A stretch of 64,000 nt of DNA from an uncultured Desulfobacter sp. (GCA_963665095.1 OY762069.1:5600001-5664000), one strand, 5' to 3'. Shown: positions 1 through 64,000, counted from the first letter of the stretch. The notes: generated by a model from the sequence alone, not told the origin. Made by a program: numbers and translations.

Positions 1-377
1 CCAATTCCGAATATCTCAATGTGATGAACGGCGCCGGGGCCTGTCTCTTCGGCGGCTTTTTAGGGGCCAACCGCATCCGGATATTTGACTGGCTCAATGC
101 CGCCACCGGCTGGCAGTTTACCCCGGAAGCATACATGGAAAAAGGGACCAATATCCAGACCATCAAACAGGCTTTTAACATCAAACACGGGATCAAACCC
201 GAGGCGTGCAAAGCCCCGAAGCGTCTTCTGGGTATGCCGCCCCAGTCAAAGGGGGCCAACAAGGGACGCAGTATTGATGTGGAAACCATGATGAAGGACT
301 ATTGGGAGTTATTCGGCTGGGACCGGGAAACAGGGGTGCCGCCCCAGGAGTCGGTTACCCGCCTGGCATCTATTTAA
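1..377 (+). CDS. aldehyde ferredoxin oxidoreductase family protein, C-terminal part (starts before window)
   Basis: GACLFG, LNAATGW, AFNIKHG, MMKDYWELFGWDRETGVP match the AFOR C-terminal pattern; a ferredoxin follows. Confidence 0.85.
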   Translation, partial: NSEYLNVMNGAGACLFGGFLGANRIRIFDWLNAATGWQFTPEAYMEKGTNIQTIKQAFNIKHGIKPEACKAPKRLLGMPPQSKGANKGRSIDVETMMKDYWELFGWDRETGVPPQESVTRLASI

Positions 378-393
378 GGAAAGGGGATATAAT

Positions 394-843
394 ATGACTT
401 TTACCATTTCCCAGGACTGTGTCGGGTGTGGCGCCTGCGCCAGAATCTGCCCGGTGGGCGCGGCTACAGGTGAAAAAAAGGAGGCCCACTGGATCAACCC
501 TGAGATCTGCATAGAATGCGGGGCCTGCAGCCGGGTCTGTCCCAAAGGCGCGGTGCTGGACAGTTTTGGCCTGGTTCAGGCCAGGATACCCAGAAAAGCG
601 TGGCCAATGCCCCGGTTTGACTTTAATGTCTGCATCTCCTGCGGCATCTGCATTGACACCTGCCCGGCCAATGCCCTGTCCCAGGGGCTTCAGAAGGTGG
701 GCTCCAGACACCTGTTTCCCTTTGTCCGGGAGGAATCTCTTTGCATAGCCTGCGGATTCTGTGCCCAGGACTGCCCGGTGGAAGCTGTTGTCATGGCAAA
801 AAAAGATACCGCAGCGCCTGAAAAGCAGGCAAAGGCAGGCTGA
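394..843 (+). CDS. 4Fe-4S polyferredoxin
   Basis: Four CxxCxxCxxxCP motifs. Confidence 0.92.
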   Translation: MTFTISQDCVGCGACARICPVGAATGEKKEAHWINPEICIECGACSRVCPKGAVLDSFGLVQARIPRKAWPMPRFDFNVCISCGICIDTCPANALSQGLQKVGSRHLFPFVREESLCIACGFCAQDCPVEAVVMAKKDTAAPEKQAKAG

Positions 844-845
844 TT

Positions 846-1430
846 ATGGCTAAAACCTTTAAAGGTACGAACCGGGATAACCGCCAGCGCATCCTTGATG
901 CGGCCATGGCCCTGATTGGAGAAAAAGGGGTTGAAAAAACCAGCCTGGCCCAGATCTCGGCCCGGTCCGGTATCAGCAAAGGGACCCTTTATTACTATTA
1001 CGCCACAAAGAATGATCTCATTTTTGACATTGCCGACCTTCACATGGAACGGATCACATTCCGGCTGACTGAAATGATTGATTTAAACAAAGCGCTTACC
1101 TGGGAAGATCTGCTTACTGAATTTTTCACCACGCTGCTAACCTTAGAAGAGAGAAGCCGTTTGCATATCTATCTTGTACGGGAGGCAATATCGGGGAACC
1201 AGGAACTGAAAAAACGGTTTCAGGCCACCTATGCTGAATGGTTTGACATGGTGGCCGATTCCTACACCCGGATGTCCGGAGGCACCCCGGACACCGCAGC
1301 CAAGGCAAAGCTTCTGGTGGCGGTTGTGGACGGTTTCATTCTTCAGGTTCTCCTGGAAACCGGCCAGACTGACATTCAGGATATTGTTCGGCTCATGCTC
1401 AAGGCCATATGGGAGCCCGAGCCTGAATAA
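846..1430 (+). CDS. TetR/AcrR family transcriptional regulator
   Basis: N-terminal ILDAAMALIGEKG...GISKGTLYYYYATKNDL HTH. Confidence 0.93.
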   Translation: MAKTFKGTNRDNRQRILDAAMALIGEKGVEKTSLAQISARSGISKGTLYYYYATKNDLIFDIADLHMERITFRLTEMIDLNKALTWEDLLTEFFTTLLTLEERSRLHIYLVREAISGNQELKKRFQATYAEWFDMVADSYTRMSGGTPDTAAKAKLLVAVVDGFILQVLLETGQTDIQDIVRLMLKAIWEPEPE

Positions 1431-1596
1431 TACGCTGGAAAATTTAACATCCCGTACCTGACCACATAACCCAATTAACATAGAAAAAAGGAGAGATACC
1501 ATCTGCACTTTTAGTTGAAAATTAACCTTTGGCTTTCCAACGCGGTGTTTGATTGCAGGGTTCGGTGATAATTACTTAATCAGAAGGAACTTGGGA

Positions 1597-3001
1597 ATGA
1601 AAAAATTTATCTTGGATAGATGCATTATTCAGCTGGGATTCATGGCAACAGCACTGGCTGTTATGATATCAATTGCACTGGTGGAAGTCCCTTATGCCCA
1701 TGCACAGGCAATCCCGATCAACACTCAGTTGTGGACCGGGCCCTATGAAATCAACATCAATCCAGACCTGAATATTGCCTATCCTGACACGGGAGCTGTC
1801 TACTGGACATCAAAGATAACCATTCCCAAAGGAGCACGCCTGAAACTGGTGGGACAGTATGCCCATGCCAGGTATATCTCTATAAGCGCATACAATATGG
1901 TTGCAGGCACACCCACAGAAACCCTTAACGACACAGGGATAGAGCCGGATAAAGGCTCCATCAACCCCTTTTATCCGGGAGAAAGGCGCAACTCAGATAA
2001 AGACCGGAATTTCACAATCATGGTGCTGAATGAAGTACCCCCGGCTGACGAATCCCGGCGCATGCCCAATACCCTTTATGCCAAATCAGGGGACAAGGGG
2101 GGAGCTGGCCATGATCTGGCGCATTTATGTCCCGGATAAAGACACGGGTATTACCGGAGGGGTGGAACTGCCAAAACCGCAGGTAATACTGGAAGACGGC
2201 ACGGTGCTGGACACCCGGGCATCCTGCGATGCCCTGTCCATCGACGCCACCATTTTTTCCCCAAAATTTCTGGATGTAAAAACCTATATGGCTTTGCGCA
2301 ACGGACTTATTCTGAAAAAATACGGATGGCAGGGAGATATTCCGCCCACATTCCCCTCTCAGAACCCGCCGGTATTTAAAAAAGTATTTAATATAAAAGA
2401 GAGCATGATGTGCAATTTTGCAAAACGGTTTTCAGGAAACTGTGATCCGGCACCGAAGTATACAGTGGGCCAGTATGCCAACCTTGACAACCAGTACATG
2501 AGTGTTCCGGTAAACCGTGGGTTTGCCGAACTGGTGGTGGTCCGTGGAAAGGCCCCGGTTACACCAAAGACATATAACCATGCGCCTGTCATGCAGGAAA
2601 AAGTAGATATGCGTTACTGGTCTTTGACCACCAATGAATCCCTGGTCACGACCAAGGTAACCGATGGTGCCTATGATGAAGAGGTTCCCCTTGACCCGGA
2701 TGGCTGCTATACCATTGTTATCTCCCTGCCCGCAGACCGTCCCGGGAATGCCGTCAATGAAAAAGGTGTCCAGTGGATAAAGTGGCCTGAAAAAGGTGAT
2801 GGTGTCGGACATGTGAATGATGCAAAACTGATCCTGCGCCACATGCTGCCGTCACCGGATTTTACACACAGTATCCAGAATGTGGAAATTCCCGGGAGAG
2901 AATCTGAAGTGCTTGGCCCATATATGCCAATATGCCGGTATATGACCAGGGAGGCCTTTGAGGCCCTTGGCGACCAACCCTGGAAACAGCTCAAAAATTA
3001 A
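1597..3001 (+). pseudogene. secreted protein of unknown function, split by a +1 frameshift in a G6 run (2097-2102)
   Basis: Signal-peptide-like N-terminus (AHA-QA). Removing one G joins ...KSGDKG to ELAMIWRIYVPD... and gives one ORF of about 467 aa. Confidence 0.7.
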
Positions 3002-3024
3002 CATAACCCACGATGAACCAGCGG

Positions 3025-3060
3025 TCAAAAGGAGGGAACCGTTATTTTTCCTCCTTTTGA
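3025..3060. terminator. hairpin, probable intrinsic terminator
   Basis: Perfect 11-bp stem TCAAAAGGAGG/CCTCCTTTTGA just after the stop at 3001. Confidence 0.55.
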
Positions 3061-3103
3061 TCCTTTGGCTGAACATCCATTTACAAAAAAAATAGCAGCA
3101 AAA

Positions 3104-3358
3104 ATGATGACAAAAAAAGACACCCACCAGTTTATTCAGGAATACACAGGTCTTGGCGCCTTTGGTCTGGACCGGGCCACCGATGAGGAGACCATCATGT
3201 TCTACCTGCAGAAATTCAGTGAGGACAGCTTTATGAATGCCCTTCTGCCCAGGCTTTCCGACCGGGAACTTGAAGAGATCTACGAATGGATCAACAGACA
3301 TCTGAAAAAACATTTTTCCGAAGATGAATATCATAGCCTGTTTCTGAAAGATCGTTGA
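3104..3358 (+). CDS. small acidic conserved hypothetical cytoplasmic protein
   Basis: 84-aa ORF with protein-like composition (FGLDRATDEE...LKKHFSEDEYHSLFLKD). Confidence 0.7.
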   Translation: MMTKKDTHQFIQEYTGLGAFGLDRATDEETIMFYLQKFSEDSFMNALLPRLSDRELEEIYEWINRHLKKHFSEDEYHSLFLKDR

Positions 3359-3413
3359 TATTACCGGCTCTGAATGAAAAACACCCCTTACCCGGAAAAT
3401 TTTTAATTTTGTA

Positions 3414-4715
3414 TTATTTTTCAGGTGTAAGCACCAGGAAATAAAGCTGCCCCCTCGCCTGCATATGACCGGCTGCGTAATCTGCCCACTCCCCGGCACC
3501 GCAGAACAGGTCTACCCGGCCGGGACCCTTGATGGCACCGCCCGTGTCCTGGTTAAGCACAAACAGGGAGGCCCTGGGCCAGACGTCCTTTGACTGGCCG
3601 ATACGGGAGGGCAAAGCTGTCTGGATAAAGGCCAGGCCGCCTTTGGGAAACAGCTTGCTGTCCGTGGCAATGGATCGTACCGGGGTGACTGCCACCCCGA
3701 TGCAGCCAAATGGACCGCCATGCCCCTCCTTGAAAAACACAAAGCTGTCATTGGTATGCAGCACCTCATCCATGCGATCAGGATGGGCAGAGAGCCATTC
3801 ACGGATGGCCTGCATGGACATTTTTTCCTTTGGCACCTCGTTGGTATCAATGAGGTATTTTCCCACAGAGCTATATTTCCGGCCATTGGCGCCGGCATAG
3901 TGAATGCGAAGGATCTCTCCACTGTCCAGGGACACCCGGCCGGAACCCTGAATCTCCAGAAAAAACCGGTCAATGCGGGAGGCAAGCCACACCACAGGTA
4001 TGGCCCTTTGCGCAAAATTGCCCCGGGTATTGATCTCTTCCCGGGTGTAATAGGGCCGCACCTGCCGTGCCTTTTCGTCCAGGCGGGCCATCAGGCGTTT
4101 GTGCCCTTTATATTTGTCTGAAAACTGGGACAGGTCGATCTGAAACAAGTCGTCCGGCATGGAATAAACGGGCCAGGGGAAGTCTTCTCCCTGCTCACGG
4201 CTGCCCGGATAGGTGGGTTCAAAATAGCCGGTAAAAAGAACATCTTGTTTTGATCCGCCCACGCTCTTGTACACAGTATAATTTTTCCGGATAAACCGGT
4301 TAAGGGCTTTGGTTGAAGGATTATCAGCCAGAAAAGACTTAAAGGTTTCAAGGGAGCGGATCATGTGGGCAGCACTGTACAGGTCTTTACCGTACACATA
4401 CGTCCGGGTTTCCGGTACCCGGCCAAAATAAGTCAGGCTCTGGTCAATGGCGGCGTCAAGATCCTGGAGCAACAGGGCATCCATAAATTCCGGCAGATCT
4501 GAGGAAGCGACTTTCTGCAAAGGCTGGTTGTAGATTTCCGCCACGTTGTTCTGATCCCGGCAGCCCCAGGTCCCTGCGAGCATCAGAATCAAAGCCAGCT
4601 GCCATATCAGTTTCGCATACCAGCTACTGGAAACTGTCTTATAAAATCCCGGCAACCGTTTCAGTATCAGCCAGGATCGAAACCCGGTGAGGAGCAGGCA
4701 TTTAAGCAGATTCAT
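3414..4715 (-). CDS. mltA: membrane-bound lytic murein transglycosylase A (true start probably downstream of 4715)
   Basis: FTGYFEP, FFLEIQGSG, 3D motif QDTGGAIKGPGRVDLF; lipobox-like TWGC. Confidence 0.92.
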   Translation of the reverse strand: MNLLKCLLLTGFRSWLILKRLPGFYKTVSSSWYAKLIWQLALILMLAGTWGCRDQNNVAEIYNQPLQKVASSDLPEFMDALLLQDLDAAIDQSLTYFGRVPETRTYVYGKDLYSAAHMIRSLETFKSFLADNPSTKALNRFIRKNYTVYKSVGGSKQDVLFTGYFEPTYPGSREQGEDFPWPVYSMPDDLFQIDLSQFSDKYKGHKRLMARLDEKARQVRPYYTREEINTRGNFAQRAIPVVWLASRIDRFFLEIQGSGRVSLDSGEILRIHYAGANGRKYSSVGKYLIDTNEVPKEKMSMQAIREWLSAHPDRMDEVLHTNDSFVFFKEGHGGPFGCIGVAVTPVRSIATDSKLFPKGGLAFIQTALPSRIGQSKDVWPRASLFVLNQDTGGAIKGPGRVDLFCGAGEWADYAAGHMQARGQLYFLVLTPEK

Positions 4716-5904
4716 CTTCCATGTCCCTTTCTTTCATCCGGCCAAGATTCAACGACATTTCCGGTATGGGGTCTGTATCAGGCAGGCTGCTGGAAGTGAC
4801 ACCCAGCGCCTCAAACTTGCGGGCCGATGACATGACCCGTGTTTCCATGGCCCCTATGGTGCGGTTAAAGGTGGCTGCCGTGCGCTCAATATCCTTTCCC
4901 AGCCGGTTCATGTGCCCGGCCATGGTGGAGAGTCTTGAAAACAGTTCTGAACCCAGCTCCCGTATGGCCAGGGCATTTTCCAGACCCGCCTGCTGAAGCC
5001 AGACATAAGCCACGGTCTTGAGCAGTGCGATCAAAGTGGTGGGAGTGGCCAGTATCACCCCGTGTTCTATGCCCTTTTCAATAAGATCGGGCCGGGCGGA
5101 CAGGGCTGCGGAAAAAAAATTTTCCCCCGGTATGAACAGCACAACAAATTCTGGACTTGGCGTAAAGGCGGCTGAATAATTTTTTGACCCCAGCTGACCA
5201 ATATGCGCCATGACCTGACGGGCATGGTCGGACAGCCGCTCTTTCTGCTCCTGTGGATCCGAGGTATCAAGTGCATCCAGATAGGCCATGAGCGGCACCT
5301 TGGCATCCACCACCACCTGCCGGTTGCCGGGCAGGTGCACCACCATGTCCGGCCGAAGGGCCCCTTTGCCGGAACCTTTTACGCCCTGCTCGACAAAATC
5401 GCAGTGCTCAGCCATCCCTGCCAGTTCCACAGCCCGTTTCAGGGTGGTTTCCCCCCACCGGCCCCTGACATGGGGCACCCGAAGGGCTTTGACCAGATTG
5501 TCGGTCTCCTTTGACAGCTTGTGCTGGGTTCTGGCCATGTCGGACAGATACTGGCTGATGGCACCAAAGGCCTGCCCCCGGTCCTTCTCCATGGTGGAAA
5601 GCCGCTGTTCATACCTGTCCAGCATCCGGTGCACCGGATCAACAGCCTGGGTAAAGGCCTCCTGCCGTGATTTAAAATCCTGCCGGGCCTCTCTGACATA
5701 CCCGCTGAAGTGGGACTGGGCCAGATCCATAAACTGACGGGAATTTTCATACAAAGCCCGGTCGGACATTGTTCTGAACCGGTCTGAAAACAGCCGTATG
5801 CCAAGCCGGGTCAACGCCAGGGCAACAACCAGACCCACCGCAAACCCGATGCCTAAAAAAACAAGATTGTCAGCGCTGATGCTTATGTCTGTCAACGTGG
5901 TCAT
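4702..5904 (-). CDS. rmuC: DNA recombination protein RmuC
   Basis: RGRWGE, RPDMVVHLP, VDAKVP, FVVLFIPGE, ATPTTLIALL; N-terminal TM segment. Confidence 0.95.
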   Translation of the reverse strand: MTTLTDISISADNLVFLGIGFAVGLVVALALTRLGIRLFSDRFRTMSDRALYENSRQFMDLAQSHFSGYVREARQDFKSRQEAFTQAVDPVHRMLDRYEQRLSTMEKDRGQAFGAISQYLSDMARTQHKLSKETDNLVKALRVPHVRGRWGETTLKRAVELAGMAEHCDFVEQGVKGSGKGALRPDMVVHLPGNRQVVVDAKVPLMAYLDALDTSDPQEQKERLSDHARQVMAHIGQLGSKNYSAAFTPSPEFVVLFIPGENFFSAALSARPDLIEKGIEHGVILATPTTLIALLKTVAYVWLQQAGLENALAIRELGSELFSRLSTMAGHMNRLGKDIERTAATFNRTIGAMETRVMSSARKFEALGVTSSSLPDTDPIPEMSLNLGRMKERDMEDESA

Positions 5905-6434
5905 TCAGATCTATTTTCAGCAGATTCATTTTCAGCGGATATTTTTTGGGCAAAGGCCTTTTCGTTCCTGAATACCCCGCTTTTTCCACCTGATTTAAAG
6001 GCCAGATGGATATCGGAGACCTCCATGGTTTTATCATAGGCCTTGCACATATCATAGATAGCCAGGGCGGCCACACTGACAGCTGTCAGGGCCTCCATCT
6101 CCACACCTGTTTTTCCGGTCAGAGAAACCTCCGCCTCAATGCCGATACAGTTGTTTTCCCGGTCGATGGTAAAATCAACTCTGATGTGGGTAATGTTCAG
6201 GGGGTGGCACATGGGAATCAGATCAGACGTTTTTTTTGCCGCCATAACACCGGCAATCCGTGCGGTTTCCAGCACGTTGCCTTTTTTTACCCGTTCATCG
6301 GCTATGGCAGCCAGTGTCTGCTGGGACATAAAAATCCTGCCCTTTGCCACAGCAACCCGTTTTGTGGCTGCCTTGTCCCCCACATCCACCATTCTGACAC
6401 GGCCCTGGCCGTCCACATGGGTAAATTCGCTCAC
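5901..6434 (-). CDS. moaC: cyclic pyranopterin monophosphate synthase MoaC
   Basis: RMVDVGDK, LIPMCHP, TGVEMEAL, IYDMCKA, KSGGKSG. Confidence 0.97.
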   Translation of the reverse strand: MSEFTHVDGQGRVRMVDVGDKAATKRVAVAKGRIFMSQQTLAAIADERVKKGNVLETARIAGVMAAKKTSDLIPMCHPLNITHIRVDFTIDRENNCIGIEAEVSLTGKTGVEMEALTAVSVAALAIYDMCKAYDKTMEVSDIHLAFKSGGKSGVFRNEKAFAQKISAENESAENRSE

Positions 6435-6508
6435 ATCTGCTCCTTTATATTTTTCACTCGTTCCCGGTCCAGGCCGAAGCCGGCATCAACGGGGAGGTTT
6501 GTGGCCAT

Positions 6509-6868
6509 TCATGCAAAAAACTGTGTTTTGGCCGTGGCTTCCGTTTTAATCCTGTTCAGGGCATGGGCCAGTGCGGCAATCACATTTTCTCTAATATCGC
6601 CGGCCACCGCAAGAAACATCACATCATCCCCCACCATCAGGGGCTTGTCCGCCTCCACATGCACGAGCACCTCCACAATTCCCGGCATGGCCCGGGTCTG
6701 CACCACAATCTGGTCCAGCTTTTCCGTGTCCACAGTAACACGTAACCCGGTGACTGGCTGGCCGTCCCGGGATGTGCCCCTCACCACGCCATTATGGTAA
6801 AGCACCATACCAGCCTGAGAAAATTCGGGGTGGCTTTTCATCTGATTTATCATTGCAGGCAGATCCAT
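6509..6868 (-). CDS. moaE: molybdopterin synthase catalytic subunit, short MoaE-like
   Basis: GMVLYHNGVVRG, VGDDVMFLAVAG; adjacent to moaC and mobA. Confidence 0.85.
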   Translation of the reverse strand: MDLPAMINQMKSHPEFSQAGMVLYHNGVVRGTSRDGQPVTGLRVTVDTEKLDQIVVQTRAMPGIVEVLVHVEADKPLMVGDDVMFLAVAGDIRENVIAALAHALNRIKTEATAKTQFFA

Positions 6869-6900
6869 TTTCCACTTCCTTCTTTAAAAAGTCTTATCTT

Positions 6901-7545
6901 TCAACTCGACCCTGAGTGACGGCATCTGCCGTCATTTGGATCACAGTTTTCCGCCATGGCTTTCGCAGTTTCAAGATCAGCCGGCGTATTGACATTGAAT
7001 TTAAACCGCATCTCCGGATCCAGGGTTTCCAGTACCCGGGGCCCAATCTGCTTTACCCGTTCAGGTTTAAAAAATTTTTTTATCATAAACTGTTTTTTTG
7101 CAAGGCTGGTTTCAATACGCGGGATGCAGGTTTTATGGTACAGGGCAGACAATGGTTCCAGCCCCTCCCGGGTTTTTGGAATAATGACCTGTTTGTCAGG
7201 GGTTCTTTGATCCAGGAGATACCGAATAACGGGCTCACTGGAAAAGGGCACGTCGCAACCGGTTACATAGGACCAGGGAAACGAGGCATAAAACAGGCCC
7301 GCATGAAGGCCGGAAAGCGCGCATCTGGATTGTTCAATATCCGTAACCATCAGGGCGTTAACCTCTAAAAAACAGACCGGCTCGTTTACAACCAGAATCA
7401 CCTCTTTAAATAGCCGGGTAAACAGGGCATGGGTCCGTGCCATGATAGTATCGGGCCCCACCTTGTGAAACGCTTTTTTAATGCCCGGTAACCGGCTGTT
7501 GCGCCCCCCGGCCAGGATTACGCCTGTGCAATCAAATTTTTCCAC
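6901..7545 (-). CDS. mobA: molybdenum cofactor guanylyltransferase
   Basis: GVILAGGRNSR, CDVPF, EPLSALY, FNVNTPADL. Confidence 0.93.
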   Translation of the reverse strand: MEKFDCTGVILAGGRNSRLPGIKKAFHKVGPDTIMARTHALFTRLFKEVILVVNEPVCFLEVNALMVTDIEQSRCALSGLHAGLFYASFPWSYVTGCDVPFSSEPVIRYLLDQRTPDKQVIIPKTREGLEPLSALYHKTCIPRIETSLAKKQFMIKKFFKPERVKQIGPRVLETLDPEMRFKFNVNTPADLETAKAMAENCDPNDGRCRHSGSS

Positions 7546-7706
7546 CCCGTCCTTCTTTTTCTGGTATTTTTATCAGATTCGTATTGATACCTTACTATGC
7601 CTTTGTTGATTATAGGAAGCGGGATCTAAAATCAAGGTGTTGCCGTGGTAAAAAAAAGATGGTAGTAAATTTTTTTGGGCATACCGGAATAGGGATTAGA
7701 TACATT

Positions 7707-8243
7707 ATGACAAAAAAAAAGATCATCCTGAACAGTCAGGACTACAAGCGGATCATTACACGCATCGCCTACGAGATTATTGAAAAGCATAAAGGGGCGC
7801 AAAACCTGGCTCTTGTAGGCATCCAGACCCGGGGGGACTTCCTGGCCAAGCGCCTGGCCGAACAGATGGCTGCCATTGAAGGCATTGACCTGCCCGTAGG
7901 TTCCATGGACATCAACATGTACCGGGATGACTGGACCAGAATCAGCCATCAGCCCAGTGTCAGGCCGTCAAATATCCCCTTTTCCGTGGATGATATGGAA
8001 ATTATCCTGGTGGATGACGTCCTGTTCACCGGCAGAACCATCCGGGCCGCCATGGAGGCACTCCTGGATTTTGGCAGGCCCTCCCGCATTGAGCTTGCCA
8101 TCCTGGTGGACAGAGGCCACCGGGAACTGCCCATCCAGGCCGATTACCAGGGCATTTTCGCCGACACCGAACCCGAGGACATGATCCATGTCCATGTCCT
8201 TGAACAGGACCAGGAAGACTGTGTCTACAAAGAGTTGCCGTAA
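7707..8243 (+). CDS. pyrR: bifunctional pyrimidine regulator / uracil phosphoribosyltransferase PyrR
   Basis: RIAYEIIE, YRDD, LVDDVLFTGRTIRAA, DRGHRELPI. Confidence 0.97.
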   Translation: MTKKKIILNSQDYKRIITRIAYEIIEKHKGAQNLALVGIQTRGDFLAKRLAEQMAAIEGIDLPVGSMDINMYRDDWTRISHQPSVRPSNIPFSVDDMEIILVDDVLFTGRTIRAAMEALLDFGRPSRIELAILVDRGHRELPIQADYQGIFADTEPEDMIHVHVLEQDQEDCVYKELP

Positions 8244-8340
8244 AAGGGGCTGATCTTTACAGCATGCCTTTGCAACCGGTATCAACACAACATTTCACAA
8301 TTGTCCGGACAGCTGACTGTGCCCGGGCAGAAAGGAATAC

Positions 8341-8844
8341 ATGAGCGCCCACTCTCATCGGACATCTTCACCCCGGCACCTTAGAATTGCCGTATTGTCC
8401 ATGTCCAGCACCCGGAATATTGAAACCGACAAAAGCGGTTTATGGATCAAAAAACAGGCCAAAAAAGAGGGCCATGAAGTGGTGATCCACCAGGTTCTCC
8501 CGGACGAGACAGGCGCCATCACCGATGCCTTGACCCATATCATAGAACGCATCGGCCCCCATGCCGTCATCATGACCGGCGGCACCGGTATCAGCCCCAA
8601 GGATGTAACCATTGAGGCTGTCCGGCCCATGTTTAAAAAGGAGCTGACGGCATTTGGACCGCTGTTTGCCCAGCTCAGCTTTGAACAGATCGACTCTGCC
8701 GCTATTTTATCCCGGGCCATGGCAGGCGTCATCGAGAGCACCATTGTGTTCTGTATGCCCGGCAGCATTAATGCCTGTAAACTGGCCTGCAACAATCTGA
8801 TTTTCCCGGAACTCGGACATTTGATCAAACATGTAAAGGAATAA
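8341..8844 (+). CDS. moaB: MogA/MoaB molybdenum cofactor biosynthesis protein
   Basis: DKSG, TGGTGISPKDVTIEA, LSRA, MPGS. Confidence 0.9.
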   Translation: MSAHSHRTSSPRHLRIAVLSMSSTRNIETDKSGLWIKKQAKKEGHEVVIHQVLPDETGAITDALTHIIERIGPHAVIMTGGTGISPKDVTIEAVRPMFKKELTAFGPLFAQLSFEQIDSAAILSRAMAGVIESTIVFCMPGSINACKLACNNLIFPELGHLIKHVKE

Positions 8845-8847
8845 ACC

Positions 8848-9252
8848 ATGAGCGAACTTGAGACCCTGTTAAACGATTGGAAAGATAATGACAACCAGAC
8901 CCGAAAAGCCTTTACCGAGCTTGTGGACCATTTAAAAAACCTGTCCGACACCACCCTTGATTTTGTGGGGCGCCCCGGCGTAAGCTACTCCCTTCGCCCC
9001 CGTCACGCCGCCCAGAATAAACGTCCTTTGTTTGCCATGGTGGATGTCATTGACGATGATCCGGAAGACAGATGGCTGTCGGTCTGCTTTTACGGGGAGA
9101 TGGTCACCGATCCCCAGGAGGCAGGGGATCTGGTTCCCGAAGGCCTGCTTGGTGAAGACGGCTACTGCTTTGACATGTATGAATATGATGAGCAGGAGGT
9201 GGCTTACCTCAAAGAACGTCTCTCAGAGGCTCATTCCAACGCTCCGGAGTAA
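8848..9252 (+). CDS. conserved hypothetical acidic protein
   Basis: 134-aa ORF coupled to moaB; RPGVSYSLR, WLSVCFY, GLLGEDGYCFD. Confidence 0.75.
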   Translation: MSELETLLNDWKDNDNQTRKAFTELVDHLKNLSDTTLDFVGRPGVSYSLRPRHAAQNKRPLFAMVDVIDDDPEDRWLSVCFYGEMVTDPQEAGDLVPEGLLGEDGYCFDMYEYDEQEVAYLKERLSEAHSNAPE

Positions 9253-9461
9253 GATCCGGGATTGCAAAGCTTCTTTTTAATTCTAATCCGGGGGATACGC
9301 TGCTTACTATTTTGCCCGCAAATTTAAGTAAGCTGTGTGTCCCCCGGATTAAATGAGAACCACAACCGCCTGACAGCCGGCTATGATTTTTTAACACTCT
9401 TTCAGTGGCAGCCATGAATGTAAACAAGGATAACGCAGATTTCAAAAGCACTGATGCAGAC

Positions 9462-10370
9462 ATGAAGTTGGGACTGCATACCTACAGCCTTTATTTACAT
9501 GGGATTGGCCAGGCCTGGGCAGACTTTGTCCTTCCATGGGAAAGGCAGCTGAGTTCGTTTGAACTATTTGAACTCGGGGTCAGGCTGGGCCTTGAGGGAT
9601 TTCATCTTGATGATGGTGTTTTAGAGACTCTGGATGAATCATATTTAAAAGAAGTGGCGGATGCTGCCAGGTTCCACAATTTGTATCTTGAATATAACAT
9701 GTCAATGGATCTGGGCAATTTCGGCATCGGTATCCAGCATGATGTTATGGAAGCCATTGACACGGCCCATGCTTTAGGTGCCGATGTGGTAAAAATCAGT
9801 ATGGACCTGCCAAGGCCTAAGCCAAGGGCAGGCAGCCGGTTTCATACAGCTGTGATGCCCTACCTCCAGCAGACGGTGGACCGGTTGAGACAGGCTGCCC
9901 CAAAAGCTGAAGCCTGCGGCATAAAGCTTGCCATAGAGAATCATTGTGACAGTTTTTCCCAGGAAATTCTTTGGGTCATCAGCCAGGTGGAGAGCCCTTT
10001 TGTGGGGGCGTGCATTGATACGGTGAATGCCTGGCATGTGTCCGAAGATCCCATGGCAGCCATAGAAAACCTGGCCCCTGTGGCTTTTACCAATCATTTC
10101 AGGGACGACCGTGTTGAATTTCGACGGGATGGGTTCCAGGTGCACGGCGGGGCTGTGGGGGATGGGGACATTGATATGATAAAAGCCTATCAGCTGATCA
10201 AAGATCACTCGCCGTGTCAACGCATCAACATTGAGACGGAATCCGGTTTCAGCCTGGATGATAAAGAGACGGCCCTGCGGCTGGAACTTGAACTGATCCG
10301 GAAAAGTATCGATTACTGCCGCAATGTTTTAAAAATCGGAGAGAAATCTCAAACCTTCCAGCACGCTTAA
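9462..10370 (+). CDS. sugar phosphate isomerase/epimerase family TIM-barrel protein (alternative start 9414)
   Basis: KLAIENH, CIDTVN, HFRD, GDGDID, NIE motifs of the AP-endonuclease-2/xylose-isomerase-like fold. Confidence 0.85.
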   Translation: MKLGLHTYSLYLHGIGQAWADFVLPWERQLSSFELFELGVRLGLEGFHLDDGVLETLDESYLKEVADAARFHNLYLEYNMSMDLGNFGIGIQHDVMEAIDTAHALGADVVKISMDLPRPKPRAGSRFHTAVMPYLQQTVDRLRQAAPKAEACGIKLAIENHCDSFSQEILWVISQVESPFVGACIDTVNAWHVSEDPMAAIENLAPVAFTNHFRDDRVEFRRDGFQVHGGAVGDGDIDMIKAYQLIKDHSPCQRINIETESGFSLDDKETALRLELELIRKSIDYCRNVLKIGEKSQTFQHA

Positions 10371-10564
10371 ATCTGCGTTCCAAAAACCACCATGTTGATT
10401 CAGTTACGAGCAATAATAAATCGGTGATTTTTAGCTGCAAGATTGATATATTAATTTTTGATATTGAAATTTTTTATGGATAATTTGATTTTTTATTAAA
10501 TGCCTTTATGATATCCAATCATTAAATTGTTGATAATTTAAAAAGGAGGCATATATACATTCTG

Positions 10565-11272
10565 ATGGTCATTAAAACCACACCCCAGAAGAGAAACATG
10601 ACCGGGAAAAAGGGAAACGCCGTTAAAGATGACATCTATCAAACGGTTCGAAATGATATTATCACCGGCAGAAAAAAGCCGGGGGAACGGTTGTCCATTG
10701 ATCAGCTCAAAGAGGAGTTCGGTACCAGTGTCACGCCTGTGAGAGACGCCCTCCAGATGCTCAGTCAGGAAGAGTTTATCACCATCAAGCCAAGATCTGG
10801 ATATTATGTCACGGTGGTCACCCTGAAGCAGCTGACGGATATGCTTGACTTCAGGCAGGTGCTGGAACTTGCAGCCCTTGAGCGGGCGGTTGAGCGCATC
10901 ACAGATGAAGAGATAGCAGCCTTGGAACATGTGCATGCCGGGTTTACCGATGACAAAGATGAGACCTATTCGCGGTATACCGAAGAAAACAAGCGGTTTC
11001 ACTGCCTGATTGCCCAGGCCTCCGGGAATCAGGAACTGGCCCACCAGGTGGATCGGATCCACGACCGGCTGGCCCGGTATATGCTGGTTGTGCGGCCGGC
11101 AAAATATATGGATGAGATGCATGGCCAGCTGATTGAGAAACTTAAGGCCCGGGATTCAAACGGGGCAAAAAAGTCCCTGCTCAAAGAGCTCATTAATGGC
11201 AGAAATGTGATTATGGAGCGTATTATGCAGGAGGAGGCCGACACCTGGCACCTTGGCACCGGCGGGAAATAG
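10565..11272 (+). CDS. GntR family regulator (FCD domain)
   Basis: PGERL...FGTSVTPVRDAL HTH; NKRFH...ASGN FCD motif; AGGAGG RBS. Confidence 0.93.
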   Translation: MVIKTTPQKRNMTGKKGNAVKDDIYQTVRNDIITGRKKPGERLSIDQLKEEFGTSVTPVRDALQMLSQEEFITIKPRSGYYVTVVTLKQLTDMLDFRQVLELAALERAVERITDEEIAALEHVHAGFTDDKDETYSRYTEENKRFHCLIAQASGNQELAHQVDRIHDRLARYMLVVRPAKYMDEMHGQLIEKLKARDSNGAKKSLLKELINGRNVIMERIMQEEADTWHLGTGGK

Positions 11273-11343
11273 TCCGTCCCTTATAACCTGGCATACAGAA
11301 CATATTTTTCAGTCAGATAACAGCAATTTAAGGAGTTCTTATA

Positions 11344-12120
11344 ATGACTGCTTCAGGGTTTTCCATGAATTACTTCTCCCTGGAAGGCAAAACCGCCGTC
11401 GTTACCGGTGGCAACACCGGTCTTGGGCTGGCCTTTGCCACGGCACTGGCCACAGCCGGGGCCAACCTTTTCATCCCCAGCGTGATTGAAGATGTAACAA
11501 ATGCAAGGCAAGTGCTCGACCCCAAGGGAGTCAAAGTTGAATTCCAGCATATTGATATTGCTCAAAAAGGGGCGCCCAGATCCGTGGTTGAATCGTGTAT
11601 GGAGAAGCTGGGCCGCCTGGATATCCTGGTGAACAATGCCGGGATCTGCCGGTTGAATTCGGTGGAAGCGTTTGGCCGGGAGGACTGGGACCCCATGATT
11701 GATATCAACCTGACCGCCGCCTTTGAGATGAGCAAGGAGGCCGCCCATATCATGATCGCCCAGAAGAGCGGTAAGATTATTAATATCTGTTCGCTATTCT
11801 CTTTTCTAGGCGGGCAGATGTCACCGGCCTATGCAGCCACCAAACACGCCCTTGCCGGACTGACCAAGGCATATTGCGATGAACTGGGCCAGTACAACAT
11901 CCAGGTTAATGGGATTGCGCCTGGCTATTACGCCACGGACATAACGCGTGCCACCCGGAGCAACCCGGTGACCAATCAGCGGGTGCTGGATCACATCCCG
12001 GCAAACCGCTGGGGTGACCCGGAGGACCTGAAGGGAACCGTGGTTTTTCTGGCCAGCAGGGCCTCGGATTATGTAAACGGACACCTTTTGGTGGTGGATG
12101 GCGGGTATCTGGTCCGCTGA
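11344..12120 (+). CDS. ygcW: SDR oxidoreductase, YgcW/KduD-like
   Basis: TGGNTGLG, NNAG, YAATK; C-terminus NQRVLDHIPANRWG...NGHLLVVDGGYLVR as recalled for E. coli YgcW. Confidence 0.88.
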   Translation: MTASGFSMNYFSLEGKTAVVTGGNTGLGLAFATALATAGANLFIPSVIEDVTNARQVLDPKGVKVEFQHIDIAQKGAPRSVVESCMEKLGRLDILVNNAGICRLNSVEAFGREDWDPMIDINLTAAFEMSKEAAHIMIAQKSGKIINICSLFSFLGGQMSPAYAATKHALAGLTKAYCDELGQYNIQVNGIAPGYYATDITRATRSNPVTNQRVLDHIPANRWGDPEDLKGTVVFLASRASDYVNGHLLVVDGGYLVR

Positions 12121-12238
12121 CCGGAAGGTGCTTGAAACGCCTCACCCCACACAACCCTTTAATAAACTAAGCCAATAGGCACCAAACGGTTACAGGCAAT
12201 AAAACAGATCAAAAATTTATAAAAAAAGGATATATCCC

Positions 12239-13693
12239 ATGGCACTGACACGAGAAGCCATTGTTGAAAATCTGGTCAGAATCGCCGGACAGGAAAGGGT
12301 GATCACCGATGAGCAGGTGTTAAAGGAAAACAGCTGCGACCGTTATAAAAAACTGCAGACGATTTTCGGGATTTACACCTGCCCCATCCCGGCGGCGGTT
12401 GTTCGGCCCAAAGACACAGAAATGGTATCTAAAATTCTGGCCTTTTTGAATGAACACCAGATCAACTGCGTGCCGAAAACCGGCGGGTCAGCCACCGAAG
12501 GGGGCCTTGAAACCATCGTGGAAAACTCCGTGGTAATGGATGGATCGGGCATGGACGAAATTGTCAGCATTGACCCGGTGAGTATGCAGGCAACCGTGCA
12601 GTGCGGTGTCAGGCTCGAAGCCCTTGAAGATAAACTTCGAGAGAAGGGCTTTACCACAGGCCATTCGCCTCAGTCCAAGCCGCTGGCCATGCTCGGGGGC
12701 CTTGTCTCCACCCGCAGTATCGGCCAGTTCTCAACCCTTTACGGCGCCATTGAAGACATGGTGATTGGCCTTGAGGCAGTCTTTCCCAACGGCCATATTG
12801 CCCATATCAAAAATGTCCCCAGGCGCGCCTGCGGTCCTGATATCAGACATATCATTATCGGCAACGAAGGGGCGTTGTGCTACATCACACAAGTCACCGT
12901 AAAAATTTACCGCTACTACCCTGAAAACAACCGCTATTACGGGTATGCCGTTAAAGAGATGGCAACCGGATTTGAGGTGCTGCGGGATGTGATTACGGCC
13001 GGGTACCGCCCCTCCATAGCCAGACTCTATGATGCCGGTGACGGGGTCCAGCACGGATTTGACCAGGTGGCCCCGGATAAATGCCTGTTGATTTTCATGG
13101 CTGAAGGCCCTGCTCCCCTGGCTATGGCCACAGGCCAGGGCATCGAAGAGATTGTAAAAAATTATCCGGAATGTGAGGCGGTGGACCCCAAATTCATTGA
13201 GAACTGGTTCAACCACCTGAACTGGGGACCTGAAAAGGTTCAGCAGGAACGCGACTATATCAAAAAGACCCTGAATATGGGATTCACCACGGAGATCTCC
13301 GGCAACTGGGCCGACATCAATGCCATTTATGAAAATGTCATGGCCGCCGTCACCGACCGGTTCCCCCATATGGATGATTTAACCATGCTGGGCTGCCACT
13401 CCTCCCACTCCTACCAGACCGGCACCAACCTCTATTTTGTCTACGACTACAATGTCAAGGATTGCGACCCGGTGGATGAGATCGATAAATACCATATCCC
13501 CATTAATGGCCTGATTGTTGAAGAGACCTTAAAGGCCGGCGGCTCAATGGTCCACCACCACGGTATCGGAAAGTACCGCACCCCCTGGACCCGGCAGGAG
13601 CACGGCTCTGCCTATTATATGCTTGAGTCCTTGAAAAAAGTCTTTGACCCCAAGGGCATCATGAACAAAGGATGCATATTCCCGGTGGAATAA
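12239..13693 (+). CDS. ygcU: FAD-binding oxidoreductase, YgcU / alkyl-DHAP-synthase-like
   Basis: GHSPQSKPLA, TRSIGQFSTLYGAIEDMV, HSSHSY, HHHGIGK. Confidence 0.9.
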   Translation: MALTREAIVENLVRIAGQERVITDEQVLKENSCDRYKKLQTIFGIYTCPIPAAVVRPKDTEMVSKILAFLNEHQINCVPKTGGSATEGGLETIVENSVVMDGSGMDEIVSIDPVSMQATVQCGVRLEALEDKLREKGFTTGHSPQSKPLAMLGGLVSTRSIGQFSTLYGAIEDMVIGLEAVFPNGHIAHIKNVPRRACGPDIRHIIIGNEGALCYITQVTVKIYRYYPENNRYYGYAVKEMATGFEVLRDVITAGYRPSIARLYDAGDGVQHGFDQVAPDKCLLIFMAEGPAPLAMATGQGIEEIVKNYPECEAVDPKFIENWFNHLNWGPEKVQQERDYIKKTLNMGFTTEISGNWADINAIYENVMAAVTDRFPHMDDLTMLGCHSSHSYQTGTNLYFVYDYNVKDCDPVDEIDKYHIPINGLIVEETLKAGGSMVHHHGIGKYRTPWTRQEHGSAYYMLESLKKVFDPKGIMNKGCIFPVE

Positions 13694-14520
13694 TGGATGC
13701 CCTGGTCTGCTTTAAAATCATGCCTGAACTCGATGCTGTTTTCAGCGGCAATGAGCCGGTAATTGAAAACAACCAGATTCAGGCGTCCCATGTCAGACAG
13801 ATCTTTAACTGCTTTGACGAAAGTGCTCTGGAGCTTGGGCTTGGCCTGGCAGATCAATATAAAGAAACAAAAGCCAGCTTATCTTTAACAGCGTTGACCA
13901 TTGATGACACCAGGGCAGATCTGTTTTTAAGGCAGCTGCTGGCAGTGCAATATGACACGGCGGCCAGAATTGAGCTTCCGGACACCACGACCTCCCGGGC
14001 CGGGCCGGCGTATATTTCAACGCTGATCTGCCGCTATATTCAAGAAAACAAAGGGACCCAGATTGTTTTTACCGGCACCCAGTCCGGTGAATATGGCGAC
14101 GGACAGACCGGCTTTCTGGTTGCGGAACGCCTTGGCTGGCCCTGCATCAGCCAGGTCAGTGAGGTTCAACCAGGGCCCGGGCCGGATTCCATTATTGTTA
14201 CCACGGATATGCAGGGGATAAGTGTTACCTGCACAGTCATGCTGCCTGTGGTGCTGGTTGTGGGCAATGCCCCCAAAGCACCCTTTTTACGCGTGCCGAC
14301 ACTGTCCCAGAAACTGGCCGCAAAAAAGAGAGCAATTAAAATTCTTAGTGCATCTGAACTGACAGACTCAGGCCATGCCCCTGAAAACAGTGAAACAGGA
14401 TTTAAATTCCTTACGCCTGTCAAAAATGAAAAGCAATGCCGGATGATAGATCAGGGCAGTGACGCTGCCAAGGCCCGGATTTTGTACGACATCATTATAA
14501 ACAAGGGCCAAAGGCCATGA
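13693..14520 (+). CDS. electron transfer flavoprotein beta subunit (FixA/YgcR-like)
   Basis: VCFK, NCFDESALE, GTQSGEYGDGQTG, ERLGWP; ATG overlaps the preceding TAA. Confidence 0.88.
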   Translation: MDALVCFKIMPELDAVFSGNEPVIENNQIQASHVRQIFNCFDESALELGLGLADQYKETKASLSLTALTIDDTRADLFLRQLLAVQYDTAARIELPDTTTSRAGPAYISTLICRYIQENKGTQIVFTGTQSGEYGDGQTGFLVAERLGWPCISQVSEVQPGPGPDSIIVTTDMQGISVTCTVMLPVVLVVGNAPKAPFLRVPTLSQKLAAKKRAIKILSASELTDSGHAPENSETGFKFLTPVKNEKQCRMIDQGSDAAKARILYDIIINKGQRP

Positions 14521-15512
14521 AAACGGTGTGTGTGATGCATGCCGGCCACCCGGTACTTGAGAGCCAGGCCGCAGATATCAGGGCGTTTTGTGCCCGGGAC
14601 AGCCAGGGGTTTTCCCAGCCTGAAACCTGGTGTTTCTATCATGGTGAAATCCCTGCAACGATTCCCGAAACCCTGCCGGGTGAGCACCCCTTAAAAATGA
14701 TTCCAGTGGCCCAGCCCTATCTGGCAGAATCCTACCTTGACCAGCTTTTGCAGCAGGGCAATGTAAAAGAGGTCAGACAGTTTATCTTTCCGGCCAGTGC
14801 CATGGGAAAACAGCTGGCAACCCGGCTGGCATACCGGCTTGGCGGCAGTTCCTGCCTGAACGTGAACACAGCTGATTTCCAGACCCGGCCGGTCAGAGTA
14901 TTCCGGTTTGCTGCGGGCAATTACATGAACGCCCTTGTTGAACTGAAAACTGCCCCGTTCTGTATCTCGGCAGCCAGGCAGGCGGGTGGCGACGGGAAGG
15001 CTGTTGCAATGAGCACTGCCCGGGCACGGGTCTGTGAAAATATAGAGCAGCCTTGTTTCGACTGGTTAAAAAGCGTACAAACGTCCGTCCCCTTAAGGAA
15101 AAACAGCCTGGAACAGGCCGATATTGTCCTGGCTGTGGGACAGGGCATCAACGGCAAACAGGCCCTTGATGATCTTAAGCCCCTGGTCAGGCGCATGGGT
15201 GCCCAATCAGGCGTTTCCCGGCCCGTGGCCATGAACGCATGGGCAGACATGGAACGACTGATCGGGGCGTCCGGCATTTTGATTTCACCCAAGGTTTGCA
15301 TTGCAGCCGGGATCTCCGGTTCAGGATTTTTCATGCTCGGCATTGAAAACAGCGGGGTTATCGTGGCGATTAACACCGATCCCGCAGCCCCGATATTCAA
15401 ACAGGCGGATGTCGGGATTGTGGGGGACTTAAAATCAATTTTAAAAAAACTTGATCTGCTCTTAAAAGATAACCCTCTCCATGATCCGGGCATGGACAAG
15501 GGGAACGCTTAA
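14517..15512 (+). CDS. electron transfer flavoprotein alpha subunit (FixB/YgcQ-like)
   Basis: SRPVA, IGASG, GISGS, AINTDPAAPIFKQADVGIVGD. Confidence 0.9.
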   Translation: MKTVCVMHAGHPVLESQAADIRAFCARDSQGFSQPETWCFYHGEIPATIPETLPGEHPLKMIPVAQPYLAESYLDQLLQQGNVKEVRQFIFPASAMGKQLATRLAYRLGGSSCLNVNTADFQTRPVRVFRFAAGNYMNALVELKTAPFCISAARQAGGDGKAVAMSTARARVCENIEQPCFDWLKSVQTSVPLRKNSLEQADIVLAVGQGINGKQALDDLKPLVRRMGAQSGVSRPVAMNAWADMERLIGASGILISPKVCIAAGISGSGFFMLGIENSGVIVAINTDPAAPIFKQADVGIVGDLKSILKKLDLLLKDNPLHDPGMDKGNA

Positions 15513-15513
15513 G

Positions 15514-17070
15514 ATGGCGCCCCCCCTGATACAGGATCTGGACGACCGTTTCCAGGCCTATCTTTGTGATGAATCCGGCCTGACCGGCCATGCCGGAAGC
15601 ATTTCATTTCCCGGATCCAAGGATGAGATTAAACGCATTCTTGCCCATGTTCATGAAAAAAATCTGCCGCTCACCCTCCAGGGAAGCCGCACCGGGCTTT
15701 GTGGAGGGGCGGTTCCCCAGGGGGGCCATGTCCTGAATCTGTCAAAGATGAACCGGATTACAGGACTCGCAAAAGAAAACCCCGAAGAATTTTTAATGAC
15801 CGTAGAACCCGGCCTTCAATTAACAGAATTAAACGATCAGCTTGAAAATCAAACTTTTGATACCTCCGGCTGGGATCCCTCTGCTCTGGCGCTTTTGGAT
15901 GAATTTCACCGCTCAGGGCCCTGGTTCTGGCCGGTGAATCCCGGAGAAGTCAGTGCGACAATCGGTGGCATTGCCGCCCAGAACGCCCGGGGAAGCTTTG
16001 TCACCGGGTACGGGGAGCCCCATCAGTTTATCCAAAGGGTCTGCCTGATTGACGGCCGGGGAAAATCCCATGCCATAAGTTCAGGACAGTACCGGGTTGA
16101 AAAAGGTATCCAGGCCTTACCCGATAATCAACGCATTGCCCTGGGCTCATCTGCTGAATATGCCACCCCGCCGAACGGGGCCCCCCGGGATCTGCTGTCC
16201 ATCATCCTGGGCAGTGAAGGTAACTTCGGTGTGATCTCCAAGATAACCCTAAGATTGATCCCTAAACCCGACCAAATCTGGGGCATTGCGTTTTCCTTTG
16301 ACAGGACACAGGATGCATTGTCCGCTGTGGCTGCCTTCAGCCATGGAAAAACCATGGTTAAAGGAGCACGGATTGCAGGGCTGGAGTGGCTTGGCAACCG
16401 CACTCTTGACGCCATCCGCCGTTTCAGGTCACAAAAAAAGGGGCCGGGCCTGTGGCCCCAATTTTCACCAGCCTCCCAATCCATGGTCCTGGTGGAAATC
16501 CATGCGGATAAAGAAGGAACCATGGATGCGGCAGCCCAGGCACTCCTGGAAAAGGCCCAGACCCATCACGTGGATGACGATTATACCTGGGCGTTCTGTA
16601 ACCGCGATGAAATGGCGCGGTTTAAAGCAATTCCCCATGCAGCAGTGGAATCCATGAATGTGAAACCCGGCCCCATGGGAAAGGCACCGTTGTCAACACA
16701 ATTTCTTCTTGAACTTAAATTTGACCCGGGGCAAAGCACCTTAGTAATTGAAAAAATAGAAAGCACCCTCTTAAAAGAAACCATTGAATACCATCTCTGG
16801 GGAATGGTGGGTATTGGTTGTGTTCGGTTGCATGTGGCCACCCAAAATGAGACGCAGTATCAAAAGGTTTGCAGGATCATGGCGGACCTGGAGAAAGATA
16901 ACCTGATATCCGTTACTGCCGGTTATGGCCGGGGACGACAGAATGATTTCGTTCAGACCTGCGACCGGTGGCATGATGCACTTCGCCGGGCCCAGGCACT
17001 GAAACAATTTTTTGACCCTGCAGGTATTTTAAATCCTTTTGAAAGCAAAGAGGTGTTGTCCCATCTATAG
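15514..17070 (+). CDS. FAD-binding oxidoreductase, GlcD/D-LDH-like, with degenerate C-terminal His motifs
   Basis: QGSRTGLCGGAVP, ATIGG, GSEGNFGVI, FDPAGILNP. Confidence 0.85.
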   Translation: MAPPLIQDLDDRFQAYLCDESGLTGHAGSISFPGSKDEIKRILAHVHEKNLPLTLQGSRTGLCGGAVPQGGHVLNLSKMNRITGLAKENPEEFLMTVEPGLQLTELNDQLENQTFDTSGWDPSALALLDEFHRSGPWFWPVNPGEVSATIGGIAAQNARGSFVTGYGEPHQFIQRVCLIDGRGKSHAISSGQYRVEKGIQALPDNQRIALGSSAEYATPPNGAPRDLLSIILGSEGNFGVISKITLRLIPKPDQIWGIAFSFDRTQDALSAVAAFSHGKTMVKGARIAGLEWLGNRTLDAIRRFRSQKKGPGLWPQFSPASQSMVLVEIHADKEGTMDAAAQALLEKAQTHHVDDDYTWAFCNRDEMARFKAIPHAAVESMNVKPGPMGKAPLSTQFLLELKFDPGQSTLVIEKIESTLLKETIEYHLWGMVGIGCVRLHVATQNETQYQKVCRIMADLEKDNLISVTAGYGRGRQNDFVQTCDRWHDALRRAQALKQFFDPAGILNPFESKEVLSHL

Positions 17071-17115
17071 GCTCAATCATTTAAATTTCTTATCCCATAA
17101 TTTGGATGGAGATTC

Positions 17116-17523
17116 CTATTTTGTTTCGATCCAATTTTCGAGTCTCAAGCCATCAACCCTGATAAACTCACGCATGTTATTAGAGACAAGAATCAACGAT
17201 TCACTTCGGGCATGCCCTGCAATATGCAAATCATTTACTCCTATAGGGGTTCCCTTCTTTTCTAAATCCGCTCTGATATTTCCATAGTGGGCCGCTGCAT
17301 TGTCTCCATAGGGCAGGACTTCTAGTCGTGATACAAAGTCTTCCACTCTTCTTAGATTGTGGGACACCATAGTGCTTTTTTCAGCACCATGTAATAATTC
17401 TGCCAAGGTGATTGAGCTAATACACATCCGGCCTGCATTGGCGTTAAAAATGTCCAGTACTTCAAGTGGTCGACGCTTAATCACATAAATAACGATGTTG
17501 GTGTCCAACATATATTTCAGCAT
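17116..17523 (-). CDS. vapC: type II toxin VapC (PIN domain)
   Basis: YMLDTNI, ITLAEL, GTPIGVNDLHIAGHA, LVSNNMREF. Confidence 0.96.
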   Translation of the reverse strand: MLKYMLDTNIVIYVIKRRPLEVLDIFNANAGRMCISSITLAELLHGAEKSTMVSHNLRRVEDFVSRLEVLPYGDNAAAHYGNIRADLEKKGTPIGVNDLHIAGHARSESLILVSNNMREFIRVDGLRLENWIETK

Positions 17524-17756
17524 CAAAACGATTCCCTTTCTGATTGTTCTTGTGAAGCACGTTCCGTCATAAAATCATCGGAGACGCCATCTTCAGAAAG
17601 AAAAAAGCTATCCCATGTGTTTTCCACAGGCGAAAGCACACGGTCTTTACCGATAACACGCACAACAACTTTTTTCACATTTTCAGGGAATCTGCTGTCA
17701 ACCGGTAATCTCACCGCTTGGGTTCTGTTATTCACAAAGACGGTTCCTACATCCAT
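17523..17756 (-). CDS. vapB: type II antitoxin VapB (AbrB/SpoVT-type)
   Basis: VFVNNRTQAVRLP, SDDFMTER; TGA overlaps the vapC ATG. Confidence 0.95.
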   Translation of the reverse strand: MDVGTVFVNNRTQAVRLPVDSRFPENVKKVVVRVIGKDRVLSPVENTWDSFFLSEDGVSDDFMTERASQEQSERESF

Positions 17757-17780
17757 GACTCAATCTCCTATAATTAGTTC

Positions 17781-17803
17781 GCTATATATGTAAAGTATAT
17801 AGC
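17781..17803. promoter_or_regulatory. probable vapBC autoregulatory operator
   Basis: Inverted repeat GCTATATA-N7-TATATAGC about 25 bp upstream of vapB; further half-site at 17826-17833. Confidence 0.6.
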
Positions 17804-18304
17804 AGGAATATGTATTTAGCAATGGTATATAGCACTGATTTTTATGAATATGATTTCTCCTCCCAAGCACTTAAACTTATCTTCCACGTTTTCAGCGTCC
17901 ACAAGAGTAACAGATAGCCTGGGGGGCGTTGTTCGGCCGAAAAACGGGGACTGGCTGATCAACTGGCAGAAGGGTAGTCTTCACCTCAGCACTTTGATTT
18001 GATCTTCAAGATTTACGTTCCAGGTCACCAATAACTGAAGTAGCCAACGCCGCTCCAAAATTGGTCTGGGAGTCCTTAAATACCATGATTGTGGGGTTTG
18101 GATTTACTATATTCATTAAGTATACAGCTGTCATGGAATCCCTTTACACGGTTTGAAAATGTTGGTAATGCTGGTATGAAATTCAGTAGATATAATGGGT
18201 TGCGGTTAGATAGCAGATCAAACAAGATAACCGGACCCATTCATCTGCTTAATATATATTGGCCGTAGATTTAAATTTCGAAGCCCCAAAAATTGTAAGG
18301 CATT

Positions 18305-20815
18305 ATGAAAAGTATAACAGCAAAAGTTTTAATTTCCATAGGGGGCTTAACGGTTTGTTTTTTAGCCTTGATCCTATACTTTTTTTATTCACTCACAAAT
18401 AAGCAGATAAGTGGCGTCATCCAGCAAGAGGCTTCAGTAGCATTACAATTTGATTTAGCAATAAGAGAATACATAAGTGAGTCCATTCGTCCCATCATGT
18501 ATCAGTTGGTTGATGACGATGAATTTATCGTAGAGGCTATGTCCTCCTCATATGTGGCCCGTTCTATTTTTGAAAAAGTCGGAAAAGAATTTCCAGAATA
18601 TATTATAAAATTTTCTTCTGACAATCCACGAAACCCCATCAATCAGGCTGGTCCAGAAGAGCTTAATATCATAGAACACTTCAATAATAACCCGGAGTTA
18701 AATAGATGGAAGGGGGTTATTACCATCAAAAATAAAGGATATATAGCTCAGTTCAATGCAAGACGCATGGAAGAATCGTGCCTTTGTTGTCATGGAGACC
18801 CTCAAGATGCACCAGCTTCGATGATTGAAAAATATGGTTCAGTTGCAGGATTCAACAGGGAAATTGGAAAAGTGATCGGTATGGATACTGTGGCTATACC
18901 AATAAACAAGATTACCGAAAAATTACGGTCTGAGCTTAAAACCACTGTTCCTATTCTAATAATCGGGCTTTCGCTGTTTTTTTGTGGTGTGATTATTGTG
19001 ATGAAATTACTTGTCATCAACCGATTAATTCTAATTTCAAAACATTTTAAATCGGCTGCTAATGAAACAGATTATTCACAAATTGCCCAGATAAATATTC
19101 AAGGGAAAGATGAAATTTTTGATTTGGCATCTGGATATAATACGCTTACAGATAAGCTTAAAAATTTTTATTCATCGCTTAACCATAAAGTTCAGCGAAG
19201 GACTGAGAGCCTTGAAAAGGTGAATGAAAAATTATTGCAGGAAATCAACAAAAAAAATGAGGCAGAAAAAGCCTTGATAGAGAGCGAGGCACGGTTCAAG
19301 GCCCTTCATAATGCTTCTTTTGGAGGTATTGCAATTCATGATAAGGGAATGATTTTAGATTGCAATCAAGGATTGTCAGAGATGACTGGCTACTCTCAAA
19401 CCGAACTGGTGGGGATGAATGGTCTGTTACTGATTGCAGAAAAATCAAGAGACTTAGTCATGGATAAAATTCTTGACGGTAATGAGAAAGCCTATGAGGC
19501 AACCGGGCTTCGTAGAAACGGAGAAGAATACCCGATTCGGTTAGAAGCGCGAAATATCCCCTATAAAGGCAAGTTGGTTAGAACTGTTGAATTTAGGGAT
19601 ATTACTGAAAATAAGCAAGCTGAAAAAGAGCATGAAAAACTTCAGGTCCAGTTGATTCAGGCTCAGAAAATGAAAGCTATCGGGACACTTGCAGGAGGGA
19701 TAGCTCATGACTTCAATAATATTCTGACCGGAATATTCGGGTATTCCCAATTGGCTCAAGAGAGTCTGCAACAGCCTGAAAAAGCAAATGAGTACATTGA
19801 GCAGGTTGTGAAAGGAGCCCAACGGGCGGCAGACCTTACAAAACAAATATTAACATTCAGCAGGCAAGGTGAATACCAAAAACTGCCCTTTGCAATTTAT
19901 TTGGAGGTTAAAGAAGCGTTGAAATTATTGCGTTCATCTATACCTTCAACAATTGAAATTAAGAGCAGACTTGACTCAGAGAAAATGGTTATAGCAGATC
20001 CGATTGAAATCCATCAAGTAATCATGAATCTTTGTACCAATGCGTATCATGCTATGAGGAAAACAGGAGGGCGCTTGACTGTTTCGTTAACAGATGTTGA
20101 ATTTTCCAGTTCAAAACTGTTCAAAGGTAAAGAGGTGGCTGCCGGTGAATATATCAATCTTGAAGTAAGAGATACCGGTTCTGGAATGGACAAAAAGACA
20201 ATGGAAAGAATTTTTGAGCCCTATTTTACCACAAAAGAAAAAGGAGATGGAACAGGAATGGGCTTGGCTCTTGTTGATGCGATTGTTGATGCGCATAACG
20301 GGTTTTATGAAGTCAAAAGTGAACTTGGAAAAGGTACAACCTTTCACCTCTATTTTCCTATTGAAAAGGGCAGCGAAACAAAAAATATTCAAAACAACGA
20401 CAAAGAACTTCCGTTGTCAGGGAATGAAAAAATAATGGTCGTTGATGATGAGAAGCTTATCATAGAAAGCTGCAAAGCGATTTTAGAAAACTACGGGTAT
20501 CAGGTCAAAACATTTGCCAATGCTGTTGACGCCCTTGAAGCATTTAAAAGCAATTCGGATAAATTTGATTTAATCATAACAGATATGACAATGCCAGGGC
20601 TGACCGGGGATAAATTTGCAATAGAAATTTTAAAAATAAAACCTGGTTTTCCGGTTATATTATGTTCTGGGTTTAGTGACAGCCTGTCCCCGGCAAAAGC
20701 ACTTAAACTCGGGATTAGATATTTTGTCCAAAAACCGGTTCGGAATCAAGATCTTATGGTTATAATTCGAAACATTTTTGAAAATAATGGCAATACAATG
20801 CCCATAAAAAAGTAG
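18305..20815 (+). CDS. hybrid sensor histidine kinase: periplasmic heme-c (DUF3365-like), HAMP, PAS, HisKA, HATPase, REC
   Basis: Two TM segments, PRNPINQA, CLCCH, LAGGIAHDFNNIL, DTGSG, GTGMGL, DLIITDMTMP. Confidence 0.92.
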   Translation: MKSITAKVLISIGGLTVCFLALILYFFYSLTNKQISGVIQQEASVALQFDLAIREYISESIRPIMYQLVDDDEFIVEAMSSSYVARSIFEKVGKEFPEYIIKFSSDNPRNPINQAGPEELNIIEHFNNNPELNRWKGVITIKNKGYIAQFNARRMEESCLCCHGDPQDAPASMIEKYGSVAGFNREIGKVIGMDTVAIPINKITEKLRSELKTTVPILIIGLSLFFCGVIIVMKLLVINRLILISKHFKSAANETDYSQIAQINIQGKDEIFDLASGYNTLTDKLKNFYSSLNHKVQRRTESLEKVNEKLLQEINKKNEAEKALIESEARFKALHNASFGGIAIHDKGMILDCNQGLSEMTGYSQTELVGMNGLLLIAEKSRDLVMDKILDGNEKAYEATGLRRNGEEYPIRLEARNIPYKGKLVRTVEFRDITENKQAEKEHEKLQVQLIQAQKMKAIGTLAGGIAHDFNNILTGIFGYSQLAQESLQQPEKANEYIEQVVKGAQRAADLTKQILTFSRQGEYQKLPFAIYLEVKEALKLLRSSIPSTIEIKSRLDSEKMVIADPIEIHQVIMNLCTNAYHAMRKTGGRLTVSLTDVEFSSSKLFKGKEVAAGEYINLEVRDTGSGMDKKTMERIFEPYFTTKEKGDGTGMGLALVDAIVDAHNGFYEVKSELGKGTTFHLYFPIEKGSETKNIQNNDKELPLSGNEKIMVVDDEKLIIESCKAILENYGYQVKTFANAVDALEAFKSNSDKFDLIITDMTMPGLTGDKFAIEILKIKPGFPVILCSGFSDSLSPAKALKLGIRYFVQKPVRNQDLMVIIRNIFENNGNTMPIKK

Positions 20816-20969
20816 AGAGGAAGAGAGCCTTTTGTCTATGATTGAACATTTTTTCAAAAATGACCCGGCCACCAGATATTGTGCTTTTGTCAATATATTA
20901 TAGATCTTCCATCAAAAACCGAGACCGCGTTCAGGCGTAGAAATAATAATCGGAATACTGACTTGGGAG

Positions 20970-21085
20970 AGTTTCTTCTTTGAGGTCAGAAACAGATCCG
21001 CAATATCCCGGAATTCATCGGGGTTTGTCCACATGAACGGATGATCTCCTGAATGCGAGAGGTAGATTTTGCTTTGGGCAATTTG
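20970..21085 (-). pseudogene. possible C-terminal remnant of an alpha/beta hydrolase
   Basis: SKIYLSHSGDHPFMWTNPDEFRDIADLFL resembles the terminal His helix of the fold; abuts the IS3 remnant. Confidence 0.35.
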
Positions 21086-21099
21086 CCCCCCCCCGGCCT

Positions 21100-21820
21100 T
21101 CATCCAGCCCTCCTTTGCTGCTGTCTACCAAAATATATTTCCGCCGGTGTCTGACCCTCAAAACTTTGATGAGGCCGTTCATGGTTATAAAAATCAAAGT
21201 ATTGCTTTAGGGACTTGCGTAGTTGCTCAACAGATTGAAATTCGTTCACATAAATTTCTTCATACTTCACGCTGCGCCATAGCCGCTCTATGAAAATATT
21301 GTCCATGGCCCGCCCTTTTCCGTCCATACTAATTTTAATCCCCTTATCTTTCAGGACTTTTGTGAACTCATGGCTGGTGTATTGCGCACCTTGGTCTGTG
21401 TTAAATATATGGGGTGTGCCATGACGTCTTAGTGCTCTTTCAAGGGCCGATACACAAAACTCACTATCCATGGTTACCGAAAGTTCCCAAGACAAGACAT
21501 AGCGGCTGTGCCAATCCATGACAGCCGTTAAATATACGAACCCACCGGCCAGGCGGATATATGTCAAATCAGTACACCACACCTGATCTGCCCTGGTTAC
21601 ATCAAAATTCCTTAAAAGATATGGGTATATTTTATGTTGGGGGTGGGCTCTACTCGTATTCGGTTTCGGGGCTATGGACTGAATCCCCATTTTACGCATC
21701 AATCTCTGAACTCGTTTACGATTGATTTTATACCCTTTGCGCATTAAAACATTGCGCATTTGGCGAGTCCCGTAGAAGGGGTGATCCGTGTATTCTTTGT
21801 CAATGATTTTCATTATCTCT
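21100..21820 (-). mobile_element. IS3 family remnant (OrfB DDE domain, 5'-truncated, no OrfA)
   Basis: INRKRVQRLMR, WCTDLTYI, NTDQGAQY, DNIFIERLWRSVKYE, YNHERPH; sequence ends at the IS4 terminal repeat. Confidence 0.92.
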
Positions 21821-23130
21821 CAGTAGTGTCCGGTTAGGTTTTTGCTTGCTCAGTAATTTTTTGATCTTTGACAATATTGTCTCTGTTTGAACCGTGAAAA
21901 GCATCATTGTTGCTCTCAATCAGATCATTCAAGATGGCTGTTCGTAACTGCCGAACCCTTTTAATAGTAACCTTTTCATTAAACTCGTTTCGACAGTAGA
22001 TTGCAAGCAACAGATACGTGATGAGGCCGCTAAGGATTTGCACCATAAGGCCATATTCGCTGCGGGCAATGAGGTGGTAAACTTTCAGGTGTCCTTTCCA
22101 CCATTTGAAAAAATCTTCAATGGTCCACCGGAGCTTATATATGGTTGCTATTTGCTCTGCCGTTAAATCATGCCTGTCAGTTGCTACATAGTATTTCACG
22201 CCGGCAATTTTATAGCCAACAACCCGGACGGGAGTTTTTGTCTGGTTCAGGTTCGGAGTGCCAAGGAAGACCAGAGCATCATAGAAAATGTAGCTGCCAT
22301 AGTTGACCTCGTGAGTCTCAATTACCGTTCTGGTTGTTTTGGCTTTTATACGGCAAACAAAATGCTTGCCTTGTGCCTGTAGCAAGTCAAAATCGTGATG
22401 TGATTGATAGCCACGGTCCATAACACCTGTTTGCCCCTCGGTAAGTATCTTTGGGACAAAAGGGCGCTCCCCGCCGTTGCCTTCTGTCAGGAATATTTTG
22501 TTTGGAATGCCGTGATTTATGTCAAATCCGCAATGCGCTTTGGCTTTTTTACTTCCTTTCCTGTAGTTTGCCCAATGCATTGAAAGGACGGCATTTATAA
22601 GGCTGCCGTCAATGGAAACCAGATCGCCCAACTCGGCATGCTCCTTTGGCAGGCACCCAACAGCCTGTTTATAAAGATCTTCGAAGACAAATTGCAGTTG
22701 TTCAAGCCCTCGGTGGTTGACTGCTTCACAAAAGCTGCTGCGGCTGATACCGCCTTCCGGAGCAATATGTTCTTTGGCAAAAATATTTTCCTTGAGATCT
22801 TGGACTAAATGCCGGGCTGATTTGTGTTCCTGCAGATGAAAATAAATCAGGGCATTTATCTGGTCTTCGAATGTCATTTTTAAAGGTCGGTCTCCTCGAG
22901 ATTGCAATTCTGGTGCTTGTGGAAGCGACCTTATCAGAGGGTTACGGAACTTGTCAAAATTCAGGGACGATATTATGGCTTTGGTAATTGAAATGCGCGT
23001 CATTTGGGCTCCTTGATAAAATTTTTCAAGGCGCGCAAAAATTTTTACGCACATTTGTCAACATAAAAATGACGTTTTTTGAATAATTTTAGATATTTTT
23101 TATATGCAACAACCTAACCGGACACTACTG
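21821..23130 (-). mobile_element. IS4 family insertion sequence, 1310 bp, apparently complete
   Basis: Perfect 20-bp terminal IR CAGTAGTGTCCGGTTAGGTT (21821-21840 / 23111-23130), 24 of 25 when extended; no target duplication. Confidence 0.92.
21834..23054 (-). CDS. IS4 family DDE transposase (start may be ATG at 23003)
   Basis: IDGS, MDRGY, YKLRWTIEDFFK (YREK motif). Confidence 0.93.
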   Translation of the reverse strand: MCVKIFARLEKFYQGAQMTRISITKAIISSLNFDKFRNPLIRSLPQAPELQSRGDRPLKMTFEDQINALIYFHLQEHKSARHLVQDLKENIFAKEHIAPEGGISRSSFCEAVNHRGLEQLQFVFEDLYKQAVGCLPKEHAELGDLVSIDGSLINAVLSMHWANYRKGSKKAKAHCGFDINHGIPNKIFLTEGNGGERPFVPKILTEGQTGVMDRGYQSHHDFDLLQAQGKHFVCRIKAKTTRTVIETHEVNYGSYIFYDALVFLGTPNLNQTKTPVRVVGYKIAGVKYYVATDRHDLTAEQIATIYKLRWTIEDFFKWWKGHLKVYHLIARSEYGLMVQILSGLITYLLLAIYCRNEFNEKVTIKRVRQLRTAILNDLIESNNDAFHGSNRDNIVKDQKITEQAKT

Positions 23131-23625
23131 ACTAAGATGGTTCTTTCGCAATTTGATCGGAATGAAAACATTGCCAGGCAGTCCTACATTGATTTTTTCC
23201 AAGCCCAGAGAGACGAAGGCTACAGAAAGGAATTTCATACTGGAGTCTATGAAAGCAGAATTTTGGGTGATGACCATTTCAGCGAACAAGTTTTCTTGCT
23301 GGCCGAAGAGCAATGGAGATATAGATGGTCATATGATCAATTGATAACATCCCTATGCTCGGTTTACAAAATTGAGAACAGCACCCTTATTGAACCGGGA
23401 AAACGCCAGCCTGCAGCCCAAGCAAGAGCTGTTGCCTCTTTCCTGGTTCAGGAAAATAATTATACGTCTTTGACAGATTTGGGGAAGATTTTTGGCAGAG
23501 ACCTGACTGCCCTTAGCAAATCTGCCGGCCGGATAAGAGATCGTCTTAAAAGGGATGCCGAATTACAGGGAAAAATCAAACGTATAAAAATGCTGCTTGG
23601 GCGAATGCCTAAATGTCAAGCCTGA
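23131..23625 (+). pseudogene. C-terminal fragment of a REP-associated/Y1 tyrosine transposase with DnaA-C-like HTH
   Basis: RILGDDHF, QARAVASFL, SLTDLGKIFGRD; N-terminal HUH domain absent; ends in GCCTGACCCC with TGACCCCTTTA duplicated. Confidence 0.65.
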
Positions 23626-23790
23626 CCCCTTTATTCATGACCCCTTTACAGTTACCCATATTTTTAATCGTGTCCCCGTTAATTAGACCCCTAGTTGCAA
23701 ACATTGGCTTGACACCGATGCCTATCCTAGGATTTGATATAGCCGGGTATGAAGTTTTTATGATCAAACCTGCACAAACATGGGGAACAC

Positions 23791-24915
23791 ATGTCTAAAG
23801 CAGTCGAGCAAGCGATTAGAGAACTGGTGTTATTCAGGCGCGGGAAAGGGGCGTTGGCATCTGCTCCTGATTATTCAAAAGCAGATAGTTTAAGATCGTT
23901 TGTAGAGCAAATGGAAGCAACGGGAGCGTTTATCACAATCGTCTGGGACTATATTCAAGATGACTTTCTCTTTCTTTCGGATAAATTTTGTAACTATTTT
24001 GGATTCGATCCAAGAAATGTCCGCAGGGAAAAACTGGCCTATCTCTTGAACCGGCTGATTCCCATTGATGCCATTATTATGATGAACGGATCAAGCTATG
24101 TATGGGATTATGTGTCCGGTCTCCCAATGGATCTGCGTAAAAACTATAAGGTGAGCGCGGAATTCAGGATGAGAAATGACTATAATAAAATGATCCGCGT
24201 GCGGTATCAGAATGTAACTCTTGAGATCACTGATACCGGGGACTTTTGGCTCAACTTGATGCTATTTGAGATGGCCCCGGACCAAGATATGGAACTGATA
24301 GGCAATATCTCATGCATTGATGCGGTTTCAGGGGAAACGATATTAACTACAGAAAAGGTCAAAGAACATCTTTGTCGCAATATTTTGTCCAAACAGGAGC
24401 TTGAGGTGTTGAGATGGATAGCAAAGGGAAAGGATTCCAGACAAATTGCCGCTAAGTTGAACATCAGTGAGAACAAGGTAGATCAACATCGAGGACAAAT
24501 CCTTAAAAAGATTAAAACCGATGATGCCAACGATGCGGCAGCGTTCATACGGGATGTATTTGTTGATTCAGACTCTGTCAGAGGACCATTCTTAGACAAC
24601 AAGGTCTTGCAGCGGGAACAGATTGTTGATCTGATGAATCTGACGCTTCATTATTGGGTGGAATCAACCGGTCTTTCCAAGGCGGATCTGGCAGAGGGTT
24701 CCGGGATTTGGAGCGTCTATCTGGACGGCAATGGATGGCGGCGGACCCAAACCCTGGATAAATATCTCAATATTCAGACACTGCCGAAAAACCCCAAAAT
24801 ATCACGAGTGCTGCAAAGCGCTTATTACGTTTTAGATAAGTGCAAGACATCGTCTCTCAAGAGAGAACAGATTTTGACTGCCCTTGAAGGCCTGAAAGCA
24901 ATGGGGCATTCTTAA
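23791..24915 (+). CDS. PAS-like + LuxR HTH regulator with an extra C-terminal domain
   Basis: LSKQELEVLRWIAKGKDSRQIAAKLNISENKVDQHR; about 100 aa C-terminal extension. Confidence 0.85.
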   Translation: MSKAVEQAIRELVLFRRGKGALASAPDYSKADSLRSFVEQMEATGAFITIVWDYIQDDFLFLSDKFCNYFGFDPRNVRREKLAYLLNRLIPIDAIIMMNGSSYVWDYVSGLPMDLRKNYKVSAEFRMRNDYNKMIRVRYQNVTLEITDTGDFWLNLMLFEMAPDQDMELIGNISCIDAVSGETILTTEKVKEHLCRNILSKQELEVLRWIAKGKDSRQIAAKLNISENKVDQHRGQILKKIKTDDANDAAAFIRDVFVDSDSVRGPFLDNKVLQREQIVDLMNLTLHYWVESTGLSKADLAEGSGIWSVYLDGNGWRRTQTLDKYLNIQTLPKNPKISRVLQSAYYVLDKCKTSSLKREQILTALEGLKAMGHS

Positions 24916-25362
24916 CCCCTTAAGCCGTTTTATTCCCCTGGAGGCCGCCTGTTTAGATAATTGGCCCCCATTATCCCCCTAAAAGCCCTGGCCCGGTTCC
25001 GGGTTGACGGGTAATCCGGGGGAGCATTTTCCCTTAAATCAGGAATTAATTTACCCAAATATTGGGGTTAACTTTCGGACTATCCTTTGTTTTTGAGTGG
25101 TTTATAGCTGTTTTTAAACTATTTCTGTCTCATTGTATTTGTTTGTATTTCCTTTGATTTTAATATATTACAAAAATTTTAACGGTTTTTAACAGTGATT
25201 TTTTCCCAAAAAACGGGCGGATTGTGATTTATAAGACTTTGAATTGCCCATAATCTGAACCGCATATGTTGACGGCAGTGCAGCAGGGGCCAATGCCGGT
25301 GCCTCACAGGGCAACGCCTATACGGATTTGCAGGCCGTCATGTATAATAAGGAGAACCCATC

Positions 25363-26304
25363 ATGGAAAAAACCCTGGCCGTTTTTATTGCCCTATGGCT
25401 GGTGTTGCTCACTTTCTGGGCTGCGCCCCCCTGCCTTGCCAGCAACGTGACGATAACCAAATTAGTGGGTAATCCCCCACTATCGAATAATAAGATAGCC
25501 ATTTCCGTCTCCATTGATCCTTGTGATACCCTCCTATATGCATACAAGTATTATTATGTCGACGAGGTCGAGGGCAAAGAAGTGTTACTTGAGGAAGGCG
25601 CTACTGAATGCAAAGATCACGAAATGTCCATCACCTAGCCCGGAAACTTTATGCTGGGCAACCCTGTATACTTTAAGGTGGTTGTTCAGTCGGAATTTTC
25701 AGAGTTTGGCTCCGCGCAAATTGATCTCAGGGAGTGTGAACTTGCTGGTGAGTGGGTTGCCGCTGTAACTGCCTTTAACCAGCCATACGGGTTCACCCCC
25801 GGCTGGAACCTGAAGTGCCTGCCCTGCGTACCCAAAGGAAACCTCAACACGGCATCCCTATGGCTGAAAGATCTCAGGGATCAGGGCGTTTTAGCCACAA
25901 AAATCAGACGCTGGACCGGCAGTGACTGGCAGACCTATACCCGGGGGGATACGTCCGGCGATTTTGACATCAGACGTGGCTGGGGCTATTTCATCTATTC
26001 GGAGTCATCCGGTTCGTGGACGAGGGAAACCGAAGTCGAAGTAATATACGGCGGAGGTTATTTTCTACAATCAGGTTGTACTGACTGCTGGGATCTCAGT
26101 TTTGAAGACGGCTGGAATCTTGTGGGCGGCTACCTGTTTGGCCAGACCACGGCCAAAGGCCTGATTAACCGGCTCCAAAGCGAAGGCATCGACAAGATCC
26201 AGCAATGGGACGGCAGCGGCTGGCAGACCTATACGAAGGGTGCCTCCTTCGGCAATTTCAACCTGGACTACAAGAGTGCCTATTTTATCCACAAAAATCC
26301 GTGA
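25363..26304 (+). pseudogene. secreted FN3-like / GWNL-repeat protein with in-frame TAG at 25636-25638 (pseudogene or read-through)
   Basis: AAGGAG RBS and signal peptide. ORFs 25363-25638 and 25651-26304 are in the same frame with only ACC TAG CCC interrupting; two GWNL...WQTY...YFI repeats. Confidence 0.7.
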
Positions 26305-26440
26305 TCCCGGATCGGAGATTTTTGAGCCGGGCCTTTTTTTTGACAGCGGCCGGTATACGAAAACACAAAGCCCCCGACTGCCAATGGATACGGCGACCGG
26401 CAAAAATGGCATCGTGCTTACAAATTCAGGGAACGCTTGA

Positions 26441-29400
26441 ATGGAATGGAAAATAAAAATGCATAAACGGATCATATTCAAAAAAAACTGGCCATGGTTT
26501 TTGAATATTCTTCTATTCACTGTTTTCTTCTGCCCTGCCATCTGGGCCAGTCCGGTTCTGAACATGAAAATCACCAATGTCAGAGGGGCGCAGTTTACCG
26601 TGTCCTGGACCACAGAAGAAGCCGTCGAGGGCCAGGTGCGCCACGGCACATCCACGTCCGGCACGGAGGAGTGGGTGAGCGCATCCGATGACAGGGGAAG
26701 CGTTTCCGATGACATCCACCATATCACCATCACAGGCCTTGTGCCGGAACAGACCGTTTATTTTGAACTCATTTCAGGCACAACAACCGATGATAACGAC
26801 GGTGCCTATTACAGCATCAATCCCGGACCGGCCATCACCCCGCCCGCCGGGTCATGTCAGCCTGCCGGGCTCGTTTACAAGGACGAGCAAGAAACAACCC
26901 CGGCCTATGGTTCCATTGTCTATGTCACCATTAAAGGAACTGCCGATTCAGCGACAGAATCCGTTCTGGTGACCTCGGATACCGACGGACACTGGTTCCT
27001 GGAACTAGGAAACTTCAGAGTGGCGGATTATTCCGCACTTTACAACACCGATGTCGAGGCGGTCTGCGGCACCCAGGAACTTATTGTGGAGGTCCAGGCA
27101 GGCAGCGATGGTGTGGCCGACATGACCACCGATTCCCAGAGTTATTTGGACGACGGGGCGCGTCCCAATTTAATTCTGGTGCCCGCCGTAACCCTTTCCA
27201 CAACGGCAGCAGACCCCACAAATGCATCCGCCATCCCGGTGACCGTGGCCTTCAGCGAGCAGGTGACAGGATTTACCGTTGACGACCTTGTGGTTGGAAA
27301 CGGCACGGCTGCGGATTTTACCGAAACAACCACGGGACAGGTCTGGACCGTGAACATCATCCCCCCAGCCGACGGTGAAGTCACTGTGGATGTAAGCCCG
27401 GGCATTGTCCAGGATCTTGTGGGAAATGACAACACCGCCGCCGGCCGGCTCAGCCTGACCTATGATACGGACACCGATGATGACGGCCTGACCAACAAGG
27501 AGGAGATTGACAACGGCACCGACCCCAATGATGCCGACACGGATAACGACGGGACCCCGGCCGGCAGCGACACCTGCCCCAATGATCCGGATAAAACCCG
27601 GCCCGGCACCTGCGGGTGCGGCGTCCCGGAAGGCTCCTGCGGATCCGGATCCGATGGTTCCGATGGTTCCGATGGTTCCGGTGGTTCACAAAATTCGAAC
27701 CAATGGATCGAAGATATCGTGGACAATGTCTCTGATGCCATTGATCTTCCCGAGGGATCGGATATCACCGCCGAAGAGGTACAGGAGGTTGCTAATCTAG
27801 TCAACGATATGCTCAACCGGATCTTATATATGGTGGAAGCGGGCAGCATTACAAGCGGCAAATCCCTTGCCGCGCTGGCAGTGGCGGGTGATGCGCTCAG
27901 GCTTCTGGCCGATGCCGGTGAAGCCGGGATTTTAACTGACGGCAACGAAATCACGACAATGCTTGATTACGTTCTTGTCCTCATGGCCAATGCTTTTGCC
28001 TCCGGCGAGGCGCTCACGTCCAATGAGTTTTCACAGATTGTGGACTGCGCAGCCTCTATTACTGACGCTTTGCCGGGACTGATCGAACATCTGGATTTTG
28101 AAACGGGGATAGAGATTGCCGGGCAGGCGGCGCAACTGATTGCAGCAGGCATCACTGCGGGATTGTCCTGCGCCAATATTGATACCCAGGCTTTAATCAG
28201 CCTTATCAATACTATAAGCGGTATTATGACGGCCCTGCCCAATGATAATACGGCGGGGGCAAACACAGGTATCCTCAACAACAGGGTTGATATCATATCA
28301 GGCGCCATTGAGGCACTTTTTACAGGTTCCGATGACGGCCTGGTTTTGCAGGCGCTGTCCCAAAGCCTGCAAAACCAGGCTGTTTTGATTCTTGATACCG
28401 TTAAAAACACCTTGTTTTCCGGTCTGAATCCCCAAAGCCAAGGAGCGGCCGTGCGCCTGGAATATGCCGATTACAGCGTATCTGACCTGGAAGAGGTGGA
28501 TGTGCAGGCCCTGACATGGGAAGAGATAGAGAACCTAACAGCAGAAATTGCCGGGCTTATCAGCTCTTTTACCCAATATGGTCTGGAATTGCAAAACCCC
28601 CTGGCAGAGCAGGTAACGGCCTTGCTGGATACTGTTTTTCAATCCGCTGTCAACCTGTTGGCCCGGGAGCCGGGCATCGATATCCCCGAAGGCTTCTATT
28701 CTGATGATCCGGCTGTCCTTGAGGGAGTTTTCATCAACAATCCCAAACTGCTGCAAAAAGTTCTTAAAGTAAGCAGTGCCGGGATAAGCTGTGACCTTGA
28801 CCGGGATGAACTGCTTGCAAGACTTCAGGATACCGGAAATGGATTCAGTGCAGAACAGGCCGGGGTTATTGAAGAAATTCTCCCGGAACTTACTGACTTT
28901 GATCAAGACCTTATGGAAGGCGACTGCGGCACGGCACGGGCGATCCTTACCAATATCTTATCGTCCTATTGGCCGGATTCATCGGTGACGGTGGAAGGAG
29001 AATATCCCGCCTGCTTAACCATCGAAAAAAGATCGGCTATGGCAGAATCCGTCTCAACATACCTTACCTCGGTCATGATATGTGATGTGAGCCTTGTTAC
29101 CTCTTTTATACCCGACGGCATCTACAATCTTATGGATGGCTCACGTCTTCTGGTAAAGGCCCCTGTGGCAATAACGGTGACCTCCTCTTTTTTTCAGGCC
29201 TGCCATGCTGTTTCCTCCCTGGCCGGCTATGGTTATCCTGTTGCCATGGAAAAGGACGGCCGGTTCAGTATTCTGTTTGATGACGCGGTTACATTGAGCG
29301 CCATGCCGGGATATCTATCTGAAACCGGCATTAATGCGCAGGTCAACGGGGAAACAATTTCATTTGCCGTCGACATTGATGACCCTGTATCAGACGATTA

Positions 29401-29725
29401 CAAGCTTACAATTACATACCCTGACGGCAGTCAACAGGATATAGCCCCCGCGGTTCATGACCTGGACCTGTTTGTGAACCACCTTGGCAGCCATGATATG
29501 CAATTTTTAATTGACCGTGACAGCGGCATTATCACCATTGGCACCCAAACATATAAGCCCGGGTTCTGGGTTAAGCCCCTGGACGATGATGATCTTGCCT
29601 GGTTCAACGAACACCGGGAGCAGGAAGTCGCCTTCAGGGTCTGTGATGCCAACCGGGACGGCCGGCAGGATGCCCTGATGATCACATCCCGGGGAAAGCA
29701 GATGATTTTTGCCGTGGGTGAGTGA
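26441..29725 (+). CDS. large secreted/surface protein: FN3-like, Ig-like, acidic TSP3-like Ca-binding repeats, helical region
   Basis: Signal peptide (IWA-SP), ITNVRGAQFTVSWTT, VTVAFSEQVTGF, DTDDDGLTNKEE..GTDPNDADTDNDG, CPNDPDK..PGTCGCG. Confidence 0.85.
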   Translation: MEWKIKMHKRIIFKKNWPWFLNILLFTVFFCPAIWASPVLNMKITNVRGAQFTVSWTTEEAVEGQVRHGTSTSGTEEWVSASDDRGSVSDDIHHITITGLVPEQTVYFELISGTTTDDNDGAYYSINPGPAITPPAGSCQPAGLVYKDEQETTPAYGSIVYVTIKGTADSATESVLVTSDTDGHWFLELGNFRVADYSALYNTDVEAVCGTQELIVEVQAGSDGVADMTTDSQSYLDDGARPNLILVPAVTLSTTAADPTNASAIPVTVAFSEQVTGFTVDDLVVGNGTAADFTETTTGQVWTVNIIPPADGEVTVDVSPGIVQDLVGNDNTAAGRLSLTYDTDTDDDGLTNKEEIDNGTDPNDADTDNDGTPAGSDTCPNDPDKTRPGTCGCGVPEGSCGSGSDGSDGSDGSGGSQNSNQWIEDIVDNVSDAIDLPEGSDITAEEVQEVANLVNDMLNRILYMVEAGSITSGKSLAALAVAGDALRLLADAGEAGILTDGNEITTMLDYVLVLMANAFASGEALTSNEFSQIVDCAASITDALPGLIEHLDFETGIEIAGQAAQLIAAGITAGLSCANIDTQALISLINTISGIMTALPNDNTAGANTGILNNRVDIISGAIEALFTGSDDGLVLQALSQSLQNQAVLILDTVKNTLFSGLNPQSQGAAVRLEYADYSVSDLEEVDVQALTWEEIENLTAEIAGLISSFTQYGLELQNPLAEQVTALLDTVFQSAVNLLAREPGIDIPEGFYSDDPAVLEGVFINNPKLLQKVLKVSSAGISCDLDRDELLARLQDTGNGFSAEQAGVIEEILPELTDFDQDLMEGDCGTARAILTNILSSYWPDSSVTVEGEYPACLTIEKRSAMAESVSTYLTSVMICDVSLVTSFIPDGIYNLMDGSRLLVKAPVAITVTSSFFQACHAVSSLAGYGYPVAMEKDGRFSILFDDAVTLSAMPGYLSETGINAQVNGETISFAVDIDDPVSDDYKLTITYPDGSQQDIAPAVHDLDLFVNHLGSHDMQFLIDRDSGIITIGTQTYKPGFWVKPLDDDDLAWFNEHREQEVAFRVCDANRDGRQDALMITSRGKQMIFAVGE
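27650..27687 (+). repeat. 9-bp in-frame tandem repeat (TCCGATGGT) x about 4, encoding an SDG linker
   Basis: Direct reading of the sequence. Confidence 0.9.
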
Positions 29726-29969
29726 TGCAGACTATCTTAACAAACAGACCGGTGCCGGTATTACCACCGATCTTGTGGTGATGAGTGTTGGTGCCGCAGG
29801 CGCTTTGAACGACACGTTAAAGGCTCTTGTCAACCCGGGCGAAGAGATCCTTGTGCCCGCCCCCTATTTTGTAGGCTACAACCAGTATGCCTTTATTGCC
29901 GGGGCCAGCCTTAAGACCGCTGAATCCCTGCCGGATTTCCACCTTGACCTTGATGCCATTGACAGATAA
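29726..29969 (+). pseudogene. internal fragment of a class I/II PLP aminotransferase
   Basis: VVMSVGAAGALN...LVNPGEEILVPAPYFVGY...FHLDLDAI; no start codon and no PLP lysine region. Confidence 0.8.
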
Positions 29970-30282
29970 GAACTTGCTTTTTGACTCAAGAAGTATAGAA
30001 AAATATTGGAAGCTTGAAATATGCCCCCGCCGGGCCACAGGCACAACAATTCTAATAATTCTTTTACCAAAAATATCAAATTAAAAAGAATCAACAAAAT
30101 GTATATTTTTACATATCAGATAGATACACACATTTTAACTGTTTTTAACAGGAGTTTTAAATTCAAAAACAGACCGATTTATAATACTTAAACGTATAAC
30201 AGGAGAAAATTTTTAAAGGAAAGGCAATAGCGGGTAGCATAAAACTTTTAACAGTTGATTGCTCATTATAAAGGAGATTACG

Positions 30283-31866
30283 ATGTCCCAAAAAAACAAC
30301 CTCGAAAGCAATATTTTATATATCGGCCCGTCAAGTCGAGAGGGTCGCCCTGGTAAATATAAACTTTATATGGATTGGGGGAATTCATACCTTTCCTACA
30401 AAAAAAATGTTTGGAAAAGATTGTATTTTAAATCCGTTTTTGACTGGGAAGTAATTCCCGGAGATACTGGAAATAACATTAATATAAAGCCCCACTCCCC
30501 CAGAATTATCTTAAAAAGCTGGAACCGGGCCAAAAAAAAAGAGAAACGCGAATTTATTATCCCCCAAACAGAGTTCGAAACCTGGCTGTATTGGATCATA
30601 ACCGGCGTGTTCAATCATTCACAAACAACTATCCCTTATAAAAGATTAGAATCAAAGACAAAAGGTCTTTCAGCTAAACACCGGGGCCAGCTTAAGGCAC
30701 GGGTGGACTTGAAAGCCTTTGACAATTCTCATCAAATTTTTGTCAACACCCTGGATATGTTGACATACCAGGACTCTTACCGGGGTGAAGATTCCGTCTC
30801 CGGGCTCGCCAAAGGGCGTATGATTGTTAGAAAAAAATTTAATGACCCTGAAATATTTGGAGAGACCAATAACATCCGGTATGGAAAATATGGAGACAAA
30901 ATCGCCAAAGGCGGCAGTGATGCAGTTATTTATAATATCCAGAGGCTGATTAAGCCCACCATTGACGCCAATAACAAGCGAACCTGGGAAAAGGAACCCA
31001 TGGTCATTAAGGTCGCTTCCCCAAATAAGATAGCATACGAGAACTTGATTAAAGAAACCAGGGCCCTTTCGACCCTCGGCAAGCACCCCAACATCATAAC
31101 CTTATATGATGCTCAATTAATCAGTGTAACCCGTTTCGTCACATTTTTAGAAAAGGGACTTTACGACCTCAGTGCTTACTCCATTGACAAAAAGCATGAA
31201 AATCCCAGACCACCCCTGAAACCCAATGAAATTCGTAAGTTTGCCATTGATATTTTGGCAGGCATTGCCCATATGCATGACCGTGGAGTTTATCACCTTG
31301 ATATGAAGCCCGAAAATGTCATGGTGTGTAAATCAAATGTGGCCAAAATTATCGATTTTGGAACCGCCACAAGCAAGGCCTTTGAAAAAAAAGAGGATGC
31401 ACTGGAAAAAGACTGGAAGGGAATTGGAACCTTAGGATACATTTCTCCGGAATCACACAACAGGCACCCCTACAAAAAAACCTCACAAATAGAAAAAAGA
31501 GACTCTTATGCGGTTGGTATGACCATCCTAAGGGCATTGATTGGCCCACGGTATAAATGGAACCCCTTTGTTACGGATACAAAACCGGTACAAATGGAAA
31601 CTCCCACGATGATTAAAGCAAGAATTTCTCACTATCAAAACTTAACAAAGCAGGAGACCTTCAGAAAAAGAATGACCAGAGATTTTATTTTGGTTATTGC
31701 CGATGCCGCAGCCCTGATGATTGATGACAACCCGGACACTCGGATGTCTGTTAGAGAAGCATTGCCATTTATTTTAAACAGTCTGCCCAATAAACGCGAA
31801 TTAAGCCATGAGCATTTAAGGTTAAAAATCGAGGAACGAAGGTATACGAACATATCATCCATATAG
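30283..31866 (+). CDS. Hanks-type Ser/Thr protein kinase with an unrecognised N-terminal region
   Basis: AKGGSDAVIY, VIK, HPNII, YHLDMKPEN, IDFG, GTLGYISPE, DSYAVG; AAGGAG RBS. Confidence 0.9.
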   Translation: MSQKNNLESNILYIGPSSREGRPGKYKLYMDWGNSYLSYKKNVWKRLYFKSVFDWEVIPGDTGNNINIKPHSPRIILKSWNRAKKKEKREFIIPQTEFETWLYWIITGVFNHSQTTIPYKRLESKTKGLSAKHRGQLKARVDLKAFDNSHQIFVNTLDMLTYQDSYRGEDSVSGLAKGRMIVRKKFNDPEIFGETNNIRYGKYGDKIAKGGSDAVIYNIQRLIKPTIDANNKRTWEKEPMVIKVASPNKIAYENLIKETRALSTLGKHPNIITLYDAQLISVTRFVTFLEKGLYDLSAYSIDKKHENPRPPLKPNEIRKFAIDILAGIAHMHDRGVYHLDMKPENVMVCKSNVAKIIDFGTATSKAFEKKEDALEKDWKGIGTLGYISPESHNRHPYKKTSQIEKRDSYAVGMTILRALIGPRYKWNPFVTDTKPVQMETPTMIKARISHYQNLTKQETFRKRMTRDFILVIADAAALMIDDNPDTRMSVREALPFILNSLPNKRELSHEHLRLKIEERRYTNISSI

Positions 31867-32035
31867 CTTAGACTTTAGGTTGGATTAGAATTGAATTGCG
31901 AATTGCCGGGTCGGACCGAGTTAAATAGTTATAAACATAGCAAAAAGATATCAAATAGCACCCTCAAAAACGTCTTAGGTTAATGTTTTTGACCCCAAAA
32001 ACAGCAATTCTAAGAATTGATATGGGTTTCCAACA

Positions 32036-32383
32036 ATGCTCTTGCTACGGGTCGCAAAAAGCCGCGACAACCATTTCGGCCGATCCCCAAACTCAGTTGA
32101 TGAATTAATTTGGGCAATAAATAAGCGCAGAAAGGATGTTTTACAGGCCAAAACTTTTTGGGTTAGAGATGGTGATACGGCTCATTTCAAACTCCAAAAA
32201 TGTAGTTGTGATTTAGTAGAGGCAGGTTTGGCAGAACCTAATCCGAATTTCTGCCTTTGTTCAGCAGGCATGTTTGAAAGTGTTTTTTCCTATGTTTGCA
32301 AAGGACCTGTAAAAGCAGAGATTGTCAAATCGATTGGTATGGGGGATTCACATTGTGAATTTATTGTTAGTTTTGAAGAGTGA
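32036..32383 (+). CDS. DUF6144/V4R-like Cys-rich protein, possibly N-truncated
   Basis: CSC, FCLCSAG, SIGMGDSHCEF. Confidence 0.6.
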   Translation: MLLLRVAKSRDNHFGRSPNSVDELIWAINKRRKDVLQAKTFWVRDGDTAHFKLQKCSCDLVEAGLAEPNPNFCLCSAGMFESVFSYVCKGPVKAEIVKSIGMGDSHCEFIVSFEE

Positions 32384-33005
32384 ACACAAAGCAAACCAAA
32401 AATGCTAACCATTTTCCGGACAAAAAACAAATCGCAGAAACGCTCCTGACCATCCCACAGAAGAGGGCTCAAAAAAAGGTAATGGGGTTTTTATACCCGG
32501 AAGAGATCATGAGGGTCTTCAATTCAGTTGACCTGAAAAAGAAAGAAGGCATGAGAGATTTTACCATTCACCATCTCCTCTATGACTCCGGTGCCCGGGC
32601 CAGTGAGATAGCTACTCTGGAATTTGATTATTTTGATCCAGAGAATGAAACCATTGCGGTCCTGGGCAAGGGGAACCGGTACCGGCTTTCTGCCGGAAAT
32701 ACCTGACCAAAACATTGTCGCCCAAAAGGCTGAAAGGATTGAGTCCGGTTCACTGCTTCAGGCACTCGTGTCCGGTCAATATGGTCACCTCAGAAGATCC
32801 GGTATCGACTATCAAAAATCGTCTTGGCCACCAAAGTGTTGAGTCAACAATGATCTATCTGCAGCTGGACCTGTCAAAAAAACGGGAAATTCAGAATAAG
32901 CTCATTGAATATATGCAATCGAAAATCAATCATGACAAGAAAATTGATGAACTGATTGACTGGGAAAATAAGGCTGAAATTCTTGTCTGGTTAGACAATC
33001 TATAA
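32380..33005 (+). pseudogene. tyrosine recombinase remnant, RitC-like; truncated, internally deleted and frameshifted
   Basis: IPQKR, LYDSGARASE, LGKG, HCFRHS, LGHQSVESTMIY, terminal ILVWLDNL. Confidence 0.8.
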
Positions 33006-33058
33006 CTTACTGCAGCAGCGTTTGCTATCTTTGGAGGGGTATGTAGCAGAACAAAAAA

Positions 33059-33205
33059 TTATGTTGCCAATAGATTTTTAAATTTTTAAAATCGATTTTA
33101 ACATGTTGAATTTTATAACGATATTGATTTGCACAGCGGGCGATAAAAATCTCCTTTAAATTTAGTGAGTTAGACCCGATCGCAACATAAGTCTATCTAT
33201 GCTCG
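33059..33205. mobile_element. putative RIT-element terminus
   Basis: TTATGTTGC (33059-33067) inverted with GCAACATAA (33182-33190), followed by GTCTATC-TATGCTCG, downstream of the RitC-like gene. Confidence 0.5.
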
Positions 33206-33324
33206 CCAAGGCCTATTCCAAAGCAGTACTCAATAACAGAAGCATTGAGGCGGTGGGAGCCTTTCAAGCTTCACACCGCAGACTATGTCAAAAACGAAAC
33301 CCCGCCGATAATTGATTCAGAGGT

Positions 33325-33341
33325 CCGGACTATTACTAATA
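33325..33341 (+). repeat. candidate att site, left copy of a 17-bp direct repeat (CCGGACTATTACTAATA)
   Basis: 16 of 17 identical to 56355-56371. Confidence 0.55.
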
Positions 33342-34044
33342 TTGCTCGCCGGTTTGATGATTTTAAAAGTTTGGAAGTACAGGGAAAATTCGGGGTGTCG
33401 CCCGACTATAAAAAGGAGTCTGACTGAAGGGGAGTCCTCACCTCAGCTTTTTTGATTGACCTGCCAGATTTTTGATCCAGATCATCCAGGGCACCAATAA
33501 CAAAGAACAATAGGCCTTGCGAGAGCTAAGGCGGAGATCGGCCTTCCGAAACATGGCTTACAACATGACTCGATATAAAATATTGGTCCGTAATGGAGTC
33601 TGACGGGATAATGGACGGCCAAGGTCGTTCAATCCCTCTGACGAACTTTTTGTGGGAGATGTTCGCAGCCAGACTAGGCATTGCGTGGAAATAAATAGCG
33701 CAATATTGCGCCGAATTTTGCTCCATATACGAGGTGTGCTAAATGTTGAATAGCCGGTCTATTCGGCCTTTAGCACAAAGAAGTAGATGGGGCAAAAGGC
33801 AAGCAAGATGTGCTATTTATTTTTGTGTAATGCCTTAGGGCATGGAAATGAATTTTATTCGTGGATTCCATAATTTTTCAAAAATTTAATTCAGCACCGG
33901 ATTATTCGAGGTGCCCTTAAATCATTATCCGCCGCCTGGGTACTTCATACAGCAATCAGAACCAATACAGTGGCTCAGACTTTGACAATATTTAAATAAT
34001 TTCCTATTAGATGTATTGCAGTCTAAACATGTTAGGATTCATAT

Positions 34045-35544
34045 ATGCAAAATTTTTTAGACATTTTCACTAATATTCTCAGTTCAGTGCGTGAGCCGCT
34101 CGTGGTTCTTGATGCCGATTTGAAAATTGTCAGAGCAAATCATGCGTTCTACATGGCCTTTTGTACCAAGCAGGAAGAGACAGAGGGCGTTTTAATTTAT
34201 GATCTTGGCAACGGGCAGTGGAATATCCCCGGACTCAGAGAATTGCTTGAGAAGATCCTCCCTGAAAATACCGTGTTCAATGATTTTGAAGTGGAGCATT
34301 CCTTTGATGGCATCGGGCCTAAAATCATGCATCTGAATGCCAGAAGAATCTATAACGATTTTAAAAAATTGGAGTTGATTCTGCTGGCCATTGAGGATGT
34401 GACCGAAAAAGAGCATTACAAGCGCAATCTTGAGGATATTGTAAAAAAAAGGACCCAACAACTTGTTCTTGAAAAAAAGAAAACAGAACAGGAAAAACAA
34501 ATTGCCGAGAGATCCTTAAAAGAAATTGAAGTACTGAAAAAGCAACTTGAAGATGAACGGGCGTATCTTAAAGACGAGATCAAGCTGGAACATAATCACG
34601 AGAGCATTATCGGTCAGAGTGACGGGCTTAAATATGTGCTCTTCAAAGTTGAGCAGATTGCAGACAGCAACACAACAGTTATGGTTCTCGGTGAGACAGG
34701 CACAGGTAAAGAGCTTGTGGCCCGGGCAATTCACAGCAACAGCAGCCGGAAAAACCGGGCACTGGTCAAGGTCAATTGTGCGGCATTGCCCTCAAATCTT
34801 ATAGAGAGCGAGCTTTTCGGTCATGAAAGAGGCGCGTTTACCGGTGCCGACCGCAGCCACAAAGGACGATTTGAGATTGCTGACAAAGCCACCCTGTTTC
34901 TGGACGAAATCGGAGAGATGCCTCTGGAATTGCAATCAAAGCTGCTCAGGGTCATTCAGGACGGTGAATTCGAACGGCTGGGCAGTTCTCGCACCACCAA
35001 GGTGGATGTCCGGATCATTGCCGCGACAAACCGGAATCTTGAGCAGGAAATTGAAAAAGGGCGTTTCAGGGAAGATCTGTGGTACCGGCTCAATGTTTTT
35101 CCCATTACCATGCCGCCGCTGCGGGAAAGAAATGAGGATATCCCCCTTCTGGCTGATTTTTATATAAAAAAAATCTCCCGGAGACTGGGAAAGCAGATCA
35201 AGGTGGTTCCTCAAAACGTGATGAATGCCCTTCTAAATTACCACTGGCCGGGAAACGTTAGGGAACTGGAAAATGTTCTTGAACGGGCAGTGATCAATTC
35301 ATCAAGCGCCAAACTTCATCTGGCGGATGATCTGGAAAAATCCTACAGGCATTTGACCAAAGACTTTAAAACCCTGGAGGCGGTTGAACGCGATTATATC
35401 ATCCGCGTGCTCGAACAGACCCGCTGGAAAGTCAGCGGTAAGAACAGTGCGGCCCAGATCCTGGGTTTAAACCGCAGTACATTGCGTGCCCGCATGCGCA
35501 AACTCTCCATCGTTCCCCCTGAACGCCTTCCCTTTGATTCTTAA
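34045..35544 (+). CDS. PAS-domain sigma54-dependent transcriptional activator
   Basis: N-terminal PAS and coiled coil, [29 protein letters not shown], Fis-type HTH. Confidence 0.96.
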
Positions 35545-35615
35545 TGGGCGTATTTTTGTTGTGGCCGATCCTTTTGCAGCCATGCACCTGATCCCCAAAA
35601 GGGGGACATTAAAAA

Positions 35616-35647
35616 GGTCCCATATGACCCATTGGACAAATACGACC
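35616..35647 (+). promoter_or_regulatory. tandem upstream activator sequence 1 (GGTCCCATATGACC-N4-GGACAAATACGACC)
   Basis: Shared with 44808-44839; 135 bp upstream of a consensus sigma54 promoter. Confidence 0.7.
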
Positions 35648-35673
35648 GCTTTTGAGACCCTCCGGCGTCCTTA

Positions 35674-35687
35674 CCCCCCCCCCCCCC
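35674..35687 (+). repeat. C14 homopolymer between the UAS and the sigma54 promoter
   Basis: Direct reading of the sequence. Confidence 0.85.
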
Positions 35688-35750
35688 TTCTTTGGGTGTT
35701 TCCCCTTAAAATTCAGCATCATCAAAGAATAAATTCCCCGACCCGTCCCC

Positions 35751-35765
35751 TGGCACAATGATTGC
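35751..35765 (+). promoter_or_regulatory. sigma54 (-24/-12) promoter
   Basis: TGGCAC-AATGA-TTGC fits the TGGCAC-N5-TTGC consensus; lies directly downstream of an activator gene. Confidence 0.88.
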
Positions 35766-35864
35766 CCTATCAGGTTACAACACTCCCGCCCGCGGAAAAG
35801 CAGAAAAAGCGGGAAAACGGGCAATGGAAAAATAAACCAGAAATTTTAATCTCAAGAGGCATTT

Positions 35865-35963
35865 ATGGGCGACAAAGGAAAACGAGACAAAGGCAAGCGT
35901 GAAGAACAGAAAAAAGCCAAGTTGACACCAAAGGAGAAACGCAGACAAAAAAAACTAAAGTAA
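35865..35963 (+). CDS. 32-aa very basic small protein MGDKGKRDKGKREEQKKAKLTPKEKRRQKKLK
   Basis: GAGG RBS; first ORF after the sigma54 promoter; below the ORF-track cut-off. Confidence 0.65.
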   Translation: MGDKGKRDKGKREEQKKAKLTPKEKRRQKKLK

Positions 35964-36049
35964 CCTTCTGGCAAGCGTTTTGGCGCTCGGCCCAGGAGGG
36001 TTAACGGTTCCCGGTTAATTTGCCGGCATGAGTTTAAGAGGTGATCCAA

Positions 36050-36379
36050 ATGATGATTGTCACAATGACCTTCAACGTACATCCGGAAAAACATCTGGAA
36101 GTGCTGCAAACCCTTCTCTCCCTGATGGAACCGTTGAGAAAGGAACCCGGCTGCAGAAGCTGCACCGCCTTTTGTGACATTGAGGAGGAGAACCGGTTCA
36201 TACTGCTTGAAGAATGGGAAACCCGTAACGAGATGAACCATCACATCCGATCCCAGCAGTTCGATGTCCTTCTGGGTACAAAAACACTCTTATCAGAACC
36301 GCCCCGGATTCGAATTCATACCGTGTCCCGAACCGGGGGGATGGATGCCGTCCGGGCGCTCCGGCTGAAAAAAGGCTGA
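36050..36379 (+). CDS. antibiotic biosynthesis monooxygenase (ABM) family protein
   Basis: RKEPGC, FILLEEWET, HIRSQQF. Confidence 0.85.
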   Translation: MMIVTMTFNVHPEKHLEVLQTLLSLMEPLRKEPGCRSCTAFCDIEEENRFILLEEWETRNEMNHHIRSQQFDVLLGTKTLLSEPPRIRIHTVSRTGGMDAVRALRLKKG

Positions 36380-36399
36380 TGGCATAAAGGAATACCCAA

Positions 36400-37878
36400 A
36401 TGAATATACTTCTGATTTATCCTAAATTTCCGGACACCTTCTGGTCGTTTAATCATGCGGTGGGTTTCATCGGTAAAAAAGCCGCGTTCCCCCCTTTGGG
36501 CCTTTTGACAGTGGCTGCGCTGCTGCCTCAAAACTGGTCCAAAAGACTTGTGGATACCAATGTGGAGCGCTTGAGCGACAACGACCTTTCATGGGCAGAC
36601 ATGGTCTTTATGGGCGGCATGACGGTTCAGCGCGAATCCGCCTGCCGGATTATTGACCGGTGCAACGCCTTGGCGGTGACCATAGTCTGCGGGGGGCCTC
36701 TTTTTACGGCTGAACCGGAGCAATTCGGGGCTGCGGATCACCTGGTGCTGGATGAAGCCGAGCTGACACTGCCCCTTTTTTTATCAGACCTGGAAAAGGG
36801 GCAGGCAAAAAAGATCTATCGGGCAAAAGGGTTCAGTGACCTTGGAAAGACACCGGTTCCCCTGTGGCATCTGCTGAAGGTAAAACAATATGCCGCCTTG
36901 AGCATCCAGTTCTCCAGGGGCTGTCCCTTTAACTGCGATTTCTGCAATGTCACCGCATTGTTCGGACACCGGCCCCGGCTGAAATCACCCGAACAGATCA
37001 TTGGGGAACTGGACCGTATCTATGATCTTGGCTGGCGCAGCAGCGTCTTTTTTGTGGATGATAATTTTATCGGCAACACCCGGTTCCTGAAGGACCACCT
37101 GCTTCCGGCCCTGATCCAATGGCGCCGGGATAAAAAAGGATGCGTCTTTTTTACAGAATCCTCCATCAACCTTGCCGATGATCCGGAACTGCTCTCTTTG
37201 ATGGTTAAAGCCGGATTTGACTCCGTGTTCATCGGTATCGAGTCTCCGGATGAAACCGCCTTGAGCGAATGCCATAAAGTCCAGAATAAAAACAGGGATC
37301 TGCTTGAAAGTGTGGCCATCATCCACAAAAGCGGCCTGCAGGTGATGGGCGGGTTTATCGTGGGATTTGACAGTGACCCGCCATCCATTTTTCAACGCCA
37401 GATCGATTTTATCCAGCACAGCGGGATCGTCATGGCCATGGTGGGGATGCTTCAGGCACCCCCGGGAACCCGCCTGTTTGACAGGCTTCAGCGCTGCAAA
37501 AGGGTGGTCAGGCCCTTTACCGGCGATAATGTGGACGGCACCACCAATATCCTGCCCCGGATGGGGATAGAGGCGCTGTCAAAGGGGTACCAACGGATCA
37601 TGAAACAGATCTATTCCCCGGCAAACTATTACCGGCGGGTCAGGACCCAGTTGCGGGCCCTCACGCCCCCCGAGGTGTCCGCCCCCCTGGACTTCCAGCG
37701 GTTTCTCTCCTTTTTCAGAGCCGGTATCAGGCTGGGTATCCTGGGAAAAGAGCGGTTCTGCTATTGGCAGCTGATCCTGTGGACCCTTGTTCGAAAACCC
37801 CGGCTGATCTCTTTGGCCGTAACCTTATCCATATACGGGTATCATTACCGGAAAATCTGTGAACGTTATATCTATTAA
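36400..37878 (+). CDS. B12-binding radical SAM protein (DUF4070 C-terminus)
   Basis: PPLGLLTVAA, SRGCPFNCDFC, FVDDNF, FIGIES, GFIVGFD. Confidence 0.92.
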   Translation: MNILLIYPKFPDTFWSFNHAVGFIGKKAAFPPLGLLTVAALLPQNWSKRLVDTNVERLSDNDLSWADMVFMGGMTVQRESACRIIDRCNALAVTIVCGGPLFTAEPEQFGAADHLVLDEAELTLPLFLSDLEKGQAKKIYRAKGFSDLGKTPVPLWHLLKVKQYAALSIQFSRGCPFNCDFCNVTALFGHRPRLKSPEQIIGELDRIYDLGWRSSVFFVDDNFIGNTRFLKDHLLPALIQWRRDKKGCVFFTESSINLADDPELLSLMVKAGFDSVFIGIESPDETALSECHKVQNKNRDLLESVAIIHKSGLQVMGGFIVGFDSDPPSIFQRQIDFIQHSGIVMAMVGMLQAPPGTRLFDRLQRCKRVVRPFTGDNVDGTTNILPRMGIEALSKGYQRIMKQIYSPANYYRRVRTQLRALTPPEVSAPLDFQRFLSFFRAGIRLGILGKERFCYWQLILWTLVRKPRLISLAVTLSIYGYHYRKICERYIY

Positions 37879-37924
37879 CATGCATACCCTCTTATGGGAT
37901 GCTGTCTCGTAAAGGAGCTGACCT

Positions 37925-39037
37925 GTGGCCGACACCTCAACACATCAATTTAAAGATTATCTAAACCGGTTCAAGAAACGATTATCCGGCTCTTCGTCGG
38001 ATATGAGACTGAATATAAGGCTGGGTAGAGGATTTCAAACCCTGCTGATACTGGCCGCGATTTTATACTTTAGTTATGCCTATTTATTCGTTTATGTGGA
38101 ACCAAATGAATACGGCATCAAGGTGATCCGGGTGGGGATGACCCGCGGCGTTCAAAAAGAGGTGTACCATGCCGGGCTCACCTTTGTTCTGCCCTTTGGT
38201 CTGCAGAAGATGTACCGCCTTCCCAAGGGCATCCAGGTTCTGGAGCTGACCAATTTTCCGGAAACAGCGGCCAACGGTGCCAGAAAAGACCGGGCCGCCC
38301 ATATCCAGACCTCGGATGGTTTTTTTGTGGATGTGGATGTCTCCATGCTCTACCACATCAAGGACCCTTACCTGGTATTTACCACCATCGGTCCGGGCAA
38401 GCTGTACGAAGACAACGGCATTATCCCCAAGGCCGAGCCGGCCCTGAAAGAGACCCTGGGCAAACTGACCACCGAAGAGTTTTACAACAGCCCCATGCGG
38501 GTCAAAAAGGCGGAGGAGGCCAAAGCCAATCTCAACCGGGAACTCAACGCCAAGGGCATTGAGGTGGATCAGGTGCTGGTCCGGTATTTTCGATACAGTC
38601 CTGAAATCCAGAAAAACATTGAAGCCAAAAAACTTCAGGATCAGATGGTCTTTACCAACCAGGCCGCGGCCCGGGCAGCCAGGGAAGAGGCCCAGTTGAA
38701 GAAGATTGTCCAGGAGGGCATGGTCATCGCTGCGGTTGAGATGGAAAAAGGAAAAGCCTATGTAACCCGTAAAATCGCAGAAAAAGACCTCTATGCCCGT
38801 AAAATAAAAGCCCAGGCCGATCTTCTGGTGAAACTGTCTGAGGCCGAGCGGGTGCGCCTGAAAAATGAGGCATTACAGGGCGTCGGGTCCGACCGTATGG
38901 TAGGACTGAAGATGGCCCGGGCCTATGAGGGCCTTGACCTGATTATCCTGCCCAGCGACGGTGCCCATGGGGTCAACCCGCTGGATCTGAACAACACTTT
39001 GAGCCTGTTTGATGTCCGCCAGGGAGGTACCAAATGA
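37925..39037 (+). CDS. SPFH/band 7 domain membrane protein
   Basis: TM segment, then VEPNEYGI...QTSDGFFVDVDVSMLYHI; Ala/Glu-rich coiled coil. Confidence 0.85.
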   Translation: MADTSTHQFKDYLNRFKKRLSGSSSDMRLNIRLGRGFQTLLILAAILYFSYAYLFVYVEPNEYGIKVIRVGMTRGVQKEVYHAGLTFVLPFGLQKMYRLPKGIQVLELTNFPETAANGARKDRAAHIQTSDGFFVDVDVSMLYHIKDPYLVFTTIGPGKLYEDNGIIPKAEPALKETLGKLTTEEFYNSPMRVKKAEEAKANLNRELNAKGIEVDQVLVRYFRYSPEIQKNIEAKKLQDQMVFTNQAAARAAREEAQLKKIVQEGMVIAAVEMEKGKAYVTRKIAEKDLYARKIKAQADLLVKLSEAERVRLKNEALQGVGSDRMVGLKMARAYEGLDLIILPSDGAHGVNPLDLNNTLSLFDVRQGGTK

Positions 39038-40071
39038 AACGGTTTATCCTAGTTGTAATCCTGATGACAGCAGTGGTTTGGTCCACAGGTTGTATGCCCC
39101 ATACCACAGGGGAAACCCAAGTCGGTGTCCGCACCCGGAAAATCAGCCTCTTTGGTCCCAAAGGGGTGGAAGACCATGTCTATGCCCAGGGCTCAACCTA
39201 TTTTTTCATGCCCTTTATCAATGACTGGCATGTCTTTGATACCAAACTGCAGAATCTGGAAATGACCTTTTCAAAAGCCCGGGGAGACCGCAGATCCCAG
39301 GATGACCTGCTGTTTAAAACCACTGACGGCAATGACATCAGCCTGGATGTGATCATTGCCTACAGGATTGACGCCTCAAAAGCCCCTTACATTCTCCAGT
39401 ATGTGGCCCCGAACGATGCCATCCTGAGGGAAACCATCGTCAGGACCGTGGCCAGAAGCAAGCCCAGGGATATCTTCGGAGAGTTGAAAACCGAAGCTTT
39501 TTATGTGGCCGAAGCAAGAGAGACCCAGTCTGCAAAGGCCAAGGCCGCCTTGGATAAGATCCTTGGCCCCATGGGCATTGTCATTGAAAAGGTGCTGACC
39601 AACGACTACCGGTTCAATGCGGAGTACACCAAGGCCATTGAAGATAAAAAAGTGGCAGACCAGCAGGTGGAAAAGAATAAATCTGCCCAGCACGCCGCCC
39701 TTGAAGAGTACAAACGAAAACTTGAAGAGGCCCGGGGGGAAGTCAACAAGATGGTGGCCAATGCCGACGGCCAGTATCAAAAGGATAAAATCGAGGCCGA
39801 TGTCTACCTGGAACAGCAGCAGCTTCTGGCCAGGGCCATCGAGGCAGAAGGCATTGCCGAAGCCAAGGGCATCCGGGAGATGAACAATGCACTGGCCGGT
39901 TCGGGCGGTGAGACCATCGTGAAACTGGAAATTGCACAGGCCCTTGAAGGCAAGCGCATTATTCTGCTTCCGGTGTCCGAGGGGGGAATGAACCTTAAAA
40001 CAACGGATATCAACCGGCTCATCGAGACCCTGGGGGTGAAATCGCTTTCCCCGCGCCAGAGCCCGGATTAA
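39034..40071 (+). CDS. SPFH/band 7 domain lipoprotein
   Basis: Lipobox-like STGC, TTDGNDISLDVIIAYRID, AIEDK, coiled coil; ATGA overlap with the preceding gene. Confidence 0.85.
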   Translation: MKRFILVVILMTAVVWSTGCMPHTTGETQVGVRTRKISLFGPKGVEDHVYAQGSTYFFMPFINDWHVFDTKLQNLEMTFSKARGDRRSQDDLLFKTTDGNDISLDVIIAYRIDASKAPYILQYVAPNDAILRETIVRTVARSKPRDIFGELKTEAFYVAEARETQSAKAKAALDKILGPMGIVIEKVLTNDYRFNAEYTKAIEDKKVADQQVEKNKSAQHAALEEYKRKLEEARGEVNKMVANADGQYQKDKIEADVYLEQQQLLARAIEAEGIAEAKGIREMNNALAGSGGETIVKLEIAQALEGKRIILLPVSEGGMNLKTTDINRLIETLGVKSLSPRQSPD

Positions 40072-40116
40072 TCTCAAGGCCTGAGAACACCCCAAGCCCA
40101 AGGAAGGGACAAGCGC

Positions 40117-41145
40117 ATGAAAGATGACATTACCTGGAAGATTATTCGTCTGTGTATGACCATTAATCAAAGGGCCATACAGATATATACCAAGCTTTCC
40201 AGGGCTGAAGAGATCAGGGAGCTGAAAGACTTCTGGATCCTTATGGCGGATGAAGAAAAAAGCCATGCCGTTTTCTGGAACAAGGTCGAGCAGGAGGCTG
40301 AAGATTTCATCTTTCCTTCTGTTTTTGATACGCCGCCGGATACCCAGAAAGCGTTATCCGACATCCTGGAAAAAATTGAGGTTCTCTCAGACCGCTGGGA
40401 AGAGAACAAATCAATGGAAAACGCACTGATTCTGGCCTATCGGCTGGAATACCACATGCTGGATCCGACCTTTGAACTGCTGTTTAACGCCTTAAAACCC
40501 TTTACTGCAGATATGGACCCATCAGGTACATATGACCGCCATATGCGCCGATTCATTGATATGTTCATTCAATACGGCCACATAACACCCGAGCTCGAAC
40601 TCTTGGGAGAAACCCTGCAAAGCCTTTGGCAGAGAAATAAGGTTCTGGTTGATATGGCCATGACCGACGGGTTGACCGGTCTGTTTAACCGGCGGGGGTT
40701 TCTGATTGTTGCCCAGGAATTGTTTTCCCTGTCCCAGCGAAGAAAGGAGAATATTGCGATCTTCATGATTGATATTGATCACTTTAAAAAAATTAACGAC
40801 CGGTATGGGCATCCAAAAGGGGACGCCGTGCTGAAGGGCGTGGCAAAATCCCTGAAGCGGGTTGTCCGGGAATCAGATGTGCTGTGCCGGTACGGCGGGG
40901 AGGAATTTGTCATCCTGTTTCCCGACATCCGGCCCTCTGCTGTGCCGCAGATGGCTGAAAAAATCAGGAAAGGAGTGGAAAAATCAAGACCGGAAAGTAT
41001 TTTTGTAACCGTCAGTATCGGGGTGAAGCAGGGTCTGGTTAAAAAGACTTCCGATAGGGCGTTTTTTTCCTGGATCTCAAAGGCCGATAACTGCTTGTAC
41101 AAGGCCAAATCCAGCGGCAGAAACTGCGTTGTGCATGATTACTGA
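40117..41145 (+). CDS. diguanylate cyclase with N-terminal ferritin/rubrerythrin-like domain
   Basis: MADEEKSH helix; DGLTGLFNRR, DIDHFKKIND, RESD I-site, GGEEF. Confidence 0.9.
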   Translation: MKDDITWKIIRLCMTINQRAIQIYTKLSRAEEIRELKDFWILMADEEKSHAVFWNKVEQEAEDFIFPSVFDTPPDTQKALSDILEKIEVLSDRWEENKSMENALILAYRLEYHMLDPTFELLFNALKPFTADMDPSGTYDRHMRRFIDMFIQYGHITPELELLGETLQSLWQRNKVLVDMAMTDGLTGLFNRRGFLIVAQELFSLSQRRKENIAIFMIDIDHFKKINDRYGHPKGDAVLKGVAKSLKRVVRESDVLCRYGGEEFVILFPDIRPSAVPQMAEKIRKGVEKSRPESIFVTVSIGVKQGLVKKTSDRAFFSWISKADNCLYKAKSSGRNCVVHDY

Positions 41146-41159
41146 AAAGGATTCTGTCC

Positions 41160-43016
41160 ATGTCAAACAAACCAGATCCGATTAACGCCATCCGGGAGAA
41201 ACTGCGCCGCCTCTTTGCCGGAACACAGGCCGCATCGGATAAGAAACCCGGGACTCCTCTTTTAAATTTTTGGACGGTTCTCATCATTTTCTGGGGGCTT
41301 TTCTATCTGCAGCAGTCTTTTTTTGCTCCCGGGGCAGAGACGATTCCCTACAGCCGGTTCAAGCAGTCCATGGCCGAGGGCAGCGTGGATGACATCCTGA
41401 TAGGCCCTGAGAAGATTGAAGGCATTCTCAAAGGGACACCGGGGCAGAAATTCGTTACCGTCCGGGTGAATGATCCGGGCCTTGCAAAAGAGATGGATGA
41501 GCGCAAGATCCAATATTCCGGCCGGACTGAGAACCGATTCTGGGGCATCCTTCTGTCCTGGGTCCTGCCCCTTGGCTTTCTCTTTCTGATCTGGCGGTTC
41601 ACCGCAAAAAATATGGGCGGCTCAGGGGTGATGTCCTTTGGTAAAAATAAGGCCAAGATTTTTGCAGAGAGCGACACCCGGGTCTCTTTTGAGGATGTGG
41701 CCGGCATTGACGAGGCCCGGGAGGAACTGGAAGAGGTTGTGGATTTTTTAACCACCCCGGAAAAATTTCAGAAACTGGGGGGACGGATCCCCAAAGGCGT
41801 CCTTCTGGTAGGACCGCCTGGAACCGGCAAAACCCTTCTGGCAAGGGTGGTGGCCGGTGAGGCAAAGGTGCCGTTTTTCAGCATCAACGGCTCCGAATTC
41901 GTGGAGATGTTTGTGGGGGTCGGTGCGGCCAGGGTCCGGGATCTTTTCTCCCAGGCTGCGGCCCAGGCCCCATGCATCATTTTTATCGACGAACTGGATG
42001 CCCTGGGCAAGGCCCGGGGAATGAATGCCATGGGGGGCCATGACGAACGGGAGCAGACCTTGAACCAGCTTCTGGTGGAGATGGACGGCTTTGATACCAA
42101 TAAGGGGGTCATCATCATGGCCGCTACCAACCGGCCGGAAATCCTGGATCCGGCACTCCTGCGCCCCGGACGCCTGGACCGGCAGGTCCTGGTGGACCGG
42201 CCGGATATCAACGGCCGGGAAGCCATTCTGAAAATCCACTCCAGACAGGTGGTTCTGGGGGATGATGTGGATCTTTCCAAGATCGCCGGCCGCACACCCG
42301 GTTTTGTGGGTGCGGATCTTGCCAATATTGTCAATGAGAGTGCCCTGCTGGCGGCCAGAAGCAACAAGGACATGGTGGAACCCAGTGATTTTGACGAGGC
42401 CATCGACCGGGTGATCGGGGGGCTTCAAAAAAAGAACCGGGTGATGAATGCCAGAGAAAAAGAGATAGTGGCCTTTCATGAGTCCGGCCATGCCATTGTG
42501 GCCGAATCCGTTGCCCTTGCCGACCCTGTCCATAAAATATCCATCCTTCCCCGGGGGATCGCAGCCCTGGGATACACCCAGCAGCAGCCCACCGAAGACA
42601 GATACCTGATGACACGGTCTGAACTGCTCGACCGCCTGGCCGTGCTTCTGGGCGGCCGGGTGGCAGAGGAGCTGGTATTTAAAGAGACATCAACCGGGGC
42701 CCAGAATGACCTCCAGCGGGCAACGGACATCATCCGGTCCATGGTGGCGGAATACGGCATGAATGAAAAGATCGGCCTTGTCAGCTATGACCGCCCCCGA
42801 ACCCCCGTGTTTCTGCCCCAGGGGTATTCTTCTGAAAAAAATTACAGTGAAGAAACCGCGGCCAGGATGGATGAAGCGGTCTCACTGATGATGGAGGAGG
42901 CCCATCTGCGGGTGCACAAGATCCTTTCAGACAAAAGGGCGCTGCTGGATAAGCTGGCCGCACTTCTCGCCATCCAGGAAACCGTCCGGGGGGAAGAACT
43001 CAGAGCCATGATGTGA
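41160..43016 (+). CDS. ftsH: ATP-dependent zinc metalloprotease FtsH (accessory paralogue)
   Basis: Two TM segments, [11 protein letters not shown] pore loop, IDELD, HESGH, GAQND. Confidence 0.97.
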
Positions 43017-43108
43017 GCGCACCCATTGTTGAGCGGCGGCAAGGGTGCGCGGCAGCAATAGTGTGACGCGGCCAGAAAAACCAGCGACCAGAAAAACCAT
43101 GGGAGGGC

Positions 43109-43483
43109 ATGATGAAAAAACCCAAGAAAAAAATACACCGGCTGACCAATGACAGCTTGACCAATGACAGCAAAGACGACTGGATCGAATTCGGCAAAGA
43201 AGAAGGGGAAAACTGGATTAAAAATATGTCAAATGATGACGCCTGCAGGGTGGCAATCAATGCATCGGATTTTGACGATGCCGAAGAAACCCTGAACCGG
43301 CAGGACGACTACCAGTATGACTATTTCAAGAATGATTTCAGATACAGATTTGAAGAACTCTGGTCAGCAGTAAATAAAACCTGCGTCCCTGATTGGGATG
43401 TTGAAGAATATCGGTTTTTCAAACAGGGATGGATCCATGCGGTCAGGGAATTTGGCCGGGATATCATGAATGACAATCAATAA
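43109..43483 (+). CDS. acidic hypothetical protein
   Basis: GGAGG RBS, 124 aa, internal LTNDS duplication. Confidence 0.6.
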   Translation: MMKKPKKKIHRLTNDSLTNDSKDDWIEFGKEEGENWIKNMSNDDACRVAINASDFDDAEETLNRQDDYQYDYFKNDFRYRFEELWSAVNKTCVPDWDVEEYRFFKQGWIHAVREFGRDIMNDNQ

Positions 43484-43504
43484 TGGATTCCAAGGGTAAA
43501 AAAA

Positions 43505-43910
43505 GTGGGACAATATCATCTGGAAAGCATGTTCGACCCCCGTCGAATCGCAGTGGTGGGGGCCAGTGAAAAAAAAGGATCTATCGGGCGCGCACTGATG
43601 GAAAACCTTAGGAAAGGCGGGTTCACCGGCACGATACTGCCTGTGAATCCCAGGTATGGCACCCTTTACGGATATGAGTGTGTGAAATCGGTATGCGATT
43701 TGGATCCCGGGGTGGACCTTGCCATTATCGCCACCCCCATTCACACCGGGGCCATGGCGGGGGAAGACGCTGTGTATGATGCGGCCTTCAAGCGCGCTGG
43801 CGGAAAACCGGAATATGATCATGATGGGTAAAAAGATGGGGTTTGAGGTTAAAAGAGATCCTGACACCCATGACATCAATCTCATCATTCATCTGGGAAA
43901 TAAGAAATAA
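43505..43910 (+). pseudogene. collapsed remnant of an acyl-CoA-synthetase/GNAT (Pat-like) gene
   Basis: IAVVGAS...DLAIIATP joined to HTGAMAGEDAVYDAAFKRAG, joined to a GNAT-like tail LAENRNMI...KKMGF. Confidence 0.78.
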
Positions 43911-43945
43911 TGCGGCCAACCCCCAAAAAAACAGGAGAAGCAGCC

Positions 43946-44137
43946 ATGAACCTTTCACAGTTAGCAATTTTAATCCTTATCGGCGTTCTGTTCTGGGCGG
44001 CCAACAATTACGTTCCCATGGGCAAAAGAGCCCGGCAGGTGCTTACCATTATCGCTGTCATTGCCTTTGTTATGTGGCTGGGCAGTCTGTTCGGGATATC
44101 CGTGTCCGTGGGGGCTTTTGCATCGGCAATTAAGTGA
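43946..44137 (+). CDS. small two-TM membrane protein (Thivi_2564-like)
   Basis: AGGAG RBS; IGVLFWAANNYVPM...VMWL pattern. Confidence 0.7.
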   Translation: MNLSQLAILILIGVLFWAANNYVPMGKRARQVLTIIAVIAFVMWLGSLFGISVSVGAFASAIK

Positions 44138-44199
44138 TGTCAACGGTTCAGGTCTTTTCAACACATCCATATTTATGGACAAATTTAAGGAAATTTAAA

Positions 44200-44691
44200 A
44201 TGAAATGTCATTGTATTAAAAGAGTCATTGTGGCCCTGTTTATCGGTTTAATCTTTATGCCGCCTATTAATGCCTTTGGTCAGGATGCAAACCAAGGCAT
44301 TCACCGGGACGGATATGGTTCACTGAGTAACCAAGGGCAGGATCCCGATGAAATCATACAATATGGACAGGGTATGATGCGATACGGTTTTCGGGAAACG
44401 GCAATGTCGGGCGGGTCCAATAAATACCCGGGATATGATAGAAATTTAAGTGATGTCATTGTAAGAAAGCTGAATACAGAGCAGGAAGCGTTTATCAAGT
44501 CAACGGAAACCCTCAGGCAGACAATTTATGAAAAAGAACTCTACCTGAAGGCCGAACTTGTCAAGAAATCTCCGGATACCGTTACCGCCCTGGGTATTCA
44601 AAAAGCCATCTCCGATGCCAAGGGGATGTTTGAACAAAAGATGATTGAACATATCATCCGGATGAAAAAAATCAATCTGGCAGCCGATTAA
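44200..44691 (+). CDS. periplasmic ZraP/Spy/CpxP-like protein
   Basis: Signal peptide, Gly/Met-rich segment, FIKSTETLRQTIYEKELYLKAEL...PD helical domain. Confidence 0.65.
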   Translation: MKCHCIKRVIVALFIGLIFMPPINAFGQDANQGIHRDGYGSLSNQGQDPDEIIQYGQGMMRYGFRETAMSGGSNKYPGYDRNLSDVIVRKLNTEQEAFIKSTETLRQTIYEKELYLKAELVKKSPDTVTALGIQKAISDAKGMFEQKMIEHIIRMKKINLAAD

Positions 44692-44797
44692 CCTGAGGAT
44701 ACGTTGATCCACACCCTGTCATAACACCACCAGTTAAGGTTTTCCCGGGTGTCTGCCGCTGGCCATGCTTTTTGTGTGGAAGACGGCAGATACCGCA

Positions 44798-44809
44798 GGG
44801 GGGGGGGGG
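44798..44809 (+). repeat. G12 homopolymer running into UAS 2
   Basis: Direct reading of the sequence. Confidence 0.85.
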
Positions 44810-44839
44810 TCACATATGACCGTTTGGAGCCATATGATC
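44808..44839 (+). promoter_or_regulatory. tandem upstream activator sequence 2 (GGTCACATATGACC-N4-GGAGCCATATGATC)
   Basis: First box 13 of 14 identical to 35616-35629; same 4-nt spacer; 131 bp upstream of TGGCAC. Confidence 0.7.
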
Positions 44840-44938
44840 TTTTTTCTTCCCCTTACAAAGACGTGGCATAGCATATTTCAATCTTAATTTTCCATATGAA
44901 TCAATAGGTTAAAAAGTCTACGCCCAGATATCCTGTCC

Positions 44939-44954
44939 TGGCACGTAACGTGAA
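44939..44954 (+). promoter_or_regulatory. probable sigma54 promoter with non-consensus -12 element
   Basis: TGGCAC-GTAAC-GTGA; supported by the UAS at the same distance as in promoter 1. Confidence 0.55.
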
Positions 44955-44995
44955 CTGTTAGGTTCCAGGACATCCCACTTAAAGGAGAAGCGGAT

Positions 44996-45745
44996 ATGAA
45001 AAGCACAGCTAAAGAAACAGTGTACCCTCCCGGGTATTATGGTAAAAAAATGATGAGCGCCTCAGATTGGGCCGGTACGCAAATCAGACAATGGGAACGG
45101 GCCCAGGCGGAACTGAAAACAGCCAACCATTTTTCACAAAAGCAGTGTATCTGTTTATCCCGCGGGATAGGAGCCGGTGCACTGGAGGTTGCGGATTCCC
45201 TTTCAAAACTAACAGGCTACCGTGTGATCGATAAAGAGATTATCGAATATATGGCAAGGGACTCTTCTCTCACCGAGTATATCATTGCGTTTTTTGATGA
45301 GCGGTTTCCAGGAAAGATAAATGAACTGCTTGTCTCACTCTCCATTGAAAAGAGATTTTTTAAAAACGATTATGTCAAGCAGCTGGCAAAAACGGTTACC
45401 GCATTATCTCATACTGAACCGACGATATTTGTTGGCCGGGGAACCCACCTGATTCTTCCCCGTCATAACATTCTATCGGTACAATTGGTGTGCAGCAAAA
45501 AGCGCCGGATTGAAAAACTTGCCAATACACTGGGTATAGGGAACCGTGACGCAGAGGCAAAATTAAAGATCATTGATAATGACCATCATGACTTTTTCAA
45601 AAATATTTTTCTCAGGGAAACAACATCCCCGGATGAATTCGATCTGGTCATTCATATGGATCACATTACCCAGGAACATCAGGTGGCTCAAATCATCGCG
45701 TGCGCCTTTGAGCAAAAATTTAGCATCACGCTCCAGGGCAGATGA
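44996..45745 (+). CDS. cytidylate kinase-like family protein
   Basis: ICLSRGIGAGA, IDKEII, IFVGRG, FDLVI. Confidence 0.82.
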   Translation: MKSTAKETVYPPGYYGKKMMSASDWAGTQIRQWERAQAELKTANHFSQKQCICLSRGIGAGALEVADSLSKLTGYRVIDKEIIEYMARDSSLTEYIIAFFDERFPGKINELLVSLSIEKRFFKNDYVKQLAKTVTALSHTEPTIFVGRGTHLILPRHNILSVQLVCSKKRRIEKLANTLGIGNRDAEAKLKIIDNDHHDFFKNIFLRETTSPDEFDLVIHMDHITQEHQVAQIIACAFEQKFSITLQGR

Positions 45746-45955
45746 TGTGACAAAGTTAACCTTTGCTTAAAGCGATCTTCCAGGGATGACCGATCCTATC
45801 TCCTCCTAATTGTCCGGCCTTATATTTACGGTCCATGACCGGCGAACAGGCCCCCAGTCAGATGGGATAGATGCATGGCATGGTCCGGGACGCCCCGGCC
45901 ATGCTGCAAAACAACAAAGATCATTTAAAAACCCAGGTAGCGGAGGAATAATAAA

Positions 45956-46114
45956 ATGCTGTGGATCATCGTTGCAATACTGACAATTCTGTGGCTGGTG
46001 GGATTTATGAACAGCTGCACAATGGGAGGGTTTCTCCATATTCTTCTGGTGCCGGCTGTCATCATACTGGTCTTTGATCTGCTGCAGAGCAGAAAGATTG
46101 GTTCGAAAAATTAA
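45956..46114 (+). CDS. lmo0937-like small membrane protein (52 aa)
   Basis: [25 protein letters not shown]...[10 protein letters not shown]; below the ORF-track cut-off. Confidence 0.8.
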
Positions 46115-46165
46115 AAATTACGGTGGATATCCAACAAGCAGTCAAAGAAATGGAGCTTACTTACG

Positions 46166-47758
46166 ATGTCAAAAGAAATTAGATATGATGCACAAGCCCG
46201 TGAAGCCATTCTCCGGGGGGTGAGGACACTTGCAGATGCCGTTGTGGTGACCCTGGGACCTAAGGGCAGAAACGTGGTTATTGAAAAATCCTGGGGATCC
46301 CCCATGGTCACCAAGGACGGTGTCACCGTTGCAAGTGAAATTGAGATTCAGGACAAGTTTGAAAATATGGGTGCCCAGATGGTGAAGGAGGCTGCCAGCA
46401 AGACGTCTGATTTGGCCGGGGACGGTACAACCACGGCGACCGTTCTGGCCCGGGCCATCTATGAAAACGGCCAGAAACTGGTGGTTGCCGGACACAACCC
46501 CATGTGGATTAAAAGAGGGATAGACAAAGCAGTGGTCAGAGTCGTTGAAACCCTTGAAACAATGGCGACACCCACCAGAAATCACAATGACATCGCCCAG
46601 GTCGGCACCATCTCGGCCAACAGCGATGAGGCCATTGGCAATATTATTGCTGAGGCTATGAACAGGGTCGGAAAAGAAGGGGTGATTACGGTTGAAGAGG
46701 CCAAAACAACCGAGACCACCCTTGAGGTTGTGGAAGGCATGCAGTTTGACCGCGGATACCTCTCTCCCTATTTTATAACCGATACTGAAAAGATGAATGT
46801 ATCACTTGAGAATCCCTATGTCCTGATTTGTGAAAAACCCATTTCCGCCATGAAAAACCTGCTTCCGGTGCTTGAACAGACGGCAAAAGCGGGACGCCCC
46901 ATATTTATCATTGCCGAAGATGTTTCCGGCGACGCCCTTGCCACCCTTGTGGTCAACAAACTCCGCGGCAGTCTGGATGTGGCAGCGGTCAAGGCGCCCG
47001 GCTTTGGCGACAGGAAAAAAGAGATGCTGGAGGACATTGCCGTTTTAACCGGCGGTCAGGTTGTTTCCGAGGATCTGGGAATCAAACTTGAAAATATCAC
47101 CCTGCAGGATCTGGGGCAGGCAAAAAGCATCCTTATTGATAAAGACACCTGCATCATTGTTGACGGGGCAGGGTCCGGTGCAGCCCTTAAGGGCCGCGTC
47201 AAAATGCTCCGCGCCCAGGTCGAAGAGACCAGCTCAGACTATGACAGGCAAAAGCTTCAGGAACGGCTTGCCAAGCTGATTGGCGGTGTTGCCGTCATCA
47301 ATGTCGGAGCGGCCACCGAAACTGAAATGAAAGAGAAAAAAGCCCGGGTGGAGGACGCCCTGAATGCCACACGGGCGGCAGTTGAAGAAGGTATTGTTCC
47401 CGGCGGCGGCGTGGCCCTGGTCAGATGCCTTCCCGCCCTTGAGGCGCTTACCCTTGAAGGAGAGGAGCAACTGGGGGTCCGGGTGATTGCAAGGGCCATT
47501 GAAGCCCCCTTGCGAAAAATTGCCGATAATGCCGGGGTTGAGGGCGCCGTTGTTATCGATAAGGTCAAAGCGGGTCAGGGCGCCTTTGGTTACAACGCCA
47601 GAACCAATGTTTATGAGGACCTGATTGCCGCCGGCGTTATGGACCCGAAAAAAGTGGTTCGCCTGGCCCTCCAGAATGCAGCCAGTGTCGCATCAATTAT
47701 GCTGACCACCCAGGCCATGATTTGTGAAAAAGCGGATCAGACAGATAAGGAGGGATAA
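46166..47758 (+). CDS. groL: chaperonin GroEL paralogue (no adjacent groES, no GGM tail)
   Basis: [43 protein letters not shown]. Confidence 0.97.
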
Positions 47759-50056
47759 ATGGTAGCGAATGGACAATCCTTTGAGGGGATCGATTCTGTT
47801 GCCGTCATCGGTAACTATCTGCCCAGGCAATGCGGCATTGCAACCTTTACACGGGATCTGGTTGAGGGCCTGTCCGACAGGGCAAAGAATACCCATTGCT
47901 GGGCGGTTGCCATGAACGACTGTATAGAGGGGTATGCATATCCTGAAAAAGTACGCTTTGAAATCAATCAGAACAAATTGGCCGATTATGGCATTGCCGC
48001 CCAGTTCTTGAATATCAGCCACACCGATATTGTCTGCCTTCAGCATGAATTCGGTATCTTCGGGGGCCCGGCCGGCAGCCATGTTCTCAAGCTTCTTTCA
48101 GATTTGCATATGCCGGTGGTGACAACACTGCATACCGTGTTGAAAGATCCCTCCCCCGAATACCGCAGCGTGATGGTCAAGCTGGGAGAGTTGTCAGATA
48201 AACTGGTGGTCATGAGCCGAAAGGCGGAACATTTTCTCCATGAGGTCTATGGGATTCCCAGGGAAAAAGTCGCCTTTATCCATCACGGTATTCCGGACAT
48301 GCCCTTTATCGACTCCAGTTTTCACAAAGACAAATTTGACGTGGAAGGCAAAAAGGTGTTGCTCACCTTTGGCCTGCTCTCGCCCAACAAGGGAATCGAA
48401 ACCGTGCTCCAGGCACTTCCGGCTGTCATCGAAAAATATCCGGAAGTGGTGTATATCATCCTGGGCACCACCCACCCCCATGTCCTGAAAACCAACGGGG
48501 ATGCCTATCGGATCATGCTCCAGCAGATGGTTCACACGCTGAATATCAGCGACCATGTCATTTTTCAGAATAATTTTGTCGCCTTGAGAGAGCTGTGTGA
48601 ATTCCTGGGCATTGCAGATATTTACATCACTCCCTATCTTGAAGAGGCCCAGATCACCTCCGGAACCCTTGCCTATGCCATGGGAACCGGCAAAGCCGTG
48701 ATTTCAACCCCTTACTGGTATGCGCAGGAAATGCTGGCAGAGGGCCGGGGGCACCTTGTCCCCTTCAACAGCCCCAATGCCCTGGCAGAACAGATTAACG
48801 CGCTTTTAGGCGATGATAACCAGCGGCATGCCATCCGGAAAAAAGCATACACATTCACAAGGGATGCGGTATGGTCAAAAGTCTGTCAAAATTATCTCGA
48901 CCTCTTCAGCGAGGTGCGGCACAACCGGATCCGGCATCCCAGACCCAGGCATTCCTATGTGTCACACATCAAAGCCATTACCCGCTTTGACCTGCCCGAG
49001 ATCAAGCTGGACCACTTGAAAGCCATGACCGATGACACCGGCATGCTCCAGCATGCCAATTATACCATTCCAGACAGACGTCATGGATACTGCACGGATG
49101 ACAATGCCAGAGCGCTGCTGGCCGCAGCCATGGGCCAGAAACATCTGCCGACCAACGGCCTTGGCCTGGATGCCTTGAGCGGCCATTACTTAGGGTTCCT
49201 CTTATACGCCTACAATAAAAAAAACGGACGGTTCCGCAACTTCATGACCTATGAAAGGCAATGGGCTGAGGAGATCGGATCCGAGGATTCCCATGGCCGG
49301 GCCCTCTGGTGTCTGGGTAAGGCCGTGGCTTTTCTGGATAATCCAGGCCATCTGGCCATGAGCACGGTTCTGTTTAAAAAGGCATTGATTGCGGCCGAAA
49401 GTTTCAGGTCCCCAAGGGCTGTTGCATTCTGCCTGGTGGGTCTGGATGCCTACCTGGACAAATTCTTCGGTGACAGTGATGCAAGAAGAATCAGGGATGT
49501 TCTGGCCCAAAGAGTATTCAGTCAGTTTTGTGAAAACAAGACCGGGGACTGGCCCTGGGTCGAGGATACCTTGAACTATGGCAATGCCAGACTCTCCCAT
49601 GCCCTTCTGGTTTCAGGTCATAGAATGAAAGATAAGGAAATGGTGACGATGGGCCTGGACAGTCTTTTATGGCTGCTCTCCATCCAGACGTCGGATCATC
49701 ATTTTGCCCCGGTGGGCTGCAACGGCTGGTATGGCAAAAAAGGGAAGCGGGCGGCCAGGTTTGACCAGCAGCCCATCGAAGCCCAAACCATGGTTGAGGC
49801 ATGTGCGGCAGCCTTCCGCATTACCCGGGACCGGCAATGGTTTGACCGTGCGGTCATCTGTTTTAACTGGTTTCTGGGGCACAATGATCTGAACATGCCC
49901 TTGTATGACCCCAAGACCGGAGGATGCCGGGACGGCCTGATGGTGGACGGTATCAACCAGAACCAGGGAGCGGAATCAACCCTTGCCTGGCTTTTGTCCC
50001 TGATGACGCTGCAGAAACTCTATGCGGATGAACTGTTGAATCAGTCTTCCCCCTGA
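47759..50056 (+). CDS. GT4 glycosyltransferase fused to a probable (alpha/alpha)-toroid domain
   Basis: PRQCGIATFT, QHEFGIFGG, KGIE, SGTLAYA; C-terminal GYCTDDNARAL, FDQQP, NQGAEST. Confidence 0.88.
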   Translation: MVANGQSFEGIDSVAVIGNYLPRQCGIATFTRDLVEGLSDRAKNTHCWAVAMNDCIEGYAYPEKVRFEINQNKLADYGIAAQFLNISHTDIVCLQHEFGIFGGPAGSHVLKLLSDLHMPVVTTLHTVLKDPSPEYRSVMVKLGELSDKLVVMSRKAEHFLHEVYGIPREKVAFIHHGIPDMPFIDSSFHKDKFDVEGKKVLLTFGLLSPNKGIETVLQALPAVIEKYPEVVYIILGTTHPHVLKTNGDAYRIMLQQMVHTLNISDHVIFQNNFVALRELCEFLGIADIYITPYLEEAQITSGTLAYAMGTGKAVISTPYWYAQEMLAEGRGHLVPFNSPNALAEQINALLGDDNQRHAIRKKAYTFTRDAVWSKVCQNYLDLFSEVRHNRIRHPRPRHSYVSHIKAITRFDLPEIKLDHLKAMTDDTGMLQHANYTIPDRRHGYCTDDNARALLAAAMGQKHLPTNGLGLDALSGHYLGFLLYAYNKKNGRFRNFMTYERQWAEEIGSEDSHGRALWCLGKAVAFLDNPGHLAMSTVLFKKALIAAESFRSPRAVAFCLVGLDAYLDKFFGDSDARRIRDVLAQRVFSQFCENKTGDWPWVEDTLNYGNARLSHALLVSGHRMKDKEMVTMGLDSLLWLLSIQTSDHHFAPVGCNGWYGKKGKRAARFDQQPIEAQTMVEACAAAFRITRDRQWFDRAVICFNWFLGHNDLNMPLYDPKTGGCRDGLMVDGINQNQGAESTLAWLLSLMTLQKLYADELLNQSSP

Positions 50057-50130
50057 TCAATAGAACTTGATTAATAGAACTTGGTCAATAGAACCTGATC
50101 AATAAAAGTTGGTCAATAAAAGTTGGTCAA
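50054..50130 (+). repeat. 14-bp tandem repeat TGRTYAATARAASY x 5.5 beginning at the upstream stop codon
   Basis: tgatcaatagaact / tgattaatagaact / tggtcaatagaacc / tgatcaataaaagt / tggtcaataaaagt / tggtcaa. Confidence 0.9.
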
Positions 50131-50155
50131 GGGACTCACTATAAAGGAAAATTTT

Positions 50156-51508
50156 ATGCGCATTGCCATGCTCTCCCCCATTGCCTGGCGCACCCCGCCG
50201 CGGCACTACGGCCCCTGGGAAAAAGTGGCCTCCCTCTTAACCGAGGCCCTGGTGGGCCTGGGCCATGACGTCACGCTGTTTGCCACGGCAGATTCCATTA
50301 CGCGCAGCACCCTTCATGCGGTCTGTTCCCAGGGATATGAAGAGGATTCAGACATCATTCCCAAAGTAGGCGAATGCCTTCACATTTCTGAATTGTTTGA
50401 CCATGCCCAAGAGTTTGATATCATTCACAATAACTTTGATTTTCTTCCCTTAACCTATGCAGGCCTTACCCAGACCCCTATGGTGACCACCATCCACGGT
50501 TTTTCATCGCCTGGAATTTTACCGGTGTACCGCAAATACAATAAAAAAACCTTTTACGTTTCCATCAGCGATGCTGACCGGGCTAAGGGCCTTGACTATA
50601 TTGACACCATTCACCACGGCATCGATATAAAGGAGTTTCATTTTCAGGCCCACCCGGAGGAGTATCTGGTCTTTTTCGGCCGCATCCATCCGGATAAAGG
50701 CGCCAAAGAGGCCATTGACATCGCCCGGGCATGCGGCAGAAGGCTGATCATGGCAGGCATTATTCAGGACAGCACCTATTTTAGGGAAGATATCCAGCCC
50801 TTCATTGACGATGCCTCTGTGGTTTATCTCGGCAGTGTTGGACCCGATAAGAGAAATGACCTTTTGGGCAAGGCCTATGCCCTGCTTCATCCCATCAATT
50901 TCAACGAACCATTCGGTCTTTCCGTTATCGAAGCCATGGCCTGCGGCACGCCGGTCATTGCAAACAACCGGGGCAGTATGCCCGAACTGATCCGGGACAA
51001 TAAAAACGGATTTCTTGTTTCCGGAACAGATGAGGCTGTCTCTGCGGTGGACCGCATCAGGGATATTGACCGTGAATTCTGCCGCAGAACTGTTCTGGAT
51101 CACTTTACCATCGACGGCATGGTTAAAAAATATATCCGGGTGTATGAGCGGATTCTGGAGAGGACCCGGCGTGAAGACCACCGCCCCTGGGGCTTTTATA
51201 CCATACTGTCCGATGAGGATGCCGTGAAGAACAAAAAGATCGTGGTTTATCCGGGAAAACGCTTAAGCCTTCAGCGCCACCAGTACCGCGATGAGCACTG
51301 GTATATCGTCAGCGGTAAAGGGCTTTGGACCCTTGACGGCAAAACCGTCCCGGTGACTGCCGGGCAATCCGTGGATATCCCCAGAAAAACCATCCACAGA
51401 ATGGAAAACAGGGGCCGGGACAATCTGGTTTTTATGGAAATTCAGACCGGCGACTATTTTGGCGAAGATGATATTGAACGTCTGGCCGATGATTTCGGAA
51501 GGATCTGA
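50156..51508 (+). CDS. GT4 glycosyltransferase fused to a mannose-6-phosphate-isomerase-type cupin
   Basis: PPRHYG, GRIHPDKG, EPFGLSVIEAMACGTPV; RPWG, LSLQRHQYRDEHW, EIQTGDYFGEDDIER. Confidence 0.9.
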   Translation: MRIAMLSPIAWRTPPRHYGPWEKVASLLTEALVGLGHDVTLFATADSITRSTLHAVCSQGYEEDSDIIPKVGECLHISELFDHAQEFDIIHNNFDFLPLTYAGLTQTPMVTTIHGFSSPGILPVYRKYNKKTFYVSISDADRAKGLDYIDTIHHGIDIKEFHFQAHPEEYLVFFGRIHPDKGAKEAIDIARACGRRLIMAGIIQDSTYFREDIQPFIDDASVVYLGSVGPDKRNDLLGKAYALLHPINFNEPFGLSVIEAMACGTPVIANNRGSMPELIRDNKNGFLVSGTDEAVSAVDRIRDIDREFCRRTVLDHFTIDGMVKKYIRVYERILERTRREDHRPWGFYTILSDEDAVKNKKIVVYPGKRLSLQRHQYRDEHWYIVSGKGLWTLDGKTVPVTAGQSVDIPRKTIHRMENRGRDNLVFMEIQTGDYFGEDDIERLADDFGRI

Positions 51509-51518
51509 AAGGACTCAA

Positions 51519-52460
51519 ATGGATAAAATCCAGGATATTGTGACGCGTTACCCCAAAAACCCGATACTGACCCGGGAGGATGTGCCCTATCCCGTTGTAA
51601 CGGTGCACAATGCCGGGGTGGTCAGATACAAAGACCGCTATATCATGCTGTTCCGGTCCCATTTGAAAAACGGACGGTCTGTCATCGGAAGGGCGGACAG
51701 CCCGGATGGCTTTACTTTCACAGTCAGCCCGGAACCCTTTTTAACGCCGGCATCCAGTGGACGTTTTGCCGAATACGAAGCCTTCGGGGTCGAGGATTTG
51801 CGCATCAACCCGGTTGAGGGCTCATACCTTCTCACCTACAGTGCCTATTCCCGCCACGGGGTTCGTATTGCCCTGGCCCGGACCTGTGATTTTGAAAAAA
51901 TCGAACGGATTGCCCTGATCACCCAGGCTGATCTGCGCAATGTGGTGATCTTTCCTGAAAAAATTGATGGCCGGTATGTCCGTCTGGACCGTCCCCACTC
52001 GGAAATTTCTCCCTGGTCCATCTGGATTTCCTATTCCCCGGACCTGATTTACTGGGGGGACTCACAGGTTGTCATCAAGCCCTTACCCTACCACTGGGAT
52101 GAAATGAAAATCGGCCCCGGCTCACCGCCCATTAAGACGGATGAGGGCTGGCTTCATATCTACCACGGTGTTTTTAAAACCATGTCCGGAACCGTATACC
52201 GGCTTGGGGCGGCGCTGCATGATTTATCAGACCCTTCCAGGGTTATCGGGGTGTCTGATCAATGGATCCTGCAGCCCGAAGAGGTCTGGGAACAGACCGG
52301 CTATGTCCCCAATGTGGTGTTTAGCTGCGGTGCTGTACCTGAAGATGACGGAATGCTGAAAATTTACTGGGGGGGAGCAGATACGGTGATGTGCGCGGGT
52401 ACGGCAAAGATTTGTGATCTTGTCTCCCTGTGCCGTCTGTCGAATCGTCCGCCCATGTAA
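51519..52460 (+). CDS. GH130 family beta-mannoside phosphorylase/hydrolase
   Basis: NPIL, HNAG, GVEDLRI, FPEKI, KIGPG, GWLHIYHG, VPNVVF. Confidence 0.9.
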   Translation: MDKIQDIVTRYPKNPILTREDVPYPVVTVHNAGVVRYKDRYIMLFRSHLKNGRSVIGRADSPDGFTFTVSPEPFLTPASSGRFAEYEAFGVEDLRINPVEGSYLLTYSAYSRHGVRIALARTCDFEKIERIALITQADLRNVVIFPEKIDGRYVRLDRPHSEISPWSIWISYSPDLIYWGDSQVVIKPLPYHWDEMKIGPGSPPIKTDEGWLHIYHGVFKTMSGTVYRLGAALHDLSDPSRVIGVSDQWILQPEEVWEQTGYVPNVVFSCGAVPEDDGMLKIYWGGADTVMCAGTAKICDLVSLCRLSNRPPM

Positions 52461-52487
52461 CCCTGAACTGAATTAGGAAAGACATTG

Positions 52488-53963
52488 ATGCCGAAAAAAA
52501 GCCATGGCAACCTGACGATCACAAGAAAACCCAATAAAATAGTCGGGGATACCTCCCGTGTCATTACAAGGCCCCATCTCCCGGCTGATTCCAGGCGCAT
52601 CGCCTCGATCATCCAGCGAATCCGCGGCCTGACCCAGAAGGAGGGCAACAGATTATTAACACAGATCATGAAAGATTTTTCCAGGCGCCACGACGACCTG
52701 GTCCATATTTTTGAACGGCACTTCAACCTGGTAAAACACCAAATTAAAAAAGAGACCTTGCTCAGTGACACGGAAAGAACATTGATCGGCGCGTATTTTA
52801 CAAAGGAGTATGCCATTGAATCCGCAGCGCTTTTCAATCCATCCATTGTGCCGCATCCAATTCAAAGTCATCTTGAAGAAGGCAGCCTTCGGTTTGTCAT
52901 GAGTTTGAGGGCCACCGGGGAAGGCCACATTTCCTCCATTGTTTTCAGAAGCGGTGTGCTGAACCGGTACAACACCTTCCGGTTTGACCCGGTCAGTGAG
53001 TTTGTGGAGACACCGGAACTGAAGTTGAACCCCTTATACAAGCGAAAGCTCTTTGAGTACAAGCTCAGGGAAATGAATGCAGATTCCGATATCTGCACCC
53101 ATGTCCTCAATGCGCTTCCCGAAGAATTCAGCAAGGAAGAACTGGGCAGGGAAATGACCAGGCTTCATAAACACCCTCAATTTTCAAAAACCGGACAGAA
53201 CAGGACCTTTGAGATTATCAACTGGCTTTCGGACTCCAATTATGAGGTGGATTTCCATTCGAATCACCGCATCTCCGAGCGGGTCATCTTTCCGGTTTCC
53301 AAAAATGAGAGCCGCGGGATAGAAGATGCGCGGTTTGTTCAGTTTTTTGATGAGAACGGGGACTCAACCTACTATGCAACCTATACGGCGTATAACGGGG
53401 TGACCATTTTACCCCAGCTGATCGAAACCAGGGATTTTATCAGTTTTAAAATTACAATGCTGAACGGAAAAGCAGCACAGGATAAAGGCCTGGCCCTGTT
53501 CCCCCGGAAGATTAAGGGCCAGTTTGCCATGCTGTCCCGGCAGGATGGTGAGAGCAACCATATTATGTTTTCAAAACACCTGCACTTCTGGAGAACCTCT
53601 CATATGATCCAGATGCCCGAGTATCCCTGGGAATTTGTCCAGATCGGCAACTGCGGTTCGCCCATGGAGACTGAGAAAGGCTGGCTCGTTCTGACCCATG
53701 GTGTCGGGCCCATGCGGCAATACTGCATCGGTGCCATGCTCCTTGATCTTGAAAACCCGCGCAAGGTCATCGCACGGCTTGAACAACCGCTTTTGGCTCC
53801 CACTGAAAAAGAGCGGGAGGGGTATGTTCCAAACGTCGTCTACTCCTGCGGTTCAATCATCCATCGCAATGAGCTGGTCATTCCCTATGCCATGTCCGAT
53901 ATTAATTCGGGCATCGCAACGGTTTCTGTGAGTCATCTGATCAATGCGATGCGCAGTGTATAG
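52488..53963 (+). CDS. long GH130-family protein
   Basis: AALFNPS, GEGHISS, GIEDARF, DKGLALFP, IGNCG, GYVPNVVYSCG. Confidence 0.88.
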   Translation: MPKKSHGNLTITRKPNKIVGDTSRVITRPHLPADSRRIASIIQRIRGLTQKEGNRLLTQIMKDFSRRHDDLVHIFERHFNLVKHQIKKETLLSDTERTLIGAYFTKEYAIESAALFNPSIVPHPIQSHLEEGSLRFVMSLRATGEGHISSIVFRSGVLNRYNTFRFDPVSEFVETPELKLNPLYKRKLFEYKLREMNADSDICTHVLNALPEEFSKEELGREMTRLHKHPQFSKTGQNRTFEIINWLSDSNYEVDFHSNHRISERVIFPVSKNESRGIEDARFVQFFDENGDSTYYATYTAYNGVTILPQLIETRDFISFKITMLNGKAAQDKGLALFPRKIKGQFAMLSRQDGESNHIMFSKHLHFWRTSHMIQMPEYPWEFVQIGNCGSPMETEKGWLVLTHGVGPMRQYCIGAMLLDLENPRKVIARLEQPLLAPTEKEREGYVPNVVYSCGSIIHRNELVIPYAMSDINSGIATVSVSHLINAMRSV

Positions 53964-54021
53964 GGCCATGCGCAGGGTATAGGGCGATGCGCAGGGTATA
54001 GGGCCATGCGCAGGGTAACGG
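53946..54021 (+). repeat. 19-bp tandem repeat x 4 whose first unit is the gene's 3' end
   Basis: gcgatgcgcagtgtatagg / gccatgcgcagggtatagg / gcgatgcgcagggtatagg / gccatgcgcagggtaacgg. Confidence 0.9.
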
Positions 54022-54106
54022 CCGGAAGTTTTAACGCGTATGGGACCGCTGAAAAAAACAGCAGACAAAAAGGCCATAATGATAAGCCCCAAAAAGGATT
54101 TAACTA

Positions 54107-55246
54107 TTGAGAAAAAAACAAAGGGACGCTTTACTGATCTCTTTTTTCAAGGAAAAAGAGAATTACAAAAAACTTGCCGAGTATGTTGTCCGGCTGCTAA
54201 AAGACGATCCTTCCGCCCCAAAGGAGAGCATACATACCATTCTGTACAGGATCAAAGACGCATCAAGGCTCATAGAAAAAATCGACCAGGAAAATACCGG
54301 CTCGGAATCTGATATGGCACCGATCACACATAAAAATTTCAAGGATAGGATAGGGGATATCATTGGCATCCGGATTATCTGTCTGCGCCTTTCAGACATT
54401 GTGAACGTCGAGGCGTATCTTGAATATTTAGTGGAAGAAAAAATATTAACGTTCATACAACAACCCGATTATAAAAGAACATTTGTTCTGCCGATAGATC
54501 CTGGCAAGGCCGTTCCAAAGGATGTCAGTCTCCAATACAGCGGCTACTCTTCAATTCACTACCAGATCAAGATAGGTGAGAATTCAGATGCAGGCCAAGC
54601 GTTTAAAAGCATTCAGATTGAACTGCAATTGAGGACCATTCTTGAGGAGGCATGGGGGGAGATTGACCATAAATACAGATACAGCTACAGTCGAATCGGG
54701 AACATACTTCCAAACTATATACACTCAGGGTTCTATAATTTGAGCGCCTATCTGCAGGCCGCCGCCATGCAGGCTGAGCAATTGTGCCGGGACGTTGAGG
54801 CGTATAGCTTGAAAAGGACCCTAAAGTTGAAAGGAAATAAAAAGACTCCGATTCCACCAGAATCGGAGGAAAAAGAAACGATGAATGACCTTGCTGACCC
54901 ATTGACGGTGCCCCCGGCCCTTAAATCGGTATTGGAAGAGACATTCGGGTTTAAAACAACAACGAGAACCCTTGCGTATATCATGAGACGGCTTAATAAA
55001 TTAGGCTTCTCCCAGCGCTCTAAAAGCTTTTTTCAGAAAATATTCAAAAAGCGCAGACTGAATGAATTCCGATCTGTTTACCAGGAAGTTCTAAACCAAG
55101 ATCCATTTAAGGACAGTGCGAATAGAAATATTGATCTCATAAATGCCGTGAATTTTGCGCTTTTCGACGAAATCGAAGGCGCAATGGTCGCAAAGGAAGG
55201 ATTGAGATCCACTCTAAAATGGAGAAAAGATCGTTTGTCTATTTAA
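54107..55246 (+). CDS. RelA/SpoT synthetase-domain protein (small alarmone synthetase-like)
   Basis: YRIK..RLIEK, DIIGIRII, GYSSIHY, IELQLRT..EAWGEIDH. Confidence 0.88.
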   Translation: MRKKQRDALLISFFKEKENYKKLAEYVVRLLKDDPSAPKESIHTILYRIKDASRLIEKIDQENTGSESDMAPITHKNFKDRIGDIIGIRIICLRLSDIVNVEAYLEYLVEEKILTFIQQPDYKRTFVLPIDPGKAVPKDVSLQYSGYSSIHYQIKIGENSDAGQAFKSIQIELQLRTILEEAWGEIDHKYRYSYSRIGNILPNYIHSGFYNLSAYLQAAAMQAEQLCRDVEAYSLKRTLKLKGNKKTPIPPESEEKETMNDLADPLTVPPALKSVLEETFGFKTTTRTLAYIMRRLNKLGFSQRSKSFFQKIFKKRRLNEFRSVYQEVLNQDPFKDSANRNIDLINAVNFALFDEIEGAMVAKEGLRSTLKWRKDRLSI

Positions 55247-55255
55247 AGGAGTATC

Positions 55256-55697
55256 ATGCGGCTAAATGCATCCTGTGGAATTGAATTTCAGATATCGGTT
55301 CCAACCCCTTTTTTTGCTGATGCTTCGCCCCCGCAGCGGACGGCAGCAGTGGATCACACGCGAAGAATATCTTTTATCACCCAGCGTGCCGGCGGCAGAG
55401 TTTACGGATTCCTTCGGCAATCTATGTCAAAGACTGGTCGCACCGGCCGGTGATTTTTCAGTTCGTACCTCTGTTGATATCGAGACTGCGGAAAATTCCG
55501 ACAGGGCTCCCGGCGCACCGTTCATCGACGTGCAGAAGTTGCCGGATGCCACCCTGCCGTTCCTGTATCTCAGCCGCTATTGTGAATCGGATCGCTTCAC
55601 GGAAATGGTGGCATTGGTTACCAAGGACCGCTGTCCAGGATACGATCAATGCGAGGCCATTGTCGGCTATATCAGGGATTCGATAGGCTATACCCCT
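55256..55697 (+). pseudogene. transglutaminase-like protein, frameshifted (T7 at 55309-55315) and 3'-truncated
   Basis: [24 protein letters not shown]; ends against the integrase remnant before the catalytic Cys. Confidence 0.78.
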
Positions 55698-56157
55698 TCC
55701 CAGCATTTTGAACGATTTCACGTGCTCTGGTATATCCAAATAGAAACACGTTGTGGTCATCTCCTATCTTGCCGGTGGTGATATATTCCCGTAAACGGTC
55801 CGCTACTTTTTTAGGGATAAAAACAATCTCGGTCTGATTTCCGCTTTTCGGATCAGTTAAAACCAACCTTCTGCCGTGCACATTCTTGGCTTTTAATTTC
55901 AGAACCTCTCCAACTCTCATCCCACCTCTTGCCATCCGCTCGAGCATCCATCAATCGGTTTCTGGAATTATTTGCCTTAAAGATAATTTCGTCCACAACA
56001 TCCCTGTCAAGAATTGTCCACGACCTCCCCTTGGCTGTTTTAAATGTTTTCCTCAATTTTAAATCGTGTCAGAAAAAAACCATAATTTCTTATGGTATTT
56101 TTTTGAATTCATTTTTTGGTGATTCAGAAAAGTGTCGATGGCATTTGATGTTTTCAT
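55692..56157 (-). pseudogene. tyrosine integrase remnant (frameshifts, C-terminus lost)
   Basis: AAGGAG RBS, MKTSNAIDTFL..., VVDEIIF, MARGGMRVGEVLKL, PKSG. Confidence 0.8.
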
Positions 56158-56354
56158 GATGCTCTCCTTTGATAAAAATTGAGGTTCACCTGGAAAGAGG
56201 CCCCAGTCAGATATTTTAAAACATGAAAATTTTTTTTCAACTGACAGACCATGGTCAGGGGAAAAGATATCGGTTCTGAATAACACCAGCATCTTTAATA
56301 TTTCACTGAGGACTTTGTTACAAGCAACATACCCACAATGCTGATTTTAAAACC

Positions 56355-56371
56355 CCGGACTATTATTAATA
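56355..56371 (+). repeat. candidate att site, right copy (CCGGACTATTATTAATA)
   Basis: 16 of 17 identical to 33325-33341; about 200 bp upstream of the integrase start. Confidence 0.55.
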
Positions 56372-56714
56372 GCCTGACCATCAAGTTCCTGAAAAATGAG
56401 GTAGATGTGCATTCCATTTGTGTTGTCCATTTGAGCCCATCTCGGTTATACGGTGTCACTCAACAAATTTATTAGGGCTGTATAGAAAGAGGGTGAAGAC
56501 AATGTTTATTGAGAAACATGAAATGCGGTATTGATTTTGATTTTGCTTTATTTTTGGATATAGTTGTTCAACCTATCTTGTGCCCGTCAAGGCCGATAGG
56601 AAATTTTATAAAGTTGACGGCACCGGAGGCGGGACGAGAACATGCAAGGGCTTGCTCCAATGGGATTTTAAATCCGGGAAACAGAACAAACAACTTAGAC
56701 CGTTAGGATATATT

Positions 56715-58178
56715 ATGCAGAAACAAAACCCGGGCCGGTATCTGATGGCCGCAGATGTGGGCACCCAAAGTGCCAAGGTGGTAATTTTTGACCTGGAGGG
56801 ATCCATTGTCTGCCAGGCCGGTCAAAAGCTTCGCAAAATGGATATCCCTGCCCCGCTGCTGGCGGAACATCCTGATGACGATGTCTGGGATGCGCTGGCA
56901 TCGGCATGCGGGGCTGTTATGACCGAGTTTAAGGAGACCCTTCAAAAAGATCCCAAAGATATTATGGCCGTGGGCCTGTGTGTGATCCGGTGCTGCAGGG
57001 CACTGCTCAAGCCGGACGGCACTCTGGCCTGGCCCCTGATCGACTGGATGGATAAACGGATGAATGATCCCTATCAGCATCTGCCCCAGTACGGCGATGT
57101 GGCCTGGGTCACCACAAGTTCAGGGTATATCACCCACCGCCTCACCGGCAAGCCCAAGGACACTTGCGCCAATTACATCGGCTGGTGGCCCATGGACGAT
57201 GAGACCTGCCGGTGGAAAAAAGATCCAAAGGCCTTTGAAGAGTGCAACCTTACCTCCGACATGCTCTTTGATGTTGTCCATCCAGGGGATATTTTAGGCA
57301 ACGTGTCAGCAACGGCTGGGGAAAAAACAGGGTTGCCAAAAGGACTGCCCGTGGTTGCCACAGCCCATGATAAGGCGGTGGAAGCCTTGGGCGCAGGCAC
57401 CCTTGACAAGGGCACCGTACTAATCTCCCTTGGCACCTATATCTGCGCCATGGTACACGGCCGGGAATATCGGCCCGATGCACAAAATTTCTGGACCTTC
57501 CAGGCATCAATTCCAGAAAAGTATCTTTATGAATGTATGGGGGTCAGAAGAGGGATGTGGACGGTCTCCTGGTTCTGCGACCAGTTTGGCCGGAGTATTG
57601 TGGGAGAAGCCAAAGCGCAGAATGTAAGCATTGAGGAGATGTTCAACCGGGAAGCAGGCCTGGTGCCTGCCGGATGCGACGGACTTTTAACCATCCATGA
57701 CTGGGCGCCACCGGCCCACGCCGTCTATCGCAAAGGGGCAATGCTCGGATTTGACGGCCGCCATACCCGGGCACATATCTACCGGTCCATTTTAGAAGGC
57801 ATCGCCTTTACCATGAAAAACCATGTGGATAAAATGATGGCCGAACTTGAAACCCCCATTGAAAGACTGGTGATCACGGGGGGCGGCTCCAACAGTGATC
57901 TGATCATGCAAATTTTTGCAGACATGTTCGGGGTGCATGCCGGCCGGAACCAGATGAAGGGCGCGGCTGCCATCGGATGCGCCGTAAATGCGGGAATGGC
58001 CACAGGCGCTTTTGCCTCCTATGAACAGGCTGTGGAGAAGATGGTAAAAAAGGACGCTGTATTCATCCCTCATCCTGACACCCATGACCTGTACCAGAGT
58101 TTGAATACCTCGGTATATCAAAAAGCTCATGCCTGCCTGGATCCGCTGTTAAAACCTTTAAGCCCCATTGTTGATTAG
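56715..58178 (+). CDS. ygcE: FGGY carbohydrate kinase, YgcE-like
   Basis: DVGTQSAK, AEHPDDD, IRCCRALLK, DKAVEALGAG, ISLGTYI, GMWTVSW, TGGGSNSD. Confidence 0.88.
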   Translation: MQKQNPGRYLMAADVGTQSAKVVIFDLEGSIVCQAGQKLRKMDIPAPLLAEHPDDDVWDALASACGAVMTEFKETLQKDPKDIMAVGLCVIRCCRALLKPDGTLAWPLIDWMDKRMNDPYQHLPQYGDVAWVTTSSGYITHRLTGKPKDTCANYIGWWPMDDETCRWKKDPKAFEECNLTSDMLFDVVHPGDILGNVSATAGEKTGLPKGLPVVATAHDKAVEALGAGTLDKGTVLISLGTYICAMVHGREYRPDAQNFWTFQASIPEKYLYECMGVRRGMWTVSWFCDQFGRSIVGEAKAQNVSIEEMFNREAGLVPAGCDGLLTIHDWAPPAHAVYRKGAMLGFDGRHTRAHIYRSILEGIAFTMKNHVDKMMAELETPIERLVITGGGSNSDLIMQIFADMFGVHAGRNQMKGAAAIGCAVNAGMATGAFASYEQAVEKMVKKDAVFIPHPDTHDLYQSLNTSVYQKAHACLDPLLKPLSPIVD

Positions 58179-58612
58179 AAGTCACCTGTATAATAATTTT
58201 TTGGTCCCAAGAAATAGCTAACCGTCTTCTTTGAATCTGCATTGAGTTAAAGAAGGGTCCAAGACCAACAAACGGACGATTGCAAAACATCCAACTATCT
58301 GAAATAATATTAAAAATATACTTGCAGATGATGTTGTTGTGTTCTGCATTGGAGGGGTCAGGGATTCTTTTGCCGTATCATTTTATCATATGTCATTCAG
58401 TTGATTTCACAAGGATTAAACGCTGAAATTTAATATGTCACCTTTCCATGAGTTCTTATGACAGCCACGGGCCGGCCTGACAGATCAACTGCCAAGCTTA
58501 GGCCCACAAAGGAAGTTGAAAAATCTGTGTGCGTTACGTAGCCTTTTTTATTAAACCCAGCCGGTAAAGATACTGCTTGATAAAATTCAACTAAACTGAA
58601 AAACTATCCGGC

Positions 58613-61408
58613 ATGAGAACTGAACAACAGACAAGAGCACAGTTGATTGACAAGCAACTTGAAATGGCGGGATGGAATATTGATGACCCTGCCCAGGTTG
58701 TACAGGAATACGATATCCTTGTTGATCTTCCTGAAGGCGTTGCCGAGGCCCAAACACCATACCAGGGCCATCAGTTCAGCGACTATGTTCTTTTAGGGAA
58801 AAACGGCAAACCCCTGGCTGTTGTGGAAGCAAAAAAAACCAGTAAAGATGCGGGACTTGGCAGGGAACAGGCAAAACAGTACTGCTACAATATCCAGAAG
58901 CGAACCGGTGGATCTTTGCCTTTCTGTTTTTATACAAACGGATTGGAAATTTATTTCTGGGACCTTGAGAACTATCCCCCCCGGAAAGTGTTCGGCTACC
59001 CCACATTGGATGATCTGGAGCGGCTGAATTATATCCGGCAGAATCGTAAACCGCTGACCCGGGAATTGATCAACACGGATATTGCCGGCCGGGACTACCA
59101 GATCCGGGCCATCCGTTCCGTTCTTGAAGGGATGGAGAGAAAGAGACGATCGTTTCTGCTGGTCATGGCCACCGGAACCGGAAAAACCCGGACCAGCATC
59201 GCGTTGGTCGATGCCCTGATGCGTGCCGGGCATGCGGAAAGAATCCTGTTTCTCGTGGATCGTATCGCATTGCGGGAGCAGGCATTAAATGCCTTTAAAG
59301 AGCATCTGCCCAACGAACCCAGATGGCCCAATGTGGGTGAGAAGCTGATCCGTGTGGATCGCAGAATTTATGTCTCCACATATCCCGGCATGCTCAACAT
59401 CATCCGTAATGAGAGCCGGTATTTATCCCCATATTTTTTTGATTTTATTTTTATTGATGAAAGCCATCGCTCCATTTACAACACCTACGGCGAAATCCTG
59501 GACTATTTTAAGACCATTCACTTAGGGATGACAGCAACCCCCACAAGTCTCATTGATCACAATACCTTTTCCCTGTTTGACTGTGAGGATGGACTGCCGA
59601 CATTTGCCTATACCTTTGAAGAGGCTGTCAACAACACGCCCCCGTACCTGAGCAACTTCCAGGTGATGAAAATCCAGACCAGATTCCAGGCGGACGGTAT
59701 CAGTAAGCGAACCATTGCCCTGGAGGACCAGAAAAAACTGATGCTGGACGGGGTGGATATCGAAGAGATCAATTTTGAAGGCACCCAGCTTGAGAAAAAG
59801 GTGATCAACCGGGGAACCAACACCCTGATTGTGAAAGAATTCATGGAAGAATGCATCAAGGATCAAAACGGGGTGCTGCCGGGAAAAACCATCTTCTTTT
59901 GTTCTTCAAAAGCCCATGCCCGGCGCATGGAAGAGGTGTTTGATGCACTTTTCCCGCAATATAACGGGGAACTTGCCAAGGTCATGGTGTCTGATGACCC
60001 CAGGGTGTACGGCAAAGGAGGGCTGTTAGACCAGTTCACCAACCAGGATATGCCCCGGGTTGCCATCAGTGTGGATATGCTGGACACAGGCATTGATGTC
60101 CGGGAGATCGTCAATCTTTGTTTTTCCAAACCCGTCTATTCCTACACCAAATTCTGGCAGATGATCGGCCGGGGCACCCGTCTTCTGGAAACGGCCAAAG
60201 CCAAACCCTGGTGCATTGAAAAGCAGCTCTTTTTAATTATGGACTGCTGGGATAATTTTGAGTATTTCAAACTGACGCCGGAGGGCAAACAAATTGATCC
60301 GGGCCTGCCGCTGCCGGTCAGACTGTTCAGTATCAGGCTGGACAAAATTGAAACAGCCTTGCACCTTGGCGCAGAAGACATTGCCCAAAAAGAGATTAAG
60401 GCCCTTCGCGGGCAAGTCGATCAACTGCCGGCCTCCTCTGTGGTCATCAAAGAGGCGGCAGTGCCATTGGATCGCCTGGCAGAAGACAATTTCTGGATTC
60501 ATCTGGATCAGGAGAAATTTGAATTTCTGCGCACCCGGATCAAACCGCTGTTCAGAACCGTTTCCGATACGGACTTCAAGGCCATGCGGTTTGAAAAGGA
60601 TGTGCTTGAGGTATCCATTGCCCGGCTTTCAAACGACAAAAAACGGTTTAAGGCCTTAAGGTCCGGTGTCATCGCCCAGATCGGCGAGCTGCCTTTATCC
60701 GTAAATATTGTAAGAAGGCAACAGGCGTTGATTGAAAAATTCCAGAAAGAACGCTTCTGGGCCGATGTGTCTGACGGCGCACTGGATCTTCTTGTGGAAA
60801 AGCTTGGCCCCTTGATGAAGTTCAGGGAAAAGGACAACCCTTCTTCCCCCATTGAACTGGATCTCAAAGACAAGGTAAAGCAAAAAGAGTATGTTGAGTT
60901 TGGGCCCCAGCATGAAGCCGTCGGCATTACCCGGTATAAGGAGATGGTGGAAGCCGGAATCCTGGCTTTGATGGAAAACAACCCGGTGTTGTTGAAAATT
61001 AAGGAAAACAAGCCGGTTTCCCAAACCGATATCCAGGCCCTGGCCGAGGTTCTGACCAACACCCATCCCCACATTACAGAAACATTGTTGAAAAAAGTGT
61101 ATCAGCGTCCCAATGCCAGTTTTATCCAGTTCATCCGCCATATCTTGGGGGTGGAACACCTTGAATCCTTTTCCCACACCGTTACAAAAGCCTTTGATCA
61201 GTTCATTCATTCCCACTCGGATTTGAACTCCAGGCAACTGGAGTTTCTAAGGCTGCTCAAGGAATTCATCCTTGAAAGAGAAAAAGTAGAGAAAAAAGAT
61301 TTGATCCAGTCCCCCTTTACCGTGATTCATCCCCAGGGCATCCGGGGGGTATTCAGTCCGGCCGTTATCAATGAGATCCTGGCACTGACCCGGGAGCTGG
61401 CCGCATGA
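58613..61408 (+). CDS. hsdR: type I restriction endonuclease subunit R (EcoEI-like)
   Basis: SDYVL...VEAKK, ATGTGKT, DESHR, TATP, QMIGRGTR. Confidence 0.93.
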   Translation: MRTEQQTRAQLIDKQLEMAGWNIDDPAQVVQEYDILVDLPEGVAEAQTPYQGHQFSDYVLLGKNGKPLAVVEAKKTSKDAGLGREQAKQYCYNIQKRTGGSLPFCFYTNGLEIYFWDLENYPPRKVFGYPTLDDLERLNYIRQNRKPLTRELINTDIAGRDYQIRAIRSVLEGMERKRRSFLLVMATGTGKTRTSIALVDALMRAGHAERILFLVDRIALREQALNAFKEHLPNEPRWPNVGEKLIRVDRRIYVSTYPGMLNIIRNESRYLSPYFFDFIFIDESHRSIYNTYGEILDYFKTIHLGMTATPTSLIDHNTFSLFDCEDGLPTFAYTFEEAVNNTPPYLSNFQVMKIQTRFQADGISKRTIALEDQKKLMLDGVDIEEINFEGTQLEKKVINRGTNTLIVKEFMEECIKDQNGVLPGKTIFFCSSKAHARRMEEVFDALFPQYNGELAKVMVSDDPRVYGKGGLLDQFTNQDMPRVAISVDMLDTGIDVREIVNLCFSKPVYSYTKFWQMIGRGTRLLETAKAKPWCIEKQLFLIMDCWDNFEYFKLTPEGKQIDPGLPLPVRLFSIRLDKIETALHLGAEDIAQKEIKALRGQVDQLPASSVVIKEAAVPLDRLAEDNFWIHLDQEKFEFLRTRIKPLFRTVSDTDFKAMRFEKDVLEVSIARLSNDKKRFKALRSGVIAQIGELPLSVNIVRRQQALIEKFQKERFWADVSDGALDLLVEKLGPLMKFREKDNPSSPIELDLKDKVKQKEYVEFGPQHEAVGITRYKEMVEAGILALMENNPVLLKIKENKPVSQTDIQALAEVLTNTHPHITETLLKKVYQRPNASFIQFIRHILGVEHLESFSHTVTKAFDQFIHSHSDLNSRQLEFLRLLKEFILEREKVEKKDLIQSPFTVIHPQGIRGVFSPAVINEILALTRELAA

Positions 61409-62808
61409 TCCACAGGAAAACAACGCCTGAAGAACTGGCCCTGGTGCTTGAAGAAGGGGAAGGCTACACCCTGGAATTCAAACAGAATGTAAATGCTGAT
61501 CTGGCAAAGGAACTTGTGGCCTTTGCCAATGCCTCCGGCGGCCGGATTTTGATCGGTGTCAATGATGACAACCGGATTGTGGGCTGCAAATTCTCAAATG
61601 TCCTTTTTTCCAATATCGAAACCATGGCATCGGCCTGTGATCCGCCGGTGACCATCTTCATTGAGAAACTACCGGATCAAAAAATCATTGTCATCCATGT
61701 GCCTGAAGGGGCCAACCGCCCCCATCGATGCACCAAGGGGTTTTATTTAAGAAACGGTGCCAGCTCCCATAAGATGAGTACCGCCGACATCACCGCTTTT
61801 ATCCAGTCCGAAGGAAAGGTCCGGTTTGATCAGCAGCTCAGAATGGACCTGGATTGGAAAGAGGTGCTTGACCCATCCCGCCTGGAACACTTTTTGTCTC
61901 TCACCGGCATTACCCAGAGAACAGATGCTCAAAACCTGCTGTTCAATCTCGGGGCGGGTGATGAAAAAGAGGGCCGGTTCTACCTGAACCAGACCGGTAT
62001 CCTCTTTTTTGCCAAAGATCCGGCCGCAAGACAGCCCTTTGTCAATGTGGTCTGCGCCCTGTTTAAAGGCACCACCAAAGCCTATATCCTGGACCGCAAG
62101 GAACTTGCCGGCAATATTCTTGAAAATGTTGAAGATGCCCTGCTGTTTTTAAAAAAGCATCTCCAGCTTCGATGGGAGATCACCAGCGACAGCCCCCGCC
62201 GCCGGGAGATCCTGGAGCTGCCGGAAGTGGCCCTGCGTGAAGCCGTGGTCAATGCCGTCTGCCACCGGGATTATTTTGAGCAGGGCGCCCAGGTTATGGT
62301 GGAAATTTTTGATGACCGGGTGGAGATCCACAACCCCGGCGGTCTGCCAAGAGGGTTGCCGGAAAAGGATTTCGGCAAACGAAGTGTCTGCCGCAACCCC
62401 AATATCGCAGCCCTGCTGTTACGGTGCGACTATATTGAAAAGATGGGCACCGGCATTGAGCGCATCTATGACGCCCTTAAAAATGAAAACTGCCCCCCGG
62501 TAAAAATCGAATACGACAGGTTGTTTTCCCTTGTATTTTCAAGGCCAAGTTATATAACCCCACGGGATGCGGAAAAAACTAGGGACAAACCTGGGGAGAC
62601 CCCCCGGGAGAAAACTAGGAAGAAAACCCGGGAGCTCATCCTTGAGTTAATCCGTAAAACGCCGGATATCACCATGGCACGGCTGGCTGAACAGACCGGG
62701 CTGACACCCAAGGGCATCGAATGGCAGATTGCACAGCTCAAAAAAAACGGGCTTCTTGAGCGGGTGGGGCCGGATAAAGGCGGGTACTGGAAAATAAAAG
62801 AGAGCTAA
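61405..62808 (+). CDS. Schlafen/AlbA_2 + HATPase_c_4 + winged-HTH protein
   Basis: EGYTLEFK, AFANASGGRILIGV, REAVVNAVCHRDY, NPGGL, GTGI, C-terminal HTH. Confidence 0.88.
   Translation: MIHRKTTPEELALVLEEGEGYTLEFKQNVNADLAKELVAFANASGGRILIGVNDDNRIVGCKFSNVLFSNIETMASACDPPVTIFIEKLPDQKIIVIHVPEGANRPHRCTKGFYLRNGASSHKMSTADITAFIQSEGKVRFDQQLRMDLDWKEVLDPSRLEHFLSLTGITQRTDAQNLLFNLGAGDEKEGRFYLNQTGILFFAKDPAARQPFVNVVCALFKGTTKAYILDRKELAGNILENVEDALLFLKKHLQLRWEITSDSPRRREILELPEVALREAVVNAVCHRDYFEQGAQVMVEIFDDRVEIHNPGGLPRGLPEKDFGKRSVCRNPNIAALLLRCDYIEKMGTGIERIYDALKNENCPPVKIEYDRLFSLVFSRPSYITPRDAEKTRDKPGETPREKTRKKTRELILELIRKTPDITMARLAEQTGLTPKGIEWQIAQLKKNGLLERVGPDKGGYWKIKES
62575..62635 (+). repeat. degenerate 12-bp in-frame repeats (EKTR/DKPG/ETPR/EKTR/KKTR linker)
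   Basis: Direct reading; such linkers are common in this family. Confidence 0.55.
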
Positions 62809-62817
62809 GAAAACACC

Positions 62818-64000
62818 ATGCTTCAACATAATCCTGAATTAAAATCACAGATCGAACATCTCTGGAACAAGTTCTGGGCCGGCGGGATATCCAATCCCCT
62901 TACGGCCATCGAGCAGATCACCTATCTGCTGTTTATGAAACGGCTGGATCGAATTGAAGAGGATCAGGAACGCAACTATAATGATGGCTGGATCGAGGAC
63001 TTTAATCCCAGATTCCAGGGAACCTGGGTGCCGCCCGAGCACAGGGACAAGCCTGAAGAGGATCAGAGACCCCATAAGGTGGATCGCAGTACCCTGCGCT
63101 GGAGCCATTTTAAGCGGATGAAAGCCGAAGAGATGCTGGCCCATGTCCAGACAAAGGTGTTCCCGTTTTTAAAGGACATGAACGGGGCGGAATCCGGCTT
63201 TACCCATCACATGAAAAATGCCGTGTTCATCATCCCCAAACCCATGCTGCTGGTGGAAGCGGTCAAAACCATTGATGAAATTTTCCGGATCATGGAAAAG
63301 GATTCATCGGACAAAGGCCAGGCATTCCAGGATATCCAGGGGGATGTCTATGAGTACCTGCTCTCTGAAATCGCCTAGGCCGGGAAAAACGGGCAGTTTC
63401 GAACCCCCCGCCACATCATTAAATTGATCGCAGAACTGGTCCGGCCCCAACTTGGAAACCGGATCGGGGATCCGGCATGTGGCACGGCCGGCTTCCTTCT
63501 CGGCGCCTATCAATACATCGTGACAGACCTGGCAATGAAAAAGGGGCGACAGGGTCTAAAACCGGATGAGGACGGCTTTATCAGAACCTCAGTCAGTGCT
63601 GCCTATGACCAGGATTCAAAAAAGATCCTGGACCAAAGCCTTTACGGCTATGATATCGACAGCACCATGATCCGTCTGGGAATGATGAACCTGATGATGC
63701 ACGGCATTGACGAGCCGTTGCTGGATTACAAGGATACCCTGAGCAAAGGGTTTAACGAACCCAACCAGTACCAGGTCATCATGGCCAATCCGCCTTTTAC
63801 CGGCTCCATTGACAGGGGGGACATCAATGAGGAATTAACCCTGTCCACCACCAAAACCGAACTCCTGTTTGTGGAAACCATGGTGCGGATGCTCAGAAAA
63901 GGGGGCACGGCCGGTGTTATCGTACCCCAGGGGGTACTGTTCGGCTCGGGCAAAGCCTTTGTGGCGGCCAGGAAAATCTTAGTGGACCTCTGTGAACTCA
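62818..64000 (+). pseudogene. hsdM: type I R-M methyltransferase subunit M with in-frame TAG at 63376-63378; runs off the window
   Basis: AIEQITYLLF, GDVYEYLL, EIA*AGKNGQFRTPRHII, DPACGTAGFL, ANPPF; frame stays open after the TAG to the window end. Confidence 0.9.

Follow-up and report, generated by a model that had tools for sequence, protein, structure and literature searches.

The 23.0-kb block at positions 33337-56371 of the window (the whole 64-kb stretch of DNA that was analysed) appears to carry an undescribed sigma54 regulon, probably of the general-stress kind, on a mobile element. Its two runs of genes very probably form one shared regulon under the block's own activator. Judged from its sequence, the block represents a mobile form of a regulon that recurs through the class Desulfobacteria; the modules are interchangeable members of this class-wide regulon, not one fixed coupled pathway. 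No description of the regulator, the motif or the island was found in the main text of the openly accessible papers searched.

Extent and boundaries of the block

The block is real by sequence analysis. The first-pass annotation had described about 23 kb of co-oriented genes, and all the genes that it named were recovered, each on the + strand and in the order given (Table 1). Contigs of one sample bridge both ends without differences, which supports the assembly; they cannot reveal a circle. With a GC content of 49.8% in the block and 48.7% in the genome, composition gives no island signal.

Mobility and att-like ends had been claimed as well, and both are borne out by a copy in another genus at a different site (G529), 97.4% identical to the block as against 81% for core ftsH. 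Homology to this copy begins at 33339 and stops at 56371, with different flanks on either side, and the block ends are therefore true transfer boundaries. Four-fold-site differences from G529 are 0.02-0.16 in the block versus 0.48 in core ftsH; those from a second genome, G009, are mostly 0.11-0.22 versus 0.50. At the left end, the B2 arm and the right-end arm of another element upstream ('A', 33219-33339) are fused at a common AATATT core. The 17-mer found at both 33326 and 56355 is no unique sequence but part of an island-end repeat family with 8 similar cores in the host genome. The recurrence of the core in the genome and the lack of full ends in same-genus copies had made the att-like ends look like insertion-sequence ends copied by chance, an idea overturned by the G529 copy.

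The integrase remnant reported earlier is in fact a pair, one beyond the left end (32380-33005), the other within the right end. We found no intact integrase in the block, no tRNA in the 64-kb window, and neither an empty target site nor an excised circular junction in 25 genomes. A recombinase probably acts on the block in trans. The description of the island as self-contained goes too far: the block lacks an intact integrase and GroES (there is no groES in the 64-kb window), and a third target site lies outside the window. It depends on host sigma54, which is present, and probably also on IHF, GroES and a recombinase supplied in trans.

Table 1. Features of the block, in window positions
Feature	Position	Strand	Basis or remark
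Left end repeat ('B2' arm)	33337..33439	+	End-repeat family; G529 homology from 33339
Tentative sigma70-type activator promoter	33982..34010	+	Perfect -35, 17 bp, weak -10; by sequence
Sigma54 activator: PAS, coiled coil, AAA+, Fis-type HTH	34045..35544	+	Domain and motif searches
UAS 1: two palindromic half-sites, 18-bp period	35616..35647	+	Motif scan
P1, sigma54 -24/-12 promoter	35751..35765	+	103 bp after UAS 1
32-aa basic peptide	35865..35963	+	First gene after P1, conserved in relatives
ABM-domain protein	36050..36379	+	Activator's most constant neighbour, 29/40 class loci
B12-binding radical SAM with DUF4070, HpnP-like architecture	36400..37878	+	Domain search
Two SPFH/band-7 proteins	37925-39037, 39034-40071	+	Domain search
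Diguanylate cyclase (GGEEF, RxxD I-site)	40117..41145	+	Domain and motif search
Second FtsH, HExxH intact	41160..43016	+	Family search, motifs
Acidic 124-aa protein, no known family	43109..43483	+	Family searches
Deletion remnant of Pat-type acetyl-CoA-ligase/GNAT gene	43505..43907	+	Homologue 898 aa; whole in G009
Thivi_2564 family small membrane protein	43946..44137	+	Above NCBIfam cut-off
Periplasmic helical protein	44134..44691	+	Weak ZraP-like heavy-metal-resistance match, E about 0.004
UAS 2	44808-44839	+	Motif scan
Predicted consensus IHF site between UAS 2 and P2	44899-44911	+	Consensus scan
P2, sigma54 promoter	44939-44953	+	Motif scan
Cytidylate-kinase-like protein	44996..45745	+	Domain search
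lmo0937 family / DUF5670 small membrane protein	45956..46114	+	Above NCBIfam cut-off
Second GroEL	46166..47758	+	81% to core copy
GT4 glycosyltransferase and helical C-terminal domain, fused	47759..50056	+	Domain search, model
GT4 and mannose-6-phosphate-isomerase-type cupin, fused	50123..51508	+	Domain search
GH130 no. 1, phosphorylase-like	51459-52460	+	Family search
GH130 no. 2, divergent, extra N-terminal domain	52485-53963	+	Family search
RelA/SpoT synthetase-domain protein, small-alarmone-synthetase-like	54107..55246	+	Domain and motif search
Broken transglutaminase-like gene	55227..55781	+	Covers residues 43-194 of 316-aa homologue
Tyrosine-recombinase remnant inside right end	about 55770-56157	-	Homology, motif location
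Right end repeat ('A' arm and core)	56246..56371	+	End-repeat family; G529 homology stops 56371

Operator, promoters and activator

Both runs are preceded by a tandem palindrome, GGTCATATATGACC twice with a 3-4 bp gap, which is followed about 100 bp on by a sigma54 promoter. In the 6.9-Mb genome there are two exact matches to the half-site pattern, at 35616 and at 44808, each with TGGCAC about 120 bp further on, in agreement with the earlier proposal of a motif common to the two runs. Scored with a matrix built from 31 sites of relatives, the two sites reach 46.8 and 43.7 bits; the next-best match, at 14.7, is site 1 read backwards. The motif accompanies 3 of the genome's 1969 sigma54-like sites, namely the block's own pair and an orphan motif-plus-promoter site outside the 64-kb window.

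The activator has a C-terminal HTH, an upstream palindromic site, a -24/-12 promoter and a host rpoN, the attributes of sigma54 enhancer-binding proteins. Its AAA+ domain is clear (PF00158, E=1e-73), and the Walker A, Walker B, GAFTGA loop and arginine finger are intact and conserved in 19 orthologues. Every NCBIfam activator model scored under its cut-off, the best being FlhA with 396 of 830 bits. The structure model is poor in the AAA+ part (pLDDT 60), and a fold search with it returned AAA+ matches only; no solved relative of the PAS domain was found by sequence. In relatives the same output half is coupled to REC, GAF or different PAS inputs. The -35 element of the activator's tentative promoter, which the consensus scan missed, is retained in four genomes (G009, G020, G024, G019), and in G020 and G005 one activator copy sits 3' of its own motif and promoter. 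Homologues are annotated as Desulfobacter curvatus, D. hydrogenophilus and Desulfobacula toluolica; no full-length homologue was found among PLSDB plasmids.

Gene content

The families proposed in the first-pass annotation are present, but the transglutaminase is broken, the CoA-binding ORF (43505) is a remnant and the GGDEF protein's N-terminus resembles ferritin only weakly (Rubrerythrin E=0.014; EncB E=0.027; no usable match in the Atlas). The transglutaminase of the G529 copy is a 270-aa ORF. A hopanoid role for the radical SAM protein was rejected because the host, a 97%-complete one-contig genome, has 0 matches to the squalene-hopene cyclase model TIGR01507.

In the second run, the first GT4 fusion was modelled with low confidence (pLDDT 49); an Atlas search with its C-terminal tail gave unnamed clusters, a 12% C5-epimerase lead and nothing else. 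The GH130 pair scores 242 of 550 and 147 of 550 bits against the beta-1,2-mannoside phosphorylase family, below cut-off. Aligned to TM1225 and Lin0857, the first retains the positions that we take to be the acid and the phosphate-site basic residues; in the second, one lysine position is occupied by Q. The RelA/SpoT protein matches PF04607 (E=3e-14) and YwaC (E=1e-7), has the synthetase motifs and a 180-aa C-terminal part, and falls below the NCBIfam cut-off.

Motif and activator across the class

The activator family occurs in 85 of 301 Desulfobacteria genomes, the motif in 92 and both in 71; the motif is thus found in 71/85 activator-positive versus 21/216 activator-negative genomes, and the reversed pattern gave 4 matches. 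This association upholds the earlier claim that the island has its own activator. Among the 21 genomes with the motif and no activator found, some represent chance matches or genes split at contig ends; in three (G006, G026, G028) the sites are good and the queries used retrieved no intact activator. The strict pattern is absent from 14 activator-positive genomes.

Motif and promoter lie near the activator in 36 of 40 class loci, a set that includes the nearly identical G529 and in which related genomes are not independent samples, against 0 of 75 controls (generic activator loci returned by the related-locus search). The 36 loci hold 51 motif-promoter sites, mostly spaced 97-101 bp; an IHF-like site lies at a fixed position in 15/51 spacers and in 18/51 overall, against a shuffled mean of 7.7. 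The half-site gap is usually 3 bp outside Desulfobacter, and a matrix with a fixed 4-bp gap, matching 9/40 loci, was discarded as a class-wide probe. The strict 4-bp pattern matched the window's genome alone among 401 phylum genomes and is uninformative on range.

A neighbourhood check of the kind originally suggested was run in Desulfobacteria, and the neighbours recur from one family to another. Across the 40 loci they are ABM (29), radical SAM (16), the GT4 fusion (13), FtsH (9) and RelA (6), while ABM, radical SAM, GH130 and SPFH are each found at 0/75 control loci. lmo0937, BON, cls and GroEL also recur beside the activator, and accessory members in relatives include GrpE, GroES, BON, YtxH, cardiolipin synthase, HflK/C and Hsp20. 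Target genes vary round a recurring set of ABM, HpnP-like radical SAM, GT4/GH130, FtsH/SPFH, GroEL, lmo0937 and BON. The coupling of modules envisaged earlier holds insofar as they recur near the activator, but they are interchangeable, and GT4/GH130 occurs without the activator on unrelated plasmids.

A possible mechanism and its alternatives

The activator likely binds the motif, and we favor the reading that it switches on both runs as a general stress-survival programme; a stress or dormancy role is suggested by the gene content. One could envision a cytoplasmic signal acting on the PAS domain. Motif geometry and standard sigma54 biochemistry predict that two activator dimers would then occupy the tandem palindromes about 100 bp upstream, IHF would bend the DNA and the AAA+ domain would open the host sigma54 promoter. 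To judge from the families in run 1, the SPFH pair and second FtsH might serve membrane-protein quality control, alongside a candidate lipid- or envelope-modifying methylase and c-di-GMP. Run 2 would contribute a second GroEL, a (p)ppGpp-type brake and GT4/GH130 enzymes that may make and recycle a GDP-mannose-based mannoside, as protectant or store. The unit, bounded by the end-repeat family, moves between genera, probably with a recombinase in trans. Three sigma70-family matches were obtained in the host, none above the RpoS or SigB cut-off. None of the usual markers of general stress (catalase, Dps, Ku/LigD, CsbD) was identified in the block.

The same regulon might instead govern a switch to sessile or stationary life (biofilm, storage), with c-di-GMP, alarmone and a mannose glycan in the lead and chaperones and protease secondary. 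The GGEEF and RelA/SpoT motifs are intact, and GT4/GH130, among the commonest targets (13/40 loci), occurs together with GDP-mannose supply genes on a Sphingobium plasmid. However, island-type GGDEF and RelA/SpoT (6/40 loci) are minority members, the recurring ones being ABM, radical SAM, FtsH/HflKC, GroEL, BON and lmo0937, and the block has no exopolysaccharide export or polymerase genes; we regard this switch as rather unlikely. A phage-defence or abortive-dormancy island, with the activator as infection sensor and cell arrest brought about by the alarmone synthetase and membrane proteins, seems very improbable: the block's members are mostly chaperones, proteases, sugar enzymes and small membrane proteins, and the RelA/SpoT gene is missing from most loci, even though the same end repeats flank other genomic islands with restriction- or defence-like ORFs (named by eye) and a type I restriction subunit lies at 58613.

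It is also worth considering that the block is decaying cargo, put together by insertion sequences and island ends and now silent or constitutively leaky, with no regulated benefit. Two genes are remnants, as is the integrase, and groES is lacking. Deletions and insertion sequences have disrupted many copies (those of G020, G023, G006 and G013 are broken or partial), and the complete genomes G008, G011 and G021 lack the block. Yet the activator motifs and both promoters are intact, motif and spacing are kept across many families, and of the 20 genes that follow the activator 18 are unbroken, which makes decay very unlikely.

If the stress-survival reading is right, sigma54 with one enhancer-binding-protein family could, we suggest tentatively, amount to a fourth kind of general stress response in Desulfobacteria, filling the SigB/RpoS/EcfG role. 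It would combine a conserved tandem-palindrome operator with swappable sensors, and would spread between genera, regulator included, as cargo of undescribed non-autonomous elements with their own end repeats. The question addressed is by what means the sulfate reducers of this class, in the sea and in sediments, withstand oxygen, salt, heat and starvation with neither RpoS nor SigB. For direct testing, a single regulator, a single operator and a set of defined promoters are now at hand in 85 of 301 class genomes, named species included, and the operator makes it possible to list the regulon in any of them. A regulatory context is also provided for orphan families: HpnP-like radical SAMs in non-hopanoid hosts, the GT4/GH130 quartet, Thivi_2564 and the 32-aa basic peptide.

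Comparison with known systems

As in the PspF, ZraR and RtcR regulons and the Desulfovibrio vulgaris set (PMC4641369), the activator adjoins its targets, and the control region combines an upstream palindrome and IHF with a -24/-12 promoter; in contrast to PspF/ZraR/RtcR-type regulons, the block has a much broader range of targets. PMC4641369 mentions, in its main text, neither the motif string nor FtsH, band 7 or glycosyl terms. With the SigB, RpoS and EcfG regulons the block shares a mixed set rich in small membrane, envelope and unknown proteins (PMC7690807, PMC7083833). lmo0937 is common to the block and the Listeria SigB regulon, and is SigB-dependent there (PMC7690807); HpnP is reported to be EcfG-regulated in Rhodopseudomonas. 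In the block, control lies with an AAA+ enhancer-binding protein and sigma54 instead of a sigma70-family factor, and the regulon is small, clustered and mobile.

Individual modules have counterparts as well. HpnP-like B12 radical SAMs (PMC10697835) share B12-binding, radical SAM and DUF4070 domains with the block protein, and their deltaproteobacterial homologues likewise occur without squalene-hopene cyclase (PMC10697835). The Thermoanaerobacter beta-1,2-oligomannan/GDP-mannose cluster Teth514_1785-1796 (PMC4264767) has two GH130 beside GT4 and mannose activation. That cluster includes an ABC importer and GH5 and was read as salvage (PMC4264767), whereas the block has no importer, two GT4 fusions and one divergent GH130, which suggests intracellular mannoside synthesis and turnover.

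The block is also analogous to tLST, without being a member. tLST is a mobile stress island of 15-19 kb that is made up of xenologous proteostasis genes, with an FtsH nearer the block FtsH (53%) than the host's own is (46.5%), and some relatives of the block carry cls and Hsp20. Island FtsH copies cluster apart from core FtsH, although the tLST branch is long and its placement unsure. By tblastn, FtsH is the only E. coli tLST protein with a match in the window, the core dna-hsp20-clpG having none, and the annotated tLST copy compared lacks GT4/GH130, SPFH, radical SAM and GroEL. tLST is described in a review as constitutively expressed from a promoter before orf1, while the block has its own sigma54 activator and motif. 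As with tLST in enterobacteria, a transferable stress kit would bear on how sulfate reducers persist where corrosion, oil fields and treatment are concerned.

Gene content of the island

The window (G000:C1:5600001-5664000) lies in a host genome of 6.9 Mb on one contig, and the nearest named homologues of the window's proteins carry the annotation Desulfobacter. All genes that the first-pass annotation had named in the block were found, co-oriented, between 34045 and 55781. Intergenic gaps do not exceed 143 bp, bar those ahead of run 1 (320 bp), run 2 (304 bp) and the lmo0937 gene (210 bp). Two of the earlier identifications hold in part: the transglutaminase gene is there but broken, and the ferritin-like N-terminus of the GGDEF protein is matched only weakly (E=0.014). 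One further ORF is what remains of an 898-aa Pat-type gene, complete in the same-genus genome G009, and no groES was found adjoining groEL in the block.

Positions of features in the window, elsewhere in the host genome (G000) and in other loci
Feature	Position	Remark
Low-GC stretch	window 17963-33339	partial left-end repeat at 17963, right-end arm at its close
End repeat	window 33328	right-end arm joined to left-end arm at the common core
Homology with G529	window 33339 to 56371	spans the cores of the two end repeats
Palindromic repeat upstream of activator	window 33676-33840	insertion of ~160 bp, many genome copies, MITE- or REP-like
Activator	window 34045..35544 (+)	
Promoter P1	window 35751..35765	run 1
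Pat-type leftover ORF	window 43505	
Promoter P2	window 44939..44953	run 2
End repeat	window 56358	
Type I restriction subunit R	window 58613-61408	right of the element, behind FGGY kinase
Other left ends	G000 315078, 337229, 1827264, 2489107, 2767192, 5879959, 6090866	
Other right ends	G000 1851079, 1854648, 2467470, 3101199, 5893064, 6065056	
Third motif site	G000 about 1549485, minus strand	
Locus L243	G000:C1 about 1548028-1549620	
Locus L171	NZ_AP018665.1, 5897-15148	Sphingobium plasmid
Palindromes of locus L043	11159 and 20014	Geobacter sp. contig

The motif and its activator

As had been proposed, both runs share an upstream motif: two palindromic half-sites precede each, at 35616-35647 for run 1 and 44808-44839 for run 2, with a sigma54 promoter 103 bp (P1) and 99 bp (P2) further on. 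A matrix trained on 31 sites of relatives, with the window left out, gives 46.8 bits to the run 1 site and 43.7 bits to the run 2 site, and its scan of the whole of G000 returned no other independent site. In a wider scan at sigma54-like sites, permitting a half-site gap of 3 or 4 bp, 3 of 1969 sites in G000 scored over 9 for the motif, the next best reaching 0.4. The third is flanked by two insertion-sequence copies, which by eye we take to be IS66-like, and stands ahead of a gene for a short periplasmic protein. This locus (L243), an orphan motif and sigma54 promoter followed by that gene and one of the NifB/NifX family, is a regulon fragment that moved alone.

Across the class the half-site consensus is GGTCATATATGACC; in most sites (35 of 51) the -12 box reads TTGA, not TTGC. 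We found an IHF-like site about 40 bp ahead of the promoter in 15 of 51 motif-promoter spacers, and anywhere in the spacer in 18 of 51; shuffling gave a mean of 7.7 and a maximum of 16. The site is perfect at P2; none was found in the P1 spacer.

The activator has intact catalytic motifs, and rpoN is present in the host. We find orthologues in 17 of 41 relatives; within the genus 12 of 24 genomes have one, often in two copies. The family is present in 85 of 301 Desulfobacteria genomes. About 66 match over the full length, the remaining members conserving the AAA+/HTH half (72-78% identical) with REC, GAF or other PAS inputs, or a shorter linker. We took loci of up to 20 kb round the activator from 40 of the 85 genomes, favouring long contigs and a spread of families. 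Motif and promoter are present in 36 of the 40 (51 sites) and in none of 75 control loci of unrelated activators, which hold 357 sigma54-like sites. Computation also supports the early suggestion that the island has an activator of its own. A pattern search for the motif matched 92 of the same 301 genomes, against 4 hits for the reversed pattern. Activator and motif occur together in 71 genomes, activator alone in 14, motif alone in 21 and neither in 195; since these counts take in related genomes that are not independent of one another, we give no P value for the link. Speaking against it are G006, G026 and G028, with good motif sites and no intact activator found with the queries used (G006 retains a fragment). 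Of five more motif-only genomes examined, activator pieces at contig ends are seen in two and only weaker matches in the other three.

One activator copy in each of G020 and G005 has the motif and a sigma54 promoter on its 5' side, an arrangement suggestive of positive feedback; the window's activator is preceded by no more than a tentative promoter of the sigma70 type. A draw over the whole phylum gave matches to the N-terminal part (E below 1e-49) in 10 of 400 other genomes, and six of the ten lie outside the order. Many sensor kinases share the PAS type, among them proteins annotated as CheB/CheR fusions, and no second copy was found in G000. A 637-aa homologue of the activator (P0218) has a precomputed cytochrome c domain (PF00034), which may hint at redox input. 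Upstream of the activator in L021, L019, L029, L011 and L015 lie PAS-LuxR and PAS-kinase genes whose products have a 'HELQ' coiled coil at the N-terminus. Some activator variants (L231, L249, L251) are themselves fused to this coiled coil; these proteins could be a shared signalling input.

Target genes across the class

The modules of the block recur beside the activator in other genomes, but the full set is retained only in G529, from another genus of the family, and, with insertions, in G009. Neighbours in the 40 loci are ABM (29), radical SAM (16), the long GT4 fusion (13), the GH130 pair (11), Pat (10), FtsH (9), lmo0937 (8), BON (7), and GroEL, the SPFH pair, RelA/SpoT and cls (6 each). 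The 75 control loci hold no ABM, radical SAM, GH130, SPFH, lmo0937 or BON, GT4 once or twice and FtsH twice. GrpE, GroES, YtxH, HflK/C, DUF1207 and Hsp20 also lie behind or near the motif in relatives. In other copies genes are lost, shuffled or duplicated, with rela ahead of the activator in four; the targets therefore form a regulon of variable membership rather than one pathway.

The GT4/GH130 quartet is also found on an Ilyobacter plasmid, where the motif is absent. On a Sphingobium plasmid (L171), likewise devoid of the motif, a GT4-GH130 pair accompanies groESL and GDP-mannose supply genes in one run made up of groES-groEL, GMP/PMI, PMI, window-type GT4 fusion, GH130 and phosphomannomutase, a chaperonin-mannoside pairing in another phylum without the window-type activator. 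In L043, a related activator (55%) adjoins BON, cls and radical SAM genes, and a related palindrome stands before sigma54 promoters, an indication that a sister regulon exists beyond the class.

Mobility

The activator and second ftsH are absent from the complete genomes G008, G011 and G021. At four-fold sites, core ftsH of G000 differs by 0.43-0.50 from its counterpart in ten genomes of the genus. For island genes the difference from G009 is mostly 0.11-0.22 but reaches 0.38-0.39 for ggdef and cmk, so the copies are mosaic. In G529 the block is 97.4% identical between unrelated flanks, and core ftsH 81% identical (four-fold differences 0.02-0.16 for block genes, 0.48 for core ftsH). This homology is bounded by the end-repeat cores, so the att-like ends stand as the island's borders. 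The 23-kb element has been transferred recently. Full ends are missing from most same-genus copies; the regulon is therefore older than its present vehicle.

The end repeats share a core, AATATT, and are present in G000 8 times as left ends and 8 times as right ends, several flanking other islands of 13-27 kb whose ORFs, by eye, resemble genes for restriction and other kinds of defence. Within the genus, 5 of 24 genomes carry left ends as well. We identified no intact integrase next to these islands in G000, and they could represent a family of non-autonomous elements not described before. The integrase remnant reported earlier does lie within the element, but no intact integrase accompanies it; neither tRNA target, empty site nor circle was found. 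The fused arms at the left border look like a recombination product. The adjoining low-GC stretch, with a hybrid kinase, two transposases, a LuxR protein, an Ig-like repeat protein, a Ser/Thr kinase and an integrase remnant, is probably a second element in tandem.

Possible function

Beyond the gene content, motif, spacing, co-occurrence and transfer boundaries, all directly observed, established sigma54 biochemistry predicts that the activator would bind the motif, the DNA loop, and two long transcripts arise. Judging by their families, SPFH proteins with FtsH would turn over membrane proteins, the block's GroEL would work with host GroES, and its enzymes would make c-di-GMP and an alarmone. 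On the same grounds, a GDP-mannose-derived mannoside would be built and recycled inside the cell.

We consider it probable that the regulon serves stress survival, because of its gene content and because no RpoS or SigB was found above cut-off in G000. A switch to a sessile lifestyle seems unlikely; that the block is decaying cargo is more doubtful still, and that it is a defence island very improbable.

Comparison with known systems

Our comparison draws on PMC4641369, PMC4264767, PMC10697835, PMC12316311, PMC7083833, PMC12814180, PMC8290217, PMC7690807 and PMC4337730. A literature search of open-access article texts found no account of the regulator, motif or island; promoter tables of PMC12316311 and PMC4641369 could include some of these promoters. 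The sigma54 regulon of Desulfobacteria is real and apparently undescribed, its purpose most likely stress survival. Like tLST, the block is a mobile set of stress genes of xenologous origin. However, FtsH is the sole common protein and the tLST core, dna-hsp20-clpG, is not in the block, so that it is not a tLST member. The SigB, RpoS and EcfG regulons are alike in content, whereas the block's controller is of another kind.
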